This document shows positions 1 through 64,000 of a stretch of DNA of 64,000 bases, one piece after another. The notes under the pieces are model-generated. The model made no database searches, had not been told where the DNA came from, and saw only the letters and a program-made list of their open reading frames with translations. Position numbers and translations under genes: made by a program. The number at the start of each line of letters is the position of its first letter. Within the stretch, counting starts at the first letter, position 1. The stretch comes from a virus. Its lineage: Duplodnaviria > Heunggongvirae > Uroviricota > Caudoviricetes. The DNA lies in the IMG/VR virus record IMGVR_UViG_3300028584_001240; one strand, 5' to 3'.

Positions 1-198
1 TTTAGTCTAAATAAATTATGATAAACAAATCGCACAGTTGTGTGCGGGCTAAATAGACTAGACGGCGAAGCTTATGACAAGCAACAACATTATCGAAACG
101 ATAAAAAAAAAACCAAACAACTAATTTAATTTAATAACTTTAAATAAGTTGGCTTCTATTTGTCAAATTTAAAAACAATATTTAAAGGAGCTTAAATT

Positions 199-1155
199 AT
201 GTCAAAGATCGAAATTACGTCCAGTAATATAGATAAATTCGTCAAAAGATTTCATAAAGTTACGGATGCAAAAAACAATGGTAAGAAACTATCAGAAAGC
301 CAAGAAACCTTTGCAAAGTCATTAGGTTGCCATAACTATAATGAGTTAAAGACAATTCTGGAAAATGAACACATAGCTGTTAATGAACAAAAGGATGTAA
401 AATCAATAAATGAATTATATAAAGGTTGGGTAATCGACAATGCTGACAATCTAGACGCTAATAATTTTTTAATAGAATTAAATAACGTTGTTACATCTAA
501 ATCAAAAGAAATGTCTAAGGTCGAATTATTTTATAATCAATTACTAACCTTATTAAATCATCCAAAAAGTAAAATATCATCATGTTTATTCGAAAAGGAT
601 GGTTTTGAATATAGCCTTAAATTGACAACTTGCTATGGAGATGAATTTTCATACGGTTTTGGAAAAGATAGAAAATCACTGGATAATATATTACTTGATA
701 GAGGGTTTTCATTACTTGATACAAGTCTACTATCGTCCATTTTATCAAACTCAAATTTAACAAAACTAAACCTCAGTATCAGATTTGAAGCTATTGATTT
801 TGCCAACGACCTCTATCAATACTTATCAAAAAAAATGGGTGAACAAAAAATATATGTACTTAAATTTAATAAAGATGATAATATTAATAATAAATATATT
901 TTTAAAAATAATACATTATATAAACATGAATTAATATTTCTAAGTTTTTCAGATTATGAAAGAATTATAAAATCAACACAATCAATAGTAGAAGATAAAG
1001 AAAAATTTGAATTTTATGTTTTCAACAATTACAATGTTTTTGAATATCGAACAAATAATGGGCAAAATAAATTAGACTATTACAGGAACATAGGTAATAA
1101 TAAAAATATAATTGTTAGGAAAAAAGACATCAATTTAGATTTAAAACAAGAGTAA
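199..1155 (+). CDS. Hypothetical protein; N-terminal small helical domain resembling the Glyoxalase_8-type 'LS.SQE..A..LG..NY..L' module
   Basis: 318-aa ORF with AAGGAG SD. N-terminal KLSESQETFAKSLGCHNYNEL; family recognised by eye only. Confidence 0.6.
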   Translation: MSKIEITSSNIDKFVKRFHKVTDAKNNGKKLSESQETFAKSLGCHNYNELKTILENEHIAVNEQKDVKSINELYKGWVIDNADNLDANNFLIELNNVVTSKSKEMSKVELFYNQLLTLLNHPKSKISSCLFEKDGFEYSLKLTTCYGDEFSYGFGKDRKSLDNILLDRGFSLLDTSLLSSILSNSNLTKLNLSIRFEAIDFANDLYQYLSKKMGEQKIYVLKFNKDDNINNKYIFKNNTLYKHELIFLSFSDYERIIKSTQSIVEDKEKFEFYVFNNYNVFEYRTNNGQNKLDYYRNIGNNKNIIVRKKDINLDLKQE

Positions 1156-1178
1156 AAAAGGCCACTTCGGTGGCCTTT
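1154..1178. terminator. Bidirectional intrinsic terminator with C(UUCG)G loop
   Basis: AAAGGCCAC-TTCG-GTGGCCTTT between convergent genes. Confidence 0.85.
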
Positions 1179-1851
1179 AATATATCTTTATCAATGTTAA
1201 TTGAGCTAAATCTTTAAACCCTGTAAAGCCTAGATCTAAATCATTTAAATGGTAGGCTTCTAAAATAGTTTGATGAAGTTGCTTATAATCACCATCGTAA
1301 ACAAGTTGTCCATCAAAATAATTAAAATCATAAGTTTTTTCAAATGGGATAGCCTCAGATGTATCAAGCATTCGTATTTTAGTCCACATCATAGGTTTAT
1401 TATAACGAATAATAAAAATACCACCATCAATTTCTTTATCATCTGCAGACACTTTCAAAACTAATGAAACATCCAATATATCCAACAAATGACCATAAGT
1501 TCGTCTATTAGAACCATCAACAAAGTCATCAGTAACGACAGCGTTAAAGATCTCTTTATCTCTTGAAAAGGCTTCAAACTGTTTTTTTAAAGATGGTATT
1601 TTTAATGAAAATTCTTCATACTCAATAACATTATGAACGAAGCTAAAAAGTTTATCAAACTGAATGGTGCCATTCATCATTTGAGTGTCTACATTGATGT
1701 AAATTCTACCAAAACTGGATGTGATGAAAAAGGTCCACATATAACGTTCACGGCTCAAATAAGTCACATCATTATTATGAGCAATGCCATAATGTGCAAT
1801 AACTAATTTCACTCTATTAAAGAAATTGTTTAAATAACTAGGATATCCCAT
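1177..1851 (-). CDS. Hypothetical protein, paralog of 1870..2535; C-terminal-motif family (variant)
   Basis: Shares RTYGHLLD.LDVSLV, TYDFNY..G.LVYDGDYKQ and FKDLAQLTL with neighbour; ends LTLIKIY. Confidence 0.85.
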   Translation of the reverse strand: MGYPSYLNNFFNRVKLVIAHYGIAHNNDVTYLSRERYMWTFFITSSFGRIYINVDTQMMNGTIQFDKLFSFVHNVIEYEEFSLKIPSLKKQFEAFSRDKEIFNAVVTDDFVDGSNRRTYGHLLDILDVSLVLKVSADDKEIDGGIFIIRYNKPMMWTKIRMLDTSEAIPFEKTYDFNYFDGQLVYDGDYKQLHQTILEAYHLNDLDLGFTGFKDLAQLTLIKIY

Positions 1852-1869
1852 AGCAGTTACCTTTCATTG

Positions 1870-2535
1870 TTAATAGATCTTCATTAAAGTTAATTGAGCC
1901 AAGTCTTTAAAATTTTTAAATTTCAATTCTGAATCGTTTAAATTGTAGGCCGCACTGACTTCCTGATGAATTTGTTTATAGTCCCCATCATAAACAAGCT
2001 TGCCATTCACATAGTTAAAATCATACGTGTTTTCAAACTGAAGATAATAGACTTCATCCAGCATTAACATTTTACTACATGATTGAAGCGTATTATAACG
2101 AATAATAAAATTGTTTTCATTAATATCGACATCATCAATAGACACATTAAACACAAGTGAAACATCCAACAAGTCTAATAAATGGCCATAGGTTCTTTTC
2201 ATGGTGTAATCATTGTCGTGCTGAGTAACAAATGCATTGAAAATGTCTTTATCGGTTTCAAATGCTTGATAATATTGCTGCGACATAGGAAATTTTAGAT
2301 TAAATTCATCAACATTTATACTATGCTTACTCGATTGAAAGAGTGTATTAAATTCAATCTGCCCTTGAAAAGTATTAAGATCCACGGAAACAAAAACAAT
2401 ACCAGTGCTGGTTTGGATATAATACGTTGCGTTATCTCCTTTATTACGAAACTTTCCAATTTCATCATTGTAAGTAATTCCATAATGAGACAAGATTAAT
2501 TTTACTCGATTTAAGAAGTTATCTAATTGGCTCAT
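1870..2535 (-). CDS. Hypothetical protein, paralog of 1177..1851; C-terminal-motif family
   Basis: 221-aa ORF, ends LTLMKIY. Confidence 0.85.
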   Translation of the reverse strand: MSQLDNFLNRVKLILSHYGITYNDEIGKFRNKGDNATYYIQTSTGIVFVSVDLNTFQGQIEFNTLFQSSKHSINVDEFNLKFPMSQQYYQAFETDKDIFNAFVTQHDNDYTMKRTYGHLLDLLDVSLVFNVSIDDVDINENNFIIRYNTLQSCSKMLMLDEVYYLQFENTYDFNYVNGKLVYDGDYKQIHQEVSAAYNLNDSELKFKNFKDLAQLTLMKIY

Positions 2536-2536
2536 A

Positions 2537-3403
2537 TCAATAGCCCATCATATCAAAAATGTCTTTATAACGCTTATTAGGTAAGGCTTCTTCCGTATAT
2601 TCAGGATTAATGCTTCTGACCAGTGCCATTGAAAACTTAGCTACAAATTCGGATACATCTTTATATGCAGTAAATTCACTAAAATCAAAAATAAAATATT
2701 CATCACCCGCCTCATTGGGTTTAAATAACTCAGCATTATCTTTACCAGCGGTTACACTGACTTTGTAATATTTTTCGCCTTCACTTTCAATTAAAACAAC
2801 CGAAACATGACCACCCGATGATGGTTTGGTAACGGTATAATGCAACAACTTAAATTCATGTCCTGCTTTATCAAAGACAACTCCACAATTAGAAAAAATA
2901 GGGGGTGTCTTACGAGCATTAACCAATGTATTATCTGAACCAAAAATAGACTTATTATTCTTCATTGCGAAAACTAACTGCAGTAAACTTTTTTTATTGT
3001 TATTAAATGACGCCGTAACTTGTTGAGATTTAGTCAGAAAATTTTTCCAACGATCATTAAATGTCTTTTCAGGTTCAAAAGGATTAAATACATAACAGAA
3101 AATGAAATAGGTCATTTTAGAAAGATCGATAAAATCACTATGAAAGATATCGTAATCATTTTTATTAAGTGTTGCTAACATCTTATCGCTATTCACAATA
3201 GCACAGGTGTTATCTTTTGAATGGTTACCAATATCATTATCACCATACATTAAAGAACCTTTATCAAATGACATTGTTTTGATACTTGAAAAGACAGGCA
3301 GTTCATGGACGATACGTTTTAGCAACCAATATTTATCCTTATCCAGCATGGTCATGCCAAATACAATATTAGAATAAAGCTTTTTTAAAGGATTGCTGCT
3401 CAT
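2537..3403 (-). CDS. Hypothetical protein, paralog of 3465..4328; C-terminal-motif family
   Basis: Start moved to MSSNP (GGAG SD). Shares KYWL, LNKN..D.F..DF..LS.M.YF.FCY.F.PF and TPPI...GVVFD with neighbour; ends IFDMMGY. Confidence 0.85.
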   Translation of the reverse strand: MSSNPLKKLYSNIVFGMTMLDKDKYWLLKRIVHELPVFSSIKTMSFDKGSLMYGDNDIGNHSKDNTCAIVNSDKMLATLNKNDYDIFHSDFIDLSKMTYFIFCYVFNPFEPEKTFNDRWKNFLTKSQQVTASFNNNKKSLLQLVFAMKNNKSIFGSDNTLVNARKTPPIFSNCGVVFDKAGHEFKLLHYTVTKPSSGGHVSVVLIESEGEKYYKVSVTAGKDNAELFKPNEAGDEYFIFDFSEFTAYKDVSEFVAKFSMALVRSINPEYTEEALPNKRYKDIFDMMGY

Positions 3404-3428
3404 ATGAATCTCCAACAAAATATAGCTA

Positions 3429-3457
3429 AGTATACAGTATTTTAATAATATTTACAA
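3429..3457 (-). promoter_or_regulatory. sigma70-type promoter
   Basis: TTGTAA-N17-TATACT on minus strand upstream of 2537..3403. Confidence 0.6.
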
Positions 3458-3464
3458 TTGTTTT

Positions 3465-4328
3465 TTAATAGCAAGTCATGTCAAAAATAATTTTATCTCG
3501 AATGGTCGGATGTTTATCTTCTTTGTAGTCTGGATAAATACCTTTGACCATCATCATTGAAAAGTCTCCTATGAATTCAGTCACAACTTTATATCTAATA
3601 AATTCATCAAGGTTTAATTTTAAATAATCATAACCCATAACACTGTTTACAAGTTCACCCCTTGAAAATACATTAATTTTACTTAATTTATAATATTTTA
3701 CGCCATCTTTTTCTAGTAAAATAACTGAAACACGATCCATTGTGTTAGGTATTTTTACAATATATTCTAATAATTTACACTCCAAACCATTGGAATCAAA
3801 AACAACTCCAAATTCAGTTGAAATAGGTGGTGTCATGTTGCAATTTTCCAAGGTATTTGCAAACTCAGGGGGCGTAATATTATTGTTTAAATTAGTCAAT
3901 AAATCAACAGTTGCTTTAATTGTTTTCCCAAATGAAGTGATTTTATCATGTTTTAATGCATTAAAAAAGATCCGCCAACGCTCAATGTAATTAGCCTCAG
4001 CATTAAAAGGCATAAAGAGATAACAAAAAACAAAATAGGACATTTGTGACAATTCTAAAAAGTCATCATTAAAACAATCTGCATTATTCTTATTGAGCAT
4101 TGAGAGCATATTTGAATCTTTAATAATAGCAGTTTGATGGTCAACACTTATTTTACCAATATATTTTTCACCATAATATAAGTCACATGTGCTAGGTTTA
4201 AACTTTTTAAAGATTGAAAATGGAAGTGATTTTTTAGAAATACATTTTTCCAACCAATATTTATTATTAGACATTGAAATGATATTTAAAAATCTATAAT
4301 AAATATTGCTGAATAAATTTAAAATCAT
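3465..4328 (-). CDS. Hypothetical protein, paralog of 2537..3403; C-terminal-motif family
   Basis: 287-aa ORF, AAGGAG SD, ends IFDMTCY. Confidence 0.85.
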   Translation of the reverse strand: MILNLFSNIYYRFLNIISMSNNKYWLEKCISKKSLPFSIFKKFKPSTCDLYYGEKYIGKISVDHQTAIIKDSNMLSMLNKNNADCFNDDFLELSQMSYFVFCYLFMPFNAEANYIERWRIFFNALKHDKITSFGKTIKATVDLLTNLNNNITPPEFANTLENCNMTPPISTEFGVVFDSNGLECKLLEYIVKIPNTMDRVSVILLEKDGVKYYKLSKINVFSRGELVNSVMGYDYLKLNLDEFIRYKVVTEFIGDFSMMMVKGIYPDYKEDKHPTIRDKIIFDMTCY

Positions 4329-4397
4329 AAATACTCCTTTAAAGATGAACTATTATACAATATTTTAATAATTTTAACAACAAAAAAAGCAATGGAT

Positions 4398-4982
4398 TCA
4401 CATCCACTGCTTCTCTTTTTTACTGTTTTTCCACGAGTTTGGTTTACCTTTTCTGCTATAACCTTCGAAATAGTAATCATGTTCAATAGCATTCATCCTA
4501 CTTTTTCTAAGTTTTACATACCCTTCCATTCTATCAAAAACGTTTTGAATACGCTCCTGACGAACACCAGAACTATACTTCACTACCAGTGGTCTATTTT
4601 TTTGTTTTGCCCAAGAATTGCGAACACGTTCGGGCTTCTTAGCTTTCAACAAATCTCTTGATTGGCGATATTCATAAGCTAACTCATAAATGTCAACAGG
4701 CCCACCTGCAAACGTTTCTATTCTGAAATCACCTGTGCGGTAGACTGTCTCATATTGAAAGTGCGGTCGAAACTTATAATCTTCAGTCTCATCAAACCAC
4801 CCACCAACGTGAAACTTTTTCTCAGAATGGAAAATAGTGCCTTCTCCAATTTCAAACGTATTACAAAAGCGGTTTAGAAAGCTTCTTAAACCAAAGTCAT
4901 CAATGACTTTGAACAAACTTTTCTTTGATTCTTCATAGTAAATTTTACCATCGAAACCATAAATTTTGTAAGTATAAAACAT
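4398..4982 (-). CDS. Basic hypothetical protein with C-terminal SWK..K..KQW motif; distant relative of 21061..21672
   Basis: GGAGG SD; K/R-rich C-terminal half ending KPNSWKNSKKEKQWM. Confidence 0.8.
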   Translation of the reverse strand: MFYTYKIYGFDGKIYYEESKKSLFKVIDDFGLRSFLNRFCNTFEIGEGTIFHSEKKFHVGGWFDETEDYKFRPHFQYETVYRTGDFRIETFAGGPVDIYELAYEYRQSRDLLKAKKPERVRNSWAKQKNRPLVVKYSSGVRQERIQNVFDRMEGYVKLRKSRMNAIEHDYYFEGYSRKGKPNSWKNSKKEKQWM

Positions 4983-5000
4983 AGTAACCTCCGATATTAG

Positions 5001-5009
5001 TTAAAACAT
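5001..5009 (-). other. Minimal upstream ORF (Met-Phe-stop) with strong SD
   Basis: GGAGGT-N8-ATG TTT TAA ending 18 nt upstream of the 4398..4982 start. Confidence 0.4.
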
Positions 5010-5046
5010 CGAAAATTACCTCCATAAAACTTAGCGAATAAAAATA

Positions 5047-5283
5047 TCATTTTAGTATCCTTTGAATGGCTCTTAAATTTAATTTTGAATAAATATAAAT
5101 TACAGAGTAGAAGGTAATCATACCTACAATACAGCCAACTGTCAATGTAATATATTGATTATCTATACCATATAGATTCTCAATACCTTTCGATCTCAAA
5201 TAACGATCTGTGGCTAAAAATGTAAAAGTAGTTGCGGCTATCATCATTAATAACACACATAACGCTTTTGTTGATGAACTCAT
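5047..5283 (-). CDS. Small membrane protein (2 TM)
   Basis: 78 aa, two hydrophobic stretches, AGGAG SD, directly after the GNAT gene. Confidence 0.75.
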   Translation of the reverse strand: MSSSTKALCVLLMMIAATTFTFLATDRYLRSKGIENLYGIDNQYITLTVGCIVGMITFYSVIYIYSKLNLRAIQRILK

Positions 5284-5292
5284 TAATTTCTC

Positions 5293-6084
5293 CTATATTT
5301 CAACACTGTAATATTCAGCAATTTTAAAACGATGGCTGACAAAGCTACCAATAGTGGATGGTTGTCTAATTTTCAATAGTTGTTCAACCCTGTCATTCAT
5401 TGGACTACTATACATCAATGTATCAGCACTCTTAATCTTGGATAAATCAGCTATATGAAATTTTTCAACATTAATGTATGAGTTTTTATCAATCACATGA
5501 TAAATATCAGAAACTTCAGCATCAACAACAATATCTTTCTTATTTTTATTCGTTAAAATGATATAATCATCAAAATTAAGATTGTCTGCAGTGAATTCTT
5601 TCATTGTCCATTCAAAGAAATAAAGATCGACAGCTTTGATAGGAAACAAATGAAACAACCCAGTGACACGATTAATTAAACGGTTATCTTTTTTGTTGCT
5701 CATGTTGACAAAATACATCTTTTGAGACTTCTTGTAGAATTTAAAGAAATACTTCAACAACATTTTTTCCAAGATGTGTTTACCTCTAAAACTTTTCATA
5801 ATTTTAAAGTCACACAAATACCAAATATTTTCACCATTCAAATGACGAAGAACAGCACAACCCGCACCAATAACCTTGTTATCATCATCTTCAACAACCA
5901 TATAATGAACTTCGCCTAGTTGTTCGAAGAATGAAAAGTAATCATAGGCACCTTGATACCCATGTCGAATGTAAAAGGATTTATCACCTAATGGGTAAGT
6001 GAATTCATTCTCAAAGTTCTGTAATTGTTCACTGTATGAACATCTCACTTTCCAATCTTCTAGATCTAAGGTTTTAATTTTCAT
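5293..6084 (-). CDS. GNAT-family N-acyltransferase-like protein
   Basis: VIGAGCAVLR...WYLCDFKIMKSFRGKHI resembles the GNAT acyl-CoA-binding motif A. Confidence 0.7.
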   Translation of the reverse strand: MKIKTLDLEDWKVRCSYSEQLQNFENEFTYPLGDKSFYIRHGYQGAYDYFSFFEQLGEVHYMVVEDDDNKVIGAGCAVLRHLNGENIWYLCDFKIMKSFRGKHILEKMLLKYFFKFYKKSQKMYFVNMSNKKDNRLINRVTGLFHLFPIKAVDLYFFEWTMKEFTADNLNFDDYIILTNKNKKDIVVDAEVSDIYHVIDKNSYINVEKFHIADLSKIKSADTLMYSSPMNDRVEQLLKIRQPSTIGSFVSHRFKIAEYYSVEI

Positions 6085-6096
6085 GATTCACTCCGA

Positions 6097-7641
6097 TTAA
6101 CGATTCACACCCACAGCGACTTCTGAATAAAACCATGTGACATCATTATCTGATTTCACCTTAAATCCACAATCAACCAACAAGTTTTTAAGATTGTAAT
6201 CACCCAACAATTTTCGACAAACAATCACACCATCATCAGCCAAACGGCCTTTAACATCCAGAATGACTTTCTTGTAGTCTTCCAAACTCATCCAGTCACC
6301 AATATTGGAAATGGACACGACTTTGTATTTTTTGTTAACATCTAATGCCTCAAAATCACCATGAATATATTGAATAGCATGTTTAAAGTGGTTAGCTTTC
6401 AACGCGGATTGAGTATTATGACTAGGATGAATATCAATACCATCAATAATGTTCTCAATGTTTCTACGAGTAATCGCACTTTCAATTTTACTTTCACACG
6501 CTTTAACAAAGACATTATAAAAGTGTTCAGCAAAACTTTCTGATGAATATTTAGTCGCCCTGTCACTGAATACATGTGCTAAGTTCTCATTTGAAAACAA
6601 CTCATTCACAATATATTTAAGTTTTTGACGGGCTACTGGTGATTCTTTGATGTAATCACTCAACAAACTATTCCCATGATAATTAAACGATGTTCTAATT
6701 TTCAGGAACACTTGTTCAAATTTACCACTAAAATTTTCTTCCTTGTTGTAATAACGGGAATCCGCCAACAATTCAAGGATTTTATATTTACAAAGATTAA
6801 TCTGATTGATGTTCATATCCACCGCATCAATTTGCAAATGGCATGGAAGGCCCAACATATCAATGATGGTTTCACCACCTGATGCAATCATAAGGATATT
6901 GTTTTCACCATTTTTCTTGCAGGTATCATTAATAGCCTTAATTTCAGGTGAGCTGTCTTCTCGGGTATAGTAAAATGAAATACCTTCTTCATTAACTTTT
7001 TTCATTTCATGTGCCGTTGCAATCACCATATGATTGTAAAGATCCAAAAATTCATCCTGCCCAACGTTGAAAGCTTCTTTTACAATATCTTCATCTTGTT
7101 CCAAGTGTACACCCACACTCAACAACTCGTCACCATGAATCCAATCCAGTTCAGAGTGGACCGCATAATGCGATTGTTCAGCGACCAAATCCAATGTCTT
7201 TACATGATCGGCAATGGTTTTACTGATAGGAGCATAAGCATACTCAATACCAGCCAAATAAGCCGCATAAGCACCAGCAGACATATCTTTACTCAAGACT
7301 TTTGAGATCCACTCTTGAATCCAAGGATTTTGGTGAAATTCACCATCCCAACCAAGAGCTGTTAGAAATTCTTTAAAGGTGGTGGTATGAAAGTGGGTCT
7401 TATTGCCATGTCCATGTTCTTCCCATAGATTTTCAACAACAAGCAAACGGTCTTCACTGATTTCAATCTGGCTAACTAATTTAGCAAGAAAACGTGGGAA
7501 TGCTTGGACAGCAAAGAAGAAAGGGATCTGAGAGCGTAGGTATTCAGCTTGGTTAGATTCTTCAATGAATGTATGATAACGATGTAGTGTCCAACCATTG
7601 TTGATTGTGGCATCAATTGCCCAGTTTTTAAATTTGCTCAT
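6097..7641 (-). CDS. Fusion: heme-oxygenase-like diiron (CADD/PqqC/TenA-fold) domain + DUF3419/BtaA-like SAM-dependent transferase
   Basis: Start moved to MSKFK (GGAG SD). ENLWEEHG..H, GIE and VHSELDWIH match the HDO iron-ligand pattern; YTREDS, ILMIASGG, IDAVDMN.NQ..L.KYK and ISNIGDWM match BtaA/DUF3419. Confidence 0.8.
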   Translation of the reverse strand: MSKFKNWAIDATINNGWTLHRYHTFIEESNQAEYLRSQIPFFFAVQAFPRFLAKLVSQIEISEDRLLVVENLWEEHGHGNKTHFHTTTFKEFLTALGWDGEFHQNPWIQEWISKVLSKDMSAGAYAAYLAGIEYAYAPISKTIADHVKTLDLVAEQSHYAVHSELDWIHGDELLSVGVHLEQDEDIVKEAFNVGQDEFLDLYNHMVIATAHEMKKVNEEGISFYYTREDSSPEIKAINDTCKKNGENNILMIASGGETIIDMLGLPCHLQIDAVDMNINQINLCKYKILELLADSRYYNKEENFSGKFEQVFLKIRTSFNYHGNSLLSDYIKESPVARQKLKYIVNELFSNENLAHVFSDRATKYSSESFAEHFYNVFVKACESKIESAITRRNIENIIDGIDIHPSHNTQSALKANHFKHAIQYIHGDFEALDVNKKYKVVSISNIGDWMSLEDYKKVILDVKGRLADDGVIVCRKLLGDYNLKNLLVDCGFKVKSDNDVTWFYSEVAVGVNR

Positions 7642-7666
7642 TTTAGCTCCATAAAGTAATTCAAAG

Positions 7667-7695
7667 AGTATATCATTTAAATCAGATATTATCAA
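7667..7695 (-). promoter_or_regulatory. sigma70-type promoter of the HDO-DUF3419/GNAT operon
   Basis: TTGATA-N17-TATACT with TGn extension. Confidence 0.65.
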
Positions 7696-7705
7696 TAAAT
7701 AATAG

Positions 7706-7727
7706 AAAAAAGTGGCCGAAGCCACTT
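7706..7727 (-). terminator. Intrinsic terminator after NADAR
   Basis: AAGTGGC-TTCG-GCCACTTTTTT on minus strand. Confidence 0.8.
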
Positions 7728-7737
7728 CTTTAATTAT

Positions 7738-8226
7738 TTAAGGTTGTTCTCGCAAGAGACGACGAACTTCCATCAGAACACGACCTAGCAAATTCAGCCC
7801 AAGCCATTTCTCTGGATTAGTGGCATCAGGATGGTTCTCATCCATACCGATACCCCAAATAGTATCATAGGGTGAAGCTTCAACCAGCACCAAGTCATCA
7901 GTAGCCAGCAACTGATCTTTCAAGTGTGTATTTTGAAGAAACTTTTGAAGGCAACCTTTTACCATAATAGCAAAACATTCTTGTTCCCATACTTCGGATA
8001 CGAAGCCTTTAACTTTTCGACCTAACGCCTTTTGATTACGTGGAATAGGTTCGGCCAACACCTCTTTTGCAATAGCTGTATCACCAAAGAGCATAGCTTT
8101 CGCATACATCATCCATTGTTCAGCACAATTGAATCGAACACCATCAATGGTAAAGGGCGATAGATGCCAGTTTGACATATAGTCTTTGGTCGTCCAGAAG
8201 AATGCAAAGCCGCTTTTAATTTTCAT
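7738..8226 (-). CDS. NADAR (YbiA-like) family protein
   Basis: SNWHLSPF, AEQWMMYAKAMLFGD, KALGRKV, KFLQN, LVEASPYDTIWGIG and GLNLLGRVLMEVR are canonical NADAR motifs. Confidence 0.93.
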   Translation of the reverse strand: MKIKSGFAFFWTTKDYMSNWHLSPFTIDGVRFNCAEQWMMYAKAMLFGDTAIAKEVLAEPIPRNQKALGRKVKGFVSEVWEQECFAIMVKGCLQKFLQNTHLKDQLLATDDLVLVEASPYDTIWGIGMDENHPDATNPEKWLGLNLLGRVLMEVRRLLREQP

Positions 8227-8285
8227 TTTTTTCAAGCCTCATAAAATATAATAGGCGAGAATGATACCACAATCACAGTGTGTTA

Positions 8286-8783
8286 TCAAGATTTAAATTG
8301 AAAACCACCTACAATAGACTTAGACATAAGCTCAGAAAAAGCAGATTCTTCATCGGATAAAGAAGAACGTAGTGATAGTGTATAAACAACGTAAGCTGAT
8401 GCGTCACCACGAATAAAGTAGCCATGCTGTCCGTTGACAGTCACAAACCCAGTTTCAACACGGTTCATTGATTTGTTTTCAAATTGAATGTCGATGTCAT
8501 TTAGTTCTTGAACATCATGCGTTATTTCATCAACTATAATGATATTATCATACAGAGGGTCATTAATCTGGGAGACTAGATTATTATAGAAAGAATTAAT
8601 ATACATCTTTGAAAAACTATCGGCATCCAATACATTTTCTGGTTTAATTGCTTCAGCAGGTTTGATATTTTTCTTGATATAACTGATAGTTAAGAATGTT
8701 CCCGGCCAATCATTTTCACCAAATTGAACAGGCCCACTTTTAAGAGCAACATCACCAGCGACTGAAATAACGGTTGTTTTCAT
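8286..8783 (-). CDS. Hypothetical protein, possible internal duplication
   Basis: Start MKTTV (GAGGA SD); SGPVQFGENDWPGTFL versus RVETGFVTVNGQHGYFIRGD. Confidence 0.75.
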   Translation of the reverse strand: MKTTVISVAGDVALKSGPVQFGENDWPGTFLTISYIKKNIKPAEAIKPENVLDADSFSKMYINSFYNNLVSQINDPLYDNIIIVDEITHDVQELNDIDIQFENKSMNRVETGFVTVNGQHGYFIRGDASAYVVYTLSLRSSLSDEESAFSELMSKSIVGGFQFKS

Positions 8784-8849
8784 GGTATAATCCTCATAGT
8801 CGCAATAATATACCATTATTTGTAAAGATGTTCAACAAATAATACTGAA

Positions 8850-9203
8850 TTAAACTTTATATTTGATACAGATATTGGACGATAATGTAGTTGCAGTGTC
8901 TTTCTTAAATTCCATAAAAGCAATAGTCGTAATACGCTCAGTAATCACAATAGACAAATTGGTACCAATCTCTCTGGTACCTGTCAAACAGGAATAACTC
9001 ACTTTAATTTTTTGACCATCATTAGTAAGAACATTAGCAACATCAACTTTAACACCTTTAACTTTCATGGTGCTAAAACCTGTAAGTTTTCCATCTTTCT
9101 CGATAGATGTAATGGTTTTATTGTAACCTAGCAAAAGAACTAGCATAGCAACAATGACTATAAGGTATGAAGATATTATAGCAATTGATTTGAAACTTTT
9201 CAT
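8850..9203 (-). CDS. Membrane-anchored hypothetical protein
   Basis: N-terminal TM helix; GGGAG SD before MKSFK. Confidence 0.75.
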   Translation of the reverse strand: MKSFKSIAIISSYLIVIVAMLVLLLGYNKTITSIEKDGKLTGFSTMKVKGVKVDVANVLTNDGQKIKVSYSCLTGTREIGTNLSIVITERITTIAFMEFKKDTATTLSSNICIKYKV

Positions 9204-9378
9204 GTAGACTCCCATTTAATTTAAGCTAACTATTATAACTATACGACAATAAGTCATAATAACAAGATTAAACGAAAATAATGTTTCAAAAAGTAACATG
9301 AAAAGTCGTTAAGATAAAGAAAATTTGAAATAAATATGGATTTATGTTATAATCATCACTCAATCAAGAGGTTTACTT

Positions 9379-9825
9379 ATGCTCACATTAAAAAAAGTTG
9401 AACATCCAAAAAATAAATTTTGCATTCAATATAAGACATGTCACACCGATATACATGAACATGATGTTTGGATGACTTTACCACCTTATATTCTAAGTGG
9501 TGTTGAAACTCTTGATGATCTTAGTAGTTTTCTCGAATGTTTTAAAGTTGTCAAAGATGAAATCACCAAATCAAGAACTGGCTACGGCTATCCCGGTAAT
9601 GATATTGATTTTGAAACACTGGCTGAGAATGTTGGCTGTGAGAAAATGGAATGGTACCAAAATGATGGTGTCATGGTTATTAAAGATGGAAAAGAGTTCT
9701 TTATTGATGTAGGCACAGATTTGGGAATGCCAACAGAAGATGGTCGTTTCATGTGTGGCATTGATATTAAACTGATCACTTATTTCGATAACAATGGTAT
9801 TGAATATATTGTAGAAGAAAACTAA
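9379..9825 (+). CDS. Hypothetical protein
   Basis: 148-aa ORF, GAGG SD, upstream TATAAT, downstream terminator. Confidence 0.8.
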   Translation: MLTLKKVEHPKNKFCIQYKTCHTDIHEHDVWMTLPPYILSGVETLDDLSSFLECFKVVKDEITKSRTGYGYPGNDIDFETLAENVGCEKMEWYQNDGVMVIKDGKEFFIDVGTDLGMPTEDGRFMCGIDIKLITYFDNNGIEYIVEEN

Positions 9826-9837
9826 TCGCAGATGTAG

Positions 9838-9863
9838 AAAAAGAGGCATCTGCCTCTTTTTTT
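9838..9863. terminator. Bidirectional intrinsic terminator
   Basis: AAAAAGAGGCA-TC-TGCCTCTTTTT between convergent genes. Confidence 0.8.
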
Positions 9864-9875
9864 ATAATTTTTATA

Positions 9876-10364
9876 TTATTGATTTTCTTTAATTGACTTC
9901 AATTTAGTATTTGAAATCTCAGTAATCAAGTCATGCATAAATCCACAAATAGCAACAAGAAACATAAATGAAGCAAGAAACAACACAGCAGATAAACCGC
10001 CTTCATGCATATCGGCAACACAAAGAAGGAGAATTTCACCGCACACCAAAACTCCTGCCAATATTTTCATTAATAGCATTAAACTTTTAACATGTTCTTT
10101 TGGTGTTTTTGCAAAGACGCACATTATCCATAAACCAAAAACACCTAACGGAATAACAAAATTCCAGATATTATCTTGAATAAAATGTTTACTTGGTAAA
10201 AATAAATTATTAACGAATAATATCGCACTCCATATATTGGCAGCATAAAAACTAGTTAATTTGGCTATTCCAATAATGATAGCAAGAACACCTGCAAACA
10301 GCAATAATTGCAAACCGCATTTAAACATTGTTTTTAATAATTCATTATTTTCATTGTTATTCAT
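9876..10364 (-). CDS. Multi-pass membrane protein
   Basis: 162 aa with about 4 hydrophobic segments. Confidence 0.75.
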   Translation of the reverse strand: MNNNENNELLKTMFKCGLQLLLFAGVLAIIIGIAKLTSFYAANIWSAILFVNNLFLPSKHFIQDNIWNFVIPLGVFGLWIMCVFAKTPKEHVKSLMLLMKILAGVLVCGEILLLCVADMHEGGLSAVLFLASFMFLVAICGFMHDLITEISNTKLKSIKENQ

Positions 10365-10480
10365 AATTAAACCTTTATTTGATATCCATTATTATATTAA
10401 ATGATACAACTTAATATAAGGTAGCAAGATGTCTAAAAAAGTCAATATAATAAAGAAATAAATATAATTAAACATCAATA

Positions 10481-10504
10481 AAAAATAAAGAGGCCGAAGC
10501 CTCT
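10481..10504 (-). terminator. Intrinsic terminator after the GlyRS-like gene
   Basis: AGAGGC-TTCG-GCCTCT followed by a T-rich tract on minus strand. Confidence 0.8.
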
Positions 10505-10510
10505 ATATAA

Positions 10511-11266
10511 TTATAGTTCATTCGTTACAACTAATTCTTTAAACACGGTTTGTCTTTGATTGATGTTATAGATTAAACGTTCAAGACCAAAAGCTATTTC
10601 CAGCACAAAACATTCTCTTGGTTGATTTTTGACCATCGGTTGATAAGTAAAATCTTTTCTTAATGACACTGAACAGACTTCCATCCATTTATCATTATTG
10701 AATACTTCTATATCAATTGTTTTTAAAGAATAATCAGGCAATCTATCGGAAAGAACAATTCTGACTGGTAAAGCAACCACATCCAAGAATATTTGAGCCA
10801 AAGGTTCTATAATACTTTCTTGGTAGTTATTCTTTGTGTCTTTTGTATATAAACATTGAAATTCTTGTTGATAGAATTCTTTGTATCTGCAGTGTTTGGT
10901 TACTTGGTCCTGTTCACGTCTAAAACTCTTTGATGTCTGCCATACACACAATGGTGGCATGTAATCCTGAGATTTTAAAAGATGTTCCATATACAAATAG
11001 GAACTTGCCGTAGTTTCTGGTTTAAGCACAATAGCGTCATGATTATGTTCTTCCTGTACCCATATATCTTCATCCGTATAATTAGCATTGACTAATTCTC
11101 TCGGAATTAAGCAAGGGGCTTCTATTTGGATAAATCGCCATGATTTATTCTGAGCAAAAAGTAACTCTTGAATTTCAAATTCCATCAGTTTAACCAGATA
11201 GTCTTTCAACATCAAGTCTCGTTTGTTTAAAAAAGGTAAAGCATTAAAGTTGTAAATAAATTCCAT
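10511..11266 (-). CDS. Class II aminoacyl-tRNA synthetase catalytic core, alpha2-type GlyRS-like, lacking the anticodon-binding domain (251 aa)
   Basis: Start moved to MEFIY (AGGAG SD). LKPETT, motif 2 KSFRRE..R.KEFYQQE, LPDYS..T.DIE...W.EV.....R.DF, motif 3 VLEIAFGLERL; ORF ends shortly after motif 3; Gly leader upstream. Confidence 0.8.
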   Translation of the reverse strand: MEFIYNFNALPFLNKRDLMLKDYLVKLMEFEIQELLFAQNKSWRFIQIEAPCLIPRELVNANYTDEDIWVQEEHNHDAIVLKPETTASSYLYMEHLLKSQDYMPPLCVWQTSKSFRREQDQVTKHCRYKEFYQQEFQCLYTKDTKNNYQESIIEPLAQIFLDVVALPVRIVLSDRLPDYSLKTIDIEVFNNDKWMEVCSVSLRKDFTYQPMVKNQPRECFVLEIAFGLERLIYNINQRQTVFKELVVTNEL

Positions 11267-11303
11267 GATAGTTCTCCTAGTTAGTTTGTTAAATTTTAAG
11301 CAT

Positions 11304-11326
11304 AAAAAAACCGCCGTTAGGCGGTT
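11304..11326 (-). terminator. Attenuator terminator in the leader of the GlyRS-like gene
   Basis: AACCGCC-TAAC-GGCGGTTTTTTT between leader ORF and CDS. Confidence 0.85.
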
Positions 11327-11367
11327 CGTGTCATTGTCAAAGGACAAACAGGTATACGCCAAAACCT

Positions 11368-11418
11368 TTAAGTTTGACGGCCACCACCAACAATGTTTGA
11401 AAAATTAATATGTTTCAT
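11368..11418 (-). CDS. Gly-rich leader peptide MKHINFSNIVGGGRQT
   Basis: AAGGA SD; GGT GGT GGC run; lies between promoter and attenuator terminator. Confidence 0.85.
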   Translation of the reverse strand: MKHINFSNIVGGGRQT

Positions 11419-11445
11419 GTGTTTATCCTTTTTGAAATTACTTTA

Positions 11446-11474
11446 ACTTTAACAAAACAAAGAGATTAAGTCAA
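11446..11474 (-). promoter_or_regulatory. Promoter of the Gly leader/GlyRS-like unit
   Basis: TTGACT-N17-TAAAGT with TGn extension. Confidence 0.6.
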
Positions 11475-11595
11475 CATTTTTCTTAAATCATAAGTAAAAA
11501 AAGAGTAAAGTGATTGTAAATAAGAACAATATTGATTTACTTTCTAGAAAATAGGAATAAGATGTAAGTATTAAACAAACATCTCTGAGGCACTT

Positions 11596-12000
11596 ATGAA
11601 ATTCCTATTCGGCATCCCATTATTGTTCACACTAAGTGGATGTATTGCTGATCCTTATTATGATGATTCATACAGCTATACAGAAACAACAACAAGAACG
11701 CAGTATGTTCCATCGGGAAGTTCGATGATTTATACTGAAACAGTTGTTCGTCCACAGATTTACTATCAACCAGCACCAGTGTATGTGTATCCAAGACCCG
11801 TTTATAGACCTTACTACAACGATAGAGGGCCACATTATAGACCTCATTATAATAGACCGGGACATGATTACAGACCTAACCGTCCACATAGACCTGACTA
11901 TAACAATGGTCATGGCAGACCTGATGGACATGGACCTAGACCGGGAAATGGCAACGATCATGGTGGTCGTCCTGATAGACCGCGTGGTGGTAGAGATTAA
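11596..12000 (+). CDS. Putative lipoprotein with Pro/Tyr-rich and R/P/H/G low-complexity tail
   Basis: MKFLFGIPLLFTLSG-C lipobox; YRP and GHGxP repeats. Confidence 0.85.
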   Translation: MKFLFGIPLLFTLSGCIADPYYDDSYSYTETTTRTQYVPSGSSMIYTETVVRPQIYYQPAPVYVYPRPVYRPYYNDRGPHYRPHYNRPGHDYRPNRPHRPDYNNGHGRPDGHGPRPGNGNDHGGRPDRPRGGRD

Positions 12001-12004
12001 GATT

Positions 12005-12035
12005 AAAAAAAAGCAGCCTAAATGGTTGCTTTTTT
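12005..12035. terminator. Bidirectional intrinsic terminator
   Basis: A-run-GCAGCC-TAAAT-GGTTGC-T-run. Confidence 0.75.
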
Positions 12036-12045
12036 ATAGTTAATT

Positions 12046-12675
12046 CTATTCGCCTGTTAATTTATCCAGTGGATATAGAAAAGACGTTTTTGTAGAATTG
12101 TAATAACCTGATTGCGGGAAACTGTGTAAGATGTTTCTAACTCTGTAAAATAATTGATTACTTTTAAACAATTTAAACTTGGTTTCTTTTAATACATCTA
12201 AATTATCATAATTAGGTACAGCACATAATTTATATTCTAATGACATCAATGCATCAATACTTTCAAACATTAAATAAATCGCATCAATAACTTCTTTATT
12301 TGAAGCACTAGTTAATGCTGGTTTTGTGTCTAATTTACTTTCTAATAAATCAATAGTTGATTTAACTTCATTTTCAAATGCCGACATATCAAAAGAAAGT
12401 TCTGGATTGTTGATCTTGTGTTTATGGCAGTAATTATTAGCAAAGTCGTTTAGATTACTTGCATAGTTTTTATAAAATTTTAAAACAGTAAATTTCATAT
12501 GTCCATGCGTTTTATAAACTTTCAGTAATACATCATTAATATCTCTTATCTCGGTGCGAGATTCGCATTTGACAGATGGGAGATTAACAAAATAATCAAT
12601 TTTTTCTGCAGTTAATTTATGTAGACCATAAACGAATTGTAGATATTCTTTAATAGCTCTCTCATGATTACTCAT
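12046..12675 (-). CDS. Hypothetical protein
   Basis: 209-aa ORF, AAGGAG SD. Confidence 0.8.
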   Translation of the reverse strand: MSNHERAIKEYLQFVYGLHKLTAEKIDYFVNLPSVKCESRTEIRDINDVLLKVYKTHGHMKFTVLKFYKNYASNLNDFANNYCHKHKINNPELSFDMSAFENEVKSTIDLLESKLDTKPALTSASNKEVIDAIYLMFESIDALMSLEYKLCAVPNYDNLDVLKETKFKLFKSNQLFYRVRNILHSFPQSGYYNSTKTSFLYPLDKLTGE

Positions 12676-12765
12676 TATTTACTCCTTATTGGTTGATAAT
12701 ATATCAAAAAAATTGAAAGATGTCAAAAGAATGATACAATAATATTAAACAATAATTTAGTAGAT

Positions 12766-14070
12766 ATGATTAAAATTACAGGTGTCACGGATTTAATTAT
12801 GGGTTCATGGGATTATCACCAGACGAAAAAAGACCTGAAAGATAATAATATGGGACTTGAATTGAGTGATTCATATCTTTCTTATCATGGTGCAAAAGCA
12901 GTACTTGGAGCTGTTAGATTTACAACACTAGGTATAGCTTACGGTTATGCTCTAAATACAGGAGCCTTTAATCAATTAGACAGCATAAGTGTAGGGTTAG
13001 TGGCTGCATTTACGGCGGGTCATATAGTTAATGGAATTATTCAATATGCTCCATCCTTACTAAAAGATGAAGCACTTTCATATAAGAGATTTCAAGGTAA
13101 TATTCTAAAAGATAACGAAATTTTTAATAAGATTACCAATCAAACAGAACTATCTGTACACACTTCATATCAATTGTTTATGGTGGGTAATAAGCTGGCT
13201 ACTGGTAATCCATTCGATAAAATAGTGTTTAAAATGAAAGAACAAATATCATTATGGAAAGAGAAATGGAACAATGAACAACTTGATCAATTTAATTTTA
13301 TTTCAAAAGCTGTTTTAAAATTAATAAAGAAATCAGATAGGTTAAGTGATATCCTAACTAAATTTGTTAAAGACAGCCCATTAAAAGTCGAAACTAACAA
13401 AATAATAAAAGTTCATGGAAATATCGAATCAAAAGAAAATGAATATTTCAGATCATACATGGCTGAAAAATACCCAGAAGAACAGAAAGTGAAAAAAAGT
13501 TGTGAAGAAAGGTTAGCAGGACTAAATCAGAAGGCAATATTGTCCGCTTATGATATAATAAGACAGCAAAACGTACAATTGTTTTTTGCTAAAATCGTAA
13601 TGGACTACAATAAGGGTCATATTCATAGTGATCTTATCAAGAAATTCGCGGAACTAAATAATCAAACAAAAATACCAGAAAAAGGTAAAAACACTTATCA
13701 GGAATTTGAACCTTATGCCAATATATCAAGAATGGCAAGAAAAATGATGGATAACAAAAAATTATACCTACCTGATGTAGATGTTAAAAAAATATTAAAA
13801 GACATTAATAAAGAAATGGTCAATGATAATAAAATAAAAATATATTCATTCAATAATATTTTTTATCATACAAAGAAAAAAATAATTAACAAAGAACTTG
13901 AAAAACAAGCACTTGGAAATATACTTAAATCTGATAAAAAGGCTGTCGTCAACGAAATAGAAATTGATAACAATTCATTCAACGAGATTGTAAAAATAAC
14001 AGATAAAAAACTAAATGAAGAGAAAAAGATTGCAGAAAAAATTCAAGAAGCAAAGAAAAACAAAATATAA
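12766..14070 (+). CDS. Hypothetical protein with N-terminal hydrophobic hairpin and basic C-terminal tail
   Basis: Gly/Ala-rich hydrophobic segments at about aa 45-95; ends EAKKNKI. Confidence 0.8.
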   Translation: MIKITGVTDLIMGSWDYHQTKKDLKDNNMGLELSDSYLSYHGAKAVLGAVRFTTLGIAYGYALNTGAFNQLDSISVGLVAAFTAGHIVNGIIQYAPSLLKDEALSYKRFQGNILKDNEIFNKITNQTELSVHTSYQLFMVGNKLATGNPFDKIVFKMKEQISLWKEKWNNEQLDQFNFISKAVLKLIKKSDRLSDILTKFVKDSPLKVETNKIIKVHGNIESKENEYFRSYMAEKYPEEQKVKKSCEERLAGLNQKAILSAYDIIRQQNVQLFFAKIVMDYNKGHIHSDLIKKFAELNNQTKIPEKGKNTYQEFEPYANISRMARKMMDNKKLYLPDVDVKKILKDINKEMVNDNKIKIYSFNNIFYHTKKKIINKELEKQALGNILKSDKKAVVNEIEIDNNSFNEIVKITDKKLNEEKKIAEKIQEAKKNKI

Positions 14071-14092
14071 CTCAGCCGTAGCTGAGTTTTTT
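14069..14092 (+). terminator. Intrinsic terminator
   Basis: AACTCAGC-CGTA-GCTGAGTTTTTT. Confidence 0.8.
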
Positions 14093-15173
14093 ATAATTTC
14101 GCAATGATATTATAATTGTGTACTTGTTTGTTTTTGATATTCTTTTCAAAATAGATTTCTGGATTACTGACATATTTCTCTTCGGATGTATAATACCTTA
14201 CCGTTTTATAACCTAAACCATGCATCATATCGACTAATGAATCAATGTCTCTTATTTTACTAATCACATCGCGTTGCACTTGTGTAATAACACCTTTATC
14301 CATAAGATATTGACCAATCTTACTGTAAGTAACAAACACATTGCTTTTATCAATAAGACCCAATGAGATTTCATCATCACGACCTGTTTCAAGTTTTTTA
14401 AGATAAGCCATTGGCTGCAATAAGTTAACATTTTTATCCATAAAATGTATAAGTTCTTTCTTTAAATTGTGTGTGCTTGTTCGCATACCATCGTTATTGC
14501 TTCTTAACGTTTCAAGTAGCTCAGAAAATTCATTAGTGTACTCAGTAAAACCACATTCAACATAGTTTTCAAACTTTGTTTTTGTCTTGCTTAATGATTT
14601 CTCTATCTGATAAATATCATTCTTACTTCTCTCTATCTTTTCTTGCAAATCATATTTATTATCAATGTAGTCATCATCATCCATATCGAGATCTTCGAAT
14701 TCTGATTCAAAACGAGCCAGTTGATCATTTTCTGCATTAAGATCTTTCTCTTCCTCAATATAAGCTTCATGTAGTGTTTCCCACTCTTTAATCATTTTAT
14801 TGATATTGTTGGCTTGCCTTTCTACTTCATCAAGGTAATCAAGACTTAATCTTTCTTCAATATCTTCATAATATTCAAGTATATCTTCTCGATGACCTTC
14901 TGGAATTAAATCTTTATCCATCTCATCAAATAAGTTACTAACATCAACTGCCCACTGCTGCAATTGGGCTACACGGTCTTGTAATTCATGCAATGTTAAA
15001 TACATTTCTTCTGGATTAAATAAGATGTCTACTTCATAAACAACTGATGAACGTTCACTGTTAAAGATGAGTGCATTGATCAATGGGCATGTATTGGGTG
15101 GTTGATTAGTAATCCCTAATAACGTATCTTCTTTAATTTGACTAATGGATGATAATTCTTTTAATGATTTCAT
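14091..15173 (-). CDS. Acidic coiled-coil hypothetical protein, paralog of 15175..16242
   Basis: Shared MKSLK.L.SI.Q, QP.NTCPLI, RSNND and QPM.YLKKLETG..DEISLGL.DKS. Confidence 0.85.
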   Translation of the reverse strand: MKSLKELSSISQIKEDTLLGITNQPPNTCPLINALIFNSERSSVVYEVDILFNPEEMYLTLHELQDRVAQLQQWAVDVSNLFDEMDKDLIPEGHREDILEYYEDIEERLSLDYLDEVERQANNINKMIKEWETLHEAYIEEEKDLNAENDQLARFESEFEDLDMDDDDYIDNKYDLQEKIERSKNDIYQIEKSLSKTKTKFENYVECGFTEYTNEFSELLETLRSNNDGMRTSTHNLKKELIHFMDKNVNLLQPMAYLKKLETGRDDEISLGLIDKSNVFVTYSKIGQYLMDKGVITQVQRDVISKIRDIDSLVDMMHGLGYKTVRYYTSEEKYVSNPEIYFEKNIKNKQVHNYNIIAKL

Positions 15174-15174
15174 G

Positions 15175-16242
15175 TTAAAGTCTCGGTTTAAGTTTACTTT
15201 CAGTTATTAATTCTTGGCTAAAATTGACTTCTTTGTAGAGTTCTGGGTGTTTTATACTGATAATTGGGTCGTCATAATATCGTATTGTGGTATAACCAGA
15301 CTTCTTCAAAAAGTCTAACAAAGGTTCAACGTCATCACATCTTTTTAATAATGTCTTCGCTATATCATTTATGACATCATGCTTATTGAGGTATTCAGTT
15401 AACTTTTCAAATGTCTGGGAGTAATAAGACTTATCAACAAGTCCTAGTGATATTTCATCTGGTTTGCCTGTTTCGAGTTTTTTTAGATAATCCATTGGTT
15501 GGGTGACATTAAAATCATTGTGGGCATATTCAATAACCATATCTCTTAAATAAATAACCGTATGTCGCAATTCATCATTATTTGAGCGAATCGACTCCAT
15601 TAATTCAGTAAAGGCATTAAGTTCCTTCTCAAAAGGTTTAGAAACATCAGAATTAAAATCATCTTTTAACTCTTCAAGTTTTTCATTAATATCTTCAACT
15701 GCAGTTTTTGCTGTGGCTATTGCAGCAACAGCATCTTCATAACCTTCATCTTCTGGTTCATTATCAAAATTACTTTCTAACTGGTCATGTTCCTTTTCGG
15801 CATTATCAAGTTCTCGTTCAACACGTAAATAATAAGCATGCTTATCCTGCCAATCATAAATAAGGTCATTAATGGTTTTGACACTGCAACCCACTTCATA
15901 CATTTTATTCCATGCTATTCTGTCTGTAATATCGGTTATATAGTCATCCATATTAACGATATCATCATTATCAATAATGGATTTATCTAATATTGAATAA
16001 ACATCAACCACTTCACTGGCCCATTTTTCAAGCGTTTCAATACGTTCTGCAAGACTTTTCTCATCCAGTAACAAATGTTTTGGATCATATTCAATGTCAA
16101 GGTCATAAATAGGACTACGGCGTTGCCCTAAATAGATTAAAGGGTCTATTAAAGGGCACGTATTGTCTGGTTGTGGTGTTATCTCTAACATGTGATCAAG
16201 TCTAACTTGACGTATGGATGGAAGATCCTTTAAAGACTTCAT
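15175..16242 (-). CDS. Acidic coiled-coil hypothetical protein, paralog of 14091..15173
   Basis: Same shared motifs; ends SKLKPRL. Confidence 0.85.
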   Translation of the reverse strand: MKSLKDLPSIRQVRLDHMLEITPQPDNTCPLIDPLIYLGQRRSPIYDLDIEYDPKHLLLDEKSLAERIETLEKWASEVVDVYSILDKSIIDNDDIVNMDDYITDITDRIAWNKMYEVGCSVKTINDLIYDWQDKHAYYLRVERELDNAEKEHDQLESNFDNEPEDEGYEDAVAAIATAKTAVEDINEKLEELKDDFNSDVSKPFEKELNAFTELMESIRSNNDELRHTVIYLRDMVIEYAHNDFNVTQPMDYLKKLETGKPDEISLGLVDKSYYSQTFEKLTEYLNKHDVINDIAKTLLKRCDDVEPLLDFLKKSGYTTIRYYDDPIISIKHPELYKEVNFSQELITESKLKPRL

Positions 16243-16299
16243 GTTTTTGCCTACTGTTTTTTACATTATAGCATAAGTGCTATAATTATTCAAAAAACA

Positions 16300-16659
16300 T
16301 CAATCAAACAATTTTTCTATGACTTTAACCATACGCTTTGCTTCTTTTCTCGCTTTAACCAACTTTTTTCGCCAAGCTGCTTGTTCTTTTCGGGTTCTTT
16401 TTTGGAAGGATAATTCTGAAAAGCTACGAATGGGAATATTATTTTCATCAACAATCTCACCAATTATCCAGTCAAAGAGATAACCTTCTTTAATATTTTG
16501 ATGGTCGGAAACATCAAAAACAGAAAAATTAAATTCCCCTATTTCTTCGTCAGACTTTGGATTAGTCACATCATATAAAATGGCAAAAAAAGTCTTTTTT
16601 TCAATGTCTACTGAATCAATATAACCTTCAAATTCTTGTAATATTTGTTTATGCTCCAT
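16300..16659 (-). CDS. Hypothetical protein
   Basis: 119 aa, AGGAG SD, basic C-terminal helix. Confidence 0.8.
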   Translation of the reverse strand: MEHKQILQEFEGYIDSVDIEKKTFFAILYDVTNPKSDEEIGEFNFSVFDVSDHQNIKEGYLFDWIIGEIVDENNIPIRSFSELSFQKRTRKEQAAWRKKLVKARKEAKRMVKVIEKLFD

Positions 16660-16693
16660 CTCTATTCTCCTGTTGATAACTACAATAACACAA

Positions 16694-17449
16694 CTATTTA
16701 TTAAATAAAACCATATGTGCTAACTTAAGTTGAGCATGAACTAAATCTATATCCAATGGTTTCGGTAATGGACCATAAAATTGTGTGAATATTTCGTCAA
16801 AACTTTCTAATGAATCCATTAATATATAATGTTTTAAGAGTAGGTTTTCGTCTTTGACATTAAAGCCCTGTTGGTAAGTTCTAAACTTAGCATTGTATTT
16901 ATCAACAATGCCATTAAAAAGTCCCCTCTGATTGCCTACAAACAGTTTTCCAACAGGATTATAATCCTTGTCAAAATCATAGCCAATATAGAATTCTGAC
17001 ATCATATATTTAATTTTAAAATAATTATGAAGATGAAATGCTTCATGAATATAGCAAAGTTCAAAGTTGTCATTATAAAACATAATTTTATTTTCAACCG
17101 AATCTTTAAACGATTGTTCATCACCACAGTGGATAAATAAAGTTAAGTCCAGATTTAAAAGAACATGATATTTAAATTGAGACGCAAGTGGACTATCGAG
17201 AATTTTAATAAAATCATCAATTTTTGTATCCACTGTTTTTTGATATACGGAGTCTATAATAGATACATTAGTTTTAGTGTCTTTAAATTCAATAGTAACA
17301 CTGACCCCATCATAAGAAGTCATTACCGTAATATCATCTAATGTAAATACTCTTTTTAGCAAACCTTTATGATTGATTGATTCCAGTCCAATAGCAATCA
17401 TACGTTCTAATTGAGATTTCTCAATATTTTTAACTTTATTTATCATCAT
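16694..17449 (-). CDS. Hypothetical protein; C-terminal-motif family (variant)
   Basis: ATGA overlap with upstream gene; ends LAHMVLF-NK. Confidence 0.8.
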   Translation of the reverse strand: MMINKVKNIEKSQLERMIAIGLESINHKGLLKRVFTLDDITVMTSYDGVSVTIEFKDTKTNVSIIDSVYQKTVDTKIDDFIKILDSPLASQFKYHVLLNLDLTLFIHCGDEQSFKDSVENKIMFYNDNFELCYIHEAFHLHNYFKIKYMMSEFYIGYDFDKDYNPVGKLFVGNQRGLFNGIVDKYNAKFRTYQQGFNVKDENLLLKHYILMDSLESFDEIFTQFYGPLPKPLDIDLVHAQLKLAHMVLFNK

Positions 17450-18570
17450 TTGGCCTTTGATACAGAAAAGAAGGTATTCTTGCTGGAATCATGTGAAGCA
17501 TTAAATGAACGTACATTGTATTCACCCTGATCAACATTCACAGTAATGCAACTATCAGATAATTCTTTAAAATCAATATTATGTTTCGTACAAAGATCTT
17601 TCATCAAATCATGATCAATCGCACAAACAGCCCAAAGATCGGTGCAAACATAACCCAAATCTTTTTCAGTATCCGTATAGTTTTTCACATAATCAGGATC
17701 TTCATCATCGTCACTATCATCGACATCAAGATCATCTTCACCTTCTTGTGGTGTATAAATGGATTCAAATTTTACTTCAATATTTTTTGTAATAGAGTCT
17801 TGAAATACATGTGGAGAAGTATTCCCAACTTGGACATAAATCATACCATGATTGTTCCAAAACTCTTGGGTATACATCACACCCAATTCACTGTTGATGC
17901 TGTTTGAGTAACCTGATTTTTCAGTAATATACTTATCAGCTTCAAAACGAGATAATTCTGGGAATAATTCACGGAGGTCATTCGCAAACAACAGTTTTCC
18001 TGATGGGATATTGAGTTTGTAAGTGTATTCATCAATGCCTTTTGTTAGTTTACAAGGCTGATGTCCTACAAACCTACCCATTCGGCTGTCTTCTGAAACA
18101 ACGCTAGTAAACATGCCATTTTTGAATGATGATTTAGTGGTTACACCACAAACAAAACAATAATGGTCAACCGTTAAAAACGAGGCATCAAGTGTTCTGA
18201 TGAATTCTGTTATAATTTTATCTTTGATAACGTTATCTACATCATTTTTAAGTTCTTCTTTATGTTTTAAGATCTCTCCAAAAAGTTTATAAGAAATCAC
18301 AAATTTGATTTGGTCACAATAACGTTGTACAAGGTAATCATATTCCATTGTGTCTTTAATTTCTTGCAAAGTAAGACCATCATATACACCCCTGTGATGA
18401 CCTTGAAGATCAACTTTCTTCGTCATAACAGTGGCTTTGAAATAAGTGTCAAAAAATGCATCTTCTTCTTTTTCCAAATGATGAACGTCTTCTTTGGCCT
18501 TCACAGGATCAACATCAAACATCAATGTATGGGCAGATTTGAAAATAATTGAATAATCAAGGTCTTTCAT
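17446..18570 (-). CDS. Hypothetical protein with CxxC and acidic tract
   Basis: CFVCG; EDDLDVDDSDDDED; GGAG SD. Confidence 0.8.
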   Translation of the reverse strand: MKDLDYSIIFKSAHTLMFDVDPVKAKEDVHHLEKEEDAFFDTYFKATVMTKKVDLQGHHRGVYDGLTLQEIKDTMEYDYLVQRYCDQIKFVISYKLFGEILKHKEELKNDVDNVIKDKIITEFIRTLDASFLTVDHYCFVCGVTTKSSFKNGMFTSVVSEDSRMGRFVGHQPCKLTKGIDEYTYKLNIPSGKLLFANDLRELFPELSRFEADKYITEKSGYSNSINSELGVMYTQEFWNNHGMIYVQVGNTSPHVFQDSITKNIEVKFESIYTPQEGEDDLDVDDSDDDEDPDYVKNYTDTEKDLGYVCTDLWAVCAIDHDLMKDLCTKHNIDFKELSDSCITVNVDQGEYNVRSFNASHDSSKNTFFSVSKAK

Positions 18571-18620
18571 GTTAAAACTCCATTAAAAATTTGTTTTATT
18601 ATAGCATAAATTGAGAATTG

Positions 18621-19367
18621 TTAAATTTTTGTCATGTCATATAAACTTAAAAAGGCTTCTGGATTTTCTTTAAATTTATTATACAAATCAGACCAGTCTT
18701 CTGTGTCAAATAATTCTTGAATATTTTCATCATGAATACTTAAAAAAGACATTTTAGCAAATATTAGGGCTTCTTGTGGGTTCGTAATCTTATAGAACCT
18801 ATTATAATCCTCACTATAAAGGCTTAATGAATTGGTATAATAACGATTACTGCCTCTTGCTGATGAAGGCCCATTACGATAACTATCAGAATATTTAAAC
18901 ACACCATCAATATCGGTTAACACACCATCAAAATTAAATTTTAGTGTAGGTGAAACACTCTCAACAATGTCAGAACGAGTCACTATAAAAGATGAGACTT
19001 CTTTAAAGTTAGCGAAATATGAAGTGAGATCATGTAAATGAAGCAATTCTTTTAAGGTGTCATCATCTTTGTCATTGAATTCAAATTCTATATAATTAAC
19101 TTTTAAGGAATCATCTTTAAACAAAGTAGCTGACAGCTTAAATTTAATAGGATGATCCGCATTAAATGCCCCAAACCCACAATCCAGTATATAAGTAGGT
19201 GTGAACACATACGTTTTATCTTTATCATTCATATGAAAAATTTCATTGTCCTTATTTTCTTTTACATAAGAACAACCATTAAGACCAATTCTTTGTACAA
19301 GTTCGGAAAACGTGGACAATATATCTCGTTCAACTTTATGCTTTGCATCGTCAGTGAATTTAGTCAT
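18621..19367 (-). CDS. Hypothetical protein; C-terminal-motif family
   Basis: ATGA overlap; ends LYDMTKI. Confidence 0.8.
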   Translation of the reverse strand: MTKFTDDAKHKVERDILSTFSELVQRIGLNGCSYVKENKDNEIFHMNDKDKTYVFTPTYILDCGFGAFNADHPIKFKLSATLFKDDSLKVNYIEFEFNDKDDDTLKELLHLHDLTSYFANFKEVSSFIVTRSDIVESVSPTLKFNFDGVLTDIDGVFKYSDSYRNGPSSARGSNRYYTNSLSLYSEDYNRFYKITNPQEALIFAKMSFLSIHDENIQELFDTEDWSDLYNKFKENPEAFLSLYDMTKI

Positions 19368-20236
19368 ATTTTTATCATCTCAAAAGTGGTTAAAGAAACT
19401 TTGTAAAGCTCATAAACCTCAAGATCAGTCAACGAGAATATATCATTAAAGTAATCATTTTCTTCCATGAAAGACATCAACTCTGGAATAGGTTGACCAC
19501 CCAACATAATTAAAACACCCAAATGTTCGGAATTAAAGGTTTCAAAGTCTAATACTCTCCTGAAAACAATTTTACTGATGTATTCATAAAAGGTGGTAAA
19601 CAATTTTTTCTTGATTAACTGCTTGAAGTGGTCATAATGGTCATTGATTTCATCAACAGGAATCGAAACAATAACTTGCATTTTATCGGCTGATTTAGGG
19701 GCTTGGAAATAAAAAATACCATCAATAATGTAATAAGAGAATTTCATAAACTCATTATCAACATTGCCATTGCCATAATTAGACATAATGGTGTAAAAGT
19801 TGTACTGACTTTTGTCGTCAATAAAAATGGCGTTATTAAAAATAACTCGATCAACCAAGTGCGGCGTTTCAAATTCATGAGGAAAGGCTAATGTTTTGGG
19901 TCTACGAAAATTAAGAAAGCCTTTCTGGAAAATACGCACTTTATCTGAGTCAAAGTGTAAATGCTCTTTAAATTCAGTATCCGAAGGGATAATATTGAAT
20001 TCAATCAACGCTTCAAAATAAGCAGTCATCATCTTGTGATGAATTTCAGCAGATACCGAATCAATTTTAAACAAAGCGTTTAATTTGTCAGTGACAAGCT
20101 TTCGAATGTAAAGTGGACTGGCACAAACACGATTGTCCATTAATTTAAATTGAACAGATTCTCCCCAGTGCGTAAGGAATTCATCCGCAGCCAGAAAAGA
20201 TTGCCCATATTTTTTGTAGTAATCGTATAGTTGCAT
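19364..20236 (-). CDS. Hypothetical protein; C-terminal-motif family
   Basis: GAGG SD; ends TFEMIKI. Confidence 0.8.
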   Translation of the reverse strand: MQLYDYYKKYGQSFLAADEFLTHWGESVQFKLMDNRVCASPLYIRKLVTDKLNALFKIDSVSAEIHHKMMTAYFEALIEFNIIPSDTEFKEHLHFDSDKVRIFQKGFLNFRRPKTLAFPHEFETPHLVDRVIFNNAIFIDDKSQYNFYTIMSNYGNGNVDNEFMKFSYYIIDGIFYFQAPKSADKMQVIVSIPVDEINDHYDHFKQLIKKKLFTTFYEYISKIVFRRVLDFETFNSEHLGVLIMLGGQPIPELMSFMEENDYFNDIFSLTDLEVYELYKVSLTTFEMIKI

Positions 20237-20291
20237 AGTTAACCTCGCAAAAGATGAAAGATTATAGCATACAACTACTTAATTATCAACA

Positions 20292-20873
20292 TCACTCTTT
20301 TGGATTAGCACCTTCTTTAACAACAAATTGACGATTGCCATTCCATGCATTAGTTTGTGGGTCAATTCTGACCAAAGTGTAAACTTCTGGGAAATCACTG
20401 TCTGACATTTTATCGACTTCAAACGTAGGCTCACTACCGATATCAACATCAAAGTTAATTTTAGTCACTTTAAATCCCGGTTCAACGTTAATAACAGTTG
20501 GCTCATCCATGAAATTACCAAAATTTTGACCATCAAATGTATGTTTTTCACCAAGTTCTTTCAATTCGTTAACACACACCAGACTGTGATGAACCTTGCC
20601 GAAAAATGGCTTTTTAGTGATACACAAGACTTCAAATAAATCTTCTGGATGACGTTCTCTAAATGAAACAACAGTATCTTTCAGCCCCAGAAGGTTCATC
20701 TCAATGGATGTTACTTTTTTCTCTGGGGTAATATCAATGAATTGTGTATCAAGTCCTTGAACATTATAAGCGGGTTTAAAATTATCAGAGGGCATGTCTG
20801 CCATAGCAGTGAATGAAAGTCCGGCTGCAAAGCATAGCAATATACTTTGACGAATTAAAGATGTAGCGTGCAT
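20292..20873 (-). CDS. Secreted/periplasmic hypothetical protein, two internal repeats
   Basis: Signal peptide ending TAMA; IDITPEKKVTSIEM...PEDLFEV versus INVEPGFKVTKINF...SDFPEV. Confidence 0.8.
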   Translation of the reverse strand: MHATSLIRQSILLCFAAGLSFTAMADMPSDNFKPAYNVQGLDTQFIDITPEKKVTSIEMNLLGLKDTVVSFRERHPEDLFEVLCITKKPFFGKVHHSLVCVNELKELGEKHTFDGQNFGNFMDEPTVINVEPGFKVTKINFDVDIGSEPTFEVDKMSDSDFPEVYTLVRIDPQTNAWNGNRQFVVKEGANPKE

Positions 20874-20938
20874 GTAAAGGCTCCAATTTATATAATTTTT
20901 ACATCATACCAAAAAAAAATATTATGTAAAGAAAACGC

Positions 20939-20967
20939 TTGATTGTTATCATCAAAACAGTTATAAT
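20939..20967 (+). promoter_or_regulatory. sigma70-type promoter
   Basis: TTGATT-N17-TATAAT. Confidence 0.7.
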
Positions 20968-20994
20968 GGCAACATATTAAAGAGGAAACACACT

Positions 20995-21039
20995 ATGTTT
21001 TTCAAATACGAATTAAAGGTGATCGAAGACAAATATTAA
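20995..21039 (+). CDS. Upstream peptide MFFKYELKVIEDKY
   Basis: AGAGGA SD; lies between the promoter and 21061..21672. Confidence 0.55.
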   Translation: MFFKYELKVIEDKY

Positions 21040-21060
21040 ATAAAATTAATAGGAGTCTTT

Positions 21061-21672
21061 ATGAAAACAGAAGTTATTTACCTTATCAACAAGGAAGGTA
21101 TCGTTAATACCTACCAAAATAAGGCAGAAGCATTTAACAAGTTGGGATACAACTTCATTGTCTACTCGTTAGCCGTTGAACTTGCATCTCCTGATCGTGA
21201 CAAAATTTGGGATGGTTACGCTAACCGTCGCTTTGCCAAAAAGAAACACGAAGGGTTGGGACAAACTTACGGCGAGCTTTACAAAAAGCTTAACCGTTAT
21301 GACGAAATGAAAGTATACGGTGATTTCATTCTCAAAAATGAATACAACGAACATCTTACTGTTCTTGACTTTGCTGAGTTTGTTTTCAAAGAAAAGAAAG
21401 AAAAAACTTACATCGGTTACGGGAAAAAGTTTTGGAATGGTGAAGGTGCTGTTCCTTACACTGGGAAACGTGGACGTTATTGCTATCGTAGAAAGCCAAA
21501 AACGCTTTTCTTGCTTAAAGATGCTGCCAGCGAAGTTGATGAAGATGAAATTGAATTCAACGTCAAAAATCGCAGACCAAAAGGTGCTATCACTACGGCA
21601 TGGGATGATAAAGGAAGAAATGACTGGCGTAACAGAAACTGGAAAAGACACCGTAACACACAATACAAATAA
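21061..21672 (+). CDS. Basic hypothetical protein with C-terminal RNWK..R..QY motif; distant relative of 4398..4982
   Basis: AGGAG SD; VPYTGKR..YRRKPKT and WDD...RNWKRHRNTQYK. Confidence 0.85.
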   Translation: MKTEVIYLINKEGIVNTYQNKAEAFNKLGYNFIVYSLAVELASPDRDKIWDGYANRRFAKKKHEGLGQTYGELYKKLNRYDEMKVYGDFILKNEYNEHLTVLDFAEFVFKEKKEKTYIGYGKKFWNGEGAVPYTGKRGRYCYRRKPKTLFLLKDAASEVDEDEIEFNVKNRRPKGAITTAWDDKGRNDWRNRNWKRHRNTQYK

Positions 21673-21695
21673 GCCACAGCAATGTGGCTTTTTTT
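21671..21695 (+). terminator. Intrinsic terminator
   Basis: AAGCCACA-GCAA-TGTGGCTTTTTTT. Confidence 0.8.
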
Positions 21696-21725
21696 ATACC
21701 TAAATTTATGTAAAAAAAAGGCAAC

Positions 21726-22628
21726 CTAGATGGTTGCCATAGCATAAATATTCATATGTTCATGGGTCAGTTTTTCACCCTCACCCAAAATAGACAATTC
21801 AATTAACTTTTCAGTAAAACCATGTTTAGGGTGATGAATAATCACAGTATCATAAATAAAATTGAAAATAAAGTTAACATCATATTCCTGATGTTCTTTA
21901 AGTAGGTTGATCTCCTTTAAAACGTTTGAATCCTCATAACTAACAGTCTTGTATTGATAAAGCTGCAAATAAGGATCATAGTGTGTCTCAGCGACAAACC
22001 AGTCACCCGCAAAAGAATCAATCACATAACCACCGGCTGACTCATAATGCGTATAGTCCTGCAGGTTAAACTTACCTTTAACAAATTCTTCTTGGTCTGG
22101 ATCGTCATTAAACATCATTGTAAAGTAAACAAGTCCATCACGAACAATGGCTTTATACTTAAAATTATAGACGTTATCTTCAATTTCAATATTGTTTAAA
22201 ACTTGTTGACCATGTTCTTGGACAAAATTAATATGCACTTTATAATATGATACACTTTTCATAAAATGATTAACTTGGTCATTAATAACAGTGCCTAACT
22301 GGATAGCACAATCATTTGAATAATAAGGTTCGAGAAATTCAACATACATTTTCCAACGCTCTTGTTCAATGCCTTCTGGGGTATAGCTAGTATGCTGACT
22401 AATAAAAAGGTGCTTCACATTAAAACTGTTAACCAAGAGATTATCTCTGAAAACAAAAATCCCCATATGGTTGGGATGTTTATTGCTGTCCATCACAACA
22501 ACAGCATTATCAGATTTATTAATCAAATAGTGCAGATCTTCTGATTTACCCAATAATGAACGTTCATTTTCATAGACGATCTGATGTTTGGAATCAATGG
22601 TTGGGTACAATTCTTTTAAATGAGTCAT
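21726..22628 (-). CDS. Hypothetical protein, paralog of 22719..23693; C-terminal-motif family
   Basis: Shared HFMK, AI.RD, HYES, YDP, QEYDVNFIFNFI and ELSILGE; ends IYAMATI. Confidence 0.85.
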   Translation of the reverse strand: MTHLKELYPTIDSKHQIVYENERSLLGKSEDLHYLINKSDNAVVVMDSNKHPNHMGIFVFRDNLLVNSFNVKHLFISQHTSYTPEGIEQERWKMYVEFLEPYYSNDCAIQLGTVINDQVNHFMKSVSYYKVHINFVQEHGQQVLNNIEIEDNVYNFKYKAIVRDGLVYFTMMFNDDPDQEEFVKGKFNLQDYTHYESAGGYVIDSFAGDWFVAETHYDPYLQLYQYKTVSYEDSNVLKEINLLKEHQEYDVNFIFNFIYDTVIIHHPKHGFTEKLIELSILGEGEKLTHEHMNIYAMATI

Positions 22629-22718
22629 TTATTTACCTTAAAGGGTTAAAATTTGGTTAATTATAACATATTTTAATACCACAATCAACGATAAGTTGTT
22701 CATAAAACAACTGCGTTT

Positions 22719-23693
22719 TCAAATAACAGTCATTTCATAGACCTTAACATGTTCAAGTGTAACACATTCGTTTTCACCTAAAATGGAAAGTTCCCTAAGT
22801 CTCTCTATGAAATCTTCTTTTGGATAACACAAAAACTCAGAATCAAAAATAAAATTAAATATAAAATTAACATCATATTCCTGTTCATTTATAGTCTTTT
22901 GCTCAACTGATGTTGTCAAAGTATCACCATCTGATATAGTTCGGTGGCAATAAATACTGTAAGCTTTTATGATAGGATCATAACGTGATTCTATAAATAA
23001 TTTATCTGACTTAAATATGTCAATAATCACATCAGATAGAGACTCATAATGTTCATAATCGGACAGTTGAAAATATTTTTTAACAAAAGATTCTTTAGTG
23101 GGTTTTTCTTTAATTAAATTAGTGAAATAAAGAATATTGTCACGAATAATGGCCCTATAAATAAGCTCATTCTTTTCATCAATAATAATAAGCATTTTTC
23201 CTAAGTCATTAATACACTTAGAGTCTATAATACGAATTTCATAAAGATCAACATATTTCATAAAATGCTTAATTTGCCAACTAATATCAGAATTTAAATG
23301 AGTGTAACAATCATTTTGATAGGCTTTTTTCAAGATGTCTATTTCACGACAATGAATGTTTTCAAGAGATGTGTCATCTTCAAATCGTAATGTTGGGTTT
23401 TCGAGTCGAAAACGTATTTCAGCAGCAGTTAGGCGACTGCGACCTGATCCAGAATTTTCTACTAACTCATTGTAGAGTCGTTTAAATGAATTGTACCTTA
23501 GCGAATCAACAGAAACGAGATCAATAAATGTTCTTGTTTTTTGTGGATGTGATCGTTCGTAAACAATAATTGTCGTATCCAATTTACTGACCAGATAGTA
23601 ATTCTGTCCATTTACGCCAATTCGGCAACTATCATCTTCATAAAATGATTCATTAAGATCTATCTTAGGGTACCATGAAGATAATGTTAGCAT
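22719..23693 (-). CDS. Hypothetical protein, paralog of 21726..22628; C-terminal-motif family
   Basis: AAGGAG SD; ends VYEMTVI. Confidence 0.85.
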   Translation of the reverse strand: MLTLSSWYPKIDLNESFYEDDSCRIGVNGQNYYLVSKLDTTIIVYERSHPQKTRTFIDLVSVDSLRYNSFKRLYNELVENSGSGRSRLTAAEIRFRLENPTLRFEDDTSLENIHCREIDILKKAYQNDCYTHLNSDISWQIKHFMKYVDLYEIRIIDSKCINDLGKMLIIIDEKNELIYRAIIRDNILYFTNLIKEKPTKESFVKKYFQLSDYEHYESLSDVIIDIFKSDKLFIESRYDPIIKAYSIYCHRTISDGDTLTTSVEQKTINEQEYDVNFIFNFIFDSEFLCYPKEDFIERLRELSILGENECVTLEHVKVYEMTVI

Positions 23694-23727
23694 ACGTTAA
23701 TTCTCCTTCTATAGTTTATGACTTAAC

Positions 23728-23749
23728 AAAAAACCCACCGAAGTGGGTT
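23728..23749 (-). terminator. Intrinsic terminator (UUCG loop)
   Basis: AACCCAC-TTCG-GTGGGTTTTTT on minus strand. Confidence 0.8.
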
Positions 23750-23757
23750 ATTATCAT

Positions 23758-25335
23758 TTAAAGTCCCGCAATTTTTTTCAATGCATTTTCATAATAAACA
23801 ATATTATCTTTACGTTCTATTTCATCATAACCCCAGAAACCATGCTTGAAGCGGTCAACAACCATTGTCAAGTAGACACGAAGCGTCTTACCAGCAATAC
23901 AGACATCACCTTTCTCAATCATGACATCTAATACTTCTGAAATAATAACATCATTCGTCAGTGCAATTGCCACGTTCATATCAGTGTTAGAGAAATCGGC
24001 ATAATCAAATAACGCTTTTCTCACTTGTTTTTTGACAAAATCACTGTTATAGAAGTCTTCATTTGAAATAGCGTTAGCATAACAAATACAGGCTGCATAC
24101 ATTTCATTGAGCTTATCAAATTTCTCTTCAAGCTTACCTAATGAGTAAAGGAAATAGATAAATGCGGCGTTTGCAAGGTAGCTTTCTTTTGTAAAGTCAT
24201 AGTTTGCATGTTCAAGAAGGTATTGAATGTAATTAAATTCACTCTTATCCGTAAACAAAATAGCATCACGCCATACAGTGTTCGCTTCTCCATTATGACC
24301 AACGGCTAAATTTGGAGTATGTTGAACCAACACTTTAAAGCATTCATGTAAATCATTATTCAAGCAATAAGAGTGCATTGAAATACGGTTAATCATAAAA
24401 CTTAAATCAAGCCCATGCGAAATAGCTTCTTCCAGATCAACCGCATTGTCATCCTTAACAATGTTACAGAACAAATCAATCGTTGTGACCAATCTTGGTT
24501 TTGCTACCGAAACACTATCTTGTTCCTTCGTGACCTGAGTTGGTGTAGATGGAGCTACTGGTTTGAAAGCTTCTTCAATCGTATTACCTTCAACAAAATT
24601 AAAAGTGTTCATTACATCTTTAAGCAAGCAACGGTCATCATAACGATCATCACGGTCAAATTCATATTTAAAACCTTGTTTCGCCATCATAGTAACGAAA
24701 TCTTTAATTGAAATAGGATGTTCATAATAGAAACCAAACACACACTCCATTTCTTCGCCAGAATTTTGTGGAAAAAATTGTTGCAACAATGGCTGTAAGT
24801 GTTGGTCATAACCATCATGTTCAATAGGGCTTAGGTAGAGTGTAAATGAACTGAATTTAGCATTAATGTCAAGATTACGATTAGCTCGCATAAGTATACC
24901 AGATTCATCATCGTTAATATCGGTGAATGAATAAGTAAATTGTGAAGGTATTGCAAAGAAACCTTTCGCGGTTACACGAGGTTCATTATAAGTGCTGACA
25001 AAATGGTCAACCAAACCACTAGCCAGTTCAACTTCATCTTTACTAAATGTTTTGACAAAGATATCATGGGTGCCTAATTCAATTTTCGGTGCTGGGGCTG
25101 ACGGTGGTGTTTGTGATGTGCTGGTAGCCGTAGTGGCAGCAGCCTTTTTAAAGAAGCCTAATACACCATTAACTTCAACCAATGAGACATTGCCGACATC
25201 AGGGTTACTAAAATCACGGCACCAATCACCCGCGTCATTTTTATATTTTCGTTCACGCTTCCAAAGAGCACGTTTACTGTGTGGAAATTTTGAGATAAGG
25301 AAATCTTTGCACTCTTCGGTTGAAATATTGGACAT
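23758..25335 (-). CDS. Multidomain hypothetical protein with possible ankyrin-like repeats
   Basis: Three domains separated by A/T/P-rich linkers; LEEAISHGLDL...ECFKVLVQH...IQYLLEH ankyrin-like pattern (weak). Confidence 0.7.
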   Translation of the reverse strand: MSNISTEECKDFLISKFPHSKRALWKRERKYKNDAGDWCRDFSNPDVGNVSLVEVNGVLGFFKKAAATTATSTSQTPPSAPAPKIELGTHDIFVKTFSKDEVELASGLVDHFVSTYNEPRVTAKGFFAIPSQFTYSFTDINDDESGILMRANRNLDINAKFSSFTLYLSPIEHDGYDQHLQPLLQQFFPQNSGEEMECVFGFYYEHPISIKDFVTMMAKQGFKYEFDRDDRYDDRCLLKDVMNTFNFVEGNTIEEAFKPVAPSTPTQVTKEQDSVSVAKPRLVTTIDLFCNIVKDDNAVDLEEAISHGLDLSFMINRISMHSYCLNNDLHECFKVLVQHTPNLAVGHNGEANTVWRDAILFTDKSEFNYIQYLLEHANYDFTKESYLANAAFIYFLYSLGKLEEKFDKLNEMYAACICYANAISNEDFYNSDFVKKQVRKALFDYADFSNTDMNVAIALTNDVIISEVLDVMIEKGDVCIAGKTLRVYLTMVVDRFKHGFWGYDEIERKDNIVYYENALKKIAGL

Positions 25336-25492
25336 TGTTTAACTCCTATAAATATTGATAAATAATAGCAAATTTTTAACATTTAGTCAATGCAAAATAT
25401 AAATAAAAAAGAACATTTAAAGCCATGTAATGATTGATTGTAGACTGATTATTTGATATAATAATGTTAATTAAATGACATGGAGATTTTTT

Positions 25493-25834
25493 ATGACTTC
25501 AAATGAAAGTGTTACTATGAGTTTTAAAACTGAATTTAAAAATACACTTGCTCTTATTGCTGTGGCATTATTGATCTTTACATCTATTCTAACTATTAAG
25601 GACTTTATATCGTTTCAAGAGAGAACTTCGGCTCAATACAAGACGCCTTGGTATACCAACAGTTTCATGAAAGAACCTTATACTACCGTGCGTCTATCAC
25701 TGGCTGATAAAACCAATGTTAAAGAATATTGGACGAAGAATGCTATTGGTTCTCAAGACTGGTTTGTGCGTGAAGTGAAAGTTGGTGAGACAACTTTTTG
25801 GACACTCTTGGAACGAAATGAAATCAATCATTAA
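25493..25834 (+). CDS. Membrane-anchored hypothetical protein
   Basis: GGAG SD before MTSNE; one TM segment. Confidence 0.75.
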   Translation: MTSNESVTMSFKTEFKNTLALIAVALLIFTSILTIKDFISFQERTSAQYKTPWYTNSFMKEPYTTVRLSLADKTNVKEYWTKNAIGSQDWFVREVKVGETTFWTLLERNEINH

Positions 25835-25845
25835 CAAAGAAAACT

Positions 25846-25872
25846 AAAAAAGGACTTTCGAGTCCTTTTTTT
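25846..25872. terminator. Bidirectional intrinsic terminator
   Basis: AAAAAAGGACT-TTCG-AGTCCTTTTTT. Confidence 0.85.
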
Positions 25873-25879
25873 GTGCCTG

Positions 25880-26725
25880 TTACATCTTTACCATCTCATG
25901 TATTTTAACAACATCTTGCATTTCCGTTCTTGTAAATGTTTTCAATTCCGTCACAGTCTCCGGCCCAACACCTGTTAAAGAGAACGCTCGATACAAAATC
26001 TTATACACATGTTGTTCCACATATAATTTAAAACGTTCTTCTGTCACAACCCTCCCATCTTCCATTAAAATAAATGGATTACTTTCATCTAATGAGACAA
26101 AAAAAGAATAGTTAATAACAGACTTATCAGTAAGAGATCGACAAGAACACTGCATTCGCATAACAAATCCAGAGCAGGAATTCTCTCGTTCACCCGCATC
26201 AAAATAACCAATACACCCATTGAACATACTAGGTTCATACAGTAAACTAGGTTCCACAGCATAAGTAACTTTGTTATTATTAAAAATGGTATGATCACCA
26301 TTAATATTAAAAGAGTGACTATGGGATGGATTGTCTGTTCGAGTATAACGAATATAAGCGTCTTGCCAATTTAAACCTGTTAAATTGATGTCTTTAAAAG
26401 GTTTTTTGATAACATAAGCATTAGATGCAACATCAGAGATAGAACACATCACCTGAGTAAAGTAGTCAAAATTGATGCCATAATTACAATGCAACGCCAT
26501 CAAACCACTAAACATATTCTCAACACTTGCACCAGCCATTGCCATTGAATAAAACCCTATTCCTGTGATATCAATAAATCTGATCTCTAATGGCTCATTA
26601 GCGTAAGTCAGCTTTTTCAATAAAGCTTGCGAATAGATATAACCATCATCGTTCTCATCCCCACCGAGATCATCTTTGAGAACTTTTAAAACATCATCTA
26701 ATTTTGATTTTTCGTTCAAATGCAT
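25880..26725 (-). CDS. Hypothetical protein; C-terminal-motif family
   Basis: 281 aa; ends IHEMVKM. Confidence 0.8.
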   Translation of the reverse strand: MHLNEKSKLDDVLKVLKDDLGGDENDDGYIYSQALLKKLTYANEPLEIRFIDITGIGFYSMAMAGASVENMFSGLMALHCNYGINFDYFTQVMCSISDVASNAYVIKKPFKDINLTGLNWQDAYIRYTRTDNPSHSHSFNINGDHTIFNNNKVTYAVEPSLLYEPSMFNGCIGYFDAGERENSCSGFVMRMQCSCRSLTDKSVINYSFFVSLDESNPFILMEDGRVVTEERFKLYVEQHVYKILYRAFSLTGVGPETVTELKTFTRTEMQDVVKIHEMVKM

Positions 26726-26769
26726 TTAAAACATCCTATTATTTTTAATGAATGGTTTGATATTCACGG

Positions 26770-27546
26770 TTAAATATCAACCATTGCGGTCAATTGTTTA
26801 AATTCAGCAATTTTACTGAAGATCCCTTTAACATTAGCAGGCGTAATATCTTCATGACTATAATCCAATCCTTTAAGCAAAGGCTCAAGCATTGATTCAA
26901 GAATCTTACATGCCAAGATTCGATGATCTTGGTTACGATCAACCACCACATAATTCGTGCCTTTCATACTGGCTGAGCAAATCAAGTCTGCTCCGATCAC
27001 ATAGAAATGAATGTTTCTATGAATGTGAAATTCATCACGGTATGAATTGAAGTGAACTTTCATATGCTCACACAATCCTTCATCTGGAAACTTGACATAA
27101 TCGTCAATAACATAAAAAGATTCGATATGCGACACTGACGTGTAGTAGTTGAAACAATACTGTTTATGTTGCCATGCATAATGAGCCAGAATAGTATCAG
27201 CAATGTCTTGTTCTGATGGTGTAATACACTCAATCAAGTATGCCACTGTTTTTGCAATATAACGAGCTTGTGAGTCATTAAACTTATTCACAGAAGTAAA
27301 GAGATCATCGAAATTTCGACGTGGACAGGGTTGCGTCCGAGATTTATGAATACGAATACCACGATGAGCCATATCATCAGTATGACTGAGCCAGTATTCT
27401 TTTGAGGTTAAATATTTATGTTTCAAGCAATAGACAATATCGCGTTCAGTATAGTCATCTTCAGGTTCGATATCAATACCTGCAGTAGCTACTGAGCAAA
27501 TTTCTTGTTGGATATAGTCTTTACGTTCAGCTTCTGTCATCGACAT
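26770..27546 (-). CDS. Hypothetical protein; C-terminal-motif family
   Basis: GAGGA SD; ends LTAMVDI. Confidence 0.8.
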   Translation of the reverse strand: MSMTEAERKDYIQQEICSVATAGIDIEPEDDYTERDIVYCLKHKYLTSKEYWLSHTDDMAHRGIRIHKSRTQPCPRRNFDDLFTSVNKFNDSQARYIAKTVAYLIECITPSEQDIADTILAHYAWQHKQYCFNYYTSVSHIESFYVIDDYVKFPDEGLCEHMKVHFNSYRDEFHIHRNIHFYVIGADLICSASMKGTNYVVVDRNQDHRILACKILESMLEPLLKGLDYSHEDITPANVKGIFSKIAEFKQLTAMVDI

Positions 27547-27665
27547 AAAATGTCCTCATAATTAAATATGCCTAATTATATCAAATTTCAACCAAAATGA
27601 CAATCGTTTTAATTGACTAATTTAAAATCAATGTAAAAATAGTGATATTTAAAAAGGAGTTTTTC

Positions 27666-28556
27666 ATGAGCCAAATATTATTAAGGGAAGTCAACAAGTA
27701 CAATAACAGTATTGGGTATTTTAGTAAAAATAAAAAGCTTTCTTATTCATCAACAGATATTTACATTGCTTCAAGTGATAAAAACAAACCAATCATATTA
27801 AACTTTGAGGAATGCCGTTCAGCTACTGCATTGTATGGATGCAACGAAAAAATAAAAACAATATATCTTAACATTATTATGCAAGCTATTGAGACAGATA
27901 TGCCTTTTACCATTGTAAATACGTTATTTAATCCATTAGAACTTGAAGAAGCAATACGCTATAAATTATCGACTACAACTTATAAATATAGTATCTATAG
28001 CATAGATAAAGAAGATCTTGAAAATGAAAATATTAATCTATTAACTAAAGAAGCTTCAATGATTGTCAACTATCATAACTATAACTGTCAAGAACATGAA
28101 AAAGGCTTACTACGAGCATCACTTTCTCGTTCATTTGCCAGTTACTTTCAACCTGTTAATCAAAATGATACTAAAAAAACAAAAATAGCCTATGCTCTTA
28201 TGATTATGGCATGTGATGAATCCGATGTTTTTTTCCATCCACAGTTTATCTCAATGGGACGTAGCATCGGGATATACAACTTTTTTTCTAATAATGAGTT
28301 GGATCTCAGCAAACTAGCTAATTCAAGTGCTTCAATATTATTAAATGATTCACAAAACATTTCTAAATACAAAGATACACTGGATGTTTTCCAATTTAAA
28401 CAAGTGAATGAGATTGACTACAATAAAGAATTAAAAGAACAAATAAAAGAGCAAATGAACACTAACTATAAAAACAAACTTAATGAAAATGAAAGTTATA
28501 TTGTCAGAAATAATTCAGATGTTACACGATTAATAGAAATAAAAAAATTCTATTAA
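27666..28556 (+). CDS. Hypothetical protein, possible degenerate type IV coupling-protein (DotL/IcmO/TrbC-like) ATPase fold
   Basis: AAGGAG SD before MSQIL; RSATALYGCNEKIKT (broken Walker A), LMIMACDE (Walker B-like), MGRSIGIYNFF (cf. QARSLGF). Confidence 0.5.
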   Translation: MSQILLREVNKYNNSIGYFSKNKKLSYSSTDIYIASSDKNKPIILNFEECRSATALYGCNEKIKTIYLNIIMQAIETDMPFTIVNTLFNPLELEEAIRYKLSTTTYKYSIYSIDKEDLENENINLLTKEASMIVNYHNYNCQEHEKGLLRASLSRSFASYFQPVNQNDTKKTKIAYALMIMACDESDVFFHPQFISMGRSIGIYNFFSNNELDLSKLANSSASILLNDSQNISKYKDTLDVFQFKQVNEIDYNKELKEQIKEQMNTNYKNKLNENESYIVRNNSDVTRLIEIKKFY

Positions 28557-29311
28557 TAACTCAATATCTTAATAAGATCAGTATAGCCATTGTCTATAAT
28601 AGTTTTACGTTTAGCCAATGAGTCAATATCAAACTCTAAATCAGGAATCATTCTTTGTATTTTATAAAATGGAAGAAAGTCACCATAGAGTTTGTAAGTA
28701 AGACTAACTGTTTTATTCTTAATGTTGAACACTGCTTCATATAAATAAAAATCAGGTGTATTATCTGAGTTAGTGACGTAGTATGTCTTTCTACTGTGAT
28801 CATATGATGTATAATGATTAGTAATAATATGCCGCTCAATAAAACCATCAACATATTTAAATATCGTGGCAGGTTCTGCATTGTAAGCATCATCATATTG
28901 ATACAAGAAAGGCATTTTTCCATTACCTAACATTAACTCATTCTGTTGAAATAATTTCATACTCACATAAAAAAAATGATTGTGTTCAGATGTCATTCCA
29001 AAATCTGAGAAAAATAAGGTGACTGTTTTATTGTTTTTTGTTCTAATGTAAGTAAATTTAGGGTCGGCTTGAATGTTAAACTTATTAATAAAATCATTGG
29101 CCGTAGTTGTCTTATGATAGCCATCTACACGAACAAATCCTAATTCAGTTAACAAATATAATTGACTAGCAGCAATCATGAAACTATTTTTTGTTCTCAT
29201 AATATATTTTTCAAGCCGTTTTAGTTCATTTCCTTGCTCAAAACCATCACGAGTAAGGGCTTCCTTATCAGATAAAAAGTATTTTACTTCGCCAATAGTT
29301 TCGTAATCCAT
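28553..29311 (-). CDS. Hypothetical protein; C-terminal-motif family (variant)
   Basis: AGGAGG SD; ends LIKILSY. Confidence 0.8.
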   Translation of the reverse strand: MDYETIGEVKYFLSDKEALTRDGFEQGNELKRLEKYIMRTKNSFMIAASQLYLLTELGFVRVDGYHKTTTANDFINKFNIQADPKFTYIRTKNNKTVTLFFSDFGMTSEHNHFFYVSMKLFQQNELMLGNGKMPFLYQYDDAYNAEPATIFKYVDGFIERHIITNHYTSYDHSRKTYYVTNSDNTPDFYLYEAVFNIKNKTVSLTYKLYGDFLPFYKIQRMIPDLEFDIDSLAKRKTIIDNGYTDLIKILSY

Positions 29312-29450
29312 AAGACCTCCTGAATGCTAGATTATAGCATAATTTCATCATTATGATCAACTATTATTATAATAAATATAGAATAATACACTATGTATAT
29401 TTTAATACTATGCTATAATTGAAAAAAGAATATAATGAATTAGGTGCATA

Positions 29451-30512
29451 ATGAATTTATTTAAAGCAAAGACAGCCGATCAATTAGAAGAAAAATTAAT
29501 GAAGATCGTTAATGATTTCTCTCATACAGTGGGATTAAAAGATGAAGTTACAACTAAGGTCAAAAATGCAGAAGGCCACATAAAATTAGGTGTAATGGGT
29601 GGTTTAGGCATTGGTGTATTAGGTGTTCTAGGCGGTATAGCCAGTATTCCACTTGTTCCAGCGATTGCAACCACAGCCGCCATTGGTAGTTTGACTGTAG
29701 CAGGTGTTGCTATGTTAGGTGGTGGAGCTGGTATGATGGCTGGACTTTCTTATGCAGGTCTAGGCAAGTTGTATACAAAATATCAAGAAAATAAATTAGG
29801 CGACCTTACTAGTAAGATATTTGAAGAACATAGAATGAAAATTGAAGATAGTAATTTTGAAAGACAGTTTAGTGACAAATTTCATAAACAAACAGATTAC
29901 AAAACCTATTCCCAACACATGAATTTACATAGTCTCATAAATGCTGTAAAAAAAGAAGACATGACTAAAGCTCAAGAAATAGTAAGATCCATTGTAGAAA
30001 GAGCAGAACTTCCAGAAGGTAAAAACAAAAAGCAACTATTTAAAGCACCAATGGCTGATGAGTTAAGTCAGAACCTTGGAAACTTCTTTGACACATACAA
30101 AAGAAAATTATATGGTCTTGAAAATCAAAGCAAGCAAATAAAAGCAGAAAATAAAATGGGATATGGCGGATTAGTTGCCGCTCTTGGTTCATTTGGTGCA
30201 GCGGCTGGATTGGTTGCGGCTAGTTCTGCTGTTATCGCAACAGGCGGAATTTCAATAAGTGTGGCAGCAATGGGATACATTGGTATTCAAGCTATTAAAA
30301 AAGCAGGATTTGCTCAAGCTGGCAGAAATGAAAGAGCGTTGGAACTTGATGCTGAACGTCACATGCATAAAGTTGCACAAGATTTGAATATTGATGTGAA
30401 AGACTTAAAATCAATACAAACGATGATGGAAAAGAAACCTTCTAATATTGCTGAAATGAAAGAGAAGTTTATCAATGAAACAGCCTCTCGTATAAAACAG
30501 AAAATCAGTTAA
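29451..30512 (+). CDS. Membrane protein with two Gly/Ala-rich hydrophobic hairpins and basic tail
   Basis: Glycine-zipper-like segments at about aa 46-105 and 236-280; ends SRIKQKIS. Confidence 0.8.
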   Translation: MNLFKAKTADQLEEKLMKIVNDFSHTVGLKDEVTTKVKNAEGHIKLGVMGGLGIGVLGVLGGIASIPLVPAIATTAAIGSLTVAGVAMLGGGAGMMAGLSYAGLGKLYTKYQENKLGDLTSKIFEEHRMKIEDSNFERQFSDKFHKQTDYKTYSQHMNLHSLINAVKKEDMTKAQEIVRSIVERAELPEGKNKKQLFKAPMADELSQNLGNFFDTYKRKLYGLENQSKQIKAENKMGYGGLVAALGSFGAAAGLVAASSAVIATGGISISVAAMGYIGIQAIKKAGFAQAGRNERALELDAERHMHKVAQDLNIDVKDLKSIQTMMEKKPSNIAEMKEKFINETASRIKQKIS

Positions 30513-30541
30513 AAATAAAGACCATCTCATGATGGTTTTTT
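30513..30541 (+). repeat. Terminator, direct-repeat copy 1 flanking the argS cassette
   Basis: AAATAAAGACCATCTCATGATGGTTTTTT; 27/29 identical to 32378..32406. Confidence 0.8.
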
Positions 30542-30543
30542 TA

Positions 30544-30573
30544 TTGACATCAAAAGGTTATTTATGTTAATAT
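30544..30573 (+). promoter_or_regulatory. Promoter of the Arg leader/argS unit
   Basis: TTGACA-N18-TAATAT with TGn extension; 30540..30573 is 29/34 identical to the AlaRS promoter. Confidence 0.7.
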
Positions 30574-30597
30574 AGTCAACTAATCGGAGAAAAAATA

Positions 30598-30627
30598 ATG
30601 AACACTAAACTATTGAGACGACTTTAA
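30598..30627 (+). CDS. Arg leader peptide MNTKLLRRL
   Basis: GGAG SD; tandem AGA CGA codons; lies between promoter and argS. Confidence 0.7.
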   Translation: MNTKLLRRL

Positions 30628-30681
30628 TTAAATCAAAAATTACCCATTACTATTTTTTATATAATTAAAAGGAGATTCAAT

Positions 30682-32349
30682 ATGTACAAGTCCATTATTA
30701 AATCGGATATCCAAAATTATCTGACATCAAAAAGCATCACGTTAACGGTTGATGTATCGTATTCAAGTTTTGAAAATTTTCATTATCAAACATCTATCCT
30801 TTTTCAATTAAATAAAAAAGGCGACTTTGACACGGCCAGCTTGATTGATTATTTATTGAAAACCACTCATTACGAAAACATTGAAATAACAGGGAAAGCT
30901 TTTTTGTCTTTCAAAATGAATTTAATGAATACACAAACAGTGCAAACAAAACTAAAAGAAACAGTGGTAGTCGATTACTGTGGTGTTAACGTTGCAAAAA
31001 AAATGCACATCGGACATATACGGTCTATGTTTATTGGCGACTTTGTTGTTCGGAGCCATCAGAATATGGGTGATGAAGTTATTTCATATAATCATATTGG
31101 TGATTGGGGAAATCAATTTGGTTTCCTACTCAATTACATTATGAAGAATGATTTAGCAAAGAACTTAGACAATCAAAAGCTCACTGAGTATTATAAGCTC
31201 GCTTATAGTGCCTATAACCTATCCAAAGAAAGTGATGATAATTCATTTGCACTTGAATCGGATAATGTTGCGTATAATCTTCAAAATAAACTTGATGATA
31301 AATTGCTAGCTTTATGGCAAAAATGTGTCGATATTAGTTTGATTGATCTAGAAGATACAATTAAAGAATTTAAGCTCAAATTGAACATTGCTGATACCAA
31401 GGGTGAAAGCTTCTTTGCTCAGTTCTGTCATGAAATCGTTGAAGACTTAATCAAAAAACAAATTGCCAGTGTTGATGATAATGGGTCGGTGTATGTTCAA
31501 CTTGAAAATAACAAGCTGGTCATCAAAAAAACGAATGGCACCTTTTTGTATGCTCTTTATGATTTAGCCGCTATAAAATGGCGGGTAGAACAACATAACC
31601 CAGATAAAATAGTGTATGTGGTTGATAAACGGCAGTCACTGCATTTTGAAACAATCTTCATGATTGCTAAAAAAGCAGGTTATGCAACCGATAAAAATAA
31701 GCTTGTCCATTTGGGTTTTGGTACCATCTTAGGTGAAGATAATAAGCCTATCAAAACAAAAACAGGAAAATCATTGTATTTGGATGATCTGTTAATGGAA
31801 GGTAAAAATGAATTATTAAAATCTACACACTTTACAAAGCTCTCAGGTGAGATACAAACTGAGTTGTTGAATAAAACGATTGTTGGTGGTCTTAAATTTC
31901 ATGATTTAAAATTAAGCAAGCATCAAGATTATGTGTTTGACTGGAAACATGTTTTAAACTTCTCTGGTGGTTCAGCTCCTTATCTTCAAAATGCTTCTGT
32001 TCGGATTGATTCAATTTTGTTTAAGAAATACAATATGAATGAACCTAAATTAATCATTGCTGATGATATGATTTTAAACACTCAGGAAAATTGTTTATTC
32101 TTTAATGTTTTAAAAACTCAAGAGATTATCAATGAAATGAGTGCTGATTATCAAAGTCATTATTTAACCACTCAACTGGTAAGCTTGTGTACTTTGTTCC
32201 ACAAGTATTACGAAAGTGAAAAAATATTAGGACATGAAGAAGAGTATAAGAAATTATGCTTGATCGCTGCAGTGAAAGATGTCATTGAGAAAGGCTGCAA
32301 TATCTTAGGTATTGAAACCTATCCATGTTTATCAAAAATGACTACTTAA
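30682..32349 (+). CDS. argS: Arginyl-tRNA synthetase
   Basis: VDYCGVNVAKKMHIGHIRS (HIGH), NHIGDWGNQFG, GESFF, DLAAI, YVVDKRQ.LHF, IKTKTG (KMSK-like), SAPYLQNA..RI.SI, C-terminal DALR-type region. Confidence 0.96.
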   Translation: MYKSIIKSDIQNYLTSKSITLTVDVSYSSFENFHYQTSILFQLNKKGDFDTASLIDYLLKTTHYENIEITGKAFLSFKMNLMNTQTVQTKLKETVVVDYCGVNVAKKMHIGHIRSMFIGDFVVRSHQNMGDEVISYNHIGDWGNQFGFLLNYIMKNDLAKNLDNQKLTEYYKLAYSAYNLSKESDDNSFALESDNVAYNLQNKLDDKLLALWQKCVDISLIDLEDTIKEFKLKLNIADTKGESFFAQFCHEIVEDLIKKQIASVDDNGSVYVQLENNKLVIKKTNGTFLYALYDLAAIKWRVEQHNPDKIVYVVDKRQSLHFETIFMIAKKAGYATDKNKLVHLGFGTILGEDNKPIKTKTGKSLYLDDLLMEGKNELLKSTHFTKLSGEIQTELLNKTIVGGLKFHDLKLSKHQDYVFDWKHVLNFSGGSAPYLQNASVRIDSILFKKYNMNEPKLIIADDMILNTQENCLFFNVLKTQEIINEMSADYQSHYLTTQLVSLCTLFHKYYESEKILGHEEEYKKLCLIAAVKDVIEKGCNILGIETYPCLSKMTT

Positions 32350-32377
32350 AATGTAACGATTATTTCAAATTGAGGAC

Positions 32378-32406
32378 AAATAAAAACCATCTCACGATGG
32401 TTTTTT
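32378..32406 (+). repeat. Terminator, direct-repeat copy 2 flanking the argS cassette
   Basis: AAATAAAAACCATCTCACGATGGTTTTTT. Confidence 0.8.
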
Positions 32407-32409
32407 ACT

Positions 32410-32769
32410 TTATTCTGCTGGGCGTTGACTATCTATCTTTTCAAGTTTGTAAATTAAAGCTTCTTCACCACCACGAACACAAATTTCATAGACTTCACCT
32501 TCCTCATCAGATAGGGCTAAACGGCCACGATAAAGGTCAGGTGGAAATTCTTTACCATCAGGGCTATAAAACTCTACAAAACTATTAAGAACATAGCTTG
32601 TAGCACCATTTGGCATGATATGAACACCATTAAACTGATATTTGTCACTGCTATAAAAACATCTGTCAGGTGACTTTTCATCTATCTTAACAGGATCTAT
32701 AAGTTCCTCAGCGAAAGACATTGAAGCTAAACCTGAAAGTAAAACGCCTACTATTAATTTTGAAAACAT
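32410..32769 (-). CDS. Secreted/periplasmic hypothetical protein
   Basis: Signal peptide MFSKLIVGVLLSGLASMSFA; AGGAG SD. Confidence 0.8.
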   Translation of the reverse strand: MFSKLIVGVLLSGLASMSFAEELIDPVKIDEKSPDRCFYSSDKYQFNGVHIMPNGATSYVLNSFVEFYSPDGKEFPPDLYRGRLALSDEEGEVYEICVRGGEEALIYKLEKIDSQRPAE

Positions 32770-32839
32770 ATAAAACTCCTATTAAATAATGCCATTTTCA
32801 TTTTATCTACAAAAAAAATATTTTCAAGGAGTTGAATGA

Positions 32840-33439
32840 TTATTTGGTTGATTTATTAAAAAAAGAAGTCAAGAAATCAAAGTATTCAGGCCAGAAAGTC
32901 AAGAAAAAAGTTAAAAATACGCCAACAAGTAAAAAGAAAAATAATGTAACAAGCGTTATAAAGTAATTCCGCTTATCGGCGTCCATCCCTAAAAAACCTT
33001 CGACGGTTGAATCTAATTGATAAAAAGACAATCCAACTGCTGCAATGAAAGCCAATCCTAGAATAAAAATATTAGGAGTTATGGCTGATGCACCTAACAA
33101 TGAAAAGGGAATGGATAAATAAATACAATAGTTAAGGCAATAAAGAAAACCATGCTCTTTATTGAGCTTATCGGTTATATAGGCCATAAACAAGGCAAAT
33201 AGAAGCACAAATGATAGCAATGAACAATAAATAATGAAAGATAACGTCAGTGAAGCTTCATACGATAGAAATTCTCGACTGCGTTGAAAGTTATGCCACC
33301 CTACAAAGTAAGATCCCATAAACATAGAGATTGAGGGAATGAAGGGTAACATGATGAAAAGTATTAAGTTATGAGCATTTATCTTTTTAAATTTGGAAAA
33401 AATTAAACTAGCCTTGTTTGGATTCGTCAATTGCGTCAT
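32840..33439 (-). CDS. Yip1/YohC-like inner-membrane protein
   Basis: About 5 TM segments; IPSISMFMGSYFVGW resembles the YohC IP.IC.FIGTTQ.GW motif; start moved to MTQLT. Confidence 0.65.
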   Translation of the reverse strand: MTQLTNPNKASLIFSKFKKINAHNLILFIMLPFIPSISMFMGSYFVGWHNFQRSREFLSYEASLTLSFIIYCSLLSFVLLFALFMAYITDKLNKEHGFLYCLNYCIYLSIPFSLLGASAITPNIFILGLAFIAAVGLSFYQLDSTVEGFLGMDADKRNYFITLVTLFFFLLVGVFLTFFLTFWPEYFDFLTSFFNKSTK

Positions 33440-33521
33440 TTTTATCACCCCAATGTAATAAACATTCAGTGAACTTATAACACAATGCCAGTTTTTTGTC
33501 AAAGGCCGTTAATCTGGTTCT

Positions 33522-34187
33522 TTAAAATTGCATCATAGAAACAAGCGTCAATTTATTATCTAAATCATCAATAGTACTGATATCCAGCGTATCAGTGAAA
33601 GGTGGAAAGGTATCATTATAGTAATCTTCATAATTTTTATAAAATAAATACATAATTGCCATCTTATCGACTTTGTTCATGCAAAATTTTAATAGTTCTT
33701 GGTCTTTACCGTTGACACCATAAACACCTAATGGTTTATTATCTTTATTCATAAAGCAATAGATAACATGCTTAATGTCATCCCGCCAATGTTTATGTTT
33801 AGCAAGAAGACAATAAACAATTTTGTAGTCAAGCCGTAAACCAATATTGATCCAGTTCATGTCTTCAATAAAAATACTGGATATATATTCTTTTGTAATA
33901 CCATCATGAATAAAAGAATTACTTTGAATAAATTCATGTTTAAGTCGCAGGTTGAAACGGCTAATTTTTTTGACTATCTTGTAGTTTGTTTCTTTATCAT
34001 GTTTTTCAAGTGCCACTTCAAGATCAACAGCATGAATGCCATCAATAAAAACATGCAACGAATCTGCTTTTGGCGAGGTAGCGTTGATTTTAATTTTAAT
34101 GTCCATAGATTTCACATTTTGAAAAGACAATTGATTAAGAAAGTTAACCACTATCTTTTTTAGGAAATCAAAATTGTTTCTCTTCAT
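33522..34187 (-). CDS. Hypothetical protein; C-terminal-motif family
   Basis: 221 aa; ends LVSMMQF. Confidence 0.8.
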   Translation of the reverse strand: MKRNNFDFLKKIVVNFLNQLSFQNVKSMDIKIKINATSPKADSLHVFIDGIHAVDLEVALEKHDKETNYKIVKKISRFNLRLKHEFIQSNSFIHDGITKEYISSIFIEDMNWINIGLRLDYKIVYCLLAKHKHWRDDIKHVIYCFMNKDNKPLGVYGVNGKDQELLKFCMNKVDKMAIMYLFYKNYEDYYNDTFPPFTDTLDISTIDDLDNKLTLVSMMQF

Positions 34188-34243
34188 GACAGTATACCTT
34201 TTGGATTTACACTATTATAGCATTATAATAACATTTTATCAAT

Positions 34244-34269
34244 AAAAAAGACCACCGAAGTGGCCTTTT
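34244..34269 (-). terminator. Intrinsic terminator (UUCG loop)
   Basis: AAAAGGCCAC-TTCG-GTGGTCTTTTTT on minus strand; near-copy of 1154..1178. Confidence 0.8.
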
Positions 34270-34285
34270 AACAAAGTTATGTAGT

Positions 34286-34774
34286 TTAAAAAGAATTATC
34301 TTCATCAACCACTTCAAAAACATCACCGTTGTCATCGTAGTATTCGATACGTTTAACAGACATCGTTGCAAAACCTTCTGATAAAACATCTTGTTCATAT
34401 AAGATGACATAAGGTGTGCCAATCACAGGTTTATGCATACTGAATTGAACAATATCATAGTTAATATCAATGAATGTCATATTACTGAGAGAATAAACAA
34501 CGCCATCCTGATATTCACGTTTTGGATTAATTCGCTCGTCAAAAAAATTGGCTCCACTATTATACATTTTTTCTTCAACAATAGCTTTATCTAATTCTTC
34601 TGAAACCATGATGAACTCTTTTAAATAGGCTTCCAACATTGCATAATCCGAATTATGAATCGTATATGTCCTGTAAGTATACAAATCATCATTACCAGTT
34701 CCATGTTTGTATTCAAACGTAATAACGAAACAATTCTTATACTTTTTTTCTATCGGTTTTATTGTTAATTTCAT
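34286..34774 (-). CDS. Hypothetical protein
   Basis: 162 aa, AGGAG SD. Confidence 0.8.
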   Translation of the reverse strand: MKLTIKPIEKKYKNCFVITFEYKHGTGNDDLYTYRTYTIHNSDYAMLEAYLKEFIMVSEELDKAIVEEKMYNSGANFFDERINPKREYQDGVVYSLSNMTFIDINYDIVQFSMHKPVIGTPYVILYEQDVLSEGFATMSVKRIEYYDDNGDVFEVVDEDNSF

Positions 34775-34790
34775 TTGTTAACTCCTGTTG

Positions 34791-36926
34791 TTATGCAGAT
34801 TTTGGCTTATGTTCTTTGAGCACAATACCTTTGGCATCTGCGACAATCTTAATCACTTTTTCCTTTGTTGCCTTATCACGCAATTCAGTATCGTTCTTGT
34901 TGTGAGCGGCATGAACCTTCATGTTTCTGGTTAATGTAATACCCACAATAGACTTATTGTCTTTTGAAGTAAGACTAAAGTCGTAAGCAAAAACTTGAAT
35001 ATTGCCACCCTCAGTATAGGTGCTGAAGTGATAATCTTCACGACTGATACACCAAGAAGGACTGCCCATTGCTTTTGACTGCTTGAACGTATCAATTTCA
35101 AGAACCAAGTAGTCTTCGGTTTCAAACAACACTTTCACATTGTTTGCTGCAGCTTTCATCTTAATATTTGAAATCTCAAATCCATTAATACTGTTCAACA
35201 ACGACTTCAAGGCAGCATTCAAAGAGCGAGTGTTTTTAATGCTTGCCATCTTTTTACCAATCATATCTTGAAGAATGTGAGTGCTAATACCCATATCATA
35301 GAGTTCTTCCATGATTGAGAGTGTTTTATCACTATATAGGCTCTTATACTTATTACTCACAATACTCATCGCATATTGCTCAATTTTATGCTTACGAACC
35401 ACTTTGTGAATTTTGTCATCGAATTCTTCAAAAGTACGAGAAGTCTTCAATTCATTAATCATGTCAAAATTATGAGCCTTCAAAATGTTTTCATTATCAA
35501 AATAACTTTTTAAACCAACTTTCAAACCTTTAAGCGAACTAAATAGCAAATGCTGGTTGTTGACATGTTTTGTTCTCAAGTTACGCATTAACACCTTAAC
35601 TGATTTGTTCATTGATGGATTTTTACGCAACATGTGGTTAATCTCATCCATGTAACCATCCAAAACCAATTCTGTGCCAATAAAAGAACTTGGACTATAC
35701 TGAAAGCCTTCATAACCTTTTTTCTTAACAGCTACTGATTTATCATCAAATACGATAGCTGCTGTAATACTAGAATTCTTAATATTATTAATAGCGGCTA
35801 CAATATTGAGATCTCTAAATTCAGCATCAAAATCAGTGGCTTTCATAATGTCTTCATGACGTGAAGCATAGGTGTCTAAAAACCTAATAGCCAGCAACGA
35901 CTTACAATTCATGTGAATGTCAGTTTTTTCAATCAAAATTTCACAAATTTTTAAAACTTTCTTGTAGTCTGCAATCAACATATCCTGATTAAACAATTCA
36001 TGAGCTTCCCGAGAAACAAGAATGTCTTTATTGGATTCAATAAAATCAGTTAACATACGCTCTTGTTCAGCAAACAGTTCTTTGAATTTCTCATTCAAGA
36101 CTGGCCCAACTGGACGATTAACGGGCATTCCTTGATGACCAAAAAAGTTACTGTATCCTCTTGAATTTTCAAAACCTCGTGGAGCAGCACTATGACGATC
36201 TTCGGTAAAAGCCATGAACATGTCAACAAAATCACCAGATTTAACAACAAAATCTACAAACGTTTCATAACGAGTTTTAAAAAACTTATTAGATTCATAA
36301 GTCGATTCAATAATTTTATTCAACTCTTTAACTTCTTTGGCACACGTCATATGCAATGACGGAACAGCCTGTTCCCATTGTTTCAACAATGTTGAGTAAT
36401 CCACAGACAGGCTATAACTATAATAACCAATCATATATTGAATAACAGAATGCATTTGTTGGTACAAACCACGGCATTTGCTCACAAATTTAATGGTAGC
36501 CATCGCTTCTTTGCCATACTTCGATATGTCTTGCTTATTTCTTGGATTCGAATTAAAGAAACTGTTGCCATGACAAGGTTCATTATCCAAAAACTCATCA
36601 TCGAAACGCTCATCTCTTGTGAGTCGGGCTAATTGTTGTTTAAAAGGTTGCCCAGATCCTTCTAGAATAAAGGAATAATCAAGCCCAGACAAAGACTTCA
36701 AAGTATTTACATCTAGATCACTGGATGAAAGAAAAGAACGTCCTGACGCATATTGAGGACGAATATTGTTTTGATTAAACATGAATGATTTTGTAACATC
36801 TTTATTAGCTGCCAAATTTTCAAGTGCATTAAAAATAAATGGAACACTGTGCCTTGATGAGTGATGGCTGTTGTTTCTATAATCATTAAAAAAGTGTACA
36901 ATAAGTGCTTCATTCGTTTGCATCAT
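34791..36926 (-). CDS. Large hypothetical protein with C-terminal PcfJ-like/'S.WCI' domain
   Basis: Start MMQTN (GAGGA SD); YLVLEIDTFKQSKAMGSPSWCISR...F..Y. Confidence 0.7.
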   Translation of the reverse strand: MMQTNEALIVHFFNDYRNNSHHSSRHSVPFIFNALENLAANKDVTKSFMFNQNNIRPQYASGRSFLSSSDLDVNTLKSLSGLDYSFILEGSGQPFKQQLARLTRDERFDDEFLDNEPCHGNSFFNSNPRNKQDISKYGKEAMATIKFVSKCRGLYQQMHSVIQYMIGYYSYSLSVDYSTLLKQWEQAVPSLHMTCAKEVKELNKIIESTYESNKFFKTRYETFVDFVVKSGDFVDMFMAFTEDRHSAAPRGFENSRGYSNFFGHQGMPVNRPVGPVLNEKFKELFAEQERMLTDFIESNKDILVSREAHELFNQDMLIADYKKVLKICEILIEKTDIHMNCKSLLAIRFLDTYASRHEDIMKATDFDAEFRDLNIVAAINNIKNSSITAAIVFDDKSVAVKKKGYEGFQYSPSSFIGTELVLDGYMDEINHMLRKNPSMNKSVKVLMRNLRTKHVNNQHLLFSSLKGLKVGLKSYFDNENILKAHNFDMINELKTSRTFEEFDDKIHKVVRKHKIEQYAMSIVSNKYKSLYSDKTLSIMEELYDMGISTHILQDMIGKKMASIKNTRSLNAALKSLLNSINGFEISNIKMKAAANNVKVLFETEDYLVLEIDTFKQSKAMGSPSWCISREDYHFSTYTEGGNIQVFAYDFSLTSKDNKSIVGITLTRNMKVHAAHNKNDTELRDKATKEKVIKIVADAKGIVLKEHKPKSA

Positions 36927-36986
36927 AAAATCCTCATAATTTACAAAATTGTACCATTTTAAAAGCAAAATATCAACAAAAATAAG

Positions 36987-37778
36987 TCAAATTGACACCA
37001 TTTTAAAAAGTAATATAAACTGTTCTATTTCTTCTGACTTCATATTCATAAATTCAGCTAATGTGAGGCCAGATAAACTCATGATTGTATTTAATTTACG
37101 ATACATATTATTCATGATTATTTTTTTTAGATTCATCATACATTGATTTATATCAACAGATTCAAATCTGCCATTTTGAATTTTAAACAAAAAATCATAT
37201 TCTTTTGATGCCGATATAATAGTTCTGTTTTGTTGGTCATCGTCAACAGGAAATGAAAATTCAATAACAGGAAGTAAAACCTGTTCACCAGAGGGTAATT
37301 GAATTTTTGCTATCGCCAATGAACAAATCAAAGCCCTATCACGATTATATAAACCAGTATGAGATATTTTTATCGTACTGGAAAAATCGTTCGAGTTATC
37401 TTGAGTTCCATATAATTGATTAGACTGTTGCCATGTATCTTTATTAAAAGGTGATTTTAAAGGTTCATTAAAAAATGAAACAGAATCATAGAGAATATTA
37501 GCATTATGCAAAACGGCATCATAATAACAAAAATTCAAAGGAAATACATCGTTTAAAATATCAACAGTTTTTAAATGCACTGAATTATCTGAAAATAAAC
37601 TTATTAGTTTTGATGTATGAATACCATTAGTTATTTTAATACTATTTTCATCAGCATCTGTCAAAACAACATGAGTATTTTTATTAATTTTACCTAAAAA
37701 CCCATAATCATCAAATAATTGAGAAATAGTTTCGAGATCATTTTTATTCAGATCACAAATTTTAAAATTATTCATCAA
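36987..37778 (-). CDS. Hypothetical protein, paralog of 37801..38604; C-terminal-motif family
   Basis: Shared EPLK.PF...TW.Q, DFS..IKI.HT, L.IAKI, PVI.F and NRT.I.SAS...DF; ends LFKMVSI. Confidence 0.85.
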   Translation of the reverse strand: MMNNFKICDLNKNDLETISQLFDDYGFLGKINKNTHVVLTDADENSIKITNGIHTSKLISLFSDNSVHLKTVDILNDVFPLNFCYYDAVLHNANILYDSVSFFNEPLKSPFNKDTWQQSNQLYGTQDNSNDFSSTIKISHTGLYNRDRALICSLAIAKIQLPSGEQVLLPVIEFSFPVDDDQQNRTIISASKEYDFLFKIQNGRFESVDINQCMMNLKKIIMNNMYRKLNTIMSLSGLTLAEFMNMKSEEIEQFILLFKMVSI

Positions 37779-37800
37779 ACACCTCTTTATAGATAAGAAA

Positions 37801-38604
37801 TTAAACTTTTAACATATTTGAAACCATGATAAATCGTTCTCTTTCGTCATCATCCAATTGTTTAAAATCTTTCAAAGCTACATCATCCATACCAATAGAT
37901 TTTGATAAACTGTTATAAATATGAGTCACCAATGATTTATTGTGCTTTTCAAAAAAAACATCATGTTCTGAGCGGTCGAGGTAGATCATTTTACCACTGT
38001 GTTGATAAAACATAAAATCATGTTTTTGACTGGCTGAGACAATCACTGTTCTATTCGTGATTCTGGACATAGGTAAAGTGAATTTTATGACTGGAACATA
38101 CCCATAAGTGCAATCAGCAAATTTAATTTTAGCAATTGAAAGTCTATGTTTCAACACCATGCGAGAATCATGTTGTCCTGCCGATGTATGACGGATTTTA
38201 ATATTTCTTGAAAAATCATCACATAGTTTTCTCTTTCTTGGGGATGGCTTAAACTGTTCCCATGTAGAATCTTCAAATGGGATTTTTAAAGGTTCATCAA
38301 AAAAATTGTTGATTGCATAAATTGGGTTCACTTTATCAATGATTTCTTGATAATAAGAAAAATCTAATGGATAAGTCTTTTTAAGAAAGTCAATAATAGG
38401 CAATGCCATTTTAGCGTCAGAATAATTGAGATGTATCGTAGCTGCATAATTCTGATTCGATACACTAATTCGATTAGACTGAGAATCGACAATGGATGTG
38501 TGAACATCCAAGTATTCACGGCCTAGTGAGAATCCACTACCAAAAGAGGCAGTGATTTCTTTTAAATCATCTTTTATTAACTTGCAAATAATAATATTTT
38601 TCAT
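37801..38604 (-). CDS. Hypothetical protein, paralog of 36987..37778; C-terminal-motif family
   Basis: ATGA overlap; ends VSNMLKV. Confidence 0.85.
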   Translation of the reverse strand: MKNIIICKLIKDDLKEITASFGSGFSLGREYLDVHTSIVDSQSNRISVSNQNYAATIHLNYSDAKMALPIIDFLKKTYPLDFSYYQEIIDKVNPIYAINNFFDEPLKIPFEDSTWEQFKPSPRKRKLCDDFSRNIKIRHTSAGQHDSRMVLKHRLSIAKIKFADCTYGYVPVIKFTLPMSRITNRTVIVSASQKHDFMFYQHSGKMIYLDRSEHDVFFEKHNKSLVTHIYNSLSKSIGMDDVALKDFKQLDDDERERFIMVSNMLKV

Positions 38605-38963
38605 AATTTAACCTTCTGACATAAGTCTTTTATGGATGCGTCGTCTTTTTCTTTTTTTACTCGTTCTAAAATAAGATTACGTTTTGTTAATTCAGCATGA
38701 GCCATAATGAGAGCCTGCAAAACCCTTTTATAATGACCAGATTCACAGATATTGTAAGGGTCATTAGAAAGTATTTTAAAGGTGTTCGCTTCAAAATTAT
38801 AGACAAGAAGTGTCGGTTCTTCCTCTCTGCGAATAAATAAGAAATGATTCTTAATTTCATAATAGAAAGGTAGTTCTGGAAGTTCATTATAGGTGGTGTT
38901 AAAACGTAATTCATCAATAATCGCATTGACAATTCGTTTCCTTTCAAAATAGTTGCCAAACAT
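38601..38963 (-). CDS. Hypothetical protein
   Basis: 120 aa, GAGGGG SD, coupled to downstream gene. Confidence 0.75.
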   Translation of the reverse strand: MFGNYFERKRIVNAIIDELRFNTTYNELPELPFYYEIKNHFLFIRREEEPTLLVYNFEANTFKILSNDPYNICESGHYKRVLQALIMAHAELTKRNLILERVKKEKDDASIKDLCQKVKL

Positions 38964-39142
38964 AGAAGCCCCTCATGAGTTTGATGAATTATAGCAAAAT
39001 TCAAAGGAAACATCAATAAATTTTTATAATATACTAAAAGAAAGTGTTCAATAACACCAAACCATTTGAATACCACTCATCAGGAGGATGTTGGTGAGGC
39101 GTTGAATTATAATTATTTTGTGATATATTCTGAGGCACTTTA

Positions 39143-39574
39143 ATGAGAATAAAAAAGGATATTGATATGTTTTCGATTGCAACATTAATAAGTGGGATCT
39201 GTTGGTTACTGGTGGCTATCACATTGTTAGCCGATTTTGCATTCTTAAAAAACAGCCCTTCATTGTCCATAATATTTAATATCATTAGCATTGTTTTCTT
39301 CGTTGTAGGTTGTTCATTATTTATATACAGCCGACACCTTTGTAGTAAAATTAGAAAATTTAAAAAGAAAACAAAATCTAAACTACAAAAATTAAATAAA
39401 GAAGGACGGCTTCAATATCTCTCGACAGTTAAAAAGTATGACTTCATGACAGAAAGTGGGAGACTTAATAACTGGCGAGGGGTGCTTTATTGCCTACAAT
39501 TGAAAATTCCTGAATATATTCTCACGAAGACAATAATCGAAGAACTTAATTTCGAAGACAATCGGGAGGAATAA
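39143..39574 (+). CDS. Membrane protein (2 TM) with basic tail
   Basis: GAGG SD; two hydrophobic segments. Confidence 0.75.
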   Translation: MRIKKDIDMFSIATLISGICWLLVAITLLADFAFLKNSPSLSIIFNIISIVFFVVGCSLFIYSRHLCSKIRKFKKKTKSKLQKLNKEGRLQYLSTVKKYDFMTESGRLNNWRGVLYCLQLKIPEYILTKTIIEELNFEDNREE

Positions 39575-39575
39575 T

Positions 39576-39734
39576 ATGAACGATAATGAAACAAAAGCCG
39601 TAAAATTATGTGTAGCAAGTATTTTATTTATGATGGGAATGTGGATTTTTTTTGGTTTCAAACATCATAGCTCTGGTTACGAATATCAAGCACTGTCCGA
39701 ATACAACACCATCCCAGAATACAGTGGATTGTAA
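39576..39734 (+). CDS. Small membrane protein (52 aa), not in the ORF track
   Basis: GGAGG SD; MNDNETKAVKLCVASIFIMMGMWIFFGFKHH...GL*. Confidence 0.7.
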   Translation: MNDNETKAVKLCVASILFMMGMWIFFGFKHHSSGYEYQALSEYNTIPEYSGL

Positions 39735-39744
39735 AAAAAGAGAC

Positions 39745-40320
39745 TCACGCCTCTTTCTTATGCTCAATCAATAACTGATTAAAATATTCTAACTTATAAT
39801 CTATCTTAGCTAATTCTTTTAACAATTTATCCCTTTCAATTAATAACACGTTTTTAGAAAGGATTTGATTGTCATTAAGTGATACTATCTCATTGTTCGA
39901 TAACATCACAGAATAGCTACGATATGAGCCAAAATCTTGCGTGCTTAATATTTTAACAATCTTCAATCCATTTAATTCTGGAAGCTCGGGTGTGTTCACC
40001 ATCATATCGAAAAGTGGATCTTCACCTTTTGACATAATAGATTTATAATTCCTTGACCAGTATAGCTTTAAGAAGACAGCATACACTGGGAACAACACAA
40101 TGTTACTGACCCACAACAAAACTAAGCCCAGATAAGACAAAGCACTACCAATCGTCAAATAGCCTTTCAAATAATCATAATCAGCTTTTAACTCAGTAAA
40201 GATTTTTCCACTAATAGTCAGTGAGGCCAATACACCACACCATTGAAAATAACTCATCTTTGATTTCTGTGAAAAAGGAATATCCTTAAACAACTCTTTA
40301 AACATCGATCTCTGGCTCAT
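39745..40320 (-). CDS. Membrane-associated hypothetical protein
   Basis: Hydrophobic segments in N-terminal half; GGAG SD. Confidence 0.75.
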   Translation of the reverse strand: MSQRSMFKELFKDIPFSQKSKMSYFQWCGVLASLTISGKIFTELKADYDYLKGYLTIGSALSYLGLVLLWVSNIVLFPVYAVFLKLYWSRNYKSIMSKGEDPLFDMMVNTPELPELNGLKIVKILSTQDFGSYRSYSVMLSNNEIVSLNDNQILSKNVLLIERDKLLKELAKIDYKLEYFNQLLIEHKKEA

Positions 40321-40741
40321 TTCGTTTTAACTCCACGGTTCCTTCTTTAAACAATATAGCAAATAAAAAGCTGAACAACAAGCCGATATTGATGACATAA
40401 TTAAAGATGAAAGATGAATTAACATTATCAATTAAAACAATTTTAATGTTCAATAATAGAATATTCTTAATTTTATCAACTAATAGTTCTTTCTTATAGA
40501 GAGAATCTTTATAAGATTTGAATGCTTGATCGGAAAGTGCTTCCATATCAGCCTTGAAATAATAAGGCTTTGCCATCAACATTTTTAATTTCTCTTTATT
40601 CTCAAGACTGGCTTGTGGGACAATATAACTATTGACTATACCATCCATGTTGCTCTTGATAGTAGAGTAAAACATATAGTTAAACCCATAACATAACAAC
40701 ACTAAAAAAAACATAAAGTAATATTTACTACTAATTCTCAT
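40298..40741 (-). CDS. Membrane protein (2 TM)
   Basis: N- and C-terminal hydrophobic helices; GAGG SD. Confidence 0.75.
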   Translation of the reverse strand: MRISSKYYFMFFLVLLCYGFNYMFYSTIKSNMDGIVNSYIVPQASLENKEKLKMLMAKPYYFKADMEALSDQAFKSYKDSLYKKELLVDKIKNILLLNIKIVLIDNVNSSFIFNYVINIGLLFSFLFAILFKEGTVELKRNEPEIDV

Positions 40742-40864
40742 AACAACCTCTCTTTACAGTTAAAAGGAATTTACCACAAAATATCAAAAAATCAATGTTG
40801 TTTCGTCATTGTTTTTACTTAAAATAATAGTAATATAGAGTAATAAACAAGTATCGGACACCAC

Positions 40865-42088
40865 ATGAAAAATACAAATGCCAATATACTGGTATTGTTG
40901 AGTAATCACCTTTTCTTGAAAGAATACCTTTTAAAAATAGGTGTTATCGAATCAAAAGATAATAATATCAAAGGTAAGATTAACACGTTTTCTGTCAGTG
41001 AGAATAATTTGAACTTTCAGTTGACTGAATATTATGCTGCAGTTGACATAAAAATAATACTGTCATTTTTCCTACCTCACTTTACTAAAAATGAAATAAA
41101 ACAAGTTATATCCATGTTTGAATTTCATCATAATCTTTTTTGTGCTCCATTAGGTGAAAATGAAGTGTTTCATTTTGTTGTCACTAATAATCATGTTACA
41201 TTTAGCAGCAAACTCGTTGAATTCCAAGTGACTAAGCACTCTTTTGAGATATATCAGGAATGCTCATTTTTTGAAAGTGCATATTCATTAAAAAAATTAA
41301 ACGTAGTTGATTTTCAAAAAGCAATTATTGAACAGTTAAAAAAATCGCTATCACTCTATTTCAATAAAGACATAAAAAAAGTAAACAATACAATCATTGC
41401 TAATGTTGTGAATGAATCTATTCAAGATTACGATGCTCGGATCAATCATAAAGCTTTTTTTAAACAGTGGACTGATCATGATTTTTGTAAGAATATCAAT
41501 AATTCAAAATTATCATATGTCTTAAAAAATTATATTTATGAAGATGAAGAGTCTGATGCGTCTCTTAGTTTTCTAGAAAATAAAGATATAGCAATCATTA
41601 AACAAGATACAGAAACCAATATTATTGAATTAGATAACTTAAAAGACAGAATATCACTCTTTGTTGATGTCAATAATATAAATGTAATGAGAACAATATT
41701 GAAGCCAGTATTTCATGAAAAAGAATTGTCTTACTTACTCTCAATCATATCCCTAATGAGTTTTATAGAACAAATTGAAAACCCTTACTCCAGACAGAAG
41801 TTAATATCTATTGAAAAAGAACCCACTCTGTTTGATTCGAAAGAATATGTATTTTGCACTAATTACATTTTCAATATAAGTTTAGGTGATTTTAGCTTGA
41901 ATATTGGTAGAGAAACTGAAATAAGGTCTTATAGCCTACATGATTACAATTATTCATCTGACAAATTCAGTCTTATTTATAAAAATCTTGTCAACCTTTT
42001 AAAAAAATGGCTAACTAAGTCATTAGATGTCGAATCCAAAGAATTAACATTTGAACATGTCAGATTACAACAAATGAAAAACTCATAA
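40865..42088 (+). CDS. Hypothetical protein, paralog of 42103..43350; C-terminal-motif family
   Basis: Shared EIKQ..SMF.FH, TFSSK, LSYLLSII.L, QI.NPY and IGR.TE; ends ELTFEHVRLQQMKNS. Confidence 0.85.
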   Translation: MKNTNANILVLLSNHLFLKEYLLKIGVIESKDNNIKGKINTFSVSENNLNFQLTEYYAAVDIKIILSFFLPHFTKNEIKQVISMFEFHHNLFCAPLGENEVFHFVVTNNHVTFSSKLVEFQVTKHSFEIYQECSFFESAYSLKKLNVVDFQKAIIEQLKKSLSLYFNKDIKKVNNTIIANVVNESIQDYDARINHKAFFKQWTDHDFCKNINNSKLSYVLKNYIYEDEESDASLSFLENKDIAIIKQDTETNIIELDNLKDRISLFVDVNNINVMRTILKPVFHEKELSYLLSIISLMSFIEQIENPYSRQKLISIEKEPTLFDSKEYVFCTNYIFNISLGDFSLNIGRETEIRSYSLHDYNYSSDKFSLIYKNLVNLLKKWLTKSLDVESKELTFEHVRLQQMKNS

Positions 42089-42102
42089 AGAGCAGGCTAA
42101 AA

Positions 42103-43350
42103 ATGAAAAAAATAAATTATAACACTGATAAATTAATGTCGAATCCAATTTTTATGAAAGATTATTTTATTTCAAACGGCATTATTGAAGTAGATAATAG
42201 AGATATTGACGACACCACAAATTGCTTTGCAATGAAAGATAATCAGCTTAGCTTTAACATTATGGAATACTATACCACGGCTAGCTTGGATCTTTGCCTA
42301 GCCTTCTTTCTGCCAAGTCTAACAGCATCTGAAATAAAACAAATAGTCTCGATGTTTACATTTCATTATCAATTATTCAGCGACTATCTACCTGAAAATA
42401 ACATCATCTACATAATGATTACAGATACTAATATTACATTTTCTAGTAAAATAATTGATCTATTGATAACAAAATCTTACTACAATATACAACAAGAGTC
42501 AGCTTTCTTTAAAAGAAACCATGCCTTGCATATATCAGTAGTGAATAAAATAAAAATAAAAGAATTTCATAAAATAATAATCAAGCAATTAAGAGTCTCA
42601 TTATCTAGTTACTTCAAGAAACATATAAAAGATATAAATGTTGAGTTAATCAACAAAGTGATTAATGAAAGTGTTGAAGACTACAATAATAGAATAAATA
42701 ACAACGTATATTTCAAAAACTATAATGATTATGATTTTTTTATAAATATTAAAAACTCTCATATAAACTATAAAACCGTTATGATAAAAGATTATGTAAA
42801 ATGCAATATGGAACCTGAACATGAATTAAAGAATGGTTATGAATTAGCTATCTTAAAACACAATCCAGAAAGAAATAAAGGTATTGAAAAAATTATAGAT
42901 AGAATATCTGTAAATGATCAAGTCGCTCTCTATATCTATACAAAGAATATTAAAACATTAAGAGTTCTATTAACACCTGTTTTTCAAGATCAAGACCTAT
43001 CTTATTTATTATCAATCATAGCGTTATTTGATTTTTATCAACAGATAAAAAATCCTTATGCTAATGAAATATTGTTGACCATCGACAAAGCTGCTAAAAT
43101 GATGATATCCAAAGAACATGCCTATACAAGTAATTCTATCTTCAATTTTTCTTGTAAAGATTTTAACATTAGCATAGGAAGAGACACAGAATTAAACACC
43201 TATGCTTTTAGTTATAAAAATGACAGTTTAGAAGCTATTTATAAAAAATTATGTGAACATATCTGCCATACGTTGGCGAAGTCTCAAGACATAGAACCTT
43301 CTGAATTAACTTATCAACATATCAAATTGGAACAAATGAAAAATTCTTAA
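42103..43350 (+). CDS. Hypothetical protein, paralog of 40865..42088; C-terminal-motif family
   Basis: Ends ELTYQHIKLEQMKNS. Confidence 0.85.
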   Translation: MKKINYNTDKLMSNPIFMKDYFISNGIIEVDNRDIDDTTNCFAMKDNQLSFNIMEYYTTASLDLCLAFFLPSLTASEIKQIVSMFTFHYQLFSDYLPENNIIYIMITDTNITFSSKIIDLLITKSYYNIQQESAFFKRNHALHISVVNKIKIKEFHKIIIKQLRVSLSSYFKKHIKDINVELINKVINESVEDYNNRINNNVYFKNYNDYDFFINIKNSHINYKTVMIKDYVKCNMEPEHELKNGYELAILKHNPERNKGIEKIIDRISVNDQVALYIYTKNIKTLRVLLTPVFQDQDLSYLLSIIALFDFYQQIKNPYANEILLTIDKAAKMMISKEHAYTSNSIFNFSCKDFNISIGRDTELNTYAFSYKNDSLEAIYKKLCEHICHTLAKSQDIEPSELTYQHIKLEQMKNS

Positions 43351-43411
43351 AAAAAAATGTAGCAATCCGTAAGAAAGCTACATTTATTTGTTTACAACTT
43401 TTACATTTCAA

Positions 43412-44245
43412 TCAAACAAGAATGGCGTTATCAATCTTAAATTCAGGTTCGGCACCGTTGAAGATGAACGCAACCTTGTTTGAAACATCAACAAAGTTTC
43501 CAAGGTCAACTTCTACAACACGACGACGCATAAAACCTTTGGAGTTTTCTTCATTCAAGAACTGTTCTGGAATGTTCGATTCTTCAGCAGTGATAAAGAA
43601 TGATTCGTTACGGACAAAAGTTCCATACTTAAAGAAGTTAGGGAGAGCATTAAAATCTACACCTTTCTTCATCAGCATTTCAATTTTATCAGCACCATTA
43701 ACACCCGTCAGTTGCTTGTGACTGAATTCAGCCATTGCTGCCATACTGATGGAGTTCTTGTAAGCATCCATTGCTCGCCACATAAACATGTTAGCCACTT
43801 CCGAGAAGTTAGGCATGTTGATAATACGGCAATCAAACGTAGGAAGCTTTTGAAGGCACTTTTCGCCCCAGTGTTCAAGAGCGTAGACCATAAACTTAGC
43901 CGTCGCAATAGAAGCTACGTTACTGACCATTTTTTGAATGCGACCATCAAAGAAAATATTGGAACGAGTGTCGCTACCGTACCAAGCAAGACTGATTTCG
44001 TCTGATTGAGTATAGCCCACCGTTGCACCGGTTTCTTTCACAAGGTACTTAGTGACTTCAATCATTGCCATCGAGAGTTTTTCATCGAAAGGCTTCTTCA
44101 TACCCTTAGTAAATTTACTAAAAGAACGACCATCAATACGAGCATAAACAGGCTGAGTACGATCAAAGCGAAGTTTTGTTTCTTTATCTTCGTAGGCTTT
44201 CATACGTTCGCCTAGCGTAAGTTGTTGCAGAGTTTGGTCTACCAT
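43412..44245 (-). CDS. tRNA(His) guanylyltransferase Thg1 / Thg1-like protein
   Basis: RMKAYE, ARIDGRSFSKFT, GYTQSDEISL, FDGRIQK, FDCR, WRAMDA..NS, FKYGTF; start moved to MVDQT (AAGGAG SD). Confidence 0.93.
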   Translation of the reverse strand: MVDQTLQQLTLGERMKAYEDKETKLRFDRTQPVYARIDGRSFSKFTKGMKKPFDEKLSMAMIEVTKYLVKETGATVGYTQSDEISLAWYGSDTRSNIFFDGRIQKMVSNVASIATAKFMVYALEHWGEKCLQKLPTFDCRIINMPNFSEVANMFMWRAMDAYKNSISMAAMAEFSHKQLTGVNGADKIEMLMKKGVDFNALPNFFKYGTFVRNESFFITAEESNIPEQFLNEENSKGFMRRRVVEVDLGNFVDVSNKVAFIFNGAEPEFKIDNAILV

Positions 44246-44304
44246 GATGTTTCTCCTTTTGGTTAAGACCCGGCTATAATAACAAAAACACAACAAAAAA
44301 TCAA

Positions 44305-45120
44305 CTAAATAGTGTACATTTTTTCCACTTGTCGATATTTTTTAACCAGAACATCAAGTTCATCAATCGTTGTATACTTAAAATTACAAAAAATGTCTAT
44401 AGACTTAAACGAGTGTCGAAGAAACGTATCTTTATTAAAATCACCCATATTGTTGGCTCTAACAAAAAGGTGCTCCATTTTATTGTTGATATAATATCTA
44501 AGGTCATAATGGAAAAACAACATATCCTCATACGACGCCCCAAAACAAAAAGATAATGTTTCTTTAAATTGAGTGCCTTTATTAGCTAAATCAATCTGAG
44601 ATAGATATAAGTCAATATGAATACTACTTTTTCTAAGCGGTTCATCCAAAACCATAATACCAGATGTTTGGATGGCCTTTTTAACCATTGGACTTAAGTT
44701 AGCAAGGATAGACTTATAAAACTCAGGTGTTTTTTCTTTTTTAAGTGGCAAATGAAAACAATCGAACACAGAATTGTTAATCTGATAATTGAACACTAAC
44801 TCAATACGTGGTAACACATATTTATCATTCAAGTAGGCAAAGAAAGGGATATAGAAATCAGATTGATGAACTCGATAGAAACCATAAAGCTGACTTTCAT
44901 AGAACTCATAGTTTTGTTCTTCTTCGTCTTGAAATTCGAGATCTGTTTGAATTTGTGGTAATATTTTCTGATGTAAGAAAATGCATTCTACATCGCCCAT
45001 CGAACAATTGTAAGATTTTGCGACCATCTCATGAACACGTTCCGATTGATAAAATTTCAATTTATCATAATTGTAGTTAAAATATTGTTCAAAATAAGAT
45101 TTAAAATGTAAACTTTTCAT
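44305..45120 (-). CDS. Hypothetical protein, tandem paralog 1 of 3; C-terminal-motif family
   Basis: Shared YGFYR...S.FY.PFF and INNS.FD..H.PLKKEKT.EFY; ends YRQVEKMYTI. Confidence 0.85.
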   Translation of the reverse strand: MKSLHFKSYFEQYFNYNYDKLKFYQSERVHEMVAKSYNCSMGDVECIFLHQKILPQIQTDLEFQDEEEQNYEFYESQLYGFYRVHQSDFYIPFFAYLNDKYVLPRIELVFNYQINNSVFDCFHLPLKKEKTPEFYKSILANLSPMVKKAIQTSGIMVLDEPLRKSSIHIDLYLSQIDLANKGTQFKETLSFCFGASYEDMLFFHYDLRYYINNKMEHLFVRANNMGDFNKDTFLRHSFKSIDIFCNFKYTTIDELDVLVKKYRQVEKMYTI

Positions 45121-45132
45121 TATTAACTCCAC

Positions 45133-45936
45133 TTAAATAAGATACATCTTTTCTACCTTTCTATATTCTTTGACAAGCGTATCCAACTCATTAATGGTCT
45201 TATACTCAAAACAACCAAAATCATTCATACCACTGAAAGATTGATTCAACATTTCAGCTTTATTGAAAGATAAGTTATTCAAGTTAATATTACTGCGATT
45301 GACCAGAAGATTTTCTACTTTTTTGTTGAGGCAATATCGAAGATAATAACGACAATGAAAAAAAGCATCAGTCACATCGTTATCTAGATTATTTTTATAA
45401 GTAATCGCAAAGGATTCATTGAAATTATGACCTCTATGAGCCACTTCCAACGTAAAATAATCAAAATCAAAATCAAAGTAAACGGAGCTTTTCTTAAACT
45501 GTTCATTCAATACCATCAAGCCCGATTTAGTGAGGATGCTTTTTATAAAGGGTTGAATATTTTCCATAGTCAATTCATAAAATTCCCGTGTTTTTTCTTT
45601 TTTAAGTGGCACATGGCGAAAATCAAAAACGGAATTGTTAATGTCGTAATTAAATTTCATTTCAACATGAGCAGTAACCAATGATGGTGAACAATGAGCA
45701 AAAAAAGGAACATAAAAATCTGAATTTTTTATCCTATAAAATCCATAGTGCTGTATTTCTTTATAGCGGTAAGTCAATGGGTTACTAAAAAGAAAGAAAC
45801 AATCGACTTCATCCAGCGTACACTCATACGAAGTAGCAATTTCTTTACGCACACAATCAGCGTCCCATAATTCAAGTTTTTCATAGGGATAATTGAAATA
45901 GGTTTCAAAGAAATGTTTAAAATGACTACGACGCAT
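45133..45936 (-). CDS. Hypothetical protein, tandem paralog 2 of 3; C-terminal-motif family
   Basis: Ends YRKVEKMYLI. Confidence 0.85.
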   Translation of the reverse strand: MRRSHFKHFFETYFNYPYEKLELWDADCVRKEIATSYECTLDEVDCFFLFSNPLTYRYKEIQHYGFYRIKNSDFYVPFFAHCSPSLVTAHVEMKFNYDINNSVFDFRHVPLKKEKTREFYELTMENIQPFIKSILTKSGLMVLNEQFKKSSVYFDFDFDYFTLEVAHRGHNFNESFAITYKNNLDNDVTDAFFHCRYYLRYCLNKKVENLLVNRSNINLNNLSFNKAEMLNQSFSGMNDFGCFEYKTINELDTLVKEYRKVEKMYLI

Positions 45937-45950
45937 TGTATAACTCCCAT

Positions 45951-46739
45951 TTAAATAACATACATTTTTTCTAGCTGTCTATATCCTTCAACAAGATCAT
46001 TCAACTCATTAATATTCGTATAATCAAAATCACCAAACTCGCTCATACCACTAAATGATTGTTCAAGCATTTTATTTTTACTAAAATTAGCTGGATCATT
46101 AGTTTCAAGAAAAAGACATTCTTTCTTATTTTTTAGATAATAATTAAGTTCATATCTATAACATTTAATGATTTCTATCTCATACGGTTGGAGTAATGAC
46201 TTTTTACTTAAATAAAAATACTCATTAAAATTTTTACCTTTATTTGAAATTTCTAATGTATAAGAAGATAAGTTAAAATTAAAGATAATAAAACTTTTTA
46301 CAACCGTCGAAAGAAGGGTTGTTAATCCAGAGTTAAAAATTAATTCTTTAATATCTGGATGTATTTCTTTTAAAAATCGTTGATAAAACTCACTTGTTTT
46401 TTCTTTTTTCAAAGGGATATGTACACAATCAAAAATTGAATTGTTAATAGAATAATTAAATGCCAAATCTACATGTGGTGTGACCAAAAAATCAGTCTGA
46501 TGAATAAAAAACGGGATGTAAAAGTTAGATTTATTAATTCTGTAAAATCCATATAATTGAATTTCATGAGAACTCATTACTCTAGTAAAAAGAAAAAAAC
46601 AATCTACCTGTCTCAGTGGACATTTATAAAAATATGACAATTCCTTTTTAATAATGTCAGCACTCTGAAATTTCAATTTCTCATAAGGATAATCAAAATA
46701 GGTTTCAAAGAAATGTTTAAAATGACTACGATTCATCAT
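45951..46739 (-). CDS. Hypothetical protein, tandem paralog 3 of 3; C-terminal-motif family
   Basis: Ends YRQLEKMYVI. Confidence 0.85.
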   Translation of the reverse strand: MMNRSHFKHFFETYFDYPYEKLKFQSADIIKKELSYFYKCPLRQVDCFFLFTRVMSSHEIQLYGFYRINKSNFYIPFFIHQTDFLVTPHVDLAFNYSINNSIFDCVHIPLKKEKTSEFYQRFLKEIHPDIKELIFNSGLTTLLSTVVKSFIIFNFNLSSYTLEISNKGKNFNEYFYLSKKSLLQPYEIEIIKCYRYELNYYLKNKKECLFLETNDPANFSKNKMLEQSFSGMSEFGDFDYTNINELNDLVEGYRQLEKMYVI

Positions 46740-46746
46740 ACAACTC

Positions 46747-47592
46747 CTAAATTTTTATCATATCACTGATTTCTTTAATTCGTTTTTTTTCTTCATTGTA
46801 AAAATCAAACAATTCAATATGAGAATCAAAATGAGGAATAACATAATCATCCACATTGTAATGTTTTTGAATGGCTACCCTAAAAGGTTCTGAAATCATA
46901 GAAGGGTTCTCTTTAATTGTTGACCAAAAATCAATACTTGTGAACTTACCAGAGATAATGCCTTCCATTGGTTTCAATTGATAACATAATTCTTCCACTC
47001 TCGCTACATTCTTCTTATATTCAATACCATTACTATAAATATTAAAAAAGAATCCTGATGTATCGCTCATGTATTGAAACTCACAATCAAAAGAAATATC
47101 AGATGTTGGTTTAGTGTTAGGATCGGTTGCTTTCAATACATGCTGCTTATATTGCATGGGTGAGTTATCTTTATTGTAATAACTGTCATACAGAATGCTA
47201 AAACGTTCAGCGTCAGCACCTAAAAATTCTTTAAATGTTTCAACATTGAAATCATCTTCACGATTATCATCAAATAAAATACTTTGGAAACGATCATTAG
47301 CAATAGAAATATTAAACTTATACATTGCTCGATAACCTTTAATATATGTACAATCTAGATCACTGTCAATGGAGAAGTCGAGAGCCATAGGCAAGCAAAG
47401 GTCTTTATACCGAACAATGACATCAATGAGCCGTTTACCACGAAAAACAACATAATTAATCACATGAATATCATTGTTAGAAAGATCTTGGATAACAGGA
47501 AAAATGTCATTAAGCACTTTGCGAGCAAAGTCATCTACAATAAAGGCTTTCTTACGCTTATTTCCTTGCTGGACAAAATCAATCATACTCAT
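46747..47592 (-). CDS. Hypothetical protein; C-terminal-motif family
   Basis: Start MSMID (AGGAG SD); ends ISDMIKI. Confidence 0.8.
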   Translation of the reverse strand: MSMIDFVQQGNKRKKAFIVDDFARKVLNDIFPVIQDLSNNDIHVINYVVFRGKRLIDVIVRYKDLCLPMALDFSIDSDLDCTYIKGYRAMYKFNISIANDRFQSILFDDNREDDFNVETFKEFLGADAERFSILYDSYYNKDNSPMQYKQHVLKATDPNTKPTSDISFDCEFQYMSDTSGFFFNIYSNGIEYKKNVARVEELCYQLKPMEGIISGKFTSIDFWSTIKENPSMISEPFRVAIQKHYNVDDYVIPHFDSHIELFDFYNEEKKRIKEISDMIKI

Positions 47593-47694
47593 GTGACATC
47601 TCCTAAAATTTGAACAATTATAACACAACACCTTAAAACTGTAAACAAAAAAGCCACAACAAACGTTATGGCTTCATTTTACTAGACAAAACAA

Positions 47695-48345
47695 TTAAGC
47701 TACCGTATCAGCAACCACAATACCATGATCAACCATTTCTTTGATAGCATTATACAAGGTTTCATCAGCAATATGACGACACGCTGATAAGTTAACCACC
47801 ACATCAAAACCGGCGAGTTTTAACTGGATTGCGGTGTTCTTAACACAATAGTCTGTTGCAAGACCACCAACCAGAACAAGTTCAATGCCATTTGCACGAA
47901 GAACTTCAATCACACCCGTAGTTTTTTTGTTGCCGAGGTCATGGTAGCAAGCACCATATGGGTGCATATGTCGTTCAATACCTTTATAGACCATAAAATC
48001 ATATTTATCGGCCTTTGGAAGTTCATCCAAGAACTCTACCCCTTCGGTACCAAGAATACAGTGAGCTTTCCAGTGAATATCCATATCACGAAACTGTGGA
48101 GCAACTGGACTGAATTGTGGATTCTTTTCATCCGCTACCCAATAAGCATTGGTAGCATGAATATCTTTTGAACCTACACGAAACCCAGCCAGCTCAGCTT
48201 GTGCGTTTAGTGCAGCAGCAATCAAATGACCACCCGCTACGGGCAATTCCTCTGGAAAGAGTGGTGTGAAGCTTTTTTGAGGGTCAACATCAAACGAAGC
48301 AATCTTAGATTTTTCTTTATTCACAACATATTGAGTAGTATTCAT
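47695..48345 (-). CDS. pncA: Nicotinamidase (isochorismatase superfamily)
   Basis: DVDPQKSF..LPVAGG, SKDIH, HWKAHC..GT.G, VYKG, GGLATDYCVKNTA; start MNTTQ (AAGGAG SD). Confidence 0.9.
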   Translation of the reverse strand: MNTTQYVVNKEKSKIASFDVDPQKSFTPLFPEELPVAGGHLIAAALNAQAELAGFRVGSKDIHATNAYWVADEKNPQFSPVAPQFRDMDIHWKAHCILGTEGVEFLDELPKADKYDFMVYKGIERHMHPYGACYHDLGNKKTTGVIEVLRANGIELVLVGGLATDYCVKNTAIQLKLAGFDVVVNLSACRHIADETLYNAIKEMVDHGIVVADTVA

Positions 48346-48403
48346 GGTGTAACTCCTTTTTTTCATTTGACCTATTATACCACATTATAATACTAAAATT
48401 CAA

Positions 48404-49192
48404 CTAAATTTGATCCATTTCTAAAACTAAAAGGGCTTTGTTTAAATCAAGTAAAATTTCGTTTATGGATTGATAGGTGTTATTAATAAAATCGGTAAGA
48501 CTGGGTTTAAGAAAATGTGACGAAAACAAATATTTCCAGTAATCTTGAACATCAAGGTTCTTTACATTAATCATAGTAAAGTTTTGAGAATTAAATGAAA
48601 ATGAATCGCCATCGTAATAAAAACTCATATTAGCATGAAATATTGTAGAAGTGCTTTGATAATGATTAATGAAATAACACATATTATTTCGCGTCAAATC
48701 AATTACGATCTTTAAAGATTTTCCATTTTTATTATCTATATGTGGATAGAAATAAAGAGATTCCAATACACCAGATAAATCAACAGAATGCTTAGTGGGT
48801 AATGTTGCAATCAATTTTTGAGTGTAATCATCTACCTGCGTTCTCAATACATTCTTCACTGGACTGTTAATGTGATGATAATCGTCATCATTAAATTTTT
48901 CGTCACGAGAATACACGACTGTATAATAAAGTGAGATATCCATCGAGTATCCTTTACTTGTTTTTGAGTCTTGAATATACCTAAATGGGATACGGAGTTC
49001 ATCAATATGAATGAAACCTTTACACTCAAAATTATTGTCTAAACAGGTAATACTGAAGACATTTATTTCAACAGACCGACCAAAATATTCATCCGCAATA
49101 GTTTTCATTAATGTATCGTGATGTGGAATGAACGAAAGTTCTCCAAAATGGGTATCGACCACTTTATGTTCTGTCAATTTTTTTTCATTCAT
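48404..49192 (-). CDS. Hypothetical protein; C-terminal-motif family
   Basis: GAGG SD; ends VLEMDQI. Confidence 0.8.
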   Translation of the reverse strand: MNEKKLTEHKVVDTHFGELSFIPHHDTLMKTIADEYFGRSVEINVFSITCLDNNFECKGFIHIDELRIPFRYIQDSKTSKGYSMDISLYYTVVYSRDEKFNDDDYHHINSPVKNVLRTQVDDYTQKLIATLPTKHSVDLSGVLESLYFYPHIDNKNGKSLKIVIDLTRNNMCYFINHYQSTSTIFHANMSFYYDGDSFSFNSQNFTMINVKNLDVQDYWKYLFSSHFLKPSLTDFINNTYQSINEILLDLNKALLVLEMDQI

Positions 49193-49244
49193 TTTGATTG
49201 CCTCACTTTCATATATTATAGCATATTTAACCTATTTATACAAT

Positions 49245-49269
49245 AAAAAAAGACCTGTTCGGTCTTTTT
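49245..49269. terminator. Intrinsic terminator
   Basis: AAAAAAAGACC-TGTTC-GGTCTTTTT. Confidence 0.75.
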
Positions 49270-49284
49270 CAATACATCAATAAA

Positions 49285-50850
49285 TTATACAGTCATACGG
49301 CTTTTAACACGATCTTGCTTATTAGCCACAAGATTTTCTGGTTTAGTATTATTCATAGCTTTTTGTTTAAGAATTTGATCTTTGAAGAATTGTTTAATAT
49401 TATCACCTTCTTTAACTTTAAATCCATGATCTTCAATTTGAAGAATAGGTAAAATATCATCAGCTTTACTTGCCTTTAATCCTTCAAGTTCTTTTGGTAT
49501 AGTGATATTAAGTTCAGTAGTTGAAGCTTGTTTAGCACTAATACCTGATACTGGCATGTCTATCAACTCAGGCTCTTCAAAGATAAATACTTCTTTGGGT
49601 ATTTTTTTGGTCTTTGACTCTGGCAAGGGTTGATATGTTTCTTTAATTTTTTTAACAAATTTAAGTAAGTCACTCGTAGTTAAATTGTCATTTTGTACGG
49701 CGGCAACATTAACAGGTTTGTCATCTTTTTCTGGTTTCACAAAAGCGTCAATAAATAATGGCTTCTTCAAGTTATCTTTAACATAAGGAACCTCTAGAAT
49801 TTTAGCAGTTGGCGTATTAACATTAATGGTTGAGTTCTCAATAGCAATATTGATTTCATTTTCAATTTGAGCTTCAACAAAATAATTATCATCATGTAAG
49901 CTAACAAGTTTATTCGTAGGAGCTGGAAGTAAAGCAGCATAAGACTTTCTCACATCACTCACTAAATTTAAGTAATCAGACTTATCCATTAATCCATCTT
50001 GGTTCATCGGAACTTCTGGTTTTTTAGCAGGTAATTGATAATCTATTGTCGGCATATTTGCTACATTGATATCTAACTTCTTAGCTTCCATAATAGGTGC
50101 AGCAAAAACAACATTCGTTAAACCATTATCAATTTCATTAGCCAATGCGGCATTTGTCTTTAATGATGAAGTAATTTTACTGTAATTCTCTTTACACTTA
50201 TCAACAAGCGTTAACAAAGGAGAAATCGCATACAAAGGCAATGAATACAAACCAGCAGTCATAATGGTTTCAACAGAACTAACTGGAAGAACATTGGTCA
50301 TACCATTAGTTAATCCGGCTGCAAGCATAGTGCCTACAACACCCGTAGCGAATGAATTGTAAAGATATTCTCTGCCTTCAAGTTTAACGTCTTCTGCAGT
50401 AATGTATCTATTTTCTTGAATGATAGGTGTTTCGAGCTTTCCAGCAATACGTTCTTTAAAAATAGATAATTTTTGATAGTCGTATTCATAATCGTTGACA
50501 GATTTTAATTTCTCACCTGATATTTTACATAAACCATCTTTCATTTTGTCATAAAGATTCATTAAAGGCGTTGCAGCAAAAGCTCCTGCGGAAGTAACGA
50601 TAGCCATTTGAGCCATTGATTTAGCCACATCAAGTGGTATCGTATTGGTGACATGAGCGAGAAGGCTACCTACGACTAAAATAGTAGAGACACCTGTGGC
50701 AAGTCCCACAACCATCAAACTCTTTTGATCTTTTTCAACATCTTTTCTTAGATATAAGGTTTTCTTTGCAAGATTTTCTTTCTCTTTATCTGCAAAATTT
50801 ATCAAATCGAGATTCAACTTCTCAGAAATGGATTTTTTAAATAATGGCAT
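49285..50850 (-). CDS. Membrane protein with duplicated hydrophobic hairpin and basic tail
   Basis: ATGV...TN..P......PL..L.DK.K....KI repeated twice; ends DRVKSRMTV. Confidence 0.8.
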   Translation of the reverse strand: MPLFKKSISEKLNLDLINFADKEKENLAKKTLYLRKDVEKDQKSLMVVGLATGVSTILVVGSLLAHVTNTIPLDVAKSMAQMAIVTSAGAFAATPLMNLYDKMKDGLCKISGEKLKSVNDYEYDYQKLSIFKERIAGKLETPIIQENRYITAEDVKLEGREYLYNSFATGVVGTMLAAGLTNGMTNVLPVSSVETIMTAGLYSLPLYAISPLLTLVDKCKENYSKITSSLKTNAALANEIDNGLTNVVFAAPIMEAKKLDINVANMPTIDYQLPAKKPEVPMNQDGLMDKSDYLNLVSDVRKSYAALLPAPTNKLVSLHDDNYFVEAQIENEINIAIENSTINVNTPTAKILEVPYVKDNLKKPLFIDAFVKPEKDDKPVNVAAVQNDNLTTSDLLKFVKKIKETYQPLPESKTKKIPKEVFIFEEPELIDMPVSGISAKQASTTELNITIPKELEGLKASKADDILPILQIEDHGFKVKEGDNIKQFFKDQILKQKAMNNTKPENLVANKQDRVKSRMTV

Positions 50851-50911
50851 TAATTGACCAGTAGTTGTTAATTATAACTACATTATACAACATAACCAAA
50901 AAAAGTAAATT

Positions 50912-51619
50912 TTAAAAATCAACAATTTCACTTAAACGAAACAACTCATTAAGATCACTATCGAAATCAATACTTGCATCTTCCAAGCAAGAAAATATAT
51001 CAGACTCTTTAAAAATATGCTTGCAGACCGTATCAAAATCACCACTGTATATTTTCACTTTATTTTTTGTTTTCTTACTATCACTGTATTTGCAACGCAA
51101 GACTATTGTTGAATCAAGAAAATGAAACTCCATATTTAAATTAAATTCACCTTTAATATCATAGATGACAACATGATCGCCACCATGAACTTCATTTTCT
51201 ACATTTTCAGCTACTAAATTATAGCTGTAATTGAAGGTAGCATTTTTTTGATGTGTAAAGTGTTCATAAGCGTCAAGAAAAAACTGTTCTGCATGGCAAC
51301 TATTAAGTGTGTTCAACTTCTTAAATACTTTGAAAACGTCTTCAAAACTAGAATAATGTTCGTTAGCAATAAAACCAATTGAACTATAAGCAGTAGCTGA
51401 AAAAGAAAAACTACCGTCTTGTTCTAATGTGTAAAAATAAGGAAACCCTTCATCAATAACACAATGGCGAATACCATTAGAATAATGAACAAGAATATTT
51501 TGAGCAGCCGGACTAAATACAGCATGCATACCATCAGTCTTAGGTGTCTCAAAAGTGTTTTCAAGTTCGGAACCATTTTTAAAACTTCTAAGAATCTTGT
51601 GATTTTTTCTTCTGTCCAT
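50912..51619 (-). CDS. Hypothetical protein; C-terminal-motif family (variant)
   Basis: GAGGA SD; ends LSEIVDF. Confidence 0.8.
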   Translation of the reverse strand: MDRRKNHKILRSFKNGSELENTFETPKTDGMHAVFSPAAQNILVHYSNGIRHCVIDEGFPYFYTLEQDGSFSFSATAYSSIGFIANEHYSSFEDVFKVFKKLNTLNSCHAEQFFLDAYEHFTHQKNATFNYSYNLVAENVENEVHGGDHVVIYDIKGEFNLNMEFHFLDSTIVLRCKYSDSKKTKNKVKIYSGDFDTVCKHIFKESDIFSCLEDASIDFDSDLNELFRLSEIVDF

Positions 51620-51772
51620 TAGTCATCCTCAATAATGTAGCGACAATCATACATTTTTTATCACAAAAAGTCAATAAATAAGGCTAAACAAACAAAGAAA
51701 AAGACTTGATCTAATGGGTTATTTTGTGCTATCATTAAATTATTAAAGATATTCAATTAAAGGTATTGAACA

Positions 51773-52900
51773 ATGGGAAAGCAAAATAAAAAGAAAATTG
51801 AAGAGTTTGAATCGAGCGAAATGCGATTCAAGCAATCTATTGCCAATCATTCAAACAAAGTAAAATTTGAAAACTCAACCAAACAAGAAGTGCCAGCCAT
51901 TAATGAAATTGAAACTGAGTTGCTTGCTTTCGCTGTTAATGATCCTGATGCTTTCAAATACACCCTGAAATCAAGCAATCGTGACAAAAAAGTCAAACTT
52001 TTGGCAAAATTTCTTTTTTCAAAATACAAAACCCCAAAAATTCTTGAACAAGTATGGGATGGCCCAGCCATTCCAGATCGTGCCCACACCAAAAAGAAAT
52101 CATCAGCAATTCGTTATCGTAAATGGTTCGTGTGTGCCGCCACAGGTGGCTCTCTTTACAAGGAACATTTGAAACCATTCTTGACAAAAAAAGAAGGGGC
52201 TAATTTTGTTAGTTGTCCATTTGATTTGACCATCGATCAAGCCATTGTTTACTCTATTGCATTGGCAGAAAGTGATCGTGCCGGTGCTGCATTGCGTATC
52301 GCTAAATCAAAATTAAATGAAAAAAACTATGAAACTGAGTTCTGGAAGAATGTTATCAAGTTCTTTGCCCAAGAGGGTAAAACACCAGAAACCGTAGAAC
52401 AAATTAACGACTTGGTTGACTTTATCAATGCTCAAAAGCTTGAAAATAACAACTTTAATATTTTTGGTAATGGTTGGACACTTGCCTCGCTTATCAAAAG
52501 AACACATGATTGGCACTATGAACTTCGTCGTGCTAAAAAAATGGGTACCTTTACTTGGGATGGTCATGATTTCAAAAATTTCAGCTTTACTAAGCGTAAA
52601 GATGAATACAATGCTGAGGAATGGACACTGACTCAAATTAAATCATCCAAAGAATTGCTGGAGGAAGGTAAGCAACAACACCATTGTGTATTTGGTTACA
52701 AAAACTCTTGCATTGATGGCTCAACATCCATTTGGTCTTTGAAAATGAACGGAAAACGAAAAGTGACCATTGAAGTGCGTTCTAACTATAACATTGTACA
52801 AGCTCGTGGTTTTGCCAACAGAAAAACAACAGGTGAAGAAGACAACTTTATTAGACTTTGGGCTAATGAAAACAATCTTAGCCTCAACTATCGTTATTAA
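51773..52900 (+). CDS. PcfJ domain-containing protein
   Basis: RTHDWH, ELLEEGKQQHHCVFGY...C..G..SIWSL, TIEV, IVQARGFANR. Confidence 0.85.
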   Translation: MGKQNKKKIEEFESSEMRFKQSIANHSNKVKFENSTKQEVPAINEIETELLAFAVNDPDAFKYTLKSSNRDKKVKLLAKFLFSKYKTPKILEQVWDGPAIPDRAHTKKKSSAIRYRKWFVCAATGGSLYKEHLKPFLTKKEGANFVSCPFDLTIDQAIVYSIALAESDRAGAALRIAKSKLNEKNYETEFWKNVIKFFAQEGKTPETVEQINDLVDFINAQKLENNNFNIFGNGWTLASLIKRTHDWHYELRRAKKMGTFTWDGHDFKNFSFTKRKDEYNAEEWTLTQIKSSKELLEEGKQQHHCVFGYKNSCIDGSTSIWSLKMNGKRKVTIEVRSNYNIVQARGFANRKTTGEEDNFIRLWANENNLSLNYRY

Positions 52901-52909
52901 GGAGATGTT

Positions 52910-53083
52910 ATGAATAAAATGATGAACAAATTTTTACAACCGAAAGTCAGATTTAGAAACATCAAACTCTGGGAGAATTTGTATGGTGATGATTCACATC
53001 CACCATGTGTAGGGAATCACTTTGTTCCTGAAAAGTATTCAAGGTTTCATCTAAACCACGGAAAGTGGCGAAAATTTTATTAA
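52910..53083 (+). CDS. Small hypothetical protein (57 aa), not in the ORF track
   Basis: AAGGAG SD; MNKMMNKFLQPKVRFRNIKLW...HGKWRKFY*. Confidence 0.65.
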   Translation: MNKMMNKFLQPKVRFRNIKLWENLYGDDSHPPCVGNHFVPEKYSRFHLNHGKWRKFY

Positions 53084-53172
53084 AAAATCTTTAAAATAAT
53101 TGTATTTTCCTTTTGTTCCTTATTGATATTGTTAAAAAACATGCTATTAATAAGAAAAAAGGAGACTATATT

Positions 53173-53364
53173 ATGCCTACAGTTCATAGAGTTCATTATT
53201 TTGAAAGCGAAAGAGGTTGGGGTTCAGATCAATGGCAGACTGATTACACAACAGAAGAAGAAGCCCAAAAAATGGTTAAAGAAACAAATGAAAAATTCTG
53301 TTCGAGTGTAATTACACCTGATTACTATATCAAAGCTGAATATCTCGGGCCAATCAATCTTTAA
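53173..53364 (+). CDS. Small phage-type hypothetical protein (ESERGWG motif)
   Basis: AAGGAG SD before MPTVH; ESERGWG...TPDYY.KA. Confidence 0.75.
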   Translation: MPTVHRVHYFESERGWGSDQWQTDYTTEEEAQKMVKETNEKFCSSVITPDYYIKAEYLGPINL

Positions 53365-53382
53365 ATCAATTAGAAATAGAAA

Positions 53383-53400
53383 AAGACTCCTAGGAGTCTT
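53383..53400. terminator. Perfect 18-bp palindrome, probable bidirectional terminator overlapping the AlaRS stop
   Basis: AAGACTCCTAGGAGTCTT flanked by A- and T-rich tracts. Confidence 0.7.
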
Positions 53401-54265
53401 CTTTTTTTCCAAACACAATAACATATTCATCCATTCGGCCCACATTAAAGCCATAGGTATCCATCCAAAATATATTATCTTTATCTTTAAAGCGTTTATG
53501 GTTTCTTTTCCTCATATAAGTAGAATAAGCTTTTTCTTGATTGAAACGAATTCGATCAAAAAATTCATTGCTTATTTGACTACCATGAAAAATAGATTCA
53601 GTGATTAGTTTCTTCAAAATGTATTCTTTCTTATTGTGACCAAGTAATACACCATCGTCTATCAATAATAAAGCAGTTTCTTCAAGGATTTGAAGCTTAC
53701 TTTTCGATGTTAAGCTTCCAGTCACTTCAAGCAGTCTTTCAAGTCCAAAACCCACATCTATGCAAGTATCCATTGTATTAACAATATTCCCTATCTCAAC
53801 ATAGTTCTTGTAAAACTCTGTGCAATATCCACCAATACTACCATCTGACCAGACACATTCAGGATCTAAACGTATTTCAACGCCATATTCAGAATAAAGG
53901 TCTTTCCAGTCTTCATATTTATCAGGGTGAATAGTTACATAGTCTGGAATAATACCCAGCTTATTAACAAAGGAATACATGAAATCAATAGCTTTTTTAA
54001 GTGTCCATTGTCTAAATGAAAATAAACCTATCATTTCAAATTTTAAAAAGTGTGTGCCATCACCTATTTCGTCTAGGTCATTAATTCTTAGGCATTGCTG
54101 GATGTTAGTAAATGTGTTGGTGTATTCTAGGTTAGAATATAAGGGTTTAAATTGTTGCATACCAGATGTGGTAAACAGAGTTGTATCGTCAGGACTTTTG
54201 ACAGATGAATTTATATGAAAGTCCAATTCATATAATCTGGAATGGTCTTTGTATGTTTCGATAAT
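53390..54265 (-). CDS. Alanyl-tRNA synthetase N-terminal catalytic core (no editing or C-Ala domains); start uncertain, may need a -1 frameshift or ATT reinitiation from the leader
   Basis: DDTTLFTTSGMQQFK, QQCLR.NDLDEIGD.TH...FEMIG.FSF, W.DG..GGYCTE, VEIGNIV, IDVGFGLERL. The frame stays open and AlaRS-like upstream of the TTG at 54226, which has no SD. Confidence 0.85.
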   Translation of the reverse strand: MIETYKDHSRLYELDFHINSSVKSPDDTTLFTTSGMQQFKPLYSNLEYTNTFTNIQQCLRINDLDEIGDGTHFLKFEMIGLFSFRQWTLKKAIDFMYSFVNKLGIIPDYVTIHPDKYEDWKDLYSEYGVEIRLDPECVWSDGSIGGYCTEFYKNYVEIGNIVNTMDTCIDVGFGLERLLEVTGSLTSKSKLQILEETALLLIDDGVLLGHNKKEYILKKLITESIFHGSQISNEFFDRIRFNQEKAYSTYMRKRNHKRFKDKDNIFWMDTYGFNVGRMDEYVIVFGKKEDS

Positions 54266-54288
54266 TAGATTGCGTTTAGCTGTGACAT
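54265..54288 (-). CDS. Ala-containing leader MSQLNAI overlapping the AlaRS frame
   Basis: AGGAGG-N5-ATG TCA CAG CTA AAC GCA ATC TAA. Confidence 0.7.
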   Translation of the reverse strand: MSQLNAI

Positions 54289-54321
54289 AGCTTCCTCCTA
54301 TTTATAAAAGTTGTCTATAAC

Positions 54322-54351
54322 ATAATAACATTAAAAACCTTATTATGTCAA
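54322..54351 (-). promoter_or_regulatory. Promoter of the Ala leader/AlaRS unit
   Basis: TTGACA-N18-TATTAT with TGn extension; near-copy of the argS promoter. Confidence 0.7.
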
Positions 54352-54416
54352 TAAACAAAACAAAATTGAAGAAAAAATAAAGACTCTAGTTAAATAGAGT
54401 CATCATCACAATTAAA

Positions 54417-55616
54417 TTATTTATCAAAATTAAGAATGCTTAATAATTGCATAGTCATATTACTAATCTTACCATCAGGGCTTTGTTTAATTACTCGTTT
54501 TTTAAAATAATCAATAAAATGAATATAAGCTTTATCTAATGTTTCAAAGTTGTGTTCGTAAACAACGTCTCTACCGTCCTTAACCTGAACATAGATATCC
54601 AGTTTAAAATCAATTTTAAAGCTTTGTTTGTTATCGAAGTAAATTTCGGAATCAGAACTCACACTGAACAAATCAAAATGTGTAAGAAACTTTTTTTCAT
54701 CACCCAACGTAGGTAAAAATAAAGAAAAATGATTAACAATAAGGCCATTAATGGTGTATTGGTATAAAATCATAGCATTGATTAATTGTAATAAATTCTT
54801 CGACCAATCATTAACCAATAGAAGGTCGAACAACTTTTCAGAGTGTTTTAAATTTTTTACTGGAAAAGTGACCCTCTCATTCCCATAAAACTTGCCATTA
54901 TTATTGAGTTTTCGTGACATATCAACGGTAGGCTTACTGAGTAGTGTCCTCAATGGCTTGTCTCTATTCATAACCGATGATAACATAATTCCATCATAAT
55001 GCTCATTCATATATTGAGCGATGTTTTTTTGACTATAATCTTTATTTAAGAACTCTCGATAATGTGGGGCTTTAAGATTATACAAAGTATTAATAATTGT
55101 TTGAATTAAATCAATATTCTCCTTTGTGTATTCAATATTATGAGTTTGTTTAAAATAGTGTGTAATTTTGTCATTTAAAAGAACAATCAATTTTTCAATT
55201 TTCATGGTTCTATCGAAAGAGAAATCCAAACCAGAAATAGAGAACTTAACATTATTTGTATCATCTACGACAATATGCAAAACATTGAGAATAAATACAC
55301 TTACTTTATTATCTTTAAAAGCGAAGGAAACAGTAAACTTTTCACCACGACTACCTGCAGTAGTTGATTCATTAAAAATAGATAACAGATGCTCAATATA
55401 ATCAGTTAATGTGGCAGATTGAGATTTTTTGATACCTAAAAAAAGAAAACTGACAATTTTATTAAGAGTTGCATTAAATGAAATAAGATATCCACATTCA
55501 TTTTTGATAGTTGAAAAATAGTCATTAACAATAGGGATTTCTACACTATCAAATTTCTTTTCTAATAGCAATTGTTTAAAATTTTTCTTTGATTTCTGTA
55601 AGTATTCAAATAACAT
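54417..55616 (-). CDS. Hypothetical protein; C-terminal-motif family (variant)
   Basis: AAGGAG SD; ends LLSILNF-DK. Confidence 0.8.
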   Translation of the reverse strand: MLFEYLQKSKKNFKQLLLEKKFDSVEIPIVNDYFSTIKNECGYLISFNATLNKIVSFLFLGIKKSQSATLTDYIEHLLSIFNESTTAGSRGEKFTVSFAFKDNKVSVFILNVLHIVVDDTNNVKFSISGLDFSFDRTMKIEKLIVLLNDKITHYFKQTHNIEYTKENIDLIQTIINTLYNLKAPHYREFLNKDYSQKNIAQYMNEHYDGIMLSSVMNRDKPLRTLLSKPTVDMSRKLNNNGKFYGNERVTFPVKNLKHSEKLFDLLLVNDWSKNLLQLINAMILYQYTINGLIVNHFSLFLPTLGDEKKFLTHFDLFSVSSDSEIYFDNKQSFKIDFKLDIYVQVKDGRDVVYEHNFETLDKAYIHFIDYFKKRVIKQSPDGKISNMTMQLLSILNFDK

Positions 55617-55626
55617 GACAACTCCT

Positions 55627-56325
55627 TTAAATATTAATCATTGCTGATAGTGCGTGTGAATCTTTTTCGTTCTTGATAAAATCTTCATAAGTCACTTCAT
55701 GGTTTCTAAAATAAAGGGCATGAACTACTTTCTTAGGTTCTTTAATAAGATCATGACACAAAGATTCAAAGTCATAAGGTAGATCCGCAACATCACGAGT
55801 TTTGCCATCTACTTTAATTCGAGTTCTAACATTCGTGATAATTCGCTCATTTTTCTCATCAACTTCAAAACCAGAGTTAAAGAATATATGATTAACAAAT
55901 TCGATTTTGTAATCATCATTCAAGTAATACAGTTTTTTAATCAACAATTTTTTATTGATTAGTGTGCTATCCATCCAAAAATTATAATAGCTATGGTCAC
56001 TAGGCTTCCCATCTGAACGAAGTGGGAAATATTCAAACTCAACAACTCGTTGATTATCAACTTCAATTTCAATATCAAATGTTGAAACTGTCACACAACC
56101 ATTGTAGGCAGGTGTGCAGGTTTTAAATATTTTAATAAGATAAGATTTCCCACCTTCAAAAATAGGCTTTAACTGAGTCATAAAATTAATAATCTTCGCA
56201 TTAACTTCCTGATAATCCATGTCATCATTAATATCAGCAATCATCTCATCCCATTTTTTACTTGGAAACTTACCAAAGAAACGTTTTGGTAATTCATATT
56301 TCTTTTTTACTTGATAATCAATCAT
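55627..56325 (-). CDS. Hypothetical protein; C-terminal-motif family
   Basis: Start MIDYQ; ends LSAMINI. Confidence 0.8.
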   Translation of the reverse strand: MIDYQVKKKYELPKRFFGKFPSKKWDEMIADINDDMDYQEVNAKIINFMTQLKPIFEGGKSYLIKIFKTCTPAYNGCVTVSTFDIEIEVDNQRVVEFEYFPLRSDGKPSDHSYYNFWMDSTLINKKLLIKKLYYLNDDYKIEFVNHIFFNSGFEVDEKNERIITNVRTRIKVDGKTRDVADLPYDFESLCHDLIKEPKKVVHALYFRNHEVTYEDFIKNEKDSHALSAMINI

Positions 56326-56408
56326 AAGTATAAATATCCCATGTTTATAAATTGACGACAGTATACCATAAAAGACTGTAAATAACAAATAAATTATGTT
56401 AAGTTAAC

Positions 56409-56437
56409 TTGACGAAAAGGCGATACATTACTATAAT
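56409..56437 (+). promoter_or_regulatory. sigma70-type promoter
   Basis: TTGACG-N17-TATAAT. Confidence 0.75.
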
Positions 56438-56461
56438 GACATAAAATTAAAAGGTGAAGAT

Positions 56462-56689
56462 ATGAATGAAATGGACGAAGAATGTACAATCTGCGGCAGT
56501 TTAAATACATTGGCTGAAATTATTCATATAAAACAGTTGAAAACTGACAAAAGAGTCAGGTATTTATTCAGAATGGTTCATTGTTCATCATGTGGAACAG
56601 ATTCTGCAGGCGGCCTTCATCTCCACTTAAATAAGCTTGAAATGCTAATGGCCCTAGAAAAACAAAAAGCCCTGTCAAAACAGAGCTAA
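56462..56689 (+). CDS. YgiT/MqsA-type zinc-finger small protein
   Basis: CTICG...CSSCG; no HTH domain follows. Confidence 0.65.
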   Translation: MNEMDEECTICGSLNTLAEIIHIKQLKTDKRVRYLFRMVHCSSCGTDSAGGLHLHLNKLEMLMALEKQKALSKQS

Positions 56690-56697
56690 TTGATAGG

Positions 56698-57318
56698 TTA
56701 AAGATCTTTGTTGTCTAACCAAGCAAAAAAAGATTTAATTGAGAACGGTGATTCTGAATAACTGTTATTCACTAAAAATGTATGACAACCCATAAACTTA
56801 CATTTACTAATATTTTGACTGTTATCATCTACAACTAATATTTCCATTGGGTTAATGGTTTCAAAATTATCTTCATACCAAGTAATAACATGTTCAAAGG
56901 CTTCTTGATCAGGCTTAGCCTTCCCTATTTCAAATGAATAGAAACAGTGGTCAACGTGTTTTGCCAAATACTTCTCAATCGGCTTAGCATACTCTTCTGA
57001 AAGATTGGAAAGCAATACAACGGTGTAATCCTTTCTCAACTCATCCAGTTTGCTTCCGATATCTTTTAAATAAGGTGTGATATTTTTTAATTCTAATTGA
57101 AGTTCCAACTGCATACTATCAAGATTTTCTGCAATAAATTCATCATTCACATCGACAGGTATTAAACTACGCCAGTCAACATTTTTTTCAGTCATTATTT
57201 TTCGACGTAATTCTCTTGGATTAAGACCAACAGAACTTAAAAATTTACCATGTGGATTACGAACAGTTGACGTTAACAATGTTCCGTAGCAGTCAAATAT
57301 AATCAGTTTCTTTTTCAT
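56698..57318 (-). CDS. HAD-superfamily hydrolase
   Basis: LIIFDCYGTL, LLSN, KAKPD, VVDDNSQN. Confidence 0.88.
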   Translation of the reverse strand: MKKKLIIFDCYGTLLTSTVRNPHGKFLSSVGLNPRELRRKIMTEKNVDWRSLIPVDVNDEFIAENLDSMQLELQLELKNITPYLKDIGSKLDELRKDYTVVLLSNLSEEYAKPIEKYLAKHVDHCFYSFEIGKAKPDQEAFEHVITWYEDNFETINPMEILVVDDNSQNISKCKFMGCHTFLVNNSYSESPFSIKSFFAWLDNKDL

Positions 57319-57459
57319 AACAAATACTCCTTTTCATTTTCAATTATACACTAATAAAGTCCTAAGACAAGTTATTTTGATTGATCCTATTTGGTTTTTA
57401 CAATATTTGTCAATTTATCAAAAATAAAGTATAATGTATTAAAATAATCGGAAGAACTC

Positions 57460-58233
57460 ATGAAAGAATACTCAACACATACATCAAACATTGAATACAA
57501 TAGAAACAATATGCAAGGATTTTTCAAGATGTATCAGGGAGCTTGTATAGAAAGAAATGAATATCAAGCTGAAACTGATAAATTAACCAGTATTGATAGC
57601 TTATCTTACGAGGAACCTTTTAATAATGTTAAAGACAACATTGTCACTTGGTTAGCTGATATGGCAAAAGCTGGGTTAATCAATCCGAAAGACTCGGCCA
57701 GTGTGGATAAACTGTTGACTGATGCTTATGCGAAATTAAACTCTACAGCCATTAACGAAAAATTGAAAAAGCTTGATCATATTGCTACACAAAAATTAAA
57801 CAATCTTCAACGTTCATTTGATGAGGCAAAAGAAAACACAGGATATTTAACACAAGTATTGAATATTCAGATATTGGGGTTAACGATGGATAAAGTTGAA
57901 ACCATCAATAAAATATTAGAAAAAGAAGGTGTTCACATTACAAAAGATTACTATGACAACGGAAGTAAAGAACGTGGAAATTTTGATATTAAAGTGTATG
58001 CAGATAACAAAGAAAAACTCAGCGATATTCAAGATGAGATAACCATTGCTTCCATTAAACAAAATTTTAAAGGAAACGTTAAAAGATCAACAATTTTGGA
58101 CAGTGAAGAAGCCTTTAAACTCATGACAAACATGAAAAACCCTGTTATGATTGGTAGTCATATCAACAAAATCATTAGACCTGATGAAATGATTTACTAT
58201 AAACCAAAAAATAAAGGTAAATATGAATTTTGA
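57460..58233 (+). CDS. Hypothetical protein with basic C-terminal tail
   Basis: 257 aa; ends YKPKNKGKYEF. Confidence 0.8.
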   Translation: MKEYSTHTSNIEYNRNNMQGFFKMYQGACIERNEYQAETDKLTSIDSLSYEEPFNNVKDNIVTWLADMAKAGLINPKDSASVDKLLTDAYAKLNSTAINEKLKKLDHIATQKLNNLQRSFDEAKENTGYLTQVLNIQILGLTMDKVETINKILEKEGVHITKDYYDNGSKERGNFDIKVYADNKEKLSDIQDEITIASIKQNFKGNVKRSTILDSEEAFKLMTNMKNPVMIGSHINKIIRPDEMIYYKPKNKGKYEF

Positions 58234-58317
58234 CAATAAAAAAGAACAATAATGGTCTTTTTTCTTTATATTTAATTAAAAATAGAGTATAATGAAGCAT
58301 TATTAGGAGTTCATCAC

Positions 58318-58857
58318 ATGTTAAGATATTTTCCTTTGAAAAAAAATAATATCACCATTAATGATAGCAATACAGCGTTTCTTTTTTCATATAAAGACAC
58401 GACTGAAATTCCTATTGCCCCTCATCCGGGTTCATTTGGCTATGTGCGTAAGAACCATATTCATGAAGGTGTAGACCTGTATGCCGAAGAAGGCGACGAT
58501 GTGGTTGCTATTGAAAATGGTGTCGTTCGTAAAATCATCCCATTCACAGGTGAAATTGCTAACACGCCTTGGTGGAATAACACCTATTCTATTTTCGTTG
58601 AACATGATGGTTACATTATTAACTATGGTGAACTTATCCCTGTTACTCATTTAAAAGAAGGTGATGTCGTTAAAGCGGGTGAAGTGATTGGTCACATTAG
58701 AACAGTTCTATTAAAAGACAAAGGCAGACCGATGGCGATGCTACATATTGAGATGTATCAACCAGAAGCGATTGTTCCGGTGACTGAATGGTCATTAAAT
58801 ACAGGGAAACCTGAATATTTACTAGACCCTACTGAACTATTAAAATCTTTGCTATAA
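58318..58857 (+). CDS. M23 family metallopeptidase
   Basis: FG..R...HEGVDL (HxxxD), V.AIE.G.V, YGEL, G..V.AGE.IG, LHIE, DPT. Confidence 0.85.
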   Translation: MLRYFPLKKNNITINDSNTAFLFSYKDTTEIPIAPHPGSFGYVRKNHIHEGVDLYAEEGDDVVAIENGVVRKIIPFTGEIANTPWWNNTYSIFVEHDGYIINYGELIPVTHLKEGDVVKAGEVIGHIRTVLLKDKGRPMAMLHIEMYQPEAIVPVTEWSLNTGKPEYLLDPTELLKSLL

Positions 58858-58875
58858 GGACGACTTAAATACAAC

Positions 58876-58900
58876 AAAGCCACTTGAAAGTGGCTTTTTT
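58876..58900. terminator. Intrinsic terminator between convergent genes
   Basis: AAAGCCACTT-GA-AAGTGGCTTTTTT. Confidence 0.8.
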
Positions 58901-58909
58901 AATGCTGCA

Positions 58910-59413
58910 TTAACAACAGTATTTAAATAATCTATAACTGATGGTAATTTCATCATCTTTATAGAAACGTTGAAGTAATTCAAGAACTTCTTTTGTTTCT
59001 CGTAATTGTTTAAATTTCTCAAGATTTGTCTTTAAATCTACATCACTCAAATCAAAATCGAATTCATTATATTTTTCAGAATCGTATACACTGAATATAT
59101 CCTTTTCATCCAAAAGGAAATTAGGCATATAAATAATTCGATCATCAATATCACGGTTTTCAAACAAACTATACCAATAATCGAAATCATTTTCATCATC
59201 CTCATCATATGGTTCAAGCGTTAATGAAGAAGACACCTTTCTATATTGATTACCTGATCCACAACTTGAACAAAACTTATCAGCTTCTGAAGCCGCTTTG
59301 GTATGCTTTTTACAGGACGTTGAAGAACAACAATACAAATCTACAGTAGTTTTAACAGTTTTTTTTGGCACAACAATGGTCGGGCCTAAATATATCATCA
59401 CATCAGTTCCCAT
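58910..59413 (-). CDS. Zn-ribbon-containing hypothetical protein
   Basis: CSSTSC...FCSSCG; AGGAG SD before MGTDV. Confidence 0.75.
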   Translation of the reverse strand: MGTDVMIYLGPTIVVPKKTVKTTVDLYCCSSTSCKKHTKAASEADKFCSSCGSGNQYRKVSSSLTLEPYDEDDENDFDYWYSLFENRDIDDRIIYMPNFLLDEKDIFSVYDSEKYNEFDFDLSDVDLKTNLEKFKQLRETKEVLELLQRFYKDDEITISYRLFKYCC

Positions 59414-59467
59414 ATAACTTCTCCTATAATAGCACATAGAATAACAGAAATATTATTAAAAAGTCAA

Positions 59468-59496
59468 TTGATTTTTTTAATTGTTACAGGTATAAT
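59468..59496 (+). promoter_or_regulatory. sigma70-type promoter
   Basis: TTGATT-N17-TATAAT. Confidence 0.7.
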
Positions 59497-59521
59497 CATG
59501 GGAATTATTAAGGAGAATTAA

Positions 59522-61438
59522 ATGTTCGCTAAAGACTTATTTCAACCCAAAGCAAATGATAAAGAAACATTTCTTGCCGTCTTCGAAAGTTATAAAAATT
59601 GGATTTATGACTTTATCAAAAATAACAAAGGCATGAAGTTCAATGATTACATGAAAGAAAGCGATATCCAATCTAAAGCTATGTCTGACATTTTTCTTCG
59701 TTACAACTACCTCTCAAATGTCAAGAAAACTGATGAGGTGAGTGAACTGTATGAATTTATGGTCACTGAATATGAAAAATACTCTGATCCGTTTAGCCAA
59801 GACCCTGTGCATTATGAATTTATCAAATCATTGGTAACTGAAAATGAAACAGAAGAACGCCTTAAAAAACGTTATATCGAAGCCTTCGAGAAGTCTGGTA
59901 TTGATTTGCCAAAAGACAAACAAGATGAATTGAATGCTATTAGCCAAGAGCTATCCACTGCTCAAATGCTGTTCAGCAAAAACCTCATTGACTCTAAAAA
60001 AGAGTGGTCATACACCCTAACACCTGAAGTTAAAGTGACACTATCAGAAAAAGACCTTGAATCTTTTAAAGAAATTGATGGCGAACTGGTAATGAAATTT
60101 AACCAGAATGCAATGGGTGACATCATGGTTAAATCCCCATCAGATGAACTGAAGCAAATCATCTATGAAGCCAGTGGTTATCCGGGTTCACCACGTTCAA
60201 ACTTTGACAACACCGAAGTGACTAAAAAGATTTTGAGCTTGAAACAACAGATTGCAGCTATCATGGGTTATAAATCTTATACTGAAATGGCGTTGGAAGA
60301 TCGTATGGCTCCCACTTACGATGTAGTAACCAACTTCCTTGGTCGTATTAAAGAAAAAATGCAACCGTTGGCAAAAGTAGAATACGAAGCCCTCAATCAG
60401 TTTGCTAAAACTGAATTTGGTGTGGACACCATTCCAAAATGGAATCGTGGGTTCTATGGCAACATCAAGAAAGAAAAATTGCTTAACTATGAATTCAACA
60501 TGGAACGTCCATATTTCAACAAAAATCGTGTATTTGAAGGTGTTTTCAATCTTGTTGAAAAACTGTTTGGTTTCACTTTTGTCAAAGATACAGAAGCGTT
60601 TGACCTTCCTTATGAAGACAGTGAATGTTTTAAAGTGTATGAAGATGGTGTATTGAAAGCTCGCCTTATTGTGGACATGTATGAAAGAGAATTGAAAGGT
60701 AGCGGTGCTTGGGTATCCTGTCTTTCTGGTGTAACTCTGGACGAAGTAGGTCTTGTTTCTCTTTGCTGCAACATCAACAAGAAAGATATCGGTATGGATA
60801 TTGATGAGATTGTCACCTTCTTGCACGAAATGGGTCATGCAGTTCACCACTTCAGTTCCAAGGTTCAATATTCTGATATGGCTGGTACCAGTGGTATGGC
60901 TCGTGACGCGGTTGAAATCCCAAGTCAGATGCTTGAACAATTCGCTTACGATCCTGAGTTTTTGATGTCAGTGTCTGGGCATGTTGAAACAGGCGAGAAA
61001 ATACCACAAGTTATGCTGAATTCAATCATTGCTTCAAAGAACTACAACGTAGGTAGCATGTATGCACGTCAGTTGGTGCTTGCCACCTTCGATATTAACC
61101 TTTATAACACGTTTGAAGGTGATATTACTGATTTCTACAAATCCATTGCGAATGAAATTCTTCCATCCAAAGTGGATGACGATACTTCTTTCCCAAATAC
61201 CTTCGGTCACATCTTTGCAGGTGGTTACAGTGCCGGTTATTATGGTTACATGTGGGCTGATATTTACTCAGTTGATGCGTTTATGCATGTGATTGAAGAC
61301 AAAGAAAAGAATGCTATCAAATTCAAGAAAGAATTCTTAGAAAAAGGCAGCAGTGTTGAGCCATTGAAACTGTATGATAACTTCCGTGGTCAAGAAGTGA
61401 GTATTGATAACTTCCTAAGTTACTATGGTGTAAGTTAA
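59522..61438 (+). CDS. M3A family oligopeptidase (oligopeptidase A/Dcp-like)
   Basis: FEKSG..L, K.SGAW, FLHEMGHAVHH (HExxH), DAVEIPSQMLE, FGHIFAGGYSAGYYGYMWAD. Confidence 0.93.
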   Translation: MFAKDLFQPKANDKETFLAVFESYKNWIYDFIKNNKGMKFNDYMKESDIQSKAMSDIFLRYNYLSNVKKTDEVSELYEFMVTEYEKYSDPFSQDPVHYEFIKSLVTENETEERLKKRYIEAFEKSGIDLPKDKQDELNAISQELSTAQMLFSKNLIDSKKEWSYTLTPEVKVTLSEKDLESFKEIDGELVMKFNQNAMGDIMVKSPSDELKQIIYEASGYPGSPRSNFDNTEVTKKILSLKQQIAAIMGYKSYTEMALEDRMAPTYDVVTNFLGRIKEKMQPLAKVEYEALNQFAKTEFGVDTIPKWNRGFYGNIKKEKLLNYEFNMERPYFNKNRVFEGVFNLVEKLFGFTFVKDTEAFDLPYEDSECFKVYEDGVLKARLIVDMYERELKGSGAWVSCLSGVTLDEVGLVSLCCNINKKDIGMDIDEIVTFLHEMGHAVHHFSSKVQYSDMAGTSGMARDAVEIPSQMLEQFAYDPEFLMSVSGHVETGEKIPQVMLNSIIASKNYNVGSMYARQLVLATFDINLYNTFEGDITDFYKSIANEILPSKVDDDTSFPNTFGHIFAGGYSAGYYGYMWADIYSVDAFMHVIEDKEKNAIKFKKEFLEKGSSVEPLKLYDNFRGQEVSIDNFLSYYGVS

Positions 61439-61439
61439 G

Positions 61440-61982
61440 TTGAACATTCCAAACGATTTATCGCTCTGGTTTGCGGAAGTCTTTAATGACACACTTACTG
61501 CGAGTGATATTTTGCTAGGTAACAGCGAACTGGGGTACACGCCCCAGTTGAGCTTTACTGATGGAAATATAGTCAGTGTTCATCGTGTCCCCTATACAGT
61601 TATCAATAAGAAATACAGACTTGTCTCAAATGAAGTGCCTATTCATTACTATGATAATATCAAGTTGATTAGGAAATTAGAAAGATTGTTAGAAGTGCCG
61701 TTTGTGATGTTATTCGAAAAAGAGAAAGAGAATGTATTAATAAATATTTCAAATGTAAAAATGGATAAGACAACTCAACAGACGATATTTGAAGAAGATT
61801 ATGCTGTACATTTACTTGTTAATCATGGCGATTATCAAATCATTAACATTAAAGATCCCTTTTTCTTTGAAACCTTAGATGATATGTTAACAACAAAACT
61901 AGTATCAATGGTGACCGATAAAAAATTTTCTGAACTATCTAATGATGAATTAATAATGGTCAGAATTTATCACTACAAATAA
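61440..61982 (+). CDS. Hypothetical protein; C-terminal-motif family (variant)
   Basis: Ends KKFSELSNDELIMVRIYHYK. Confidence 0.75.
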   Translation: MNIPNDLSLWFAEVFNDTLTASDILLGNSELGYTPQLSFTDGNIVSVHRVPYTVINKKYRLVSNEVPIHYYDNIKLIRKLERLLEVPFVMLFEKEKENVLINISNVKMDKTTQQTIFEEDYAVHLLVNHGDYQIINIKDPFFFETLDDMLTTKLVSMVTDKKFSELSNDELIMVRIYHYK

Positions 61983-61992
61983 GGTATGTTTA

Positions 61993-62727
61993 ATGAAAAA
62001 TAAAATTACATTAAGAGAAGATGAAATTGCAATAATCTACAAAAACATTAGTGAACACCTACTGATTGATAACTTTTCAGGATTAAGTCTGCTTAATTGG
62101 AAATCAATGTTATTTAATCAAGATGATTTAACACAAGAAGATTTCATGAAAATAATGAAAACAGCTAATCTGTGTGTGCCTAGTTGGCAAAGATTGGTTA
62201 ACTATCGTGAATTTTCGACTGAGTTATTATTAAGGTTTAACTCAATACATAAAGAATTCATAGAACCCATTACGTTTGAAGTAGGAGAAAATACTCAGGA
62301 TAGACGCTTAATTTTTCGAGTTCCTGAATATTTGATAAATAAGGATTTTAAAGAATACAACACCGAAATATTTTTTGGTTCACTGCCACTTGAACTAATG
62401 GAATCAATTATTACTGTTTTTGGTGAATTCGTTCCTAAAAAAAGTGGAGTTATGTCTTATATCAAGATAGACGAAATGTGTATTTATTTACATAAGTTCA
62501 TATTATTTGAAGAAAACAATATTCGCTATTGTCATAAATATATATTTGAACCGTTTTCAAGAATTGATGCTAATGAAAGGATGATATACCAAATAACAGA
62601 TAACTACGACTTTATAAAAACCGTCAATGAATTTATCACCATAAGATACACTGAAGAGTTATTTGAAAAAGAGTTTAAAGATTTGACTAATGATGAGCTA
62701 ACTGTTCTTAAAATGAGAGTGATATAA
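61993..62727 (+). CDS. Hypothetical protein; C-terminal-motif family
   Basis: Ends KEFKDLTNDELTVLKMRVI. Confidence 0.8.
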   Translation: MKNKITLREDEIAIIYKNISEHLLIDNFSGLSLLNWKSMLFNQDDLTQEDFMKIMKTANLCVPSWQRLVNYREFSTELLLRFNSIHKEFIEPITFEVGENTQDRRLIFRVPEYLINKDFKEYNTEIFFGSLPLELMESIITVFGEFVPKKSGVMSYIKIDEMCIYLHKFILFEENNIRYCHKYIFEPFSRIDANERMIYQITDNYDFIKTVNEFITIRYTEELFEKEFKDLTNDELTVLKMRVI

Positions 62728-63492
62728 ATGAAAAAGTATAATAATTTTAGTGATTTTGCTAACCATGTTAAAGTTTTAAAAAATAATAAAATAGAAGAAT
62801 CCCTTGAACGGTTAAAGACGGGTATCTTCGTTGATGATTTATCTCATTTAACAATTGAACAGTTACAAGATATGATACCCGATGAGAAATCTGAACACTC
62901 GGACTATATATTGAATAATAGAAAAGACATCATATATCATGACTGTTTATTTGAAAAAAGTGTAAGCTGGAATACAAATTATGATACATTTTCACTGATT
63001 TATAAAATATTCATTCCAAATAAAAGAAAGAAAATTGATATTAAAAAATCATTTCTTTTAACTAATAATGATGGTTTACCATCTGATATAGAATTTGTAA
63101 TAGAAGATATTTATTTGAAAGAATCTTTTGTCGAATCCAATACAATAACGAATTATAACAATGAAGATTTAAGTCTTATTAAACTATACAACACGTTAAT
63201 CAATAATACGGGGCCGGTTGATTATGTTACAAAACACGTTTTGAGAAAGACAACTAAAATTATAGTATCTGATGTTCCTAAATTATATATTTCATATTCA
63301 TTATTAACAAGACAAATAATAAATTCTGGTTTCTCTAAATACTTTATGAGAATAAGTGATACATCAAGCAACTCTTTTGCAGAAAAACTAAGAAATCTTT
63401 TAGAAACTGAATACACCTTACCAATAGTAGCAAAAAAAATTGATGAATTAACAGAAGATGACATAACCGTTATCCAGATGGGGTTAATATGA
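62728..63492 (+). CDS. Hypothetical protein; C-terminal-motif family
   Basis: Ends KKIDELTEDDITVIQMGLI. Confidence 0.8.
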   Translation: MKKYNNFSDFANHVKVLKNNKIEESLERLKTGIFVDDLSHLTIEQLQDMIPDEKSEHSDYILNNRKDIIYHDCLFEKSVSWNTNYDTFSLIYKIFIPNKRKKIDIKKSFLLTNNDGLPSDIEFVIEDIYLKESFVESNTITNYNNEDLSLIKLYNTLINNTGPVDYVTKHVLRKTTKIIVSDVPKLYISYSLLTRQIINSGFSKYFMRISDTSSNSFAEKLRNLLETEYTLPIVAKKIDELTEDDITVIQMGLI

Positions 63493-64000
63493 CATCCTAT
63501 ACAGAAATGTTGACAGAGTTTACATTAATCAAAGATTTCAGTAATTTCAAAAAAGAAGATTGGTTAATTTTTAGTAATTACAACGATGAAATATTAGAAA
63601 GCTTAACAAGAGATAGACATCGTATTCAAGTAGAATGGGAAACGACCACTAAATTTTCATTTCATATGTTAAGAGTGTCATTTCGCTATGAAAATAATCT
63701 AGACTGTGGTATAATAAAAGCGTCAATTTCTTTCCCGATTGAAGGTAACCCTGTTCTTTTGACAACAGAAATACAGTTACCGGAATGTTTAATTGATAGA
63801 AGCTTTTACAACAACAATGTTCAATTAGCTATATCTGAGTCTGAATATGAACTTATAACGTTATATCAAAGAATATTTAGAAATCATAAAGAGGGTTCTC
63901 ATCAAAATCGGATGACATACAAACATAATGTTGTAAAATATGATTTTATAGAGATTGATAATAGTAATAAAATAGACTATATCATGAGGTATAGCTACTA
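63489..64000 (+). CDS. Hypothetical protein, truncated by the window end
   Basis: ATGA overlap with previous stop; MTSYTEMLTEF... appears open to the window edge. Confidence 0.65.
   Translation, partial: MTSYTEMLTEFTLIKDFSNFKKEDWLIFSNYNDEILESLTRDRHRIQVEWETTTKFSFHMLRVSFRYENNLDCGIIKASISFPIEGNPVLLTTEIQLPECLIDRSFYNNNVQLAISESEYELITLYQRIFRNHKEGSHQNRMTYKHNVVKYDFIEIDNSNKIDYIMRYSY

Follow-up and report, generated by a model that had tools for sequence, protein, structure and literature searches.

Many dissimilar proteins encoded in the 64,000-nucleotide stretch of viral DNA analysed here (the window) end in the same short tail, with a methionine at position -4 from the C-terminus. This enrichment is genuine and strongly non-random. 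The tail is restricted to proteins without Pfam domains in one clade, where it is spread over soluble and membrane architectures. We give a probability slightly above one half (about 0.55) to the reading that it serves as a handle for docking or addressing, recognised by a single cytoplasmic receptor. The tagged ORFs of the window are listed below. In some cases the tail of a homologue is also given, mostly from G001, a 437-kb relative. G001 and G002, a 193-kb relative, are both tail-bearing contigs.

1177..1851, minus strand: 224 aa, variant tail ...LTLIKIY (Ile replaces Met at -4); 50% identical paralogue of 1870-2535
1870..2535, minus strand: 221 aa, ...LTLMKIY; single Pfam match far below cut-off, none credible
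2537..3403, minus strand: 288 aa, ...IFDMMGY; paralogue of 3465-4328
3465..4328, minus strand: 287 aa, ...IFDMTCY
16694..17449, minus strand: 251 aa, variant ...LAHMVLF-NK (two extra residues)
18621..19367, minus strand: 248 aa, ...LYDMTKI
19364..20236, minus strand: 290 aa, ...TFEMIKI
21726..22628, minus strand: family B, 300 aa, ...IYAMATI; AlphaFold model
22719..23693, minus strand: family B paralogue, 324 aa, ...VYEMTVI
25880..26725, minus strand: 281 aa, ...IHEMVKM
26770..27546, minus strand: 258 aa, ...LTAMVDI; ...LIEIIDV in G001 homologue
28553..29311, minus strand: 252 aa, variant ...LIKILSY; ...TLMRMNQY in G001 orthologue
33522..34187, minus strand: 221 aa, ...LVSMMQF
36987..37775, minus strand: 262 aa, ...LFKMVSI
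37801..38604, minus strand: 267 aa, ...VSNMLKV
40865..42088, plus strand: 407 aa, atypical ...LQQMKNS
42103..43350, plus strand: 415 aa, atypical ...LEQMKNS
44305..45120, minus strand: family A, 271 aa, ...VEKMYTI
45133..45936, minus strand: family A, 267 aa, ...VEKMYLI; AlphaFold model
45951..46739, minus strand: family A, 262 aa, ...LEKMYVI
46747..47592, minus strand: 281 aa, ...ISDMIKI; ...GEMIKI kept in 22% identical G001 orthologue
48404..49192, minus strand: 262 aa, ...VLEMDQI
50912..51619, minus strand: 235 aa, variant ...LSEIVDF
54417..55616, minus strand: 399 aa, variant ...LLSILNF-DK; ...KILKMMNI in G001 orthologue
55627..56325, minus strand: 232 aa, ...LSAMINI
61440..61982, plus strand: 180 aa (TTG start) or 91 aa (first ATG), variant ...MVRIYHY-K; ...TVKMYHE in an orthologue of 181 aa
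61993..62727, plus strand: 244 aa, ...VLKMRVI
62728..63492, plus strand: 254 aa, ...VIQMGLI

For the window, we counted ATG ORFs of 80 aa or longer that do not overlap, 70 in all. Met is found at -4 in 22 of them, and 0–5 times at each other position from -1 to -40. When paralogous families are counted once each, 16 of 62 have Met at -4 (binomial P = 1.8e-11). The 22 ORFs have L (9), V (7), I (5) or T (1) at -7, and 14 end in Ile. A first-pass annotation of this DNA had given 22, 21 and 14 for Met at -4, L, V or I at -7 and a final Ile, exactly the numbers we obtain. The pattern [LIV]xxMxx[IVLFYM]-stop is observed 19 times, versus 0.14 expected from its internal frequency. The six variant tails described previously are also genuine: in four of the six, an orthologue or paralogue carries the canonical Met tail.

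The consensus may be written as Phi-x-[D/N]-x-Phi-x-[LVI]-Phi-[E/K]-M-Phi-x-[I/Y/L]-COOH. Its core corresponds roughly to the last 14 residues, with Phi at -13 and -9, [L/V/I] at -7, M at -4 and [I/Y/L] at -1. This core is helical by prediction, often with a T/S-x-[D/N]-[D/E] helix cap at its start, and a second short helix is commonly found upstream; together they cover about 30 aa. We have built the C-terminal PSSM proposed in the first-pass annotation. With position -4 left unscored, 90 C-termini score above the 99.9% null quantile; Met stands at -4 in 83 of these, a specificity of 92%. No internal window out of 130,649 scores as high as the median tail, and only about five tails have one or two extra residues. 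This fixed register bears on the idea of a universal zipper, in which different carriers bind one another through their tails and form mixed oligomers, with no need for a separate hub. About two-thirds of the terminal helix is hydrophobic (-9, -7, -6, -4, -3, -1), and the helix is unpacked in the monomer model of family A, which agrees with a zipper. Nevertheless, helix bundles would not need to end exactly three residues past Met, and we consider this explanation very improbable.

The tail is also found in related elements. Met is present at -4 in 102 of 520 ORFs in G001 and 59 of 266 in G002, while neighbouring positions in these two contigs and the window have counts of only 0–16. Counted by family, the figure is 95 of 471 (P = 5e-50). 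Both the sharp register and the count by family favour the docking reading. As an independent validation, a PSSM derived from the window and G001 matches 44–46 of the 266 C-termini of G002 and 0 of 571 in tail-less relatives. The tail is clade-specific, since four more distant relatives have the motif in only 0–3 ORFs per contig. The elements which bear it are a clade of giant, AT-rich DNA elements related to huge phages; G003 encodes a terminase, thus true tailed phages are found within the wider lineage. Tail carriers represent 20–31% of all ORFs. They form a very large repertoire of fast-diverging, lineage-specific proteins, encoded by about one gene in four across the clade. No description of the motif was found in the literature searched.

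Recurrent gene ends might be an artefact of nucleotide sequence or annotation: a repeated DNA element, an alternative genetic code or miscalled stops. No point in favour of this was found, and orthologues in independently assembled sequences retain the tails. In the window, 12 different codons are used at -7, the stops TAA, TGA and TAG are all present and the downstream contexts are unrelated. Third-codon identity equals background after discounting the fixed ATG. These results refute the artefact. Because codon and stop usage are diverse, the constraint acts on the protein, not on the DNA. The tail is invariant within family A, and is retained in homologues with identities as low as 24–27%. 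Between tagged orthologues, identity is 44% in the tail and 33% in the body; the corresponding values for untagged pairs are 39% and 46%. The median identity to the best G001 match is 29% for tagged window proteins and 42% for untagged ones. Such sequence comparisons support the view that the tail is under purifying selection, on bodies which diverge faster than their untagged neighbours. About a third of the window–G001 orthologue pairs show some drift (Ile in place of Met, or the motif displaced by one or two residues), so the constraint is strong, not absolute.

The carriers correspond to about 95 body families, unlinked by BLAST and jackhmmer. This portability also favours docking. For the window, about 19 dissimilar groups had been proposed, and tail-trimmed BLASTP and phmmer searches do match only tandem paralogues. 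None of the 91 tagged proteins scanned has a Pfam domain, and the earlier statement that no enzyme carries the motif holds. The 127 longest untagged proteins of G001, in contrast, gave matches to 56 and 27 Pfam families in two batches.

These bodies may have a common origin. They might form a single hyper-diverged paralogous superfamily, with an ancestor of about 250 aa, in which the terminal helix is an ordinary part of a C-terminal domain (antiparallel sheet plus helices) and simply the last recognisable sequence. No common partner would be needed. The lengths of tagged proteins fit this suggestion (IQR 219–279 aa, 84 of 116 within 200–300 aa), as do the tandem paralogue arrays of the window and the absence of Pfam domains from the 91 carriers scanned. 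Profile searches with the C-terminal 120 aa link some families across about 100 aa, and a soluble C-terminal domain of this size is kept in all carriers with transmembrane (TM) helices. On the other hand, these searches only reduce 88 families to 74 components, and hhalign finds no link between families A and B (probability 0.05%). The two AlphaFold models differ in how they place the tail. In family A (45133..45936) the tail helix has a pLDDT of 43–51 and lies, after a low-confidence linker, outside the confident core. In family B (21726..22628) the terminal helices reach 86–93 and the tail belongs to a confident helical end-module, so it may pack in cis. In a comparison with 48,161 chains, the two best structural neighbours, 4akr_D and 7a0h_B, are the same for both families, which also have several others in common. 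These weak neighbours make a partial hidden common ancestry plausible, which could alone account for part of the tail conservation. Nevertheless, a purely structural helix would not keep Met, rather than Leu, Ile or Phe, in 92% of some 90 families with bodies so divergent that no relationship is detected, nor be so intolerant of C-terminal extension. We regard a superfamily without a common partner as possible, although rather unlikely. The first-pass description of variable N-terminal domains with a fixed C-terminal handle is thus partly correct: the unlinked families and the exposed tail of family A agree with it, while the narrow sizes, the common neighbours, the 100-aa links and the confident tail of family B cast doubt on how dissimilar the domains are.

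Membrane carriers had been considered absent. This is true of the window, but not of the clade: G001 has six polytopic carriers, with 2–4 TM helices followed by the soluble domain of about 100 aa; five of the six have a C-terminus predicted to lie inside. A membrane-binding amphipathic helix is unlikely, as the last 20 residues carry a net charge of -1.3. The location of the C-terminus is also relevant to a secretion or translocation signal, which would export an effector repertoire in the manner of T4SS Dot/Icm, T7SS LxxxMxF or T1SS C-terminal signals. A C-terminal signal common to many dissimilar ORFans, acidic at about -10 to -18 and with a hydrophobic end, would be appropriate, and there is a PcfJ-like gene in the window and a TolC-like OEP in G001. 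However, the predicted cytoplasmic C-terminus of the polytopic carriers and a 1.27-fold Cys enrichment in carriers argue against export. VirB4, VirD4, FtsK-like and ABC-exporter proteins are absent from the strong Pfam matches of the 127 longest untagged G001 proteins, and the spacing of LxxxMxF differs from that of the tail. We find secretion quite improbable.

A similar tail is found in RB69 DNA polymerase (gp43), whose end, ...SLFDMFDF-COOH, fits the consensus at all seven terminal positions. Its clamp peptide, ...LFDMFDF-COOH, matches Phi-Phi-[acidic]-M-Phi-x-Phi-COOH by position at the extreme C-terminus, and scores 7.4 bits, versus a maximum of 5.1 among the 571 C-termini of tail-less relatives. 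PIP boxes also have a period-3 hydrophobic pattern which resembles the tail. The carriers might then be tethered to a ring-shaped DNA clamp by a PIP-like or RB69-type tail. Yet the RB69 polymerase tail ranks low among true tags, at the 8th percentile, and RB69 gp55, which we take to be a clamp-binding protein, scores -19.5. In G001, no clamp domain of the DnaN or gp45 type was found, and the carriers are ORFans, including polytopic membrane proteins, not DNA enzymes. A clamp tail is highly unlikely.

According to the docking reading, one common cytoplasmic receptor would read the tail end-on, with the free C-terminus as part of the recognition, and many different bodies would thereby be connected or delivered to a single machine. 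No receptor was found. A screen for untagged proteins present in tail-bearing and absent from tail-less elements gave 83 candidates, of which the ten best conserved are ordinary enzymes or have no family match. As for the role of the tail, we tentatively suggest that carriers are loaded in or on a particle or compartment made of protein or, just as tentatively, that they are tethered to a protease or unfoldase, as adaptor or degron. Some other hub is a more doubtful proposal.

A parallel to loading is found in shells of the HK97 lineage: there too, a short C-terminal element behind a linker directs dissimilar proteins to a single assembly. Examples are encapsulin cargo-loading peptides, the HK97 protease tail, lambda C/Nu3, and the scaffold C-termini of P22 and herpesvirus. 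A C-terminal targeting propeptide has been proposed for the protease of giant phage SPN3US, and giant phage heads have about 50 proteins, the ejection proteins amounting to over 40 MDa (PMC7411985). Our tail differs from the HK97-lineage tails in its unrelated sequence, in its polytopic carriers and in its far larger scale, 20–31% of ORFs. Capsid, terminase and gp23 families were not detected in tail-bearing contigs. Bacterial microcompartment encapsulation peptides are terminal helices of about 18 aa, with a poorly conserved linker, found on unrelated cargo. Our tail is also a predicted terminal helix on unrelated proteins, but those peptides lack an invariant Met and are not fixed at the very end of the protein.

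Poxvirus ankyrin/PRANC (F-box-like) proteins and Legionella Dot/Icm substrates are similar in another sense: each is a large, fast-evolving, lineage-specific repertoire, and all that its members have in common is a short element at the C-terminus that one machine reads. Unlike the tail, those systems are directed at eukaryotes. PRANC, F-box and ankyrin domains have no Pfam matches in the carriers scanned, and a T4SS was not found. The first-pass annotation had suggested a protease or chaperone hub, for which we have no specific support: the encoded Hsp70 also occurs in tail-less relatives. AAA+ proteases are not among the strong Pfam matches of the 127 longest untagged G001 proteins. SspB-type tails, which bind ClpX, and ssrA-like C-degrons consist of a body, a flexible linker and a peptide at the exact C-terminus, the same architecture as our tail. 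Their sequences (LRVVK, LAA) are different, and we know of no precedent for hundreds of carriers. A dependence on the free C-terminus, as in these systems, would explain why the tail does not tolerate extension.

The counts reported in the first-pass annotation hold. We called 70 ATG ORFs of 80 aa or more, without overlap, in the window. Met is exactly at position -4 from the C-terminus in 22 of them, 21 of these 22 have L, V or I at -7, and 14 of the 22 end in Ile. Elsewhere between -1 and -40, Met is found in only 0-5 ORFs per position. The pattern [LIV]xxMxx[IVLFYM]-stop appears 19 times, while its internal frequency in the window predicts 0.14 occurrences. If each paralogous family is counted once, the figure is 16 of 62 window families (P = 1.8e-11), and we consider the chance that the motif is an artefact to be practically negligible. 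The six variant tails which had also been proposed are credible as drifted versions: Canonical Met tails are found in orthologues or paralogues of four of them.

The signal acts at the protein level, because position -7 is encoded by 12 different codons, all three stops are found after the motif, the downstream sequences are unrelated, and, after discounting the fixed ATG, tails from different families agree at third codon positions no more than background. The diversity of codons and stops and the background third-codon identity rule out a DNA-level explanation.

As deduced from 88 independent families, the conserved part corresponds to the last 14 or so residues. Hydrophobic residues are found at -13, -9, -6 and -3, with D/N at -11, K/T at -8, L/V/I at -7, E/K at -5 and M at -4. 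Position -2 is free, and the last residue (-1) is I > Y > L. A T/S-x-[D/N]-[D/E] helix cap opens many of the tails, and a recurrent L-[S/T]...[L/I] element is found upstream in a gapped alignment, so the full tail module probably comprises about 30 aa. The net charge of the last 20 residues is -1.3 in tails versus +0.4 in untagged proteins.

The specificity for Met is high. A position-specific scoring matrix (PSSM) constructed without position -4, with the 99.9% quantile of internal windows as threshold, selects 90 C-termini, whose -4 residue is M in 83 cases, I in three, A in two, and L and F in one each. None of 130,649 internal windows reaches the median tail score, and only about five tails have one or two extra residues. 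A comparison of the tail-module profile with all PDB chain sequences gave no match (best E 7.3).

The tail is abundant in two relatives of the window. In the whole of G001, a 437-kb contig, Met is found at -4 in 102 of 520 ORFs, compared with 8-16 at adjacent positions, and these ORFs are evenly spread along the contig. A 711-aa ORFan, which is conserved and untagged, served as lineage marker in the search for further relatives. G002, a 193-kb contig, has 59 tagged ORFs out of 266, and tagged ORFs are practically absent from four more distant contigs, which we call tail-less: 3/288 in G003, 0/95 in G004, 1/78 in G005 and 2/110 in G006. A PSSM built without G002 recovers 44-46 of the 266 G002 C-termini and, with the same threshold, none of 571 in the tail-less relatives. 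Counted on the window and its tail-bearing relatives, about 95 families and 20-31% of ORFs are tagged. A large terminase is clearly present in G003, therefore real tailed phages are part of the wider lineage. In G001 and G002, no families of terminase, HK97 capsid or gp23 were detected: PF05065 and PF07068 give no significant match in these contigs, which may be fragments or have capsid proteins too diverged to be found. The longest ORF in both is only about 780 aa.

The window itself (31% GC) is densely coding on both strands. Its recognisable genes correspond to ArgRS, a GlyRS-like core, an AlaRS catalytic core, Thg1, NADAR, GNAT, isochorismatase, HAD, M3 and M23 peptidases, and PcfJ. All of them are untagged, which bears out the earlier claim that no recognisable enzyme of the window has a tail. 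The main features are the following:

7738-8226, - strand, NADAR domain protein
10511-11266, - strand, GlyRS-like class II minimal catalytic core, 251 aa
30682-32349, + strand, full-length ArgRS
43412-44245, - strand, Thg1-like tRNA-His guanylyltransferase
51773-52900, + strand, PcfJ-like protein
53390-54160, - strand, AlaRS minimal catalytic core, 256 aa, 70% identical in G001
58318-58857, phage-type M23 peptidase just upstream of the M3 gene, 71.5% identical to G001, the highest conservation in the window
59522-63492, + strand, M3 oligopeptidase gene followed by three tagged genes at 0-10-nt gaps
61440-61982, 61993-62727 and 62728-63492, + strand, the three tagged genes behind the M3 gene

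Three aaRS-type genes are thus found in 64 kb, and the Thg1-like, NADAR and PcfJ-like genes are scattered among tagged genes. The arrangement of the M3 gene with three tagged genes is kept in the 437-kb relative.

Tagged proteins form 95-101 clusters when trimmed bodies (the proteins without their tails) are compared by all-against-all BLAST and five-round jackhmmer, and 92 of these clusters are tagged in every member. No Pfam family matches any of the 91 tagged G001 proteins at E <= 1e-3. Only isolated matches far below the cut-off were obtained for 20 window carriers with Pfam and for seven with PHROGs. Look-alikes of family A (window ORFs in 44305-46739, - strand) in a protein atlas are limited to weak unnamed viral clusters. 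Family B (21726-23693, - strand) is represented by only eight clusters among 1.8 billion representatives: Seven are full-length and keep the tail, down to 24% identity, and the eighth is an 85-aa N-terminal fragment. No homologues of tagged families were found in the tail-less relatives (0 of 14 shared proteins). Tagged bodies evolve faster: The median identity to G001 is 29% for tagged and 42% for untagged window proteins. In tagged orthologues, conservation is higher in the last 14 residues than in the body (44% versus 33% identity, p = 0.036), the reverse of what is found in untagged orthologues (39% versus 46%, p = 6e-4). Tagged genes are in a tight operon arrangement more often than untagged genes (34% versus 16%), and promoter and k-mer analysis did not reveal any upstream motif or expression class peculiar to them.

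Six carriers are membrane proteins, in which 2-4 strong transmembrane helices precede a soluble C-terminal domain (95-127 aa) and the tail. According to the positive-inside rule, the C-terminus is predicted to be cytoplasmic in five of the six, which argues against export, and we consider it quite unlikely that the tail is a secretion signal. The known T7SS signal is also different: It is LxxxMxF on WXG100-like helical hairpins, while we find L(-7)xxM(-4)xxPhi(-1), where Phi is a hydrophobic residue, on beta-rich proteins of 200-300 aa.

An exact terminal register, intolerance of extension, Met specificity in families whose remaining sequence is no longer recognisably similar, and the presence of the tail both in soluble proteins and in membrane proteins with a cytoplasmic C-terminus are marks of a recognition peptide, unlike those of a core helix. 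Because of them we favour the tail as a docking or addressing handle for one putative cytoplasmic receptor, with a rough probability of 0.55. Docking might tether the carriers to a protease or unfoldase, as in the precedents SspB and ssrA, or to another hub. It might also load them into, or onto, a particle or compartment, with precedents in the C-terminal tails of HK97-lineage cargo and scaffold proteins and in the heads of giant phages, which hold about 50 proteins (PMC7411985). The cargo-loading peptides of encapsulins and the HK97 lineage resemble the tail in being short C-terminal peptides on otherwise unrelated proteins, but their GSL-type consensus is absent here, where the tail is Phi-Phi-[E/K]-M-Phi-x-Phi. 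Unlike the poxvirus PRANC/F-box proteins, neither the 91 G001 carriers (Pfam E <= 1e-3) nor the 20 window carriers have either of these domains.

The main alternative to docking is that all carriers belong to a single hyper-diverged superfamily in which the terminal helix is structural. We consider it possible although rather unlikely. Carrier sizes are narrow (interquartile range 219-279 aa), and profile searches with C-terminal segments reveal links of about 100 aa between some families, which reduce 88 families to 74 components. The best structural neighbours are the same for families A and B, the actin-capping-protein subunits 4akr_D and 7a0h_B, and 7zhm_D, 4h62_Q and 6b7l_A are also common to both. 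These three features favour a superfamily, and because of them a partial hidden common ancestry of the carriers is plausible, but the carriers do not form one obvious family. Neither body has a match above noise among solved folds. Profile-profile comparison does not support kinship between the two families: With family A (23 sequences) and family B (9 sequences) as the two profiles, the hhalign probability is 0.05%.

The predicted structures of the two ends are different. In the AlphaFold model of family A, the core (residues 1-222) is confident, with pLDDT 80-93, while the last 45 residues have pLDDT 43-51 and only a lone helix (248-265), yet they are the most conserved segment of the sequence. 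In family B, a beta-rich body is followed by short helices at 251-261, 269-277 and 289-299 with pLDDT 86-93, and the invariant residues P267, F271, L275, Y295, M297 and I300 are all found in this helical end-module. These confident helices and invariants suggest a small helical unit, which in the model may pack either internally or against the body. There is very little chance that the tails act as a zipper, pairing with one another. Co-folding of the C-terminal modules of families A and B, two copies of each, gave a score of 0.05 versus a mark of 0.32, which speaks neither for nor against such pairing.

Binding to a sliding clamp is also very unlikely. The clamp-binding tail of the RB69 polymerase gp43 (...SLFDMFDF) fits the consensus at all seven positions and outscores every one of the 571 control C-termini. 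However, it is a weak scorer among true tags, and the DnaN/gp45 clamp domains (PF00712, PF09116) have no match in G001. Unlike clamp-binding proteins, the carriers do not have DNA replication, repair or transcription domains (0 of 91 in Pfam), and six of them have several transmembrane helices.

No reader of the tail emerged from the clamp and Hsp70 searches or from the ten best-conserved candidates of a comparative screen. Hsp70 is not specific to the tail system, since it is also present in two tail-less relatives:

G001:182816-184612, full-length Hsp70/DnaK, E about 1e-250
G005:46693-48456, full-length Hsp70/DnaK in a tail-less relative
G006:61059-62831, full-length Hsp70/DnaK in a tail-less relative

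The most conserved unannotated ORF of the window (58318-58857) was also considered as a hub, and is merely the phage-type M23 peptidase. A comparative screen for untagged proteins common to G001 and G002 and absent from the tail-less contigs gave 83 candidates. Seven of the ten best conserved are ordinary enzymes or domains, including a class I aaRS, DUF1643, two RNA ligases, a NAD kinase and a cation-efflux protein, and the rest of the ten have no credible family match. The 127 longest untagged G001 proteins, divided into two batches, match 56 and 27 Pfam families respectively, among them Hsp70, GatA/B, several aaRS, TilS, a TolC-like protein, MFS transporters, MCP, NAD ligase, S49 and M48 peptidases, a nine-member DEDDh family and TnpB. 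T4SS, AAA+ and ClpP families are not found among their strong Pfam hits.

In a homology search, the window's own paralogues map to a 1,851,360-bp contig. A homologue with 93% identity is found on the 1,917,244-bp JGI contig Ga0370506_000001 (3300034157). Syntenic relatives are contigs of 437 kb, 243 kb and smaller. The 1.85-Mb contig is unusual, more than twice the size of the largest published phage genome, 841 kb (bioRxiv 10.1101/2025.01.14.633092). It may correspond to a megaphage, a provirus-rich chromosome, a giant plasmid-like element or a misassembly.

In huge phages and giant extrachromosomal elements, the function of most genes is dark. The clade described here has one 14-residue code on 20-31% of its ORFs, every carrier being Pfam-less, and the tail gives hundreds of these proteins one common, experimentally tractable property. 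As a tentative possibility, it may represent a new protein-addressing system: a phage-derived replicon of more than 1 Mb with several hundred tagged lineage-specific proteins and a dedicated, so far undescribed receptor. The tagged set would make up between about one fifth and one quarter of the proteome, membrane proteins included, and the receptor might be, for example, a hub for degradation or remodelling, or the port through which proteins enter a particle or compartment. If this is true, a dedicated receptor would imply an element with its own internal sorting code, and, provided that there is a reader, proteins could be loaded or targeted with the tail as a portable tag. Terminal addressing peptides are already known as a device. 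In the limited literature we examined, we found no description of this motif, of its scale, of its restriction to Pfam-less proteins or of a phage-related setting of up to 1.9 Mb, and the chance that the machine behind it is new is substantial.

Several other features of G001 may be mentioned, the first of them a mixture of genes found for example at 165445-167459 and 413528-414487 of this contig. In this mixture, DEDDh exonucleases form a nine-member paralogous family similar to DNA pol III epsilon, TnpB/IS605 is present in 3-4 copies, and genes of cellular type (TolC-like OEP, MFS transporters, an MCP signalling domain, LysR, DsbA, cation efflux) are found alongside phage-type RNA ligases and NAD-salvage genes. 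The longest G001 ORF (G001:191517-193850, - strand, phrog_33734) codes for a 777-aa protein. Hypothetical proteins of two jumbo phages of Xanthomonas, XacN1 and Xoo-sp13, share 45% identity with it, and we found no other close link to cultured phages.

Follow-up and report, generated by a model that had tools for sequence, protein, structure and literature searches.

The 64,000-nt window (the whole stretch of DNA that was analysed) contains three aminoacyl-tRNA synthetase or synthetase-like genes, for Gly, Arg and Ala, and each is preceded by a short ORF with one or more codons for the enzyme's own amino acid. We consider it fairly probable that these are three independent cis-acting sensors, each coupling synthetase synthesis to a shortage of its own charged tRNA, through a transcription attenuator (Gly), translational attenuation (Arg) and a -1 frameshift (Ala). 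An earlier, sequence-only reading of this DNA had put forward one such logic, in which cognate codons sense charged-tRNA supply, with three different downstream mechanisms. Support for it comes from the conserved codons, the geometry of the Gly module and the finding that each enzyme is specifically depleted in the amino acid its leader would sense. Loss of the cognate codons from homologous leaders would have counted against sensing; this was checked and the codons are conserved. The evidence consists of sequence, folding predictions and comparison with relatives, and no expression, ribosome-profiling or proteomic data stand behind any of the modules. Leader-peptide control of synthetase genes is already known for pheST and has been predicted for trpS, leuS (Streptomyces) and hisS paralogs (bacilli) (PMC1262725, PMC2965389).

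Short ORFs, enzyme identity and amino-acid depletion

SD-led ATG uORFs of 4-35 codons, located in intergenic DNA at most 200 nt upstream of a gene, occur only 6 times across the window's 70 genes. They precede 5 of the 70, including all three synthetase genes (3/3 vs 2/67 other genes, hypergeometric about 2e-4), and the placement of mini-ORFs before synthetase genes exceeds chance. All three mini-ORFs of the sequence-only reading are present at the positions and on the strands it gave, each has the promoter and SD claimed for it when the sequence is inspected, and all three are kept in relatives. Two gene starts were corrected: the GlyRS-like gene starts at ATG 11266 and not at TTG 11362, which gives a product of 251 aa, and the AlaRS-like frame is open upstream to 54301, overlapping its mini-ORF in the -1 frame. 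The window represents a giant, AT-rich, ORFan-rich element and shares synteny with a 1.86-Mb contig from a metagenome, the nature of which is unknown. Because the replicon matches that contig, the label 'mobile' remains unproven, and an involvement of host defence is likewise not shown.

With a TIGR00456 score of 297.8 bits (cutoff 261.65) and Pfam matches to tRNA-synt_1d and DALR_1, the Arg-module enzyme is, by its profile matches, a full-length arginyl-tRNA synthetase. The GlyRS-like protein has a class II core that matches GlyRS at 2e-12 in a PDB profile search, and its structure model (pLDDT 91) returns GlyRS for all of the top 12 Foldseek matches; judged by sequence and predicted fold, it is closest to the alpha2-type GlyRS core. 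A canonical GlyRS identity was rejected on account of the length of 251 aa, the missing C-terminal anticodon-binding domain and an NCBIfam score of 47 bits against a cutoff of 312, hence the term GlyRS-like. The AlaRS-like protein matches over the N-terminal catalytic part alone (PF01411 positions 23-180 of 552; TIGR00344 72 bits vs a cutoff of 457), and a full alanyl-tRNA synthetase was rejected, given that no match was found for the tRNA-recognition, editing and C-Ala domains. That these two minimal enzymes charge tRNA is inferred.

Each enzyme is depleted in its own amino acid: the GlyRS-like protein has 1 Gly in 251 aa (9.9 expected), ArgRS 5 Arg in 555 aa (17 expected) and the AlaRS-like protein 3 Ala in 291 aa (12.3 expected). 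The depletion is specific, as the other two amino acids among Gly, Arg and Ala are at normal levels in each enzyme. Every leader-bearing GlyRS-like homolog has exactly one Gly, and the ArgRS clade retains just five invariant Arg residues. AlaRS-like genes that bear the cassette described below contain 0.5% Ala on average, with none at all in 7 of 16, even at 59% GC; the mean in cassette-free genes is 2.0% (Mann-Whitney p = 6e-8, uncorrected for relatedness). This depletion independently supports charged-tRNA sensing.

The Gly leader and its terminator

The Gly module lies on the minus strand. Its promoter (TTGACT-17-TAAAGT with a TG extension, 11446..11474), the position of which is kept in L154 and L306, is followed by an SD (AAGGA, 11430..11426) and the leader ORF MKHINFSNIVGGGRQT (11368..11418), with Gly codons GGT GGT GGC at 11388..11380. 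Segments 1 and 2, GCCGUCAAACU (11381..11371) and GGUUUUGGCG (11366..11357), form a hairpin that spans the leader stop codon (11357..11381), and segment 2 has a predicted alternative partner in the 5' arm of the terminator. This intrinsic terminator (11301..11327; hairpin 11327..11308), GAACCGCC-UAAC-GGCGGUUU and then a U-run, corresponds to attenuator segments 3:4 and is located between leader and gene; the window holds no upstream minus-strand gene that it could serve. The stand-alone catalytic core with its single Gly is encoded at 10511..11266, behind an SD (AGGAG, 11278..11274).

From this arrangement we propose that the Gly module is a classical ribosome-mediated transcription attenuator, in which stalling and read-through are inferred. 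A ribosome stalled on the GGU-GGU-GGC run would cover segment 1, and the freed segment 2 would pair with the terminator 5' arm and let RNA polymerase enter the GlyRS-like gene. With ample Gly-tRNA the ribosome would reach the stop codon, the terminator would form and transcription would end.

A Gly cognate-codon leader followed by a terminator hairpin had been claimed, and both the four-segment geometry and the retention of the cognate codons in relatives bear this out. The GG(G) run is kept in seven related leaders, with proteins that are 96-65% identical, and the Gly codons differ synonymously. Five of these leaders end at a stop codon after IVGGGRQT, IIGGGSQT, VMQGGCPQT, KGFGGCSLIE and MIRGRG, and two continue past VIGGGRQL and VVGGGRPK. 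A terminator follows the leader in all relatives except L074 (present in L154, L306, L155, L307, L308 and L309). In 6/6 leaders, a segment complementary to the terminator 5' arm is found 13-24 nt past the Gly run. Its spacing from the run is independent of the position of the leader stop (+9 to +36), and it co-varies with the terminator sequence (z -2.1 to -4.8 in four leaders).

The 2:3 antiterminator pairing is strong in L306, L307, L308 and L309, and emerges in the first three of these when a ribosome is placed at the last Gly codon in fold prediction. In the window itself the pairing is just 4 bp and no better than in shuffles (z = -0.6). Equilibrium folds of the Gly leader keep the terminator in every masked state, and the attenuation argument therefore rests on kinetics. 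A 12-bp helix that encloses the whole leader, including the SD, is left unexplained by the simple attenuator model.

T-box riboswitches of Firmicute synthetase genes, such as glyQS, are induced by uncharged tRNA through a choice between terminator and antiterminator. The modules described here follow the same physiological logic for synthetase induction, but they lack the tRNA-binding Stem I, specifier loop and T-box sequence, and sensing would go through the translating ribosome. A T-box or glycine riboswitch was rejected, as the covariance models gave no match, neither at the gathering threshold nor with E relaxed to 10, and the leaders show no similarity to any Rfam leader (best Trp_leader, 21.7 bits vs a threshold of 41). 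A close parallel in parts is pheM-pheST of E. coli, which shares with the Gly module and with the Arg modules of L237 and L303 a promoter-proximal SD-led leader, tandem cognate codons, alternative hairpins (here as predicted) and a terminator. Unlike in pheM-pheST, the amino acids are Gly and Arg, the modules are found in a giant, ORFan-rich element and in huge-phage relatives, and the Gly enzyme is a bare core without the anticodon-binding domain.

The Arg leader and the Ala cassette

On the plus strand, directly after the terminator of the upstream gene (30521..30543), a promoter (TTGACA-18-TAATAT with TG, 30544..30573) serves both the Arg leader and argS (30682..32349). The leader ORF MNTKLLRRL (30598..30627) has an SD (GGAG, 30586..30589) and Arg codons AGA CGA (30616..30621). 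An Arg cognate-codon leader had been claimed here, and RR(R) codons are indeed kept in the leaders of relatives. An RR(R) mini-ORF before argS recurs down to 40% protein identity (uORFs MNTTLLRRL, MKNTCLRRR, MNLLRRR and MMLKLRRID), and LRR(L/R) immediately before the stop is kept in L233, L234, L235 and L238. Two relatives (L237 and L303) have RRR leaders with terminators, and the leader is absent from several others (L236, L239, L277 and L314).

No terminator is present between leader and argS in the window. Instead, a long-range helix (30610..30684) is predicted in which CUAUUGAGAC...CUUUAAUUAAAU, from the codons and stop region of the leader, pairs with the argS ribosome-binding site, AUAUAAUUAAAAGGAGAUUCAAUAUG. 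On the strength of these folds, the Arg leader in the window probably unmasks the argS ribosome-binding site. The Leu-Leu-Arg-Arg codons and stop region would pair with the argS SD and AUG region, and a ribosome held at AGA-CGA would keep the helix open and argS translatable. In all four close relatives (4/4), accessibility of the argS ribosome-binding site is below that of shuffled-leader controls (fraction at or below observed 0.01-0.20), and in fold prediction masking the Arg codons opens the site. The helix itself is weak and rich in AU, with a consensus of -0.6 kcal/mol over four related sequences and compensatory changes in two pairs. As proposed, this resembles the translational attenuation of ermC and cat, in which a paused leader ribosome melts a helix hiding the downstream ribosome-binding site. 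It differs in that the pause would come from a lack of Arg-tRNA at AGA-CGA and not from an antibiotic plus arrest peptide, and in that the weak helix is only predicted.

The Ala element is, as far as its sequence can tell, better called a -1 recoding cassette than a leader peptide. The mini-ORF, cognate codon and out-of-frame overlap of the sequence-only reading are all there; a plain leader is not, given that the gene lies in the -1 frame of the mini-ORF and mostly lacks a start of its own. The minus-strand promoter (TTGACA-18-TATTAT with TG, 54322..54351) precedes an SD (AGGAGG, 54299..54294) and the mini-ORF MSQLNAI (54288..54265), and this unit (54265..54299) supplies the sole SD-led start available to the AlaRS-like gene. 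The proposed -1 shift site is A-AAC-GCA (54271..54277), with the Asn codon in the P site and the Ala codon in the A site, and the catalytic core occupies the -1 frame (53390..54277). The predicted trans-frame product, MSQLN-RNLIIETYK..., has about 299 aa and 3 Ala.

The mechanism is likely a -1 slip at a hungry Ala codon, although slip and trans-frame product are inferred from sequence. Ribosomes would initiate at the sole SD-led AUG and read MSQLN. With ample Ala-tRNA, GCA would be decoded and the stop reached two codons on; with the A site empty, peptidyl-tRNA(Asn) would slip back from AAC to AAA and the ribosome would continue in the -1 frame through the AlaRS-like body with its three Ala codons. 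Hungry-codon frameshifting is an established phenomenon (PMC5009743).

The cassette is present at 18 of 75 related loci, with the AlaRS-like gene in the -1 frame of an SD-led mini-ORF. Twelve of the 18 have no main-frame ATG, GTG or TTG near the gene start, and among the remaining six an SD serves a candidate start in one only (L192, TTG at -84). At loci without the cassette, an ATG stands 2-3 codons ahead of the aligned N-terminus. All 18 cassettes carry A-AAC-GCN or G-GAC-GCN and never the mixed form, a co-variation that may reflect few independent events. Measured at 16 loci, the SD precedes the shift site by 9-19 nt, and by 11-17 nt where it is strong. About 30 nt of the cassette are kept among relatives whose proteins are just 42-72% identical, which is more than a slip site requires. 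The shift site is non-canonical: it is not an X-XXY-YYZ heptamer, the tRNA re-pairs at only 2/3 positions after the slip, no conserved structure was found downstream, and the mini-ORF has only one Ala codon. One phage (L320/L325) has the same cassette in front of an unrelated ORF, and that ORF does contain Ala.

The proposal resembles the prfB +1 frameshift and hungry-codon frameshifting, in that a short zero-frame ORF ends early unless a shift occurs at a slow A-site codon; as in prfB, slow decoding would report the supply of the gene's own product, and the shift site has an SD ahead of it. Unlike prfB (release factor 2), the shift would be -1 and not +1 and would sense charged Ala-tRNA and not a release factor. 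The site is 4-5 codons from the start, where the initiation SD may double as stimulator, and hardly any Ala occurs in the enzyme body.

Competing explanations and wider reach

The AlaRS-like protein could be expressed without any frameshift, by reinitiation or by direct initiation at a non-canonical main-frame codon, with the mini-ORF as a coupling device only. A candidate ATT at 54265 overlaps the stop as UAAUU, the same overlap of stop and in-frame ATT (TAATT) recurs in L156 and L313, and cassette-free homologs begin at most 2-3 codons from that position. We nevertheless regard this route as unlikely. Relative to the aligned start, the mini-ORF ends anywhere between -2 and +19 nt, which argues against reinitiation, and L199 and L200 lack AUG, GUG, UUG, CUG or AUH for 13 codons past the stop. 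Nor would it explain the invariant X-XAC-GCN motif and the near-absence of Ala in cassette genes.

Two further readings, in which the short ORFs are not translated sensors, seem less probable still. The short ORFs could encode micropeptides or enzyme substrates (double-glycine-type, RiPP-like), or the leaders could be untranslated RNAs bound by protein or tRNA (T-box-like, riboswitch or operator). Against this reading, the Gly codons change synonymously, the leader tails range in length from 3 to 12 residues with a constant spacing between Gly run and segment 2, and the Rfam search matched no family such as T-box or glycine riboswitch. A peptide product also does not predict cognate codons at three unrelated genes together with enzymes that avoid that amino acid. 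What gives us pause is that residues beyond the cognate codons are partly kept (IV-GGG-RQ, L-RR and, in alphaproteobacteria, GRGLRV), that the 11-nt string AGGTTTTGGCG is common to the window and Paraburkholderia in different reading frames, and that conservation in the Ala cassette extends over the 30 nt or so noted above. We give equally little weight to the possibility that the uORFs are real but generic coupling devices (reinitiation enhancers or Rho shields) with coincidental cognate codons. Leader genes that simply raise downstream translation have been proposed (PMC4833913), two further genes in the window have SD-led uORFs, and the Arg and Ala leaders hold just two and one cognate codons. 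However, in each leader nothing is better conserved among relatives than the cognate codons, base composition (31% GC) gives an estimated chance of at most about 2% for RR or GGG within an ORF of 9-16 codons, and the matching depletion in each enzyme is specific.

It is in our judgement an evenly balanced question whether a modular set of ribosome-based sensors for individual charged tRNAs is found in giant AT-rich elements and huge phages, including a new -1 switch with a single hungry Ala codon for an Ala-free minimal AlaRS. A literature search found no paper on a synthetase controlled by such a -1 frameshift. If the reading is correct, this would be the first case in nature of a synthetase that autoregulates through recoding, with the Ala switch seemingly a portable cassette able to drive other genes (L325). 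GlyRS-like homologs in Rhizobium, Phenylobacterium and Devosia are likewise preceded by Gly-codon leaders, as are those in Paraburkholderia, where the leader comes with a terminator.

Short leader ORFs and loss of the cognate amino acid

An earlier, sequence-only reading had placed a leader ORF carrying cognate codons before each of three synthetase genes, and three short ORFs are present at exactly those positions (11368..11418(-), 30598..30627(+) and 54265..54288(-)), each served by a Shine-Dalgarno (SD) sequence and a TG-extended promoter of the sigma-70 type. The first precedes a GlyRS-like stand-alone class II core (10511..11266(-), 251 aa), identified by profile and predicted fold, the second a full-length ArgRS (30682..32349(+)) scoring above the TIGR00456 cutoff, and the third an AlaRS catalytic-core fragment, identified by a domain and profile match, which ends at 53390 on the minus strand. 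The closest match to the GlyRS-like core is the catalytic domain of alpha2 GlyRS (profile 2e-12), and its predicted fold has a pLDDT of 91 with all of the top 12 Foldseek matches agreeing with GlyRS; the core scores far under every curated full-length cutoff. Its start was re-placed from the listed TTG at 11362 to an ATG at 11266 behind its own SD, because a frame from the TTG would cross the terminator, while the AlaRS-like frame is open upstream to 54301 and overlaps the mini-ORF. A base-rate scan for SD-led ATG uORFs of 4-35 codons upstream of all 70 window genes found six uORFs before five genes, three of these being the synthetase genes (hypergeometric ~2e-4). The only two other SD-led uORFs in the window, 5000-5050(-) (MIFLFAKFYGGNFRCFN, before 4398..4982) and 20995-21039(+) (MFFKYELKVIEDKY, before 21061..21672), have MF or MI-F as their first residues, and the genes downstream of them have no known function.

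Each enzyme is also poor in its own amino acid compared with the window's 70 proteins. The GlyRS-like protein has 1 Gly where 9.9 are expected, the lowest of the 70, and both ArgRS (555 aa; 5 Arg, expected 17) and the AlaRS-like protein (291 aa; 3 Ala, expected 12.3) are second lowest, with the other two amino acids at normal levels in all three. The pattern extends to relatives: all leader-bearing GlyRS-like proteins have exactly one Gly, and the ArgRS clade keeps only five invariant Arg residues. AlaRS-like genes bearing the cassette (SD, mini-ORF and proposed shift site) average 0.5% Ala, with none at all in 7 of 16, even in a phage of 59% GC, against 2.0% in cassette-free genes (p = 6e-8, uncorrected for relatedness). 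Such depletion is expected of enzymes that are meant to be produced while the corresponding charged tRNA is in short supply. Comparative and compositional evidence supports the core of the first reading, cognate-codon sensing. Near-complete loss of the cognate amino acid from an enzyme is a simple genomic signature that could reveal more such systems.

Probable attenuation at the glycine and arginine leaders

Single-protein searches for related viral loci gave nothing, and alignment queries were required. Protein searches and look-ups yielded GlyRS-like relatives at 96, 86, 78, 76, 72, 68 and 65% identity, and in all of them an SD-led leader ORF carries a Gly run. Five leaders stop directly after IVGGGRQT, IIGGGSQT, VMQGGCPQT, KGFGGCSLIE or MIRGRG, and two continue beyond VIGGGRQL or VVGGGRPK. 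The Gly codons vary synonymously (GGT GGT GGC, GGC GGC GGT, GGA GGG GGT, GGT GGA GGT and others) and the leaders are diverged outside the Gly run. An intrinsic terminator precedes the gene in all relatives except L074, the 68% relative on an 87-kb viral contig (L074:1494-5760), where the gene lies amid an array of 15 tRNA genes behind the leader MNTILMIRGRG.

The best partner of the terminator 5' arm lies 13-24 nt past the Gly run in six of six independent leaders, both where the stop codon follows at 9 nt and where it follows at 36 nt, and co-varies with the terminator (GGCGG for CCGCC, GUAGCC for GGCUAC, GGUGG for CCACC). Four leaders pair clearly better than shuffles; the window, whose antiterminator is 4 bp only, and the related locus L155 do not. 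Equilibrium folds of the full leaders kept the terminator under every masking, and the analysis accordingly relied on duplex energies and on truncated (co-transcriptional) folds. When a ribosome footprint was placed over the last Gly codon, truncated folds gave the antiterminator (2:3) pairing in three relatives (L306, L307 and L308), the geometry of a trp/pheST-type attenuator, in which 2:3 is freed by a ribosome on that codon. A double-glycine bacteriocin precursor was rejected as a reading of the Gly leader, given just 3-12 residues after GG. T-box and riboswitch readings were dropped for lack of Rfam support, with no match in the window at the gathering threshold, only sub-threshold noise on the three leaders, and nothing but tRNAs in 14 related loci; no tRNA genes were found in the window itself. 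We conclude that the Gly leader is very probably an attenuator, as a prediction without read-level evidence.

A 12-bp helix, AAGGAUAAACA/UGUUUGUCCUU, surrounds the entire Gly leader ORF and its SD (11340-11432(-)). It is a weak point of this reading, as the simple four-segment model leaves it unexplained, and it might restrict the leader to a single round of translation. Similar enclosing pairing seems possible in L306. Between the terminator and the GlyRS-like start, overlapping its SD and ATG, is a promoter-like TTAACA-16-TATCAT (11265-11292(-), 10/12 matches), which most likely matches by chance; were it genuine, basal GlyRS-like expression would bypass attenuation.

Leaders also occur before GlyRS-like homologs in bacteria. 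Those of Paraburkholderia have a leader ending NQRGFGGT and a terminator, while a 28-33-codon leader ORF precedes the homolog in Rhizobium, Phenylobacterium, Devosia, Caulobacter and relatives (loci L003-L068, for example L041:3822-3912, L003:3805-3907 and L033:3826-3916). This ORF is variable in its N-terminal part and closes with an invariant (G)GRG(L/M)(R/G)V block (CGAGGTCT.CGCGTC), which sits within a co-varying helix; the last leader codons pair with a co-varying downstream segment (CGUCUUCGG/CCGGAGACG versus CGUCCAG/CUGGACG), followed by GUAAAGCC. Rfam gave no match to these 28-33-codon leaders, which, judged from sequence alone, look like an undescribed cis-regulator for which Gly sensing is not established. 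The presence of leaders in all these genera indicates that leader control of the GlyRS-like family is old and widespread.

For arginine, a metagenome scan with an ArgRS alignment returned chiefly distant argS genes and only four useful loci. The window leader, MNTKLLRRL, has counterparts at the same distance from argS in relatives of 87, 75 and 66% identity (MNTTLLRRL, MKNTCLRRR and MNLLRRR), with AGA-CGA invariant and the flanks diverged. MMLKLRRID is the leader of a 40% relative, and in two relatives of 53% identity a longer, RRR-containing leader is followed by an intrinsic terminator; four relatives have no leader. No terminator was found between leader and argS in the window. In minimum-energy folds of four of four close relatives the Leu-Leu-Arg codons and stop region pair with the argS SD and AUG region. 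Predicted accessibility of the argS ribosome-binding site is lower than in shuffled-leader controls (the fractions of controls at or below the observed accessibility were 0.20, 0.05, 0.01 and 0.11), and it rises from 0.20-0.33 to 0.49-0.58 with a ribosome on the last Arg codon. These modelled folds support, but do not prove, translational attenuation like that of ermC for the window module. We consider it likely that the leader senses Arg-tRNA, again as a prediction, and are less confident of the exact mechanism.

An established example of a synthetase operon under leader-peptide attenuation is pheST, and the same type of control has been predicted for trpS, leuS and hisS paralogs (PMC1262725, PMC2965389). 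To this type we add, as predicted cases, the Gly module together with the Arg modules found in two related loci, L237 and L303.

A proposed frameshift cassette at the AlaRS-like gene

AlaRS-like homologs only 53-72% identical share an invariant 'GGSYVTAKRN'; this string is the SD and mini-ORF read in the AlaRS-like frame, and the conservation is therefore at the nucleotide level. A survey of 75 related loci in viral contigs revealed two start types. Fifty-seven are cassette-free, most with an ordinary ATG 2-3 codons ahead of the aligned N-terminus, about half of those with a recognisable SD. In the other 18, which include the window type, the sole SD-led start belongs to a mini-ORF of the form M(x0-4)[N/D]A(x0-7)stop (MSQLNAI in the window), which is offset by +1 from the gene's own frame, and ATG, GTG and TTG are all absent from the gene's frame in 12 of the 18. 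Every cassette has either A-AAC-GCN or G-GAC-GCN at its core and none has AGAC or GAAC, so the Asn or Asp codon begins with the same base that stands just before it, as peptidyl-tRNA requires for re-pairing one base back. The preceding codon varies (CUA, CUG, CGG, GUG) yet retains this base. Upstream of the shift site, the SD is found at a distance of 9-19 nt, and the mini-ORF stop ranges from -2 to +19.

In the proposed mechanism, when the A site stays unfilled at the Ala codon, tRNA(Asn) or tRNA(Asp) would slip to AAA or GGA and the ribosome would continue in the -1 frame, with a predicted product of about 299 aa beginning MSQLN-RNLIIETYK. The sensor codon would be the only Ala codon before the enzyme body, and the shift would skip it. 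Sequencing error or a pseudogene could also break a frame, but here the break is kept in many independent assemblies with frames intact for 275-290 codons, and transcriptional slippage was rejected because there is no long homopolymer. Reinitiation after the mini-ORF is argued against by two loci, L199 and L200, that have no possible restart codon. Doublet decoding of GCA, a codon that tRNA-Ser can read as a doublet, was set aside as the shift mechanism, although it is indistinguishable here from P-site slippage. On this point PMC5009743 confirms no more than that a tRNA-Ser produced non-cognate shifts; the paper also establishes that leftward shifting at hungry codons occurs. We lean towards a -1 frameshift for the Ala module, inferred without read-level evidence. 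About 30 nt are conserved in the cassette, beyond what the slip site alone accounts for.

An exact search found four cassettes before AlaRS-like genes and one before an unrelated ORF in the -1 frame. This exception, on a GC-rich phage contig (L320:2365-2752, identical to L325:1490-1913), has the same SD and ATG-ACA-CCG-CTA-AAC-GCA-AT ahead of an ORF of 112-136 codons that is not Ala-free and lacks a Pfam family, which may point to a portable cassette or to a remnant copy.

The Ala cassette is the novel part of the finding, and our literature search turned up no synthetase under the control of such a -1 frameshift. It shares the logic of prfB but differs in shift direction, sensed molecule and layout, and if the inference is true it is a -1, charged-tRNA-sensing counterpart of the RF2 frameshift switch. 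Hungry-codon frameshifting has long been studied mostly as error, and the cassette offers a compact, directly testable system for it. The regulatory logic is also indirect evidence that the two reduced enzymes, a GlyRS core without anticodon-binding domain and an AlaRS core without editing domains, actually increase charged tRNA. If all this is true, very large phage-like elements produce translation spare parts on demand, with one sensor per amino acid, instead of merely having the genes on board.

The replicon

The window has a GC content of 31%. Megablast against plasmid and phage records gave no DNA-level match, a protein-level search for replicon relatives returned distant argS genes only, and 10 large window ORFs had 0 PHROGs matches; most large window ORFs lack a Pfam or PHROG family. 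One of the window's proteins (542 aa, 6097-7725(-)), with no phage-family match, has an iron-containing redox (Haem_oxygenas_2) domain and a DUF3419 segment. ArgRS and GlyRS-like relatives are also found on contigs of 1.7-2.3 Mb, and other relatives on records assigned to huge phages, including one of 437 kb that CheckV rates as 98% complete. We could not decide from this evidence whether the replicon is a giant extrachromosomal element, a huge phage lineage or an unusual cell, and the mobility assumed in the first reading therefore remains unproven. All three synthetases have relatives both on 1.5-2.3-Mb contigs and on 180-560-kb viral records. A 20-kb part of a 1,859,102-bp metagenome contig (L313:1-20837, JGI 3300031134) is syntenic with the window, sharing an M3 peptidase, a PcfJ-like protein and the AlaRS-like gene (93%). 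The L313 copy has an additional IS605 OrfB/TnpB-type gene, and a Thg1-family gene lies ~8 kb from its AlaRS-like gene.

Follow-up and report, generated by a model that had tools for sequence, protein, structure and literature searches.

A probable leader-peptide attenuator with glycine codons ahead of a half-sized GlyRS-like gene in a viral element and its relatives

Transcription attenuation by leader peptides is a textbook mechanism, and in the known cases it responds to Trp, His, Leu, Thr, Phe, Ile/Val or one of a small number of other amino acids. Control by glycine is known as well, through riboswitches and T-boxes. In biosynthetic operons, attenuators are represented by trpL, hisL, leuL and thrL, and their mechanism has been analysed (PMC1183508). 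For aminoacyl-tRNA synthetase (aaRS) genes there is the pheST attenuator of E. coli with its pheM leader, and attenuators of trpS and leuS have been predicted in Streptomyces (PMC1262725). In Firmicutes, glyQS and glyS are associated with a T-box riboswitch (PMC4574755). Enzymes that are induced by starvation can be poor in their cognate amino acid, a bias that is known from biosynthetic pathways (PMC4209129). An attenuator with Gly codons was found neither in Rfam nor in the searchable literature, and searches of the latter gave nothing relevant on a truncated GlyRS paralogue.

The leader and its relatives

Here, a stretch of 64,000 nucleotides from a Caudoviricetes record (IMGVR_UViG_3300028584_001240; the whole stretch is called the window) was analysed together with 15 related loci (protein identity 65–96%). 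On its minus strand, the window carries what is probably a classical ribosome-mediated leader-peptide transcription attenuator with glycine regulatory codons, ahead of a GlyRS-like gene. The elements of the leader and of the gene are the following, in the direction of transcription:

11469..11474, minus strand: -35-like hexamer TTGACT, with a counterpart in the relatives
11446..11454, minus strand: extended -10-like element TGT-TAAAGT (TAAAGT at 11451-11446) after a 17-nt spacer, its position kept in the relatives
11426..11430, minus strand: Shine-Dalgarno sequence AAGGA of the leader, 7 nt ahead of the ATG
11368..11418, minus strand: leader ORF MKHINFSNIVGGGRQT, 16 codons and TAA, with homologous leaders in 15 relatives
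11380..11388, minus strand: candidate regulatory Gly codons GGT GGT GGC, whose third positions vary in the relatives while Gly is kept
11371..11381, minus strand: segment 1, GCCGTCAAACT, made up of the two final bases of the GGC codon and the Arg, Gln and Thr codons
11357..11366, minus strand: segment 2, GGTTTTGGCG, with segment 1 as its partner or, via GGCG, the 5' arm of the terminator (antiterminator)
11304..11327, minus strand: intrinsic terminator GAACCGCC-TAAC-GGCGGTTT and T-run (segments 3 and 4; hairpin 11327-11308)
11274..11278, minus strand: Shine-Dalgarno sequence AGGAG of the synthetase-like gene
10511..11266, minus strand: GlyRS-like class II aaRS catalytic core of 251 amino acids with a single Gly (G227) and no anticodon-binding domain
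10480..10504, minus strand: the gene's own terminator, AGAGGC-TTCG-GCCTCT and a T-rich tail

The original prediction for this locus, which was made from the DNA letters alone, had proposed a promoter of the form TTGACT-N17-TAAAGT, and both hexamers are indeed found at its coordinates on the minus strand. The site matches the consensus at 9 of 12 positions, and shuffled sequence has such sites just as often (80 found, 83 expected). It is the counterpart sites in the relatives, and not its own match score, that make the assignment credible: TTGAC(A/T)-17 nt-(T/C)AnnnT is present at the equivalent position in 10 of the 15 other loci, and TTTACA in an eleventh.

The short ORF downstream has the start signals of a translatable leader (AAGGA-N7-ATG), and the predicted codons GGT GGT GGC are found within it, at 11388-11380. 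A GGG peptide is encoded by just one of the 934 short ATG ORFs (8–40 codons) on the two strands of the window, namely by the leader ORF itself, and GGNGGNGGN occurs only three times in 128 kb (the window, both strands). The regulatory codons in the window leader are three only. The cluster is probably cognate to the gene that follows, a link that is made by the GlyRS-like assignment and by the Gly depletion of the encoded protein. In all 15 relatives, an ATG leader ORF of 14–26 codons with GG, GGG or GFGG is followed by an intrinsic terminator, and in most of the 16 loci the leader has a Shine-Dalgarno sequence of the AGGA/GAGGA type. The Gly codons vary solely at their third positions (GGT GGT GGC, GGC GGC GGT, GGA GGG GGT, GGT GGA GGT, GGA GGA GGT), and the remainder of the leader peptide diverges among the relatives while Gly stays.

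It is worth noting that the neighbours of the Gly residues are also kept over deep divergence (IVGGGR, IIGGGS, VIGGGC, GFGGC; [IV][IV]GGG[RCS]), and pure codon sensing would not need conserved flanking residues. This would fit an attenuator with a peptide-programmed stall, where an arrest-type [IV][IV]GGG or GFGG would respond to free glycine, to some other ligand or to the overall capacity for translation, rather than to a simple lack of Gly-tRNA at the codons. The motif AF(G/S)GRGLRV of the Alphaproteobacteria points in the same direction, as do those relatives in which there are only two Gly codons (L168 with QGG, L092 with GFGV, L171 with GFGEG). Such an arrest is nevertheless unlikely. 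Gly is the sole residue common to all leaders, and the flanking codons double as RNA segment 1, so that their conservation can be explained by RNA pairing; in addition, a controlled enzyme that is depleted of Gly fits best with a shortage of Gly-tRNA.

Homologues were found by an alignment-based scan of genome contigs, while a single-protein scan of the same contigs found none. In a census of 202 non-redundant homologous loci, a leader ORF with the Gly motif is present in 106 in the sense direction and in 6 on the reverse complement, based on a motif that was chosen post hoc and on counts that ignore shared ancestry. The small ORF accompanies the GlyRS-like family in unrelated surroundings, among them the chromosomes of Paraburkholderia and Rhizobium. 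The leaders of Rhizobium, Caulobacter and Devosia have a different structure, without a U-tract terminator. Not every member of the family has a leader: in phage XbC2, the homologue is an internal gene of an operon and is leaderless. Together with the covariation described below, the uniqueness of the GGG peptide among the short ORFs and the conservation in 15 relatives, this census contradicts the explanation that a short ORF and a hairpin are adjacent by chance. A promoter match that by itself is no better than random speaks for that explanation, whose probability is almost negligible.

Terminator, antiterminator and ribosome position

The terminator hairpin has a stem of 8 bp with five G-C pairs, a 4-nt loop and a run of seven T, and its folding energy is about -12 kcal/mol. 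It had been predicted to end 37 nt ahead of the ATG, in agreement with the end of the T-run at 11304 and the ATG at 11266. Among the terminator-like matches listed for positions 5000–20000 (14 matches, with 5.3 expected) it is the best one. All 16 loci have an intrinsic terminator in the interval from leader ORF to structural gene, and in the relatives its distance to the gene is 29–51 nt, or 164 nt in the case of L168. The upstream neighbour at 11596-12000 is a divergent gene; as there is no co-directional upstream gene, the hairpin is not the terminator of one.

In silico, segment 1 at the regulatory codons pairs with segment 2 in the predicted folds when the ribosome is absent, and by its geometry it would be covered by a ribosome that has stalled at the Gly codons. 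The pairing segments that had been named earlier are all present (GTCAAA at 11378-11373, TTTGAC at 11341-11336, AGGT at 11367-11364 and ACCT at 11353-11350). The proposal that a stalled ribosome masks GTCAAA stands, as these bases are inside the masked segment, but TTTGAC does not hold as their main partner: the predicted partner of segment 1 is the adjacent GGUUUUGGC, in a local hairpin whose loop contains the UAA stop codon. The distal structure made up of GTCAAA:TTTGAC and AGGT:ACCT is about isoenergetic (-7.0 vs -6.6 kcal/mol), is not preferred in the ensemble and is absent in L168, and it was rejected. As a designed pairing, the Gly codons as antiterminator (GGUGGU:ACCGCC, -10.6 kcal/mol in the window) were rejected too, since this pairing is unconserved and in 15 of the 16 loci not above composition-matched shuffles.

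The pairing of GGCG (11360-11357) with CGCC (11323-11320), suggested at the outset as a candidate antiterminator, is the very one that constrained folding recovers, and in the window it is weak. It consists of four G-C pairs with a ddG of -4.4 kcal/mol, compared with about -12 for the terminator, and the duplex energy of -8.0 does not exceed that of shuffles (-6.6 +/- 2.1, p about 0.2). In the fold ensemble, GGCG is almost always bound to the C50-C54 / GGC-CGU-C region. The antiterminator is also weak in the closest relatives of the window, L006 and L088, and the ddG in this lineage is -4.4 to -5.8 kcal/mol, compared with -8.1 to -16.5 in 12 of the 13 other loci and -5.5 in L168. With an antiterminator that is down to GGCG:CGCC and not above shuffles, these three loci could be seen as decayed attenuators, in which the terminator would mostly be a constitutive leaky brake that keeps expression low and responds little or not at all to Gly. 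We consider this rather improbable, given that the leader ORF, Shine-Dalgarno sequence, Gly codons, 1:2 hairpin and spacing are intact and identical or nearly so in the three members, and that a difference in the terminator loop of L088 extends the pairing to 6 bp.

Among the loci, the terminator sequences are of four kinds (AACCGCC, GCACCC, AAGGCTGC and AGGCTAC), and in every locus the 3' arm of its own terminator is repeated by a segment further upstream. In the 13 loci outside the window lineage, cognate duplexes are stronger than shuffles (p<=0.05 in all but L171, where p=0.06), and they are also stronger than those with unrelated terminator classes. Such covariation of the antiterminator would have no role in a free-standing sRNA, and this weighs against another explanation, namely that the stretch from promoter to terminator is a separate sRNA gene or a gene for a 16-aa micropeptide, and that the synthetase-like gene is expressed independently. 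Rfam matches over the terminator (RcsR1 with 25.9 bits, cut-off 60; AaHKsRNA82 with 28.9 bits, cut-off 51.4) can be cited for it, although both scores are far under threshold. A promoter-like site does exist at 11292-11265, but its -10 overlaps the start codon, and it could therefore not give an mRNA with a Shine-Dalgarno sequence; between the leader terminator and the gene there is too little space for a separate promoter and Shine-Dalgarno sequence. As the small ORF is, moreover, tied to the GlyRS-like family across unrelated contexts, a separate small gene is very unlikely.

For the glycine attenuator, the distance from the last Gly codon to segment 2 is 14–22 nt in all 16 loci, and the corresponding distance for the stop codon is -25 to +10 nt. 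Constrained RNA folding, which had been proposed as a check of the original prediction, gives the antiterminator if a ribosome is placed on the Gly codons, and the terminator if it is placed on the stop codon or left out. With the ribosome on the Gly codons, the terminator 5' arm pairs with segment 2 by 5–12 pairs in 16 of 16 loci; with the ribosome on the stop codon the antiterminator is absent, L171 being the exception; and in 14 of 16 loci, folds without a ribosome have segment 2 mostly bound to the Gly-codon region, with its partners largely within the footprint of a stalled ribosome. The original reading of a stall on Gly codons followed by read-through is thus supported in silico by comparative as well as folding evidence.

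In these loci the sequence elements are present and conserved, the pairing segments covary, the geometry fits and the folds are thermodynamically feasible; the switch may be pictured as follows. Transcription would start about 25 nt ahead of the leader ORF. When Gly-tRNA(Gly) is ample, the ribosome would pass GGU GGU GGC and reach the UAA, covering GGCG, which is located 10–13 nt past the stop; after its release, segment 1 (GCCGUCAAACU) would pair again with segment 2 (GGUUUUGGC), and the hairpin GAACCGCC/GGCGGUUU with its U-run would terminate transcription 37 nt ahead of the gene. In a shortage of charged tRNA(Gly), the ribosome would instead stall on the Gly codons and cover segment 1. Segment 2, 22 nt past the last Gly codon, would then be freed, and its GGCG could bind the CGCC of the terminator 5' arm. 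As a consequence of such stalling, RNA polymerase would read through into the gene for the 251-aa GlyRS-like protein, whose single glycine would let the enzyme be made.

The GlyRS-like gene and its setting

The gene ends at a terminator of its own (10480..10504), and the transcription unit is for this reason taken to be monocistronic. The 251-aa protein matches Pfam tRNA-synt_2b at 3.7e-11, and phmmer, a profile search and Foldseek all place GlyRS first; for dimeric GlyRS the E-values are 2.6e-12 (profile) and about 6e-14 (Foldseek). The predicted model has a pLDDT of 90.8. The protein has a class II core with motifs 2 and 3, and GlyRS is nearest to it. No C-terminal anticodon-binding domain was found, as the protein stops ~20 residues past motif 3, and a match to full-length GlyRS is not reached (NCBIfam PRK04173, 47 bits, cut-off 312).

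Only one of the 251 residues is Gly, compared with 3.9% in the proteins of the window, and 81 of 121 members of the GlyRS-like family have 0 or 1 Gly. In low-GC loci, with kinship ignored, genes with a leader have one Gly in 16 of 17 cases, and leaderless genes have a median of 7. With its single glycine, the enzyme could still be made in a Gly shortage. In several phage tRNA arrays, tRNA-Gly genes adjoin a GlyRS-like homologue. The original prediction had taken the leader as evidence for the Gly specificity of the enzyme, and this gains independent support from the single Gly in 251 residues and from dimeric GlyRS as best match in sequence and fold. Glycine or tRNA(Gly) is the putative substrate.

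As for the surroundings of the gene, there are no tRNA genes in the 64-kb window, PHROG gave no match for ten large window ORFs, and Pfam gave none for most ORFs. The nearest DNA matches are jumbo/huge phages, with ~70% identity over the GlyRS-like gene only. The ArgRS and the AlaRS-like protein of the element are each depleted of their own cognate residue; relatives of the ArgRS were sought among viral contigs as a test of the leader of the ArgRS gene, and none were found.

The family to which the gene belongs is uncharacterised, widespread, half-sized and nearly free of glycine, and tying the switch to it leads to a direct, testable hypothesis on its function, namely that glycine is what its members act on and that a shortage of Gly-tRNA is when they are required. 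From promoter to terminator, the whole module spans only about 1 kb. It is conceivable, if on the doubtful side, that leader and gene make up a horizontally mobile, self-contained 'emergency GlyRS' module, in which a minimal synthetase purged of Gly is induced by Gly-tRNA(Gly) starvation. Such a module would be ancient and family-wide (giant phage-like elements, Paraburkholderia, Rhizobium, Caulobacter, Devosia), and its synthetase would be one of three of this kind in the element, which together could override a depletion of specific charged tRNAs imposed by nutrients, host or competitors. This hints that very large mobile elements or phages might shield translation from shortages of specific charged tRNAs.

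Comparison with known systems

Rfam models of the Trp, His, Leu and Thr leaders, the T-box and the glycine riboswitch have no match over 11266-11474 even at E<=10, and at gathering thresholds Rfam finds nothing in ten related loci. With the glyQS/glyS T-box, the locus shares the proposed input, uncharged versus charged tRNA-Gly, and the likewise proposed choice between terminator and antiterminator ahead of a GlyRS or GlyRS-like gene. The T-box binds the tRNA directly and does not need translation, whereas here a translating ribosome is the proposed sensor. The glycine riboswitch is likewise a glycine-related cis-regulatory leader, but its ligand is free glycine, and what it controls is the catabolism or transport of glycine.

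The encoded protein resembles dimeric (alpha2-type) GlyRS (8u2q, 8sld, 1ati) in its fold and in its intact class II motifs, including the PET and QxE acidic residues, but it is only about half as long, lacks the anticodon-binding and insertion domains and has a single glycine. Compared with the low cognate-amino-acid bias described earlier (PMC4209129), the bias is extreme here (0–1 Gly), and it is found in a synthetase-like protein.

The likeness to trpL, hisL, leuL and thrL is in the predicted four-segment type (1:2 / 2:3 / 3:4), with segment 1 over the regulatory codons, a stop codon adjoining segment 2 and an intrinsic terminator. In contrast to these, the gene is for an enzyme of the tRNA-charging type and not part of a biosynthetic operon, and it follows a short leader with, in the window, a weak antiterminator. 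In the case of pheM/pheST, trpS and leuS, the similarity extends to an aaRS-type gene under a short leader ORF with probably cognate codons and to proposed alternative antiterminator and terminator hairpins. The present locus differs from them in that Gly would be sensed, that the locus and its relatives have only 2–3 regulatory codons, and that the gene encodes a stand-alone catalytic core of 251 amino acids and not a canonical synthetase.

Organisation of the leader region

The GlyRS-like gene, whose product P0001 has 251 residues, is separated by a 329-nt gap from a divergent ORF (11596-12000, plus strand). The original prediction placed the elements of a glycine attenuator upstream of the gene, and their presence is confirmed, with each of the quoted motifs found at its position on the minus strand. 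In the features listed here, segments 1 and 2 can pair with each other when no ribosome is present, segment 2 with the 5' arm of the terminator (segment 3) forms the candidate antiterminator, and segments 3 and 4 form the terminator hairpin.

Features of the locus, in order of transcription
11474-11469, minus: -35-like element TTGACT, 17-nt spacer to the -10-like element
11454-11446, minus: -10-like element TGT-TAAAGT of the promoter-like site
11430-11426, minus: AAGGA upstream of the leader ATG
ATG 11418 to stop TAA 11370-11368, minus: leader ORF MKHINFSNIVGGGRQT, 16 codons
11388-11380, minus: Gly codons GGT GGT GGC inside the leader ORF
11381-11371, minus: segment 1, GCCGUCAAACU
11366-11357, minus: segment 2, GGUUUUGGCG
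11327-11308, minus: terminator hairpin GAACCGCC-TAAC-GGCGGTTT, with a T7 run to 11304
ATG 11266 to 10511, minus: GlyRS-like gene, AGGAG before the ATG, which lies 37 nt past the T-run
10504-10480, minus: the gene's own terminator

Because the gene has its own terminator, the unit is monocistronic. The leader hairpin (8 pairs, 5 of them G-C) is the top terminator-like match among those listed for 5000-20000, and among the 934 short ORFs that start with ATG (8-40 codons, both window strands) this leader alone has a three-Gly run; GGNGGNGGN occurs three times in total over the 128 kb of the two strands, and the G+C content of the window is 31%. The promoter, a 9/12 match, is unremarkable by itself; TTGAC(A/T), a 17-nt spacer and (T/C)AnnnT stand at the equivalent place in 10 of 15 other loci, with TTTACA in one more. 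The divergent ORF starts MKFLFGIPLLFTLSGC, which by eye looks like a signal peptide of the lipoprotein type, lipobox included; its one Pfam match, to PXPV-repeat, is weak.

Conservation of the leader and its predicted alternative structures

Upstream DNA of relatives was compared, and 15 loci with 65-96% protein identity have the window layout. Each has a leader ORF, 14-26 codons long and opened by ATG, with a Gly cluster, mostly behind an AGGA/GAGGA-type Shine-Dalgarno (SD) sequence. A G+C-rich hairpin and U-run come next, and the gene follows after 29-51 nt (164 nt in locus L168). Leader peptides include MNVILVIIGGGSQT, MQTFSVIIAVIGGGRQLTHRRLFAFV, MLPNIVITVIGGGCPKKLGGFSISFI, MFNSQLTTIVMQGGCPQT, MTTFNFNNIGFGGGCIKLQPLPYCCF and MNMLNKFNKKGFGGCSLIE. 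Their N-terminal portions diverge freely, and the Gly codons are retained with varying third positions, all four Gly codons being used; this period-3 variation argues for selection on coding and not on RNA pairing alone. By a motif defined post hoc, a Gly-motif leader ORF is present in 106 of 202 non-redundant homologous loci in the sense direction versus 6 in the reverse complement.

Across the 16 loci (the window included) the terminators belong to four unrelated types, AACCGCC/GGCGGTT, GCACCC/GGGTGC, AAGGCTGC/GCAGCCTT and AGGCTAC/GTAGCCT, and every locus has, near the leader stop codon, a copy of its own 3' arm that is therefore able to pair with the 5' arm. These cognate duplexes are far stronger than shuffles in 12 of 13 loci outside the window lineage (p<=0.05; p=0.06 in the remaining locus, L171), and they beat pairings with unrelated terminator classes. 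Constrained folding had been proposed as a check on the original prediction and came out in its favour. When nascent RNA was folded up to before the 3' arm with ribosome-footprint constraints, a ribosome with its A site on a Gly codon let the 5' arm pair with segment 2 in every locus among those listed (5-12 pairs in 16/16 on recount), and with a ribosome on the stop codon the antiterminator was absent, except in L171. In the ribosome-free fold, segment 1, made up of the Gly codons and those 3' of them, binds most of segment 2 in 14 of 16 loci. Segment 2 follows the last Gly codon at 14-22 nt in all 16 loci, a spacing that would put it just past the edge of a stalled ribosome. Measured from the stop codon, its position varies between -25 and +10 nt, so that it is the Gly codons that anchor the geometry.

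In the window, segments 1 and 2 are predicted to fold as a hairpin whose loop holds the UAA stop, and in the ensemble GGCG is nearly always bound to the GGC-CGU-C region. The distal GTCAAA:TTTGAC pairing originally suggested is about isoenergetic (-7.0 vs -6.6 kcal/mol) but is not kept in L168; the masked segment is identical under either pairing. The antiterminator that emerged is the proposed GGCG:CGCC, a weak one, with a ddG of -4.4 kcal/mol compared with about -12 for the terminator and a duplex energy (-8.0) that does not exceed that of shuffles (-6.6 +/- 2.1). This weakness is common to the window and loci L006 and L088, the value in L007 being -10.1, and it is the main reservation on the attenuator reading; because of it, the window switch is either strongly biased to termination or partly decayed. 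A pairing in which the Gly codons themselves bind the 5' arm (-10.6) was rejected as a composition effect that is not conserved. Separately, the ribosome-free minimum-energy fold binds the leader SD region AAGGAUAAACA (11430-11420, minus strand) to UGUUUGUCCUU (11349-11339), downstream of segment 2, over 11 bp, and in L088 a U-to-C change makes a G-C from a G-U pair; this may shut off leader re-initiation or be due to chance. Overall, the attenuator reading is supported in silico, with its 1:2 pairing revised and its antiterminator weak in the window lineage, and we consider it fairly likely that the predicted leader is a functional Gly-tRNA-sensing attenuator.

More distant relatives vary. 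Paraburkholderia has a leader MDAMRHWVNQRGFGGT followed by a terminator. In Alphaproteobacteria (L183, L185, L199, L211, L238, L242, L248 and others) a conserved 28-50-codon leader lies about 200 nt ahead of the gene and ends in (A/V)(F/L)(G/S)GRGLRVxx (GRRGMGVFG in Devosia), its stop codon inside a long covarying stem (4-5 compensatory pairs) followed by an invariant GACGUAAAGC box. These leaders lack a U-tract terminator and match no Rfam family, and their output mechanism probably differs from the window type. In phage tRNA arrays the gene lacks a leader. By eye, tRNA-Gly lies directly upstream of it in 4 of 11 inspected arrays (L008, L060, L063, L069), a count that is suggestive as to the enzyme's substrate; in L054 it lies downstream. 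Ten viral or metagenomic contigs, namely L007 (35-109), L026, L027, L028, L030, L033-L036 and L067, carry a tRNA with the amber-reading anticodon CTA (labelled 'Pyl' by ARAGORN) within about 2 kb of the homologue, which suggests TAG-recoding phages. The L007 protein is 86% identical to P0001 and its leader stops at TAG, readthrough of which would add FGGF... to the peptide.

A glycine-poor synthetase core

By its Pfam match (tRNA-synt_2b, 3.7e-11), P0001 is the catalytic core of a class II synthetase; it ends about 20 residues past motif 3, without an anticodon-binding domain. Dimeric GlyRS gives its top PDB matches by sequence (6.8e-6), family profile (2.6e-12) and Foldseek (about 6e-14, with a predicted model of pLDDT 90.8), and it scores far beneath the NCBIfam GlyRS cut-offs. 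The family comprises 718 clusters (E<=1e-3), in jumbo and huge phages, on metagenomic contigs as long as 1.86 and 2.23 Mb, and on chromosomes of Rhizobium, Phenylobacterium, Devosia, Caulobacter and Paraburkholderia. No GlyRS-like protein of this type is included in a 2022 review of aaRS paralogues. The 1.86-Mb contig carries a 94%-identical homologue (L088), and the 2.23-Mb contig a 70%-identical one (L171) adjoining Kup and GGDEF genes. Ten large window ORFs match no PHROG family, and most window ORFs lack a Pfam family; the window may come from either a giant phage, a plasmid-like element or a bacterium.

Only one of the 251 residues of P0001 is Gly (G227 in motif 3; 0.4%), the lowest of 61 window ORFs (mean 3.9%). 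Gly is absent from 23 of 121 family members and occurs just once in another 58. Low-GC loci with a Gly leader have one Gly in 16 of 17 genes, versus a median of 7 without the leader (Mann-Whitney p=5e-6, uncorrected for phylogeny). Enzymes made under starvation for an amino acid are known to be depleted in that residue (PMC4209129), and the depletion of P0001 is a pointer to glycine that does not depend on the leader. The window ArgRS (30682-32349, plus strand) has 0.9% Arg (3.0% in window proteins) and an AlaRS-like protein (54226-53390, minus strand) 1.1% Ala (4.3%), so all three window synthetases are low in their cognate residue. The ArgRS gene is also preceded by an SD-led ORF, MNTKLLRRL (30598-30627, plus strand), with two Arg codons; no terminator hairpin was found upstream of that gene.

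Relation to known leaders

To our knowledge, the known glycine-related leaders are the glycine riboswitch and the glyQS/glyS T-box. An Rfam search finds neither of these (for the T-box, see PMC4574755) at the window site, nor any other Rfam family there or in the related loci searched, and literature searches returned no Gly-codon attenuator. Because of this, what would be new to leader-peptide attenuation is the Gly specificity and the GlyRS-like target, within a kind of switch already known. The window leader has the architecture of classical attenuators (PMC1183508), and the nearest cases are attenuated synthetase genes: pheST in gamma-proteobacteria and, as predictions, trpS and leuS in Streptomyces (PMC1262725).

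Follow-up and report, generated by a model that had tools for sequence, protein, structure and literature searches.

Few recoding sites of bacteria or phages have a known role as regulatory sensors, and the classic case is prfB, the gene for release factor 2. In prfB, a short ORF1 near the start is joined by a +1 frameshift to a functional protein lying wholly in the other frame; the A-site codon at the shift depends on the gene's own product, and shortage of this product raises shifting (PMC5009743). It is likewise established that a P-site tRNA can slip over a vacant A site if the supply of an aminoacyl-tRNA is limiting (PMC8915115, which cites Barak 1996 and Caliskan 2017). Such hungry-codon frameshifting, a single P-site slip in the -1 direction, has been documented under experimental starvation and, on dnaX mRNA, as an alternative regime (Gallant; Barak et al. 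1996; Caliskan et al. 2017; PMC8915115). Hungry-codon frameshifting is treated mainly as a starvation error, and no report was found of a natural gene that depends on it to be expressed or employs it as a sensor. At -1 sites of the dnaX and coronavirus type (A AAA AAG; U UUA AAC), two tRNAs re-pair on a tandem heptamer, with a hairpin located 5-9 nt downstream; on U UUA AAC, what occurs in the A site is that tRNA-Asn leaves AAC and re-pairs with AAA. Charged tRNA is also sensed at a gene's own 5' end in leader-peptide attenuation and T-box systems. Concerning the protein, the nearest described relative is the mini-alanyl-tRNA synthetase (mini-AlaRS) of Tupanvirus (PMC10036535). No description of a frameshift in an AlaRS-like gene, or in any aminoacyl-tRNA synthetase (aaRS) gene, was found in the literature searched, and no aaRS case appears in the text examined of the Atkins 2016 recoding review (PMC5009743).

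In the present study, an AlaRS-like gene has been analysed in a stretch of 64,000 nt of DNA, hereafter the window. As in prfB, the gene begins with a short ORF and encodes its functional protein wholly in another frame, and the same logic, in which the A-site codon depends on the product of the gene, is proposed herein. However, the shift is -1 rather than +1, the codon is an Ala sense codon rather than UGA, the synthetase would act indirectly through tRNA charging, and no Shine-Dalgarno (SD) sequence is present 3 nt upstream of the shift site. The proposed event, a single -1 slip in the P site next to a vacant A site, is that of hungry-codon frameshifting. The direction is shared with the dnaX and coronavirus-type sites, but there is no tandem heptamer, only one tRNA would re-pair, the site is found at codons 2-12 rather than deep in the gene, frame 0 gives a tiny peptide rather than a second functional protein, and a comparable downstream hairpin is present in only one phage clade. 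What attenuation and the T-box share with the present gene is the sensing of charged tRNA, which in this gene is inferred and would involve a cognate codon of the leader ORF; the difference is that the reading frame is changed, instead of a choice between terminator and antiterminator, and that a single cognate codon is involved. The window protein is also smaller, at ~300 aa, than the Tupanvirus protein and the engineered N-terminal fragments of Escherichia coli AlaRS (PDB 3hxu), which span ~440-520 aa.

The features of the locus, all of which are read on the minus strand, are as follows.

54351..54322, minus strand: promoter-like site TTGACA-18 nt-TATTAT with a TG extension (11/12 match)
54299..54294, minus strand: Shine-Dalgarno sequence AGGAGG, 5 nt 5' of the ATG at 54288; the SD and ATG spacing is kept in homologs
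54288..54265, minus strand: frame-0 mini-ORF ATG TCA CAG CTA AAC GCA ATC TAA, encoding MSQLNAI, with the start ATG at 54288..54286 and the stop TAA at 54267..54265
54280..54272, minus strand: recoding motif GCTAAACGC, read as (CT)A AAC GC(A) in frame 0 and as GCT AAA CGC in the -1 frame
54276..54274 to 54277..54275, minus strand: proposed slip from AAC to AAA, with GCA (54273..54271) in the A site and resumption at CGC (54274..54272)
54274..53390, minus strand: mini-AlaRS ORF in the -1 frame, 294 codons from CGC to the stop, supported by a PF01411 match, an AlphaFold2 model and Foldseek
54226..54224, minus strand: TTG used as the start by gene callers (278-aa form), without an SD
53403..53380, minus strand: predicted intrinsic-terminator-like hairpin, overlapping the stop codon

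The mini-AlaRS frame is open only from 54301, following an in-frame TAA at 54304..54302, and ends at the stop at 53392..53390; its translation from the opening reads IGGSYVTAKRNLIIETYKDHS... The first ATG, GTG or TTG in this frame is the TTG at 54226. This codon is unlikely to be the true start of the mini-AlaRS, because initiation there would drop the conserved first helix (NLIIETYK...) that is retained by in-frame homologs (MNITEEYK...). The criterion of programmed frameshifting that a -1-frame ORF without a start of its own should overlap a short upstream ORF is met in the window. A sequence-only reading of the same locus had placed an AGGAGG before MSQLNAI, the AlaRS in the -1 frame and an SD-less TTG at 54226, and all of its coordinates and reading frames, taken on the minus strand, have held.

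The same reading had aligned the N-terminus of the product by eye with AlaRS, and this identity holds in part, as the protein is a relative of ~300 aa comprising the catalytic core only and not a full AlaRS of ~870 aa. The match to PF01411 (AlaRS class IIc core) was significant (E 1.4e-20; 73.8 bits, cut-off 30.3) and limited to the N-terminal catalytic part, at profile positions 22-180 of 552. In phmmer alignments against PDB chains, residues 32-164, 171-207 and 209-244 corresponded to AlaRS residues 26-175, 214-250 and 279-314, respectively. The aligned parts comprise the class II core with its motif 3 (IDVGFGLER); of the tRNA-recognition domain, no more than the first helices (residues 209-244) could be aligned. 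R72, N172, D182, G184, G186 and R189 are invariant in the family alignment, and the window protein satisfies the requirements for an AlaRS catalytic core, namely the motif 2 Arg, the GxGxER of motif 3 and the fold. The AlphaFold2 model of the post-shift protein had a mean pLDDT of 90.6, and its best Foldseek matches were AlaRS catalytic fragments (E. coli 3hxu/3hy1, and 9jc7; TMq 0.67-0.73, E 1e-14). Thus, from sequence and predicted structure, the window gene encodes a mini-AlaRS of ~300 aa without an editing or C-Ala domain, rather than the housekeeping AlaRS, and tRNA charging by the protein is undemonstrated. A Rhizobium homolog is named 'alanine--tRNA ligase-related protein' by RefSeq. 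This core of 300 aa is a candidate for the smallest natural alanyl-tRNA synthetase.

A protein search recovered 992 relatives of 166-531 aa, and those with long called N-termini all contained 'GG[SC]Y[VD]TAKRN', which is the translated SD and ATG region; this shared string was the first hint of a conserved nucleotide signal. DNA was collected from 75 genome loci, 80 metagenome loci and 74 viral-contig loci and anchored on the SPD..TLF..GM block. The frameshift layout was observed in 137 of 226 homologous loci, 135 directly and two (L200/L201) on inspection. In each of these loci, an ATG (or GTG) opens an ORF of 3-17 codons, preceded by a good SD or, in the SD-less lineages, by an A-rich region, and the -1 frame holds the mini-AlaRS ORF. 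The layout persists to ~45% aa identity with intact ORFs in all 137 loci, and close relatives that were assembled independently (L076-L080 and L157) have the same out-of-frame SD and ATG. The carriers include huge-phage and other viral contigs, Rhizobium and Neorhizobium plasmids and chromosomes, Phyllobacterium, Inquilinus, Caulobacteraceae and Reyranella. On a quick protein tree, the frameshift forms are spread across the entire family, interspersed with ordinary in-frame forms, which start M-[NK]-[IDN]-[IT]..EYK. Among 52 non-redundant frameshift-type sequences sharing less than 80% aa identity with one another, 37 have no ATG, GTG or TTG upstream in the long frame, and the remaining 15 have one at scattered positions (8-79 codons). 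The RefSeq starts disagree even between two Rhizobium strains, one being an ATG that overlaps the SD and the other a TTG 22 codons upstream, and we conclude that both are arbitrary extensions.

A relative of the window gene with 72% identity is present on a 437-kb contig, classified by IMG/VR and CheckV as a 98%-complete virus, where it is the sole PF01411 match. The window itself uses SD sequences (an SD-like 4-mer is present upstream of 35 of its 61 ORFs) and contains many ORFs without a Pfam match, and it therefore probably derives from a huge phage or a similar element. A megablast search against phage GenBank gave no match.

The only conserved part of the leader is G-C-[T/G/A]-R-R-A-C-G-C (n=52 non-redundant), and five of the 52 sequences carry TGTGGACGC at the motif. 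The A-C-G-C is invariant (52/52), and the purine pair before AC is GG in 33 sequences and AA in 19, with the mixed forms AGAC and GAAC never observed. Accordingly, the long frame reads GGA or AAA and then CGC, whereas the start frame always reads [Leu/Arg/Gln/fMet]-[Asp/Asn]-Ala (CTG/CGG/CAG/GTG GAC GCN or CTA AAC GCN). The Arg codon of the motif is CGC in 51/51 sequences, compared with six codons, none exceeding 16/51, at three other invariant Arg columns. Two positions are frozen although synonymous in the long frame, namely the A of GGA/AAA and the final C of CGC; a change at either would be non-synonymous in the start frame. The surroundings are not constrained in this manner: several codons occur in the E site (CTA, CGG, CTG, CAG or the start GTG), the Ala codon differs at its last base (GCA 31, GCC 18, GCG 2, GCT 1; n=52), the slip codon ranges from codon 2 to codon 12 (codon 5 in 40/52), and the frame-0 stop falls 1-9 codons past the slip codon, with no fixed position. 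At least 39 distinct leader peptides were counted, unrelated save for [D/N]-A, for example MSPRDA (Rhizobium), MSQLNAI (window clade), MKTKEQSLDAL, MKLDA and (GTG)DAI, each followed by a stop. The nucleotides of the shift site are thus conserved beyond coding needs, which is a further criterion of programmed frameshifting. The tandem heptamer X XXY YYZ of canonical slippery sites is not present; the site is N NNR RAC GCN, at which re-pairing is possible only for the RAC tRNA, at 2/3 positions, and which fits the slippage of a single tRNA in the P site.

Comparison of homologs has shown that the recoding site is conserved and that the start is out of frame, and a conserved programmed -1 frameshift is strongly supported, on comparative evidence without experiment. 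The slip mechanism, the junction residue and the regulation by the level of Ala-tRNA are inferred. Herein, we propose a mechanism in which initiation at the SD-served ATG at 54288 would lead to the reading of M-S-Q-L-N, placing peptidyl-tRNA-Asn on AAC in the P site and the Ala codon GCA in the A site. When Ala-tRNA(Ala) arrives promptly, frame 0 would be kept, and the unshifted ribosome would terminate two codons on, at the TAA of the mini-ORF, yielding a 7-residue peptide only. When the A site remains empty, the P-site tRNA would move back by one base (AAC to AAA, or GAC to GGA in other clades), CGC (Arg) would then be decoded, and translation would continue into an almost alanine-free enzyme. 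The predicted trans-frame product, MSQLN joined to RNLIIETY..., is 299 aa long; no trans-frame peptide, reporter or ribosome-profiling data are available for it. In other words, a feedback loop is envisaged with a logic like that of RF2/prfB, transferred to a sense codon, to the -1 direction and to an aminoacyl-tRNA synthetase. After the slip, tRNA-Asp on GGA or tRNA-Asn on AAA would be paired at positions 1-2 (G:C, G:U or A:U, A:U, respectively) and mismatched at the wobble position, where a purine-purine clash would arise. The restriction to G-GAC or A-AAC would be explained in this manner, because -1 slippage of a single tRNA requires a matching preceding base; AGAC, which was never observed, would break the pairing at position 1.

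The earlier proposal that tRNA-Asn slips from AAC to AAA with GCA unfilled is thereby supported, by the motif, the frozen synonymous sites, the covarying preceding base and the Ala depletion described below, and its suggested search of homologs for the same frame break and a conserved A-AAC-GCN returned the break in 137/226 loci, with G-GAC or A-AAC followed by GCN at the site. Its further claim, that the AlaRS is made only when Ala-tRNA is scarce, remains an inference. The role of the Ala codon as a sensor rests on one frozen base, the C of CGC, together with the Ala depletion, and this C could instead be retained for the -1-frame codon CGC. Taken as a whole, P-site slippage with sensing of Ala-tRNA is the reading that we favor, with moderate confidence and with the sensing part inferred.

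Two variants of the site were observed. In L117/L123, the site is G-GAA-GCC, in which the Ala codon is retained and the Arg of the long frame is lost (CGC to AGC, Ser). In L111/L114, two bases are lost right after GGACGC, and a single frame reads MKTKEQSLDALVTEEY (...S-L-D-A-L-V-T...), which indicates that the leader peptide is able to serve as an N-terminus.

The folding of the 50 nt past the site was scored against shuffles. The mean z was -3.3 in the phage-like AT-rich GGAC clade (71% below -2), -1.5 in the GC-rich clade and -0.6 in the AAAC clade of the window, compared with -0.2, with no excess folding, in the in-frame homologs used as controls. In the phage GGAC clade, a hairpin, GTCACAG-N16-CTGTGAC, starts 5 nt downstream of the Ala codon; all 7 bp are formed in 11/11 sequences, with compensatory double changes at three pairs (GC/CG/AU, AU/GC and GC/AU), and this covariation was reached by 0/500 shuffles. 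For the GC-rich clade, RNAalifold gave no consensus structure, and a 9-bp helix proposed by hand was 67% paired. In the AAAC clade of the window, no downstream structure was detectable by folding against shuffles, suggesting that the efficiency of the shift may be low there; the A-AAC of the window is the better context for re-pairing. The SD was also considered as a shared -1 stimulator and was rejected: it lies 16-18 nt from the slip codon in the SD-bearing clades and is absent from the AT-rich phage clade.

The frameshift forms are strongly depleted in alanine. Relative to the ORFs of the same loci, the Ala ratio was 0.11 in the AT-rich frameshift forms, of which 15/41 have no Ala after the site and 14/41 have only one, and it was 0.31 in the in-frame AT-rich forms and 0.32 in the GC-rich forms. 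For all other amino acids, the ratio of family to background ranged from 0.6 to 2.5, and Gly, Pro and Arg, which also use GC-rich codons, were not depleted. The window protein contains three Ala (1.0%), compared with 4.3% in the window ORFs. In many AT-rich loci, the mini-AlaRS gene lies within a tRNA array directly after a tRNA-Ala gene, and the nearest upstream tRNA was tRNA-Ala in 6/14 cases after de-duplication (p=0.04 against the Ala-rich background of the array). The Ala depletion, the tRNA-Ala neighbours and the L117/L123 variant fit an enzyme needed when Ala-tRNA is scarce, and regulation is unproven. The adjoining tRNA-Ala genes are also the only support, and an indirect one, for the charging of tRNA-Ala by the mini-AlaRS.

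Several other explanations might account for the layout. The strongest of these, although unlikely, is a real but constitutive -1 frameshift, which would hold the enzyme at a low, fixed level or act as a ribosome sink, with an Ala codon that senses nothing and a GC after RAC that is kept for the -1-frame CGC or for some contact between mRNA and ribosome. All evidence for conservation of the recoding site applies equally to this view, and the hairpin found downstream of the site in one clade recalls classical structure-driven -1 frameshifting; however, a constitutive shift gives no reason for the strong and specific depletion of Ala or for the link with tRNA-Ala genes, and in L117/L123 the GCC is retained despite the change of CGC to AGC. 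A net -1 might also be reached at the same motif by another route, either by doublet reading of GC by tRNA-Ala, with the junction ...N-A-N..., or by out-of-frame binding of the abundant tRNA-Arg(ICG) to CGC. The same conserved motif would fit, and L111/L114 does read Asp-Ala and then the long frame, but we regard this possibility as very improbable, as doublet reading would need plentiful Ala-tRNA, at odds with an Ala-free product, and would leave the match of the base before RAC (GG or AA only) unexplained. Neither a constitutive shift nor another -1 route can be excluded by the present comparative data.

It is also highly doubtful that no frameshift occurs and that translation instead reinitiates at the ATT (54265..54263) overlapping the TAA, or at the ATC at 54262, to give MIETYK..., the former having been raised as an alternative in the sequence-only reading. 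In favor of reinitiation, TAATT overlaps in the window, the TGA of Rhizobium overlaps CTG ATC, and in-frame homologs of similar length start at the same position (MNITEEYK). However, the TAATT is not conserved in homologs, the frame-0 stop is not fixed relative to the slip codon, and a start-like codon at or near the stop is lacking in several homologs, among them L144 (CGC GTA AGT GTC) and L106 (CGC ACT TTA GTC); moreover, the frozen RRACGC motif, the covariation between G-GAC and A-AAC and the covarying hairpin would be left unexplained. Reinitiation at ATT is therefore possible for the window alone and fails across the family. An assembly error, a pseudogene or a true start at TTG 54226 can be all but excluded. 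Gene callers do give 278-aa proteins from the TTG in close relatives, but this start lacks an SD and would remove the conserved helix, and error or decay is contradicted by an identical layout, with intact ORFs, in independent assemblies and in 137 loci; the simple indel or sequencing error that had also been suggested for the window is excluded by conservation across phyla. Transcriptional slippage and RNA editing were considered as well and appear unlikely, as the runs at the motif are of only 3 nt (AAA/GGG), with no read-level data at hand.

A bolder form of the slippage and sensing hypothesis, which at present could as readily prove wrong as right, is that this is the first natural aaRS gene switched on by a hungry-codon -1 frameshift at its own cognate codon. 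If so, a near-Ala-free 'emergency' mini-AlaRS would exist mainly on large phages and plasmids, often with its own tRNA-Ala, and would restore the charging of tRNA-Ala upon collapse of the host supply, e.g. during infection or an attack on tRNA-Ala or AlaRS. Such a deeply conserved site would also show that cells and phages use the hungry-codon 'error' as a read-out of tRNA charging, and an Ala codon that gates an Ala-free AlaRS core makes the adaptive value of hungry-codon shifting directly testable. In addition, more than 130 homologs now carry arbitrary starts, including a TTG 25 codons downstream of the frame opening, an upstream TTG or a chance ATG. With regard to transcription, a terminator-like hairpin of the previous gene is found at 54401..54382, and this hairpin together with the promoter-like site suggests that the mini-AlaRS unit is monocistronic.

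Natural variation in the start region of the mini-AlaRS loci includes a form in which the frame break is absent. In two homologous loci, L111 and L114, two bases (AC) are missing immediately 3' of GGACGC relative to the homologs L106 and L113, and because of this loss the leader MKTKEQSLDA runs continuously in frame into LVTEEYK. Apart from the start, the protein of L111 and L114 is nearly identical to the frameshift form, and these loci are a natural "repaired" variant of that form. A different change was observed in homologs L117 and L123, which carry the variant site G-GAA-GCC-TGA (MSPREA*). Here, a Glu slip codon stands in place of Asp and Ser replaces the long-frame Arg, with the Ala codon retained.

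The composition of the tRNA arrays surrounding the homologs is unusual, being dominated by tRNA-Glu (44 of 196 tRNA genes), tRNA-Ala (39), tRNA-Gly (26) and tRNA-Asp (15), the last of which is the tRNA proposed to slip. Two odd tRNAs were also called by ARAGORN in arrays adjoining homologs (L100:627-699 and L142:712-783), one with a 2-nt "anticodon", tg, in a 6-nt loop and the other with a 4-nt anticodon, agac. tRNAs with 2-nt or 4-nt anticodons are able to shift the reading frame.

The majority of the ORFs in the window have no Pfam match, including the two immediately upstream of the mini-AlaRS gene (54417..55616 and 55627..56388). The genes identified in the window include the following:

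30682..32349, the window's own ArgRS
51773..52900, plus strand, PcfJ-like protein, a neighbour of mini-AlaRS
56698..57318, minus strand, HAD-family hydrolase, a neighbour of mini-AlaRS

In Rhizobium plasmids, the mini-AlaRS gene adjoins toxin-antitoxin modules (L156, NC_012852.1, 2195-3951; and L231), namely Phd/VapC and RES with an Xre-like antitoxin. The RefSeq starts of this plasmid gene are arbitrary and differ from strain to strain.

Relatives of the window were observed on large contigs. One (L157, IMGVR_UViG_3300031133_000383) lies on a 437-kb contig rated by IMG/VR/CheckV as a 98%-complete virus, and another (L076, Ga0308158_10000001), with 94% amino acid identity, is carried by a 1.86-Mb metagenome contig. 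Therefore, the source of the window might be a huge phage or an element of unusually large size.
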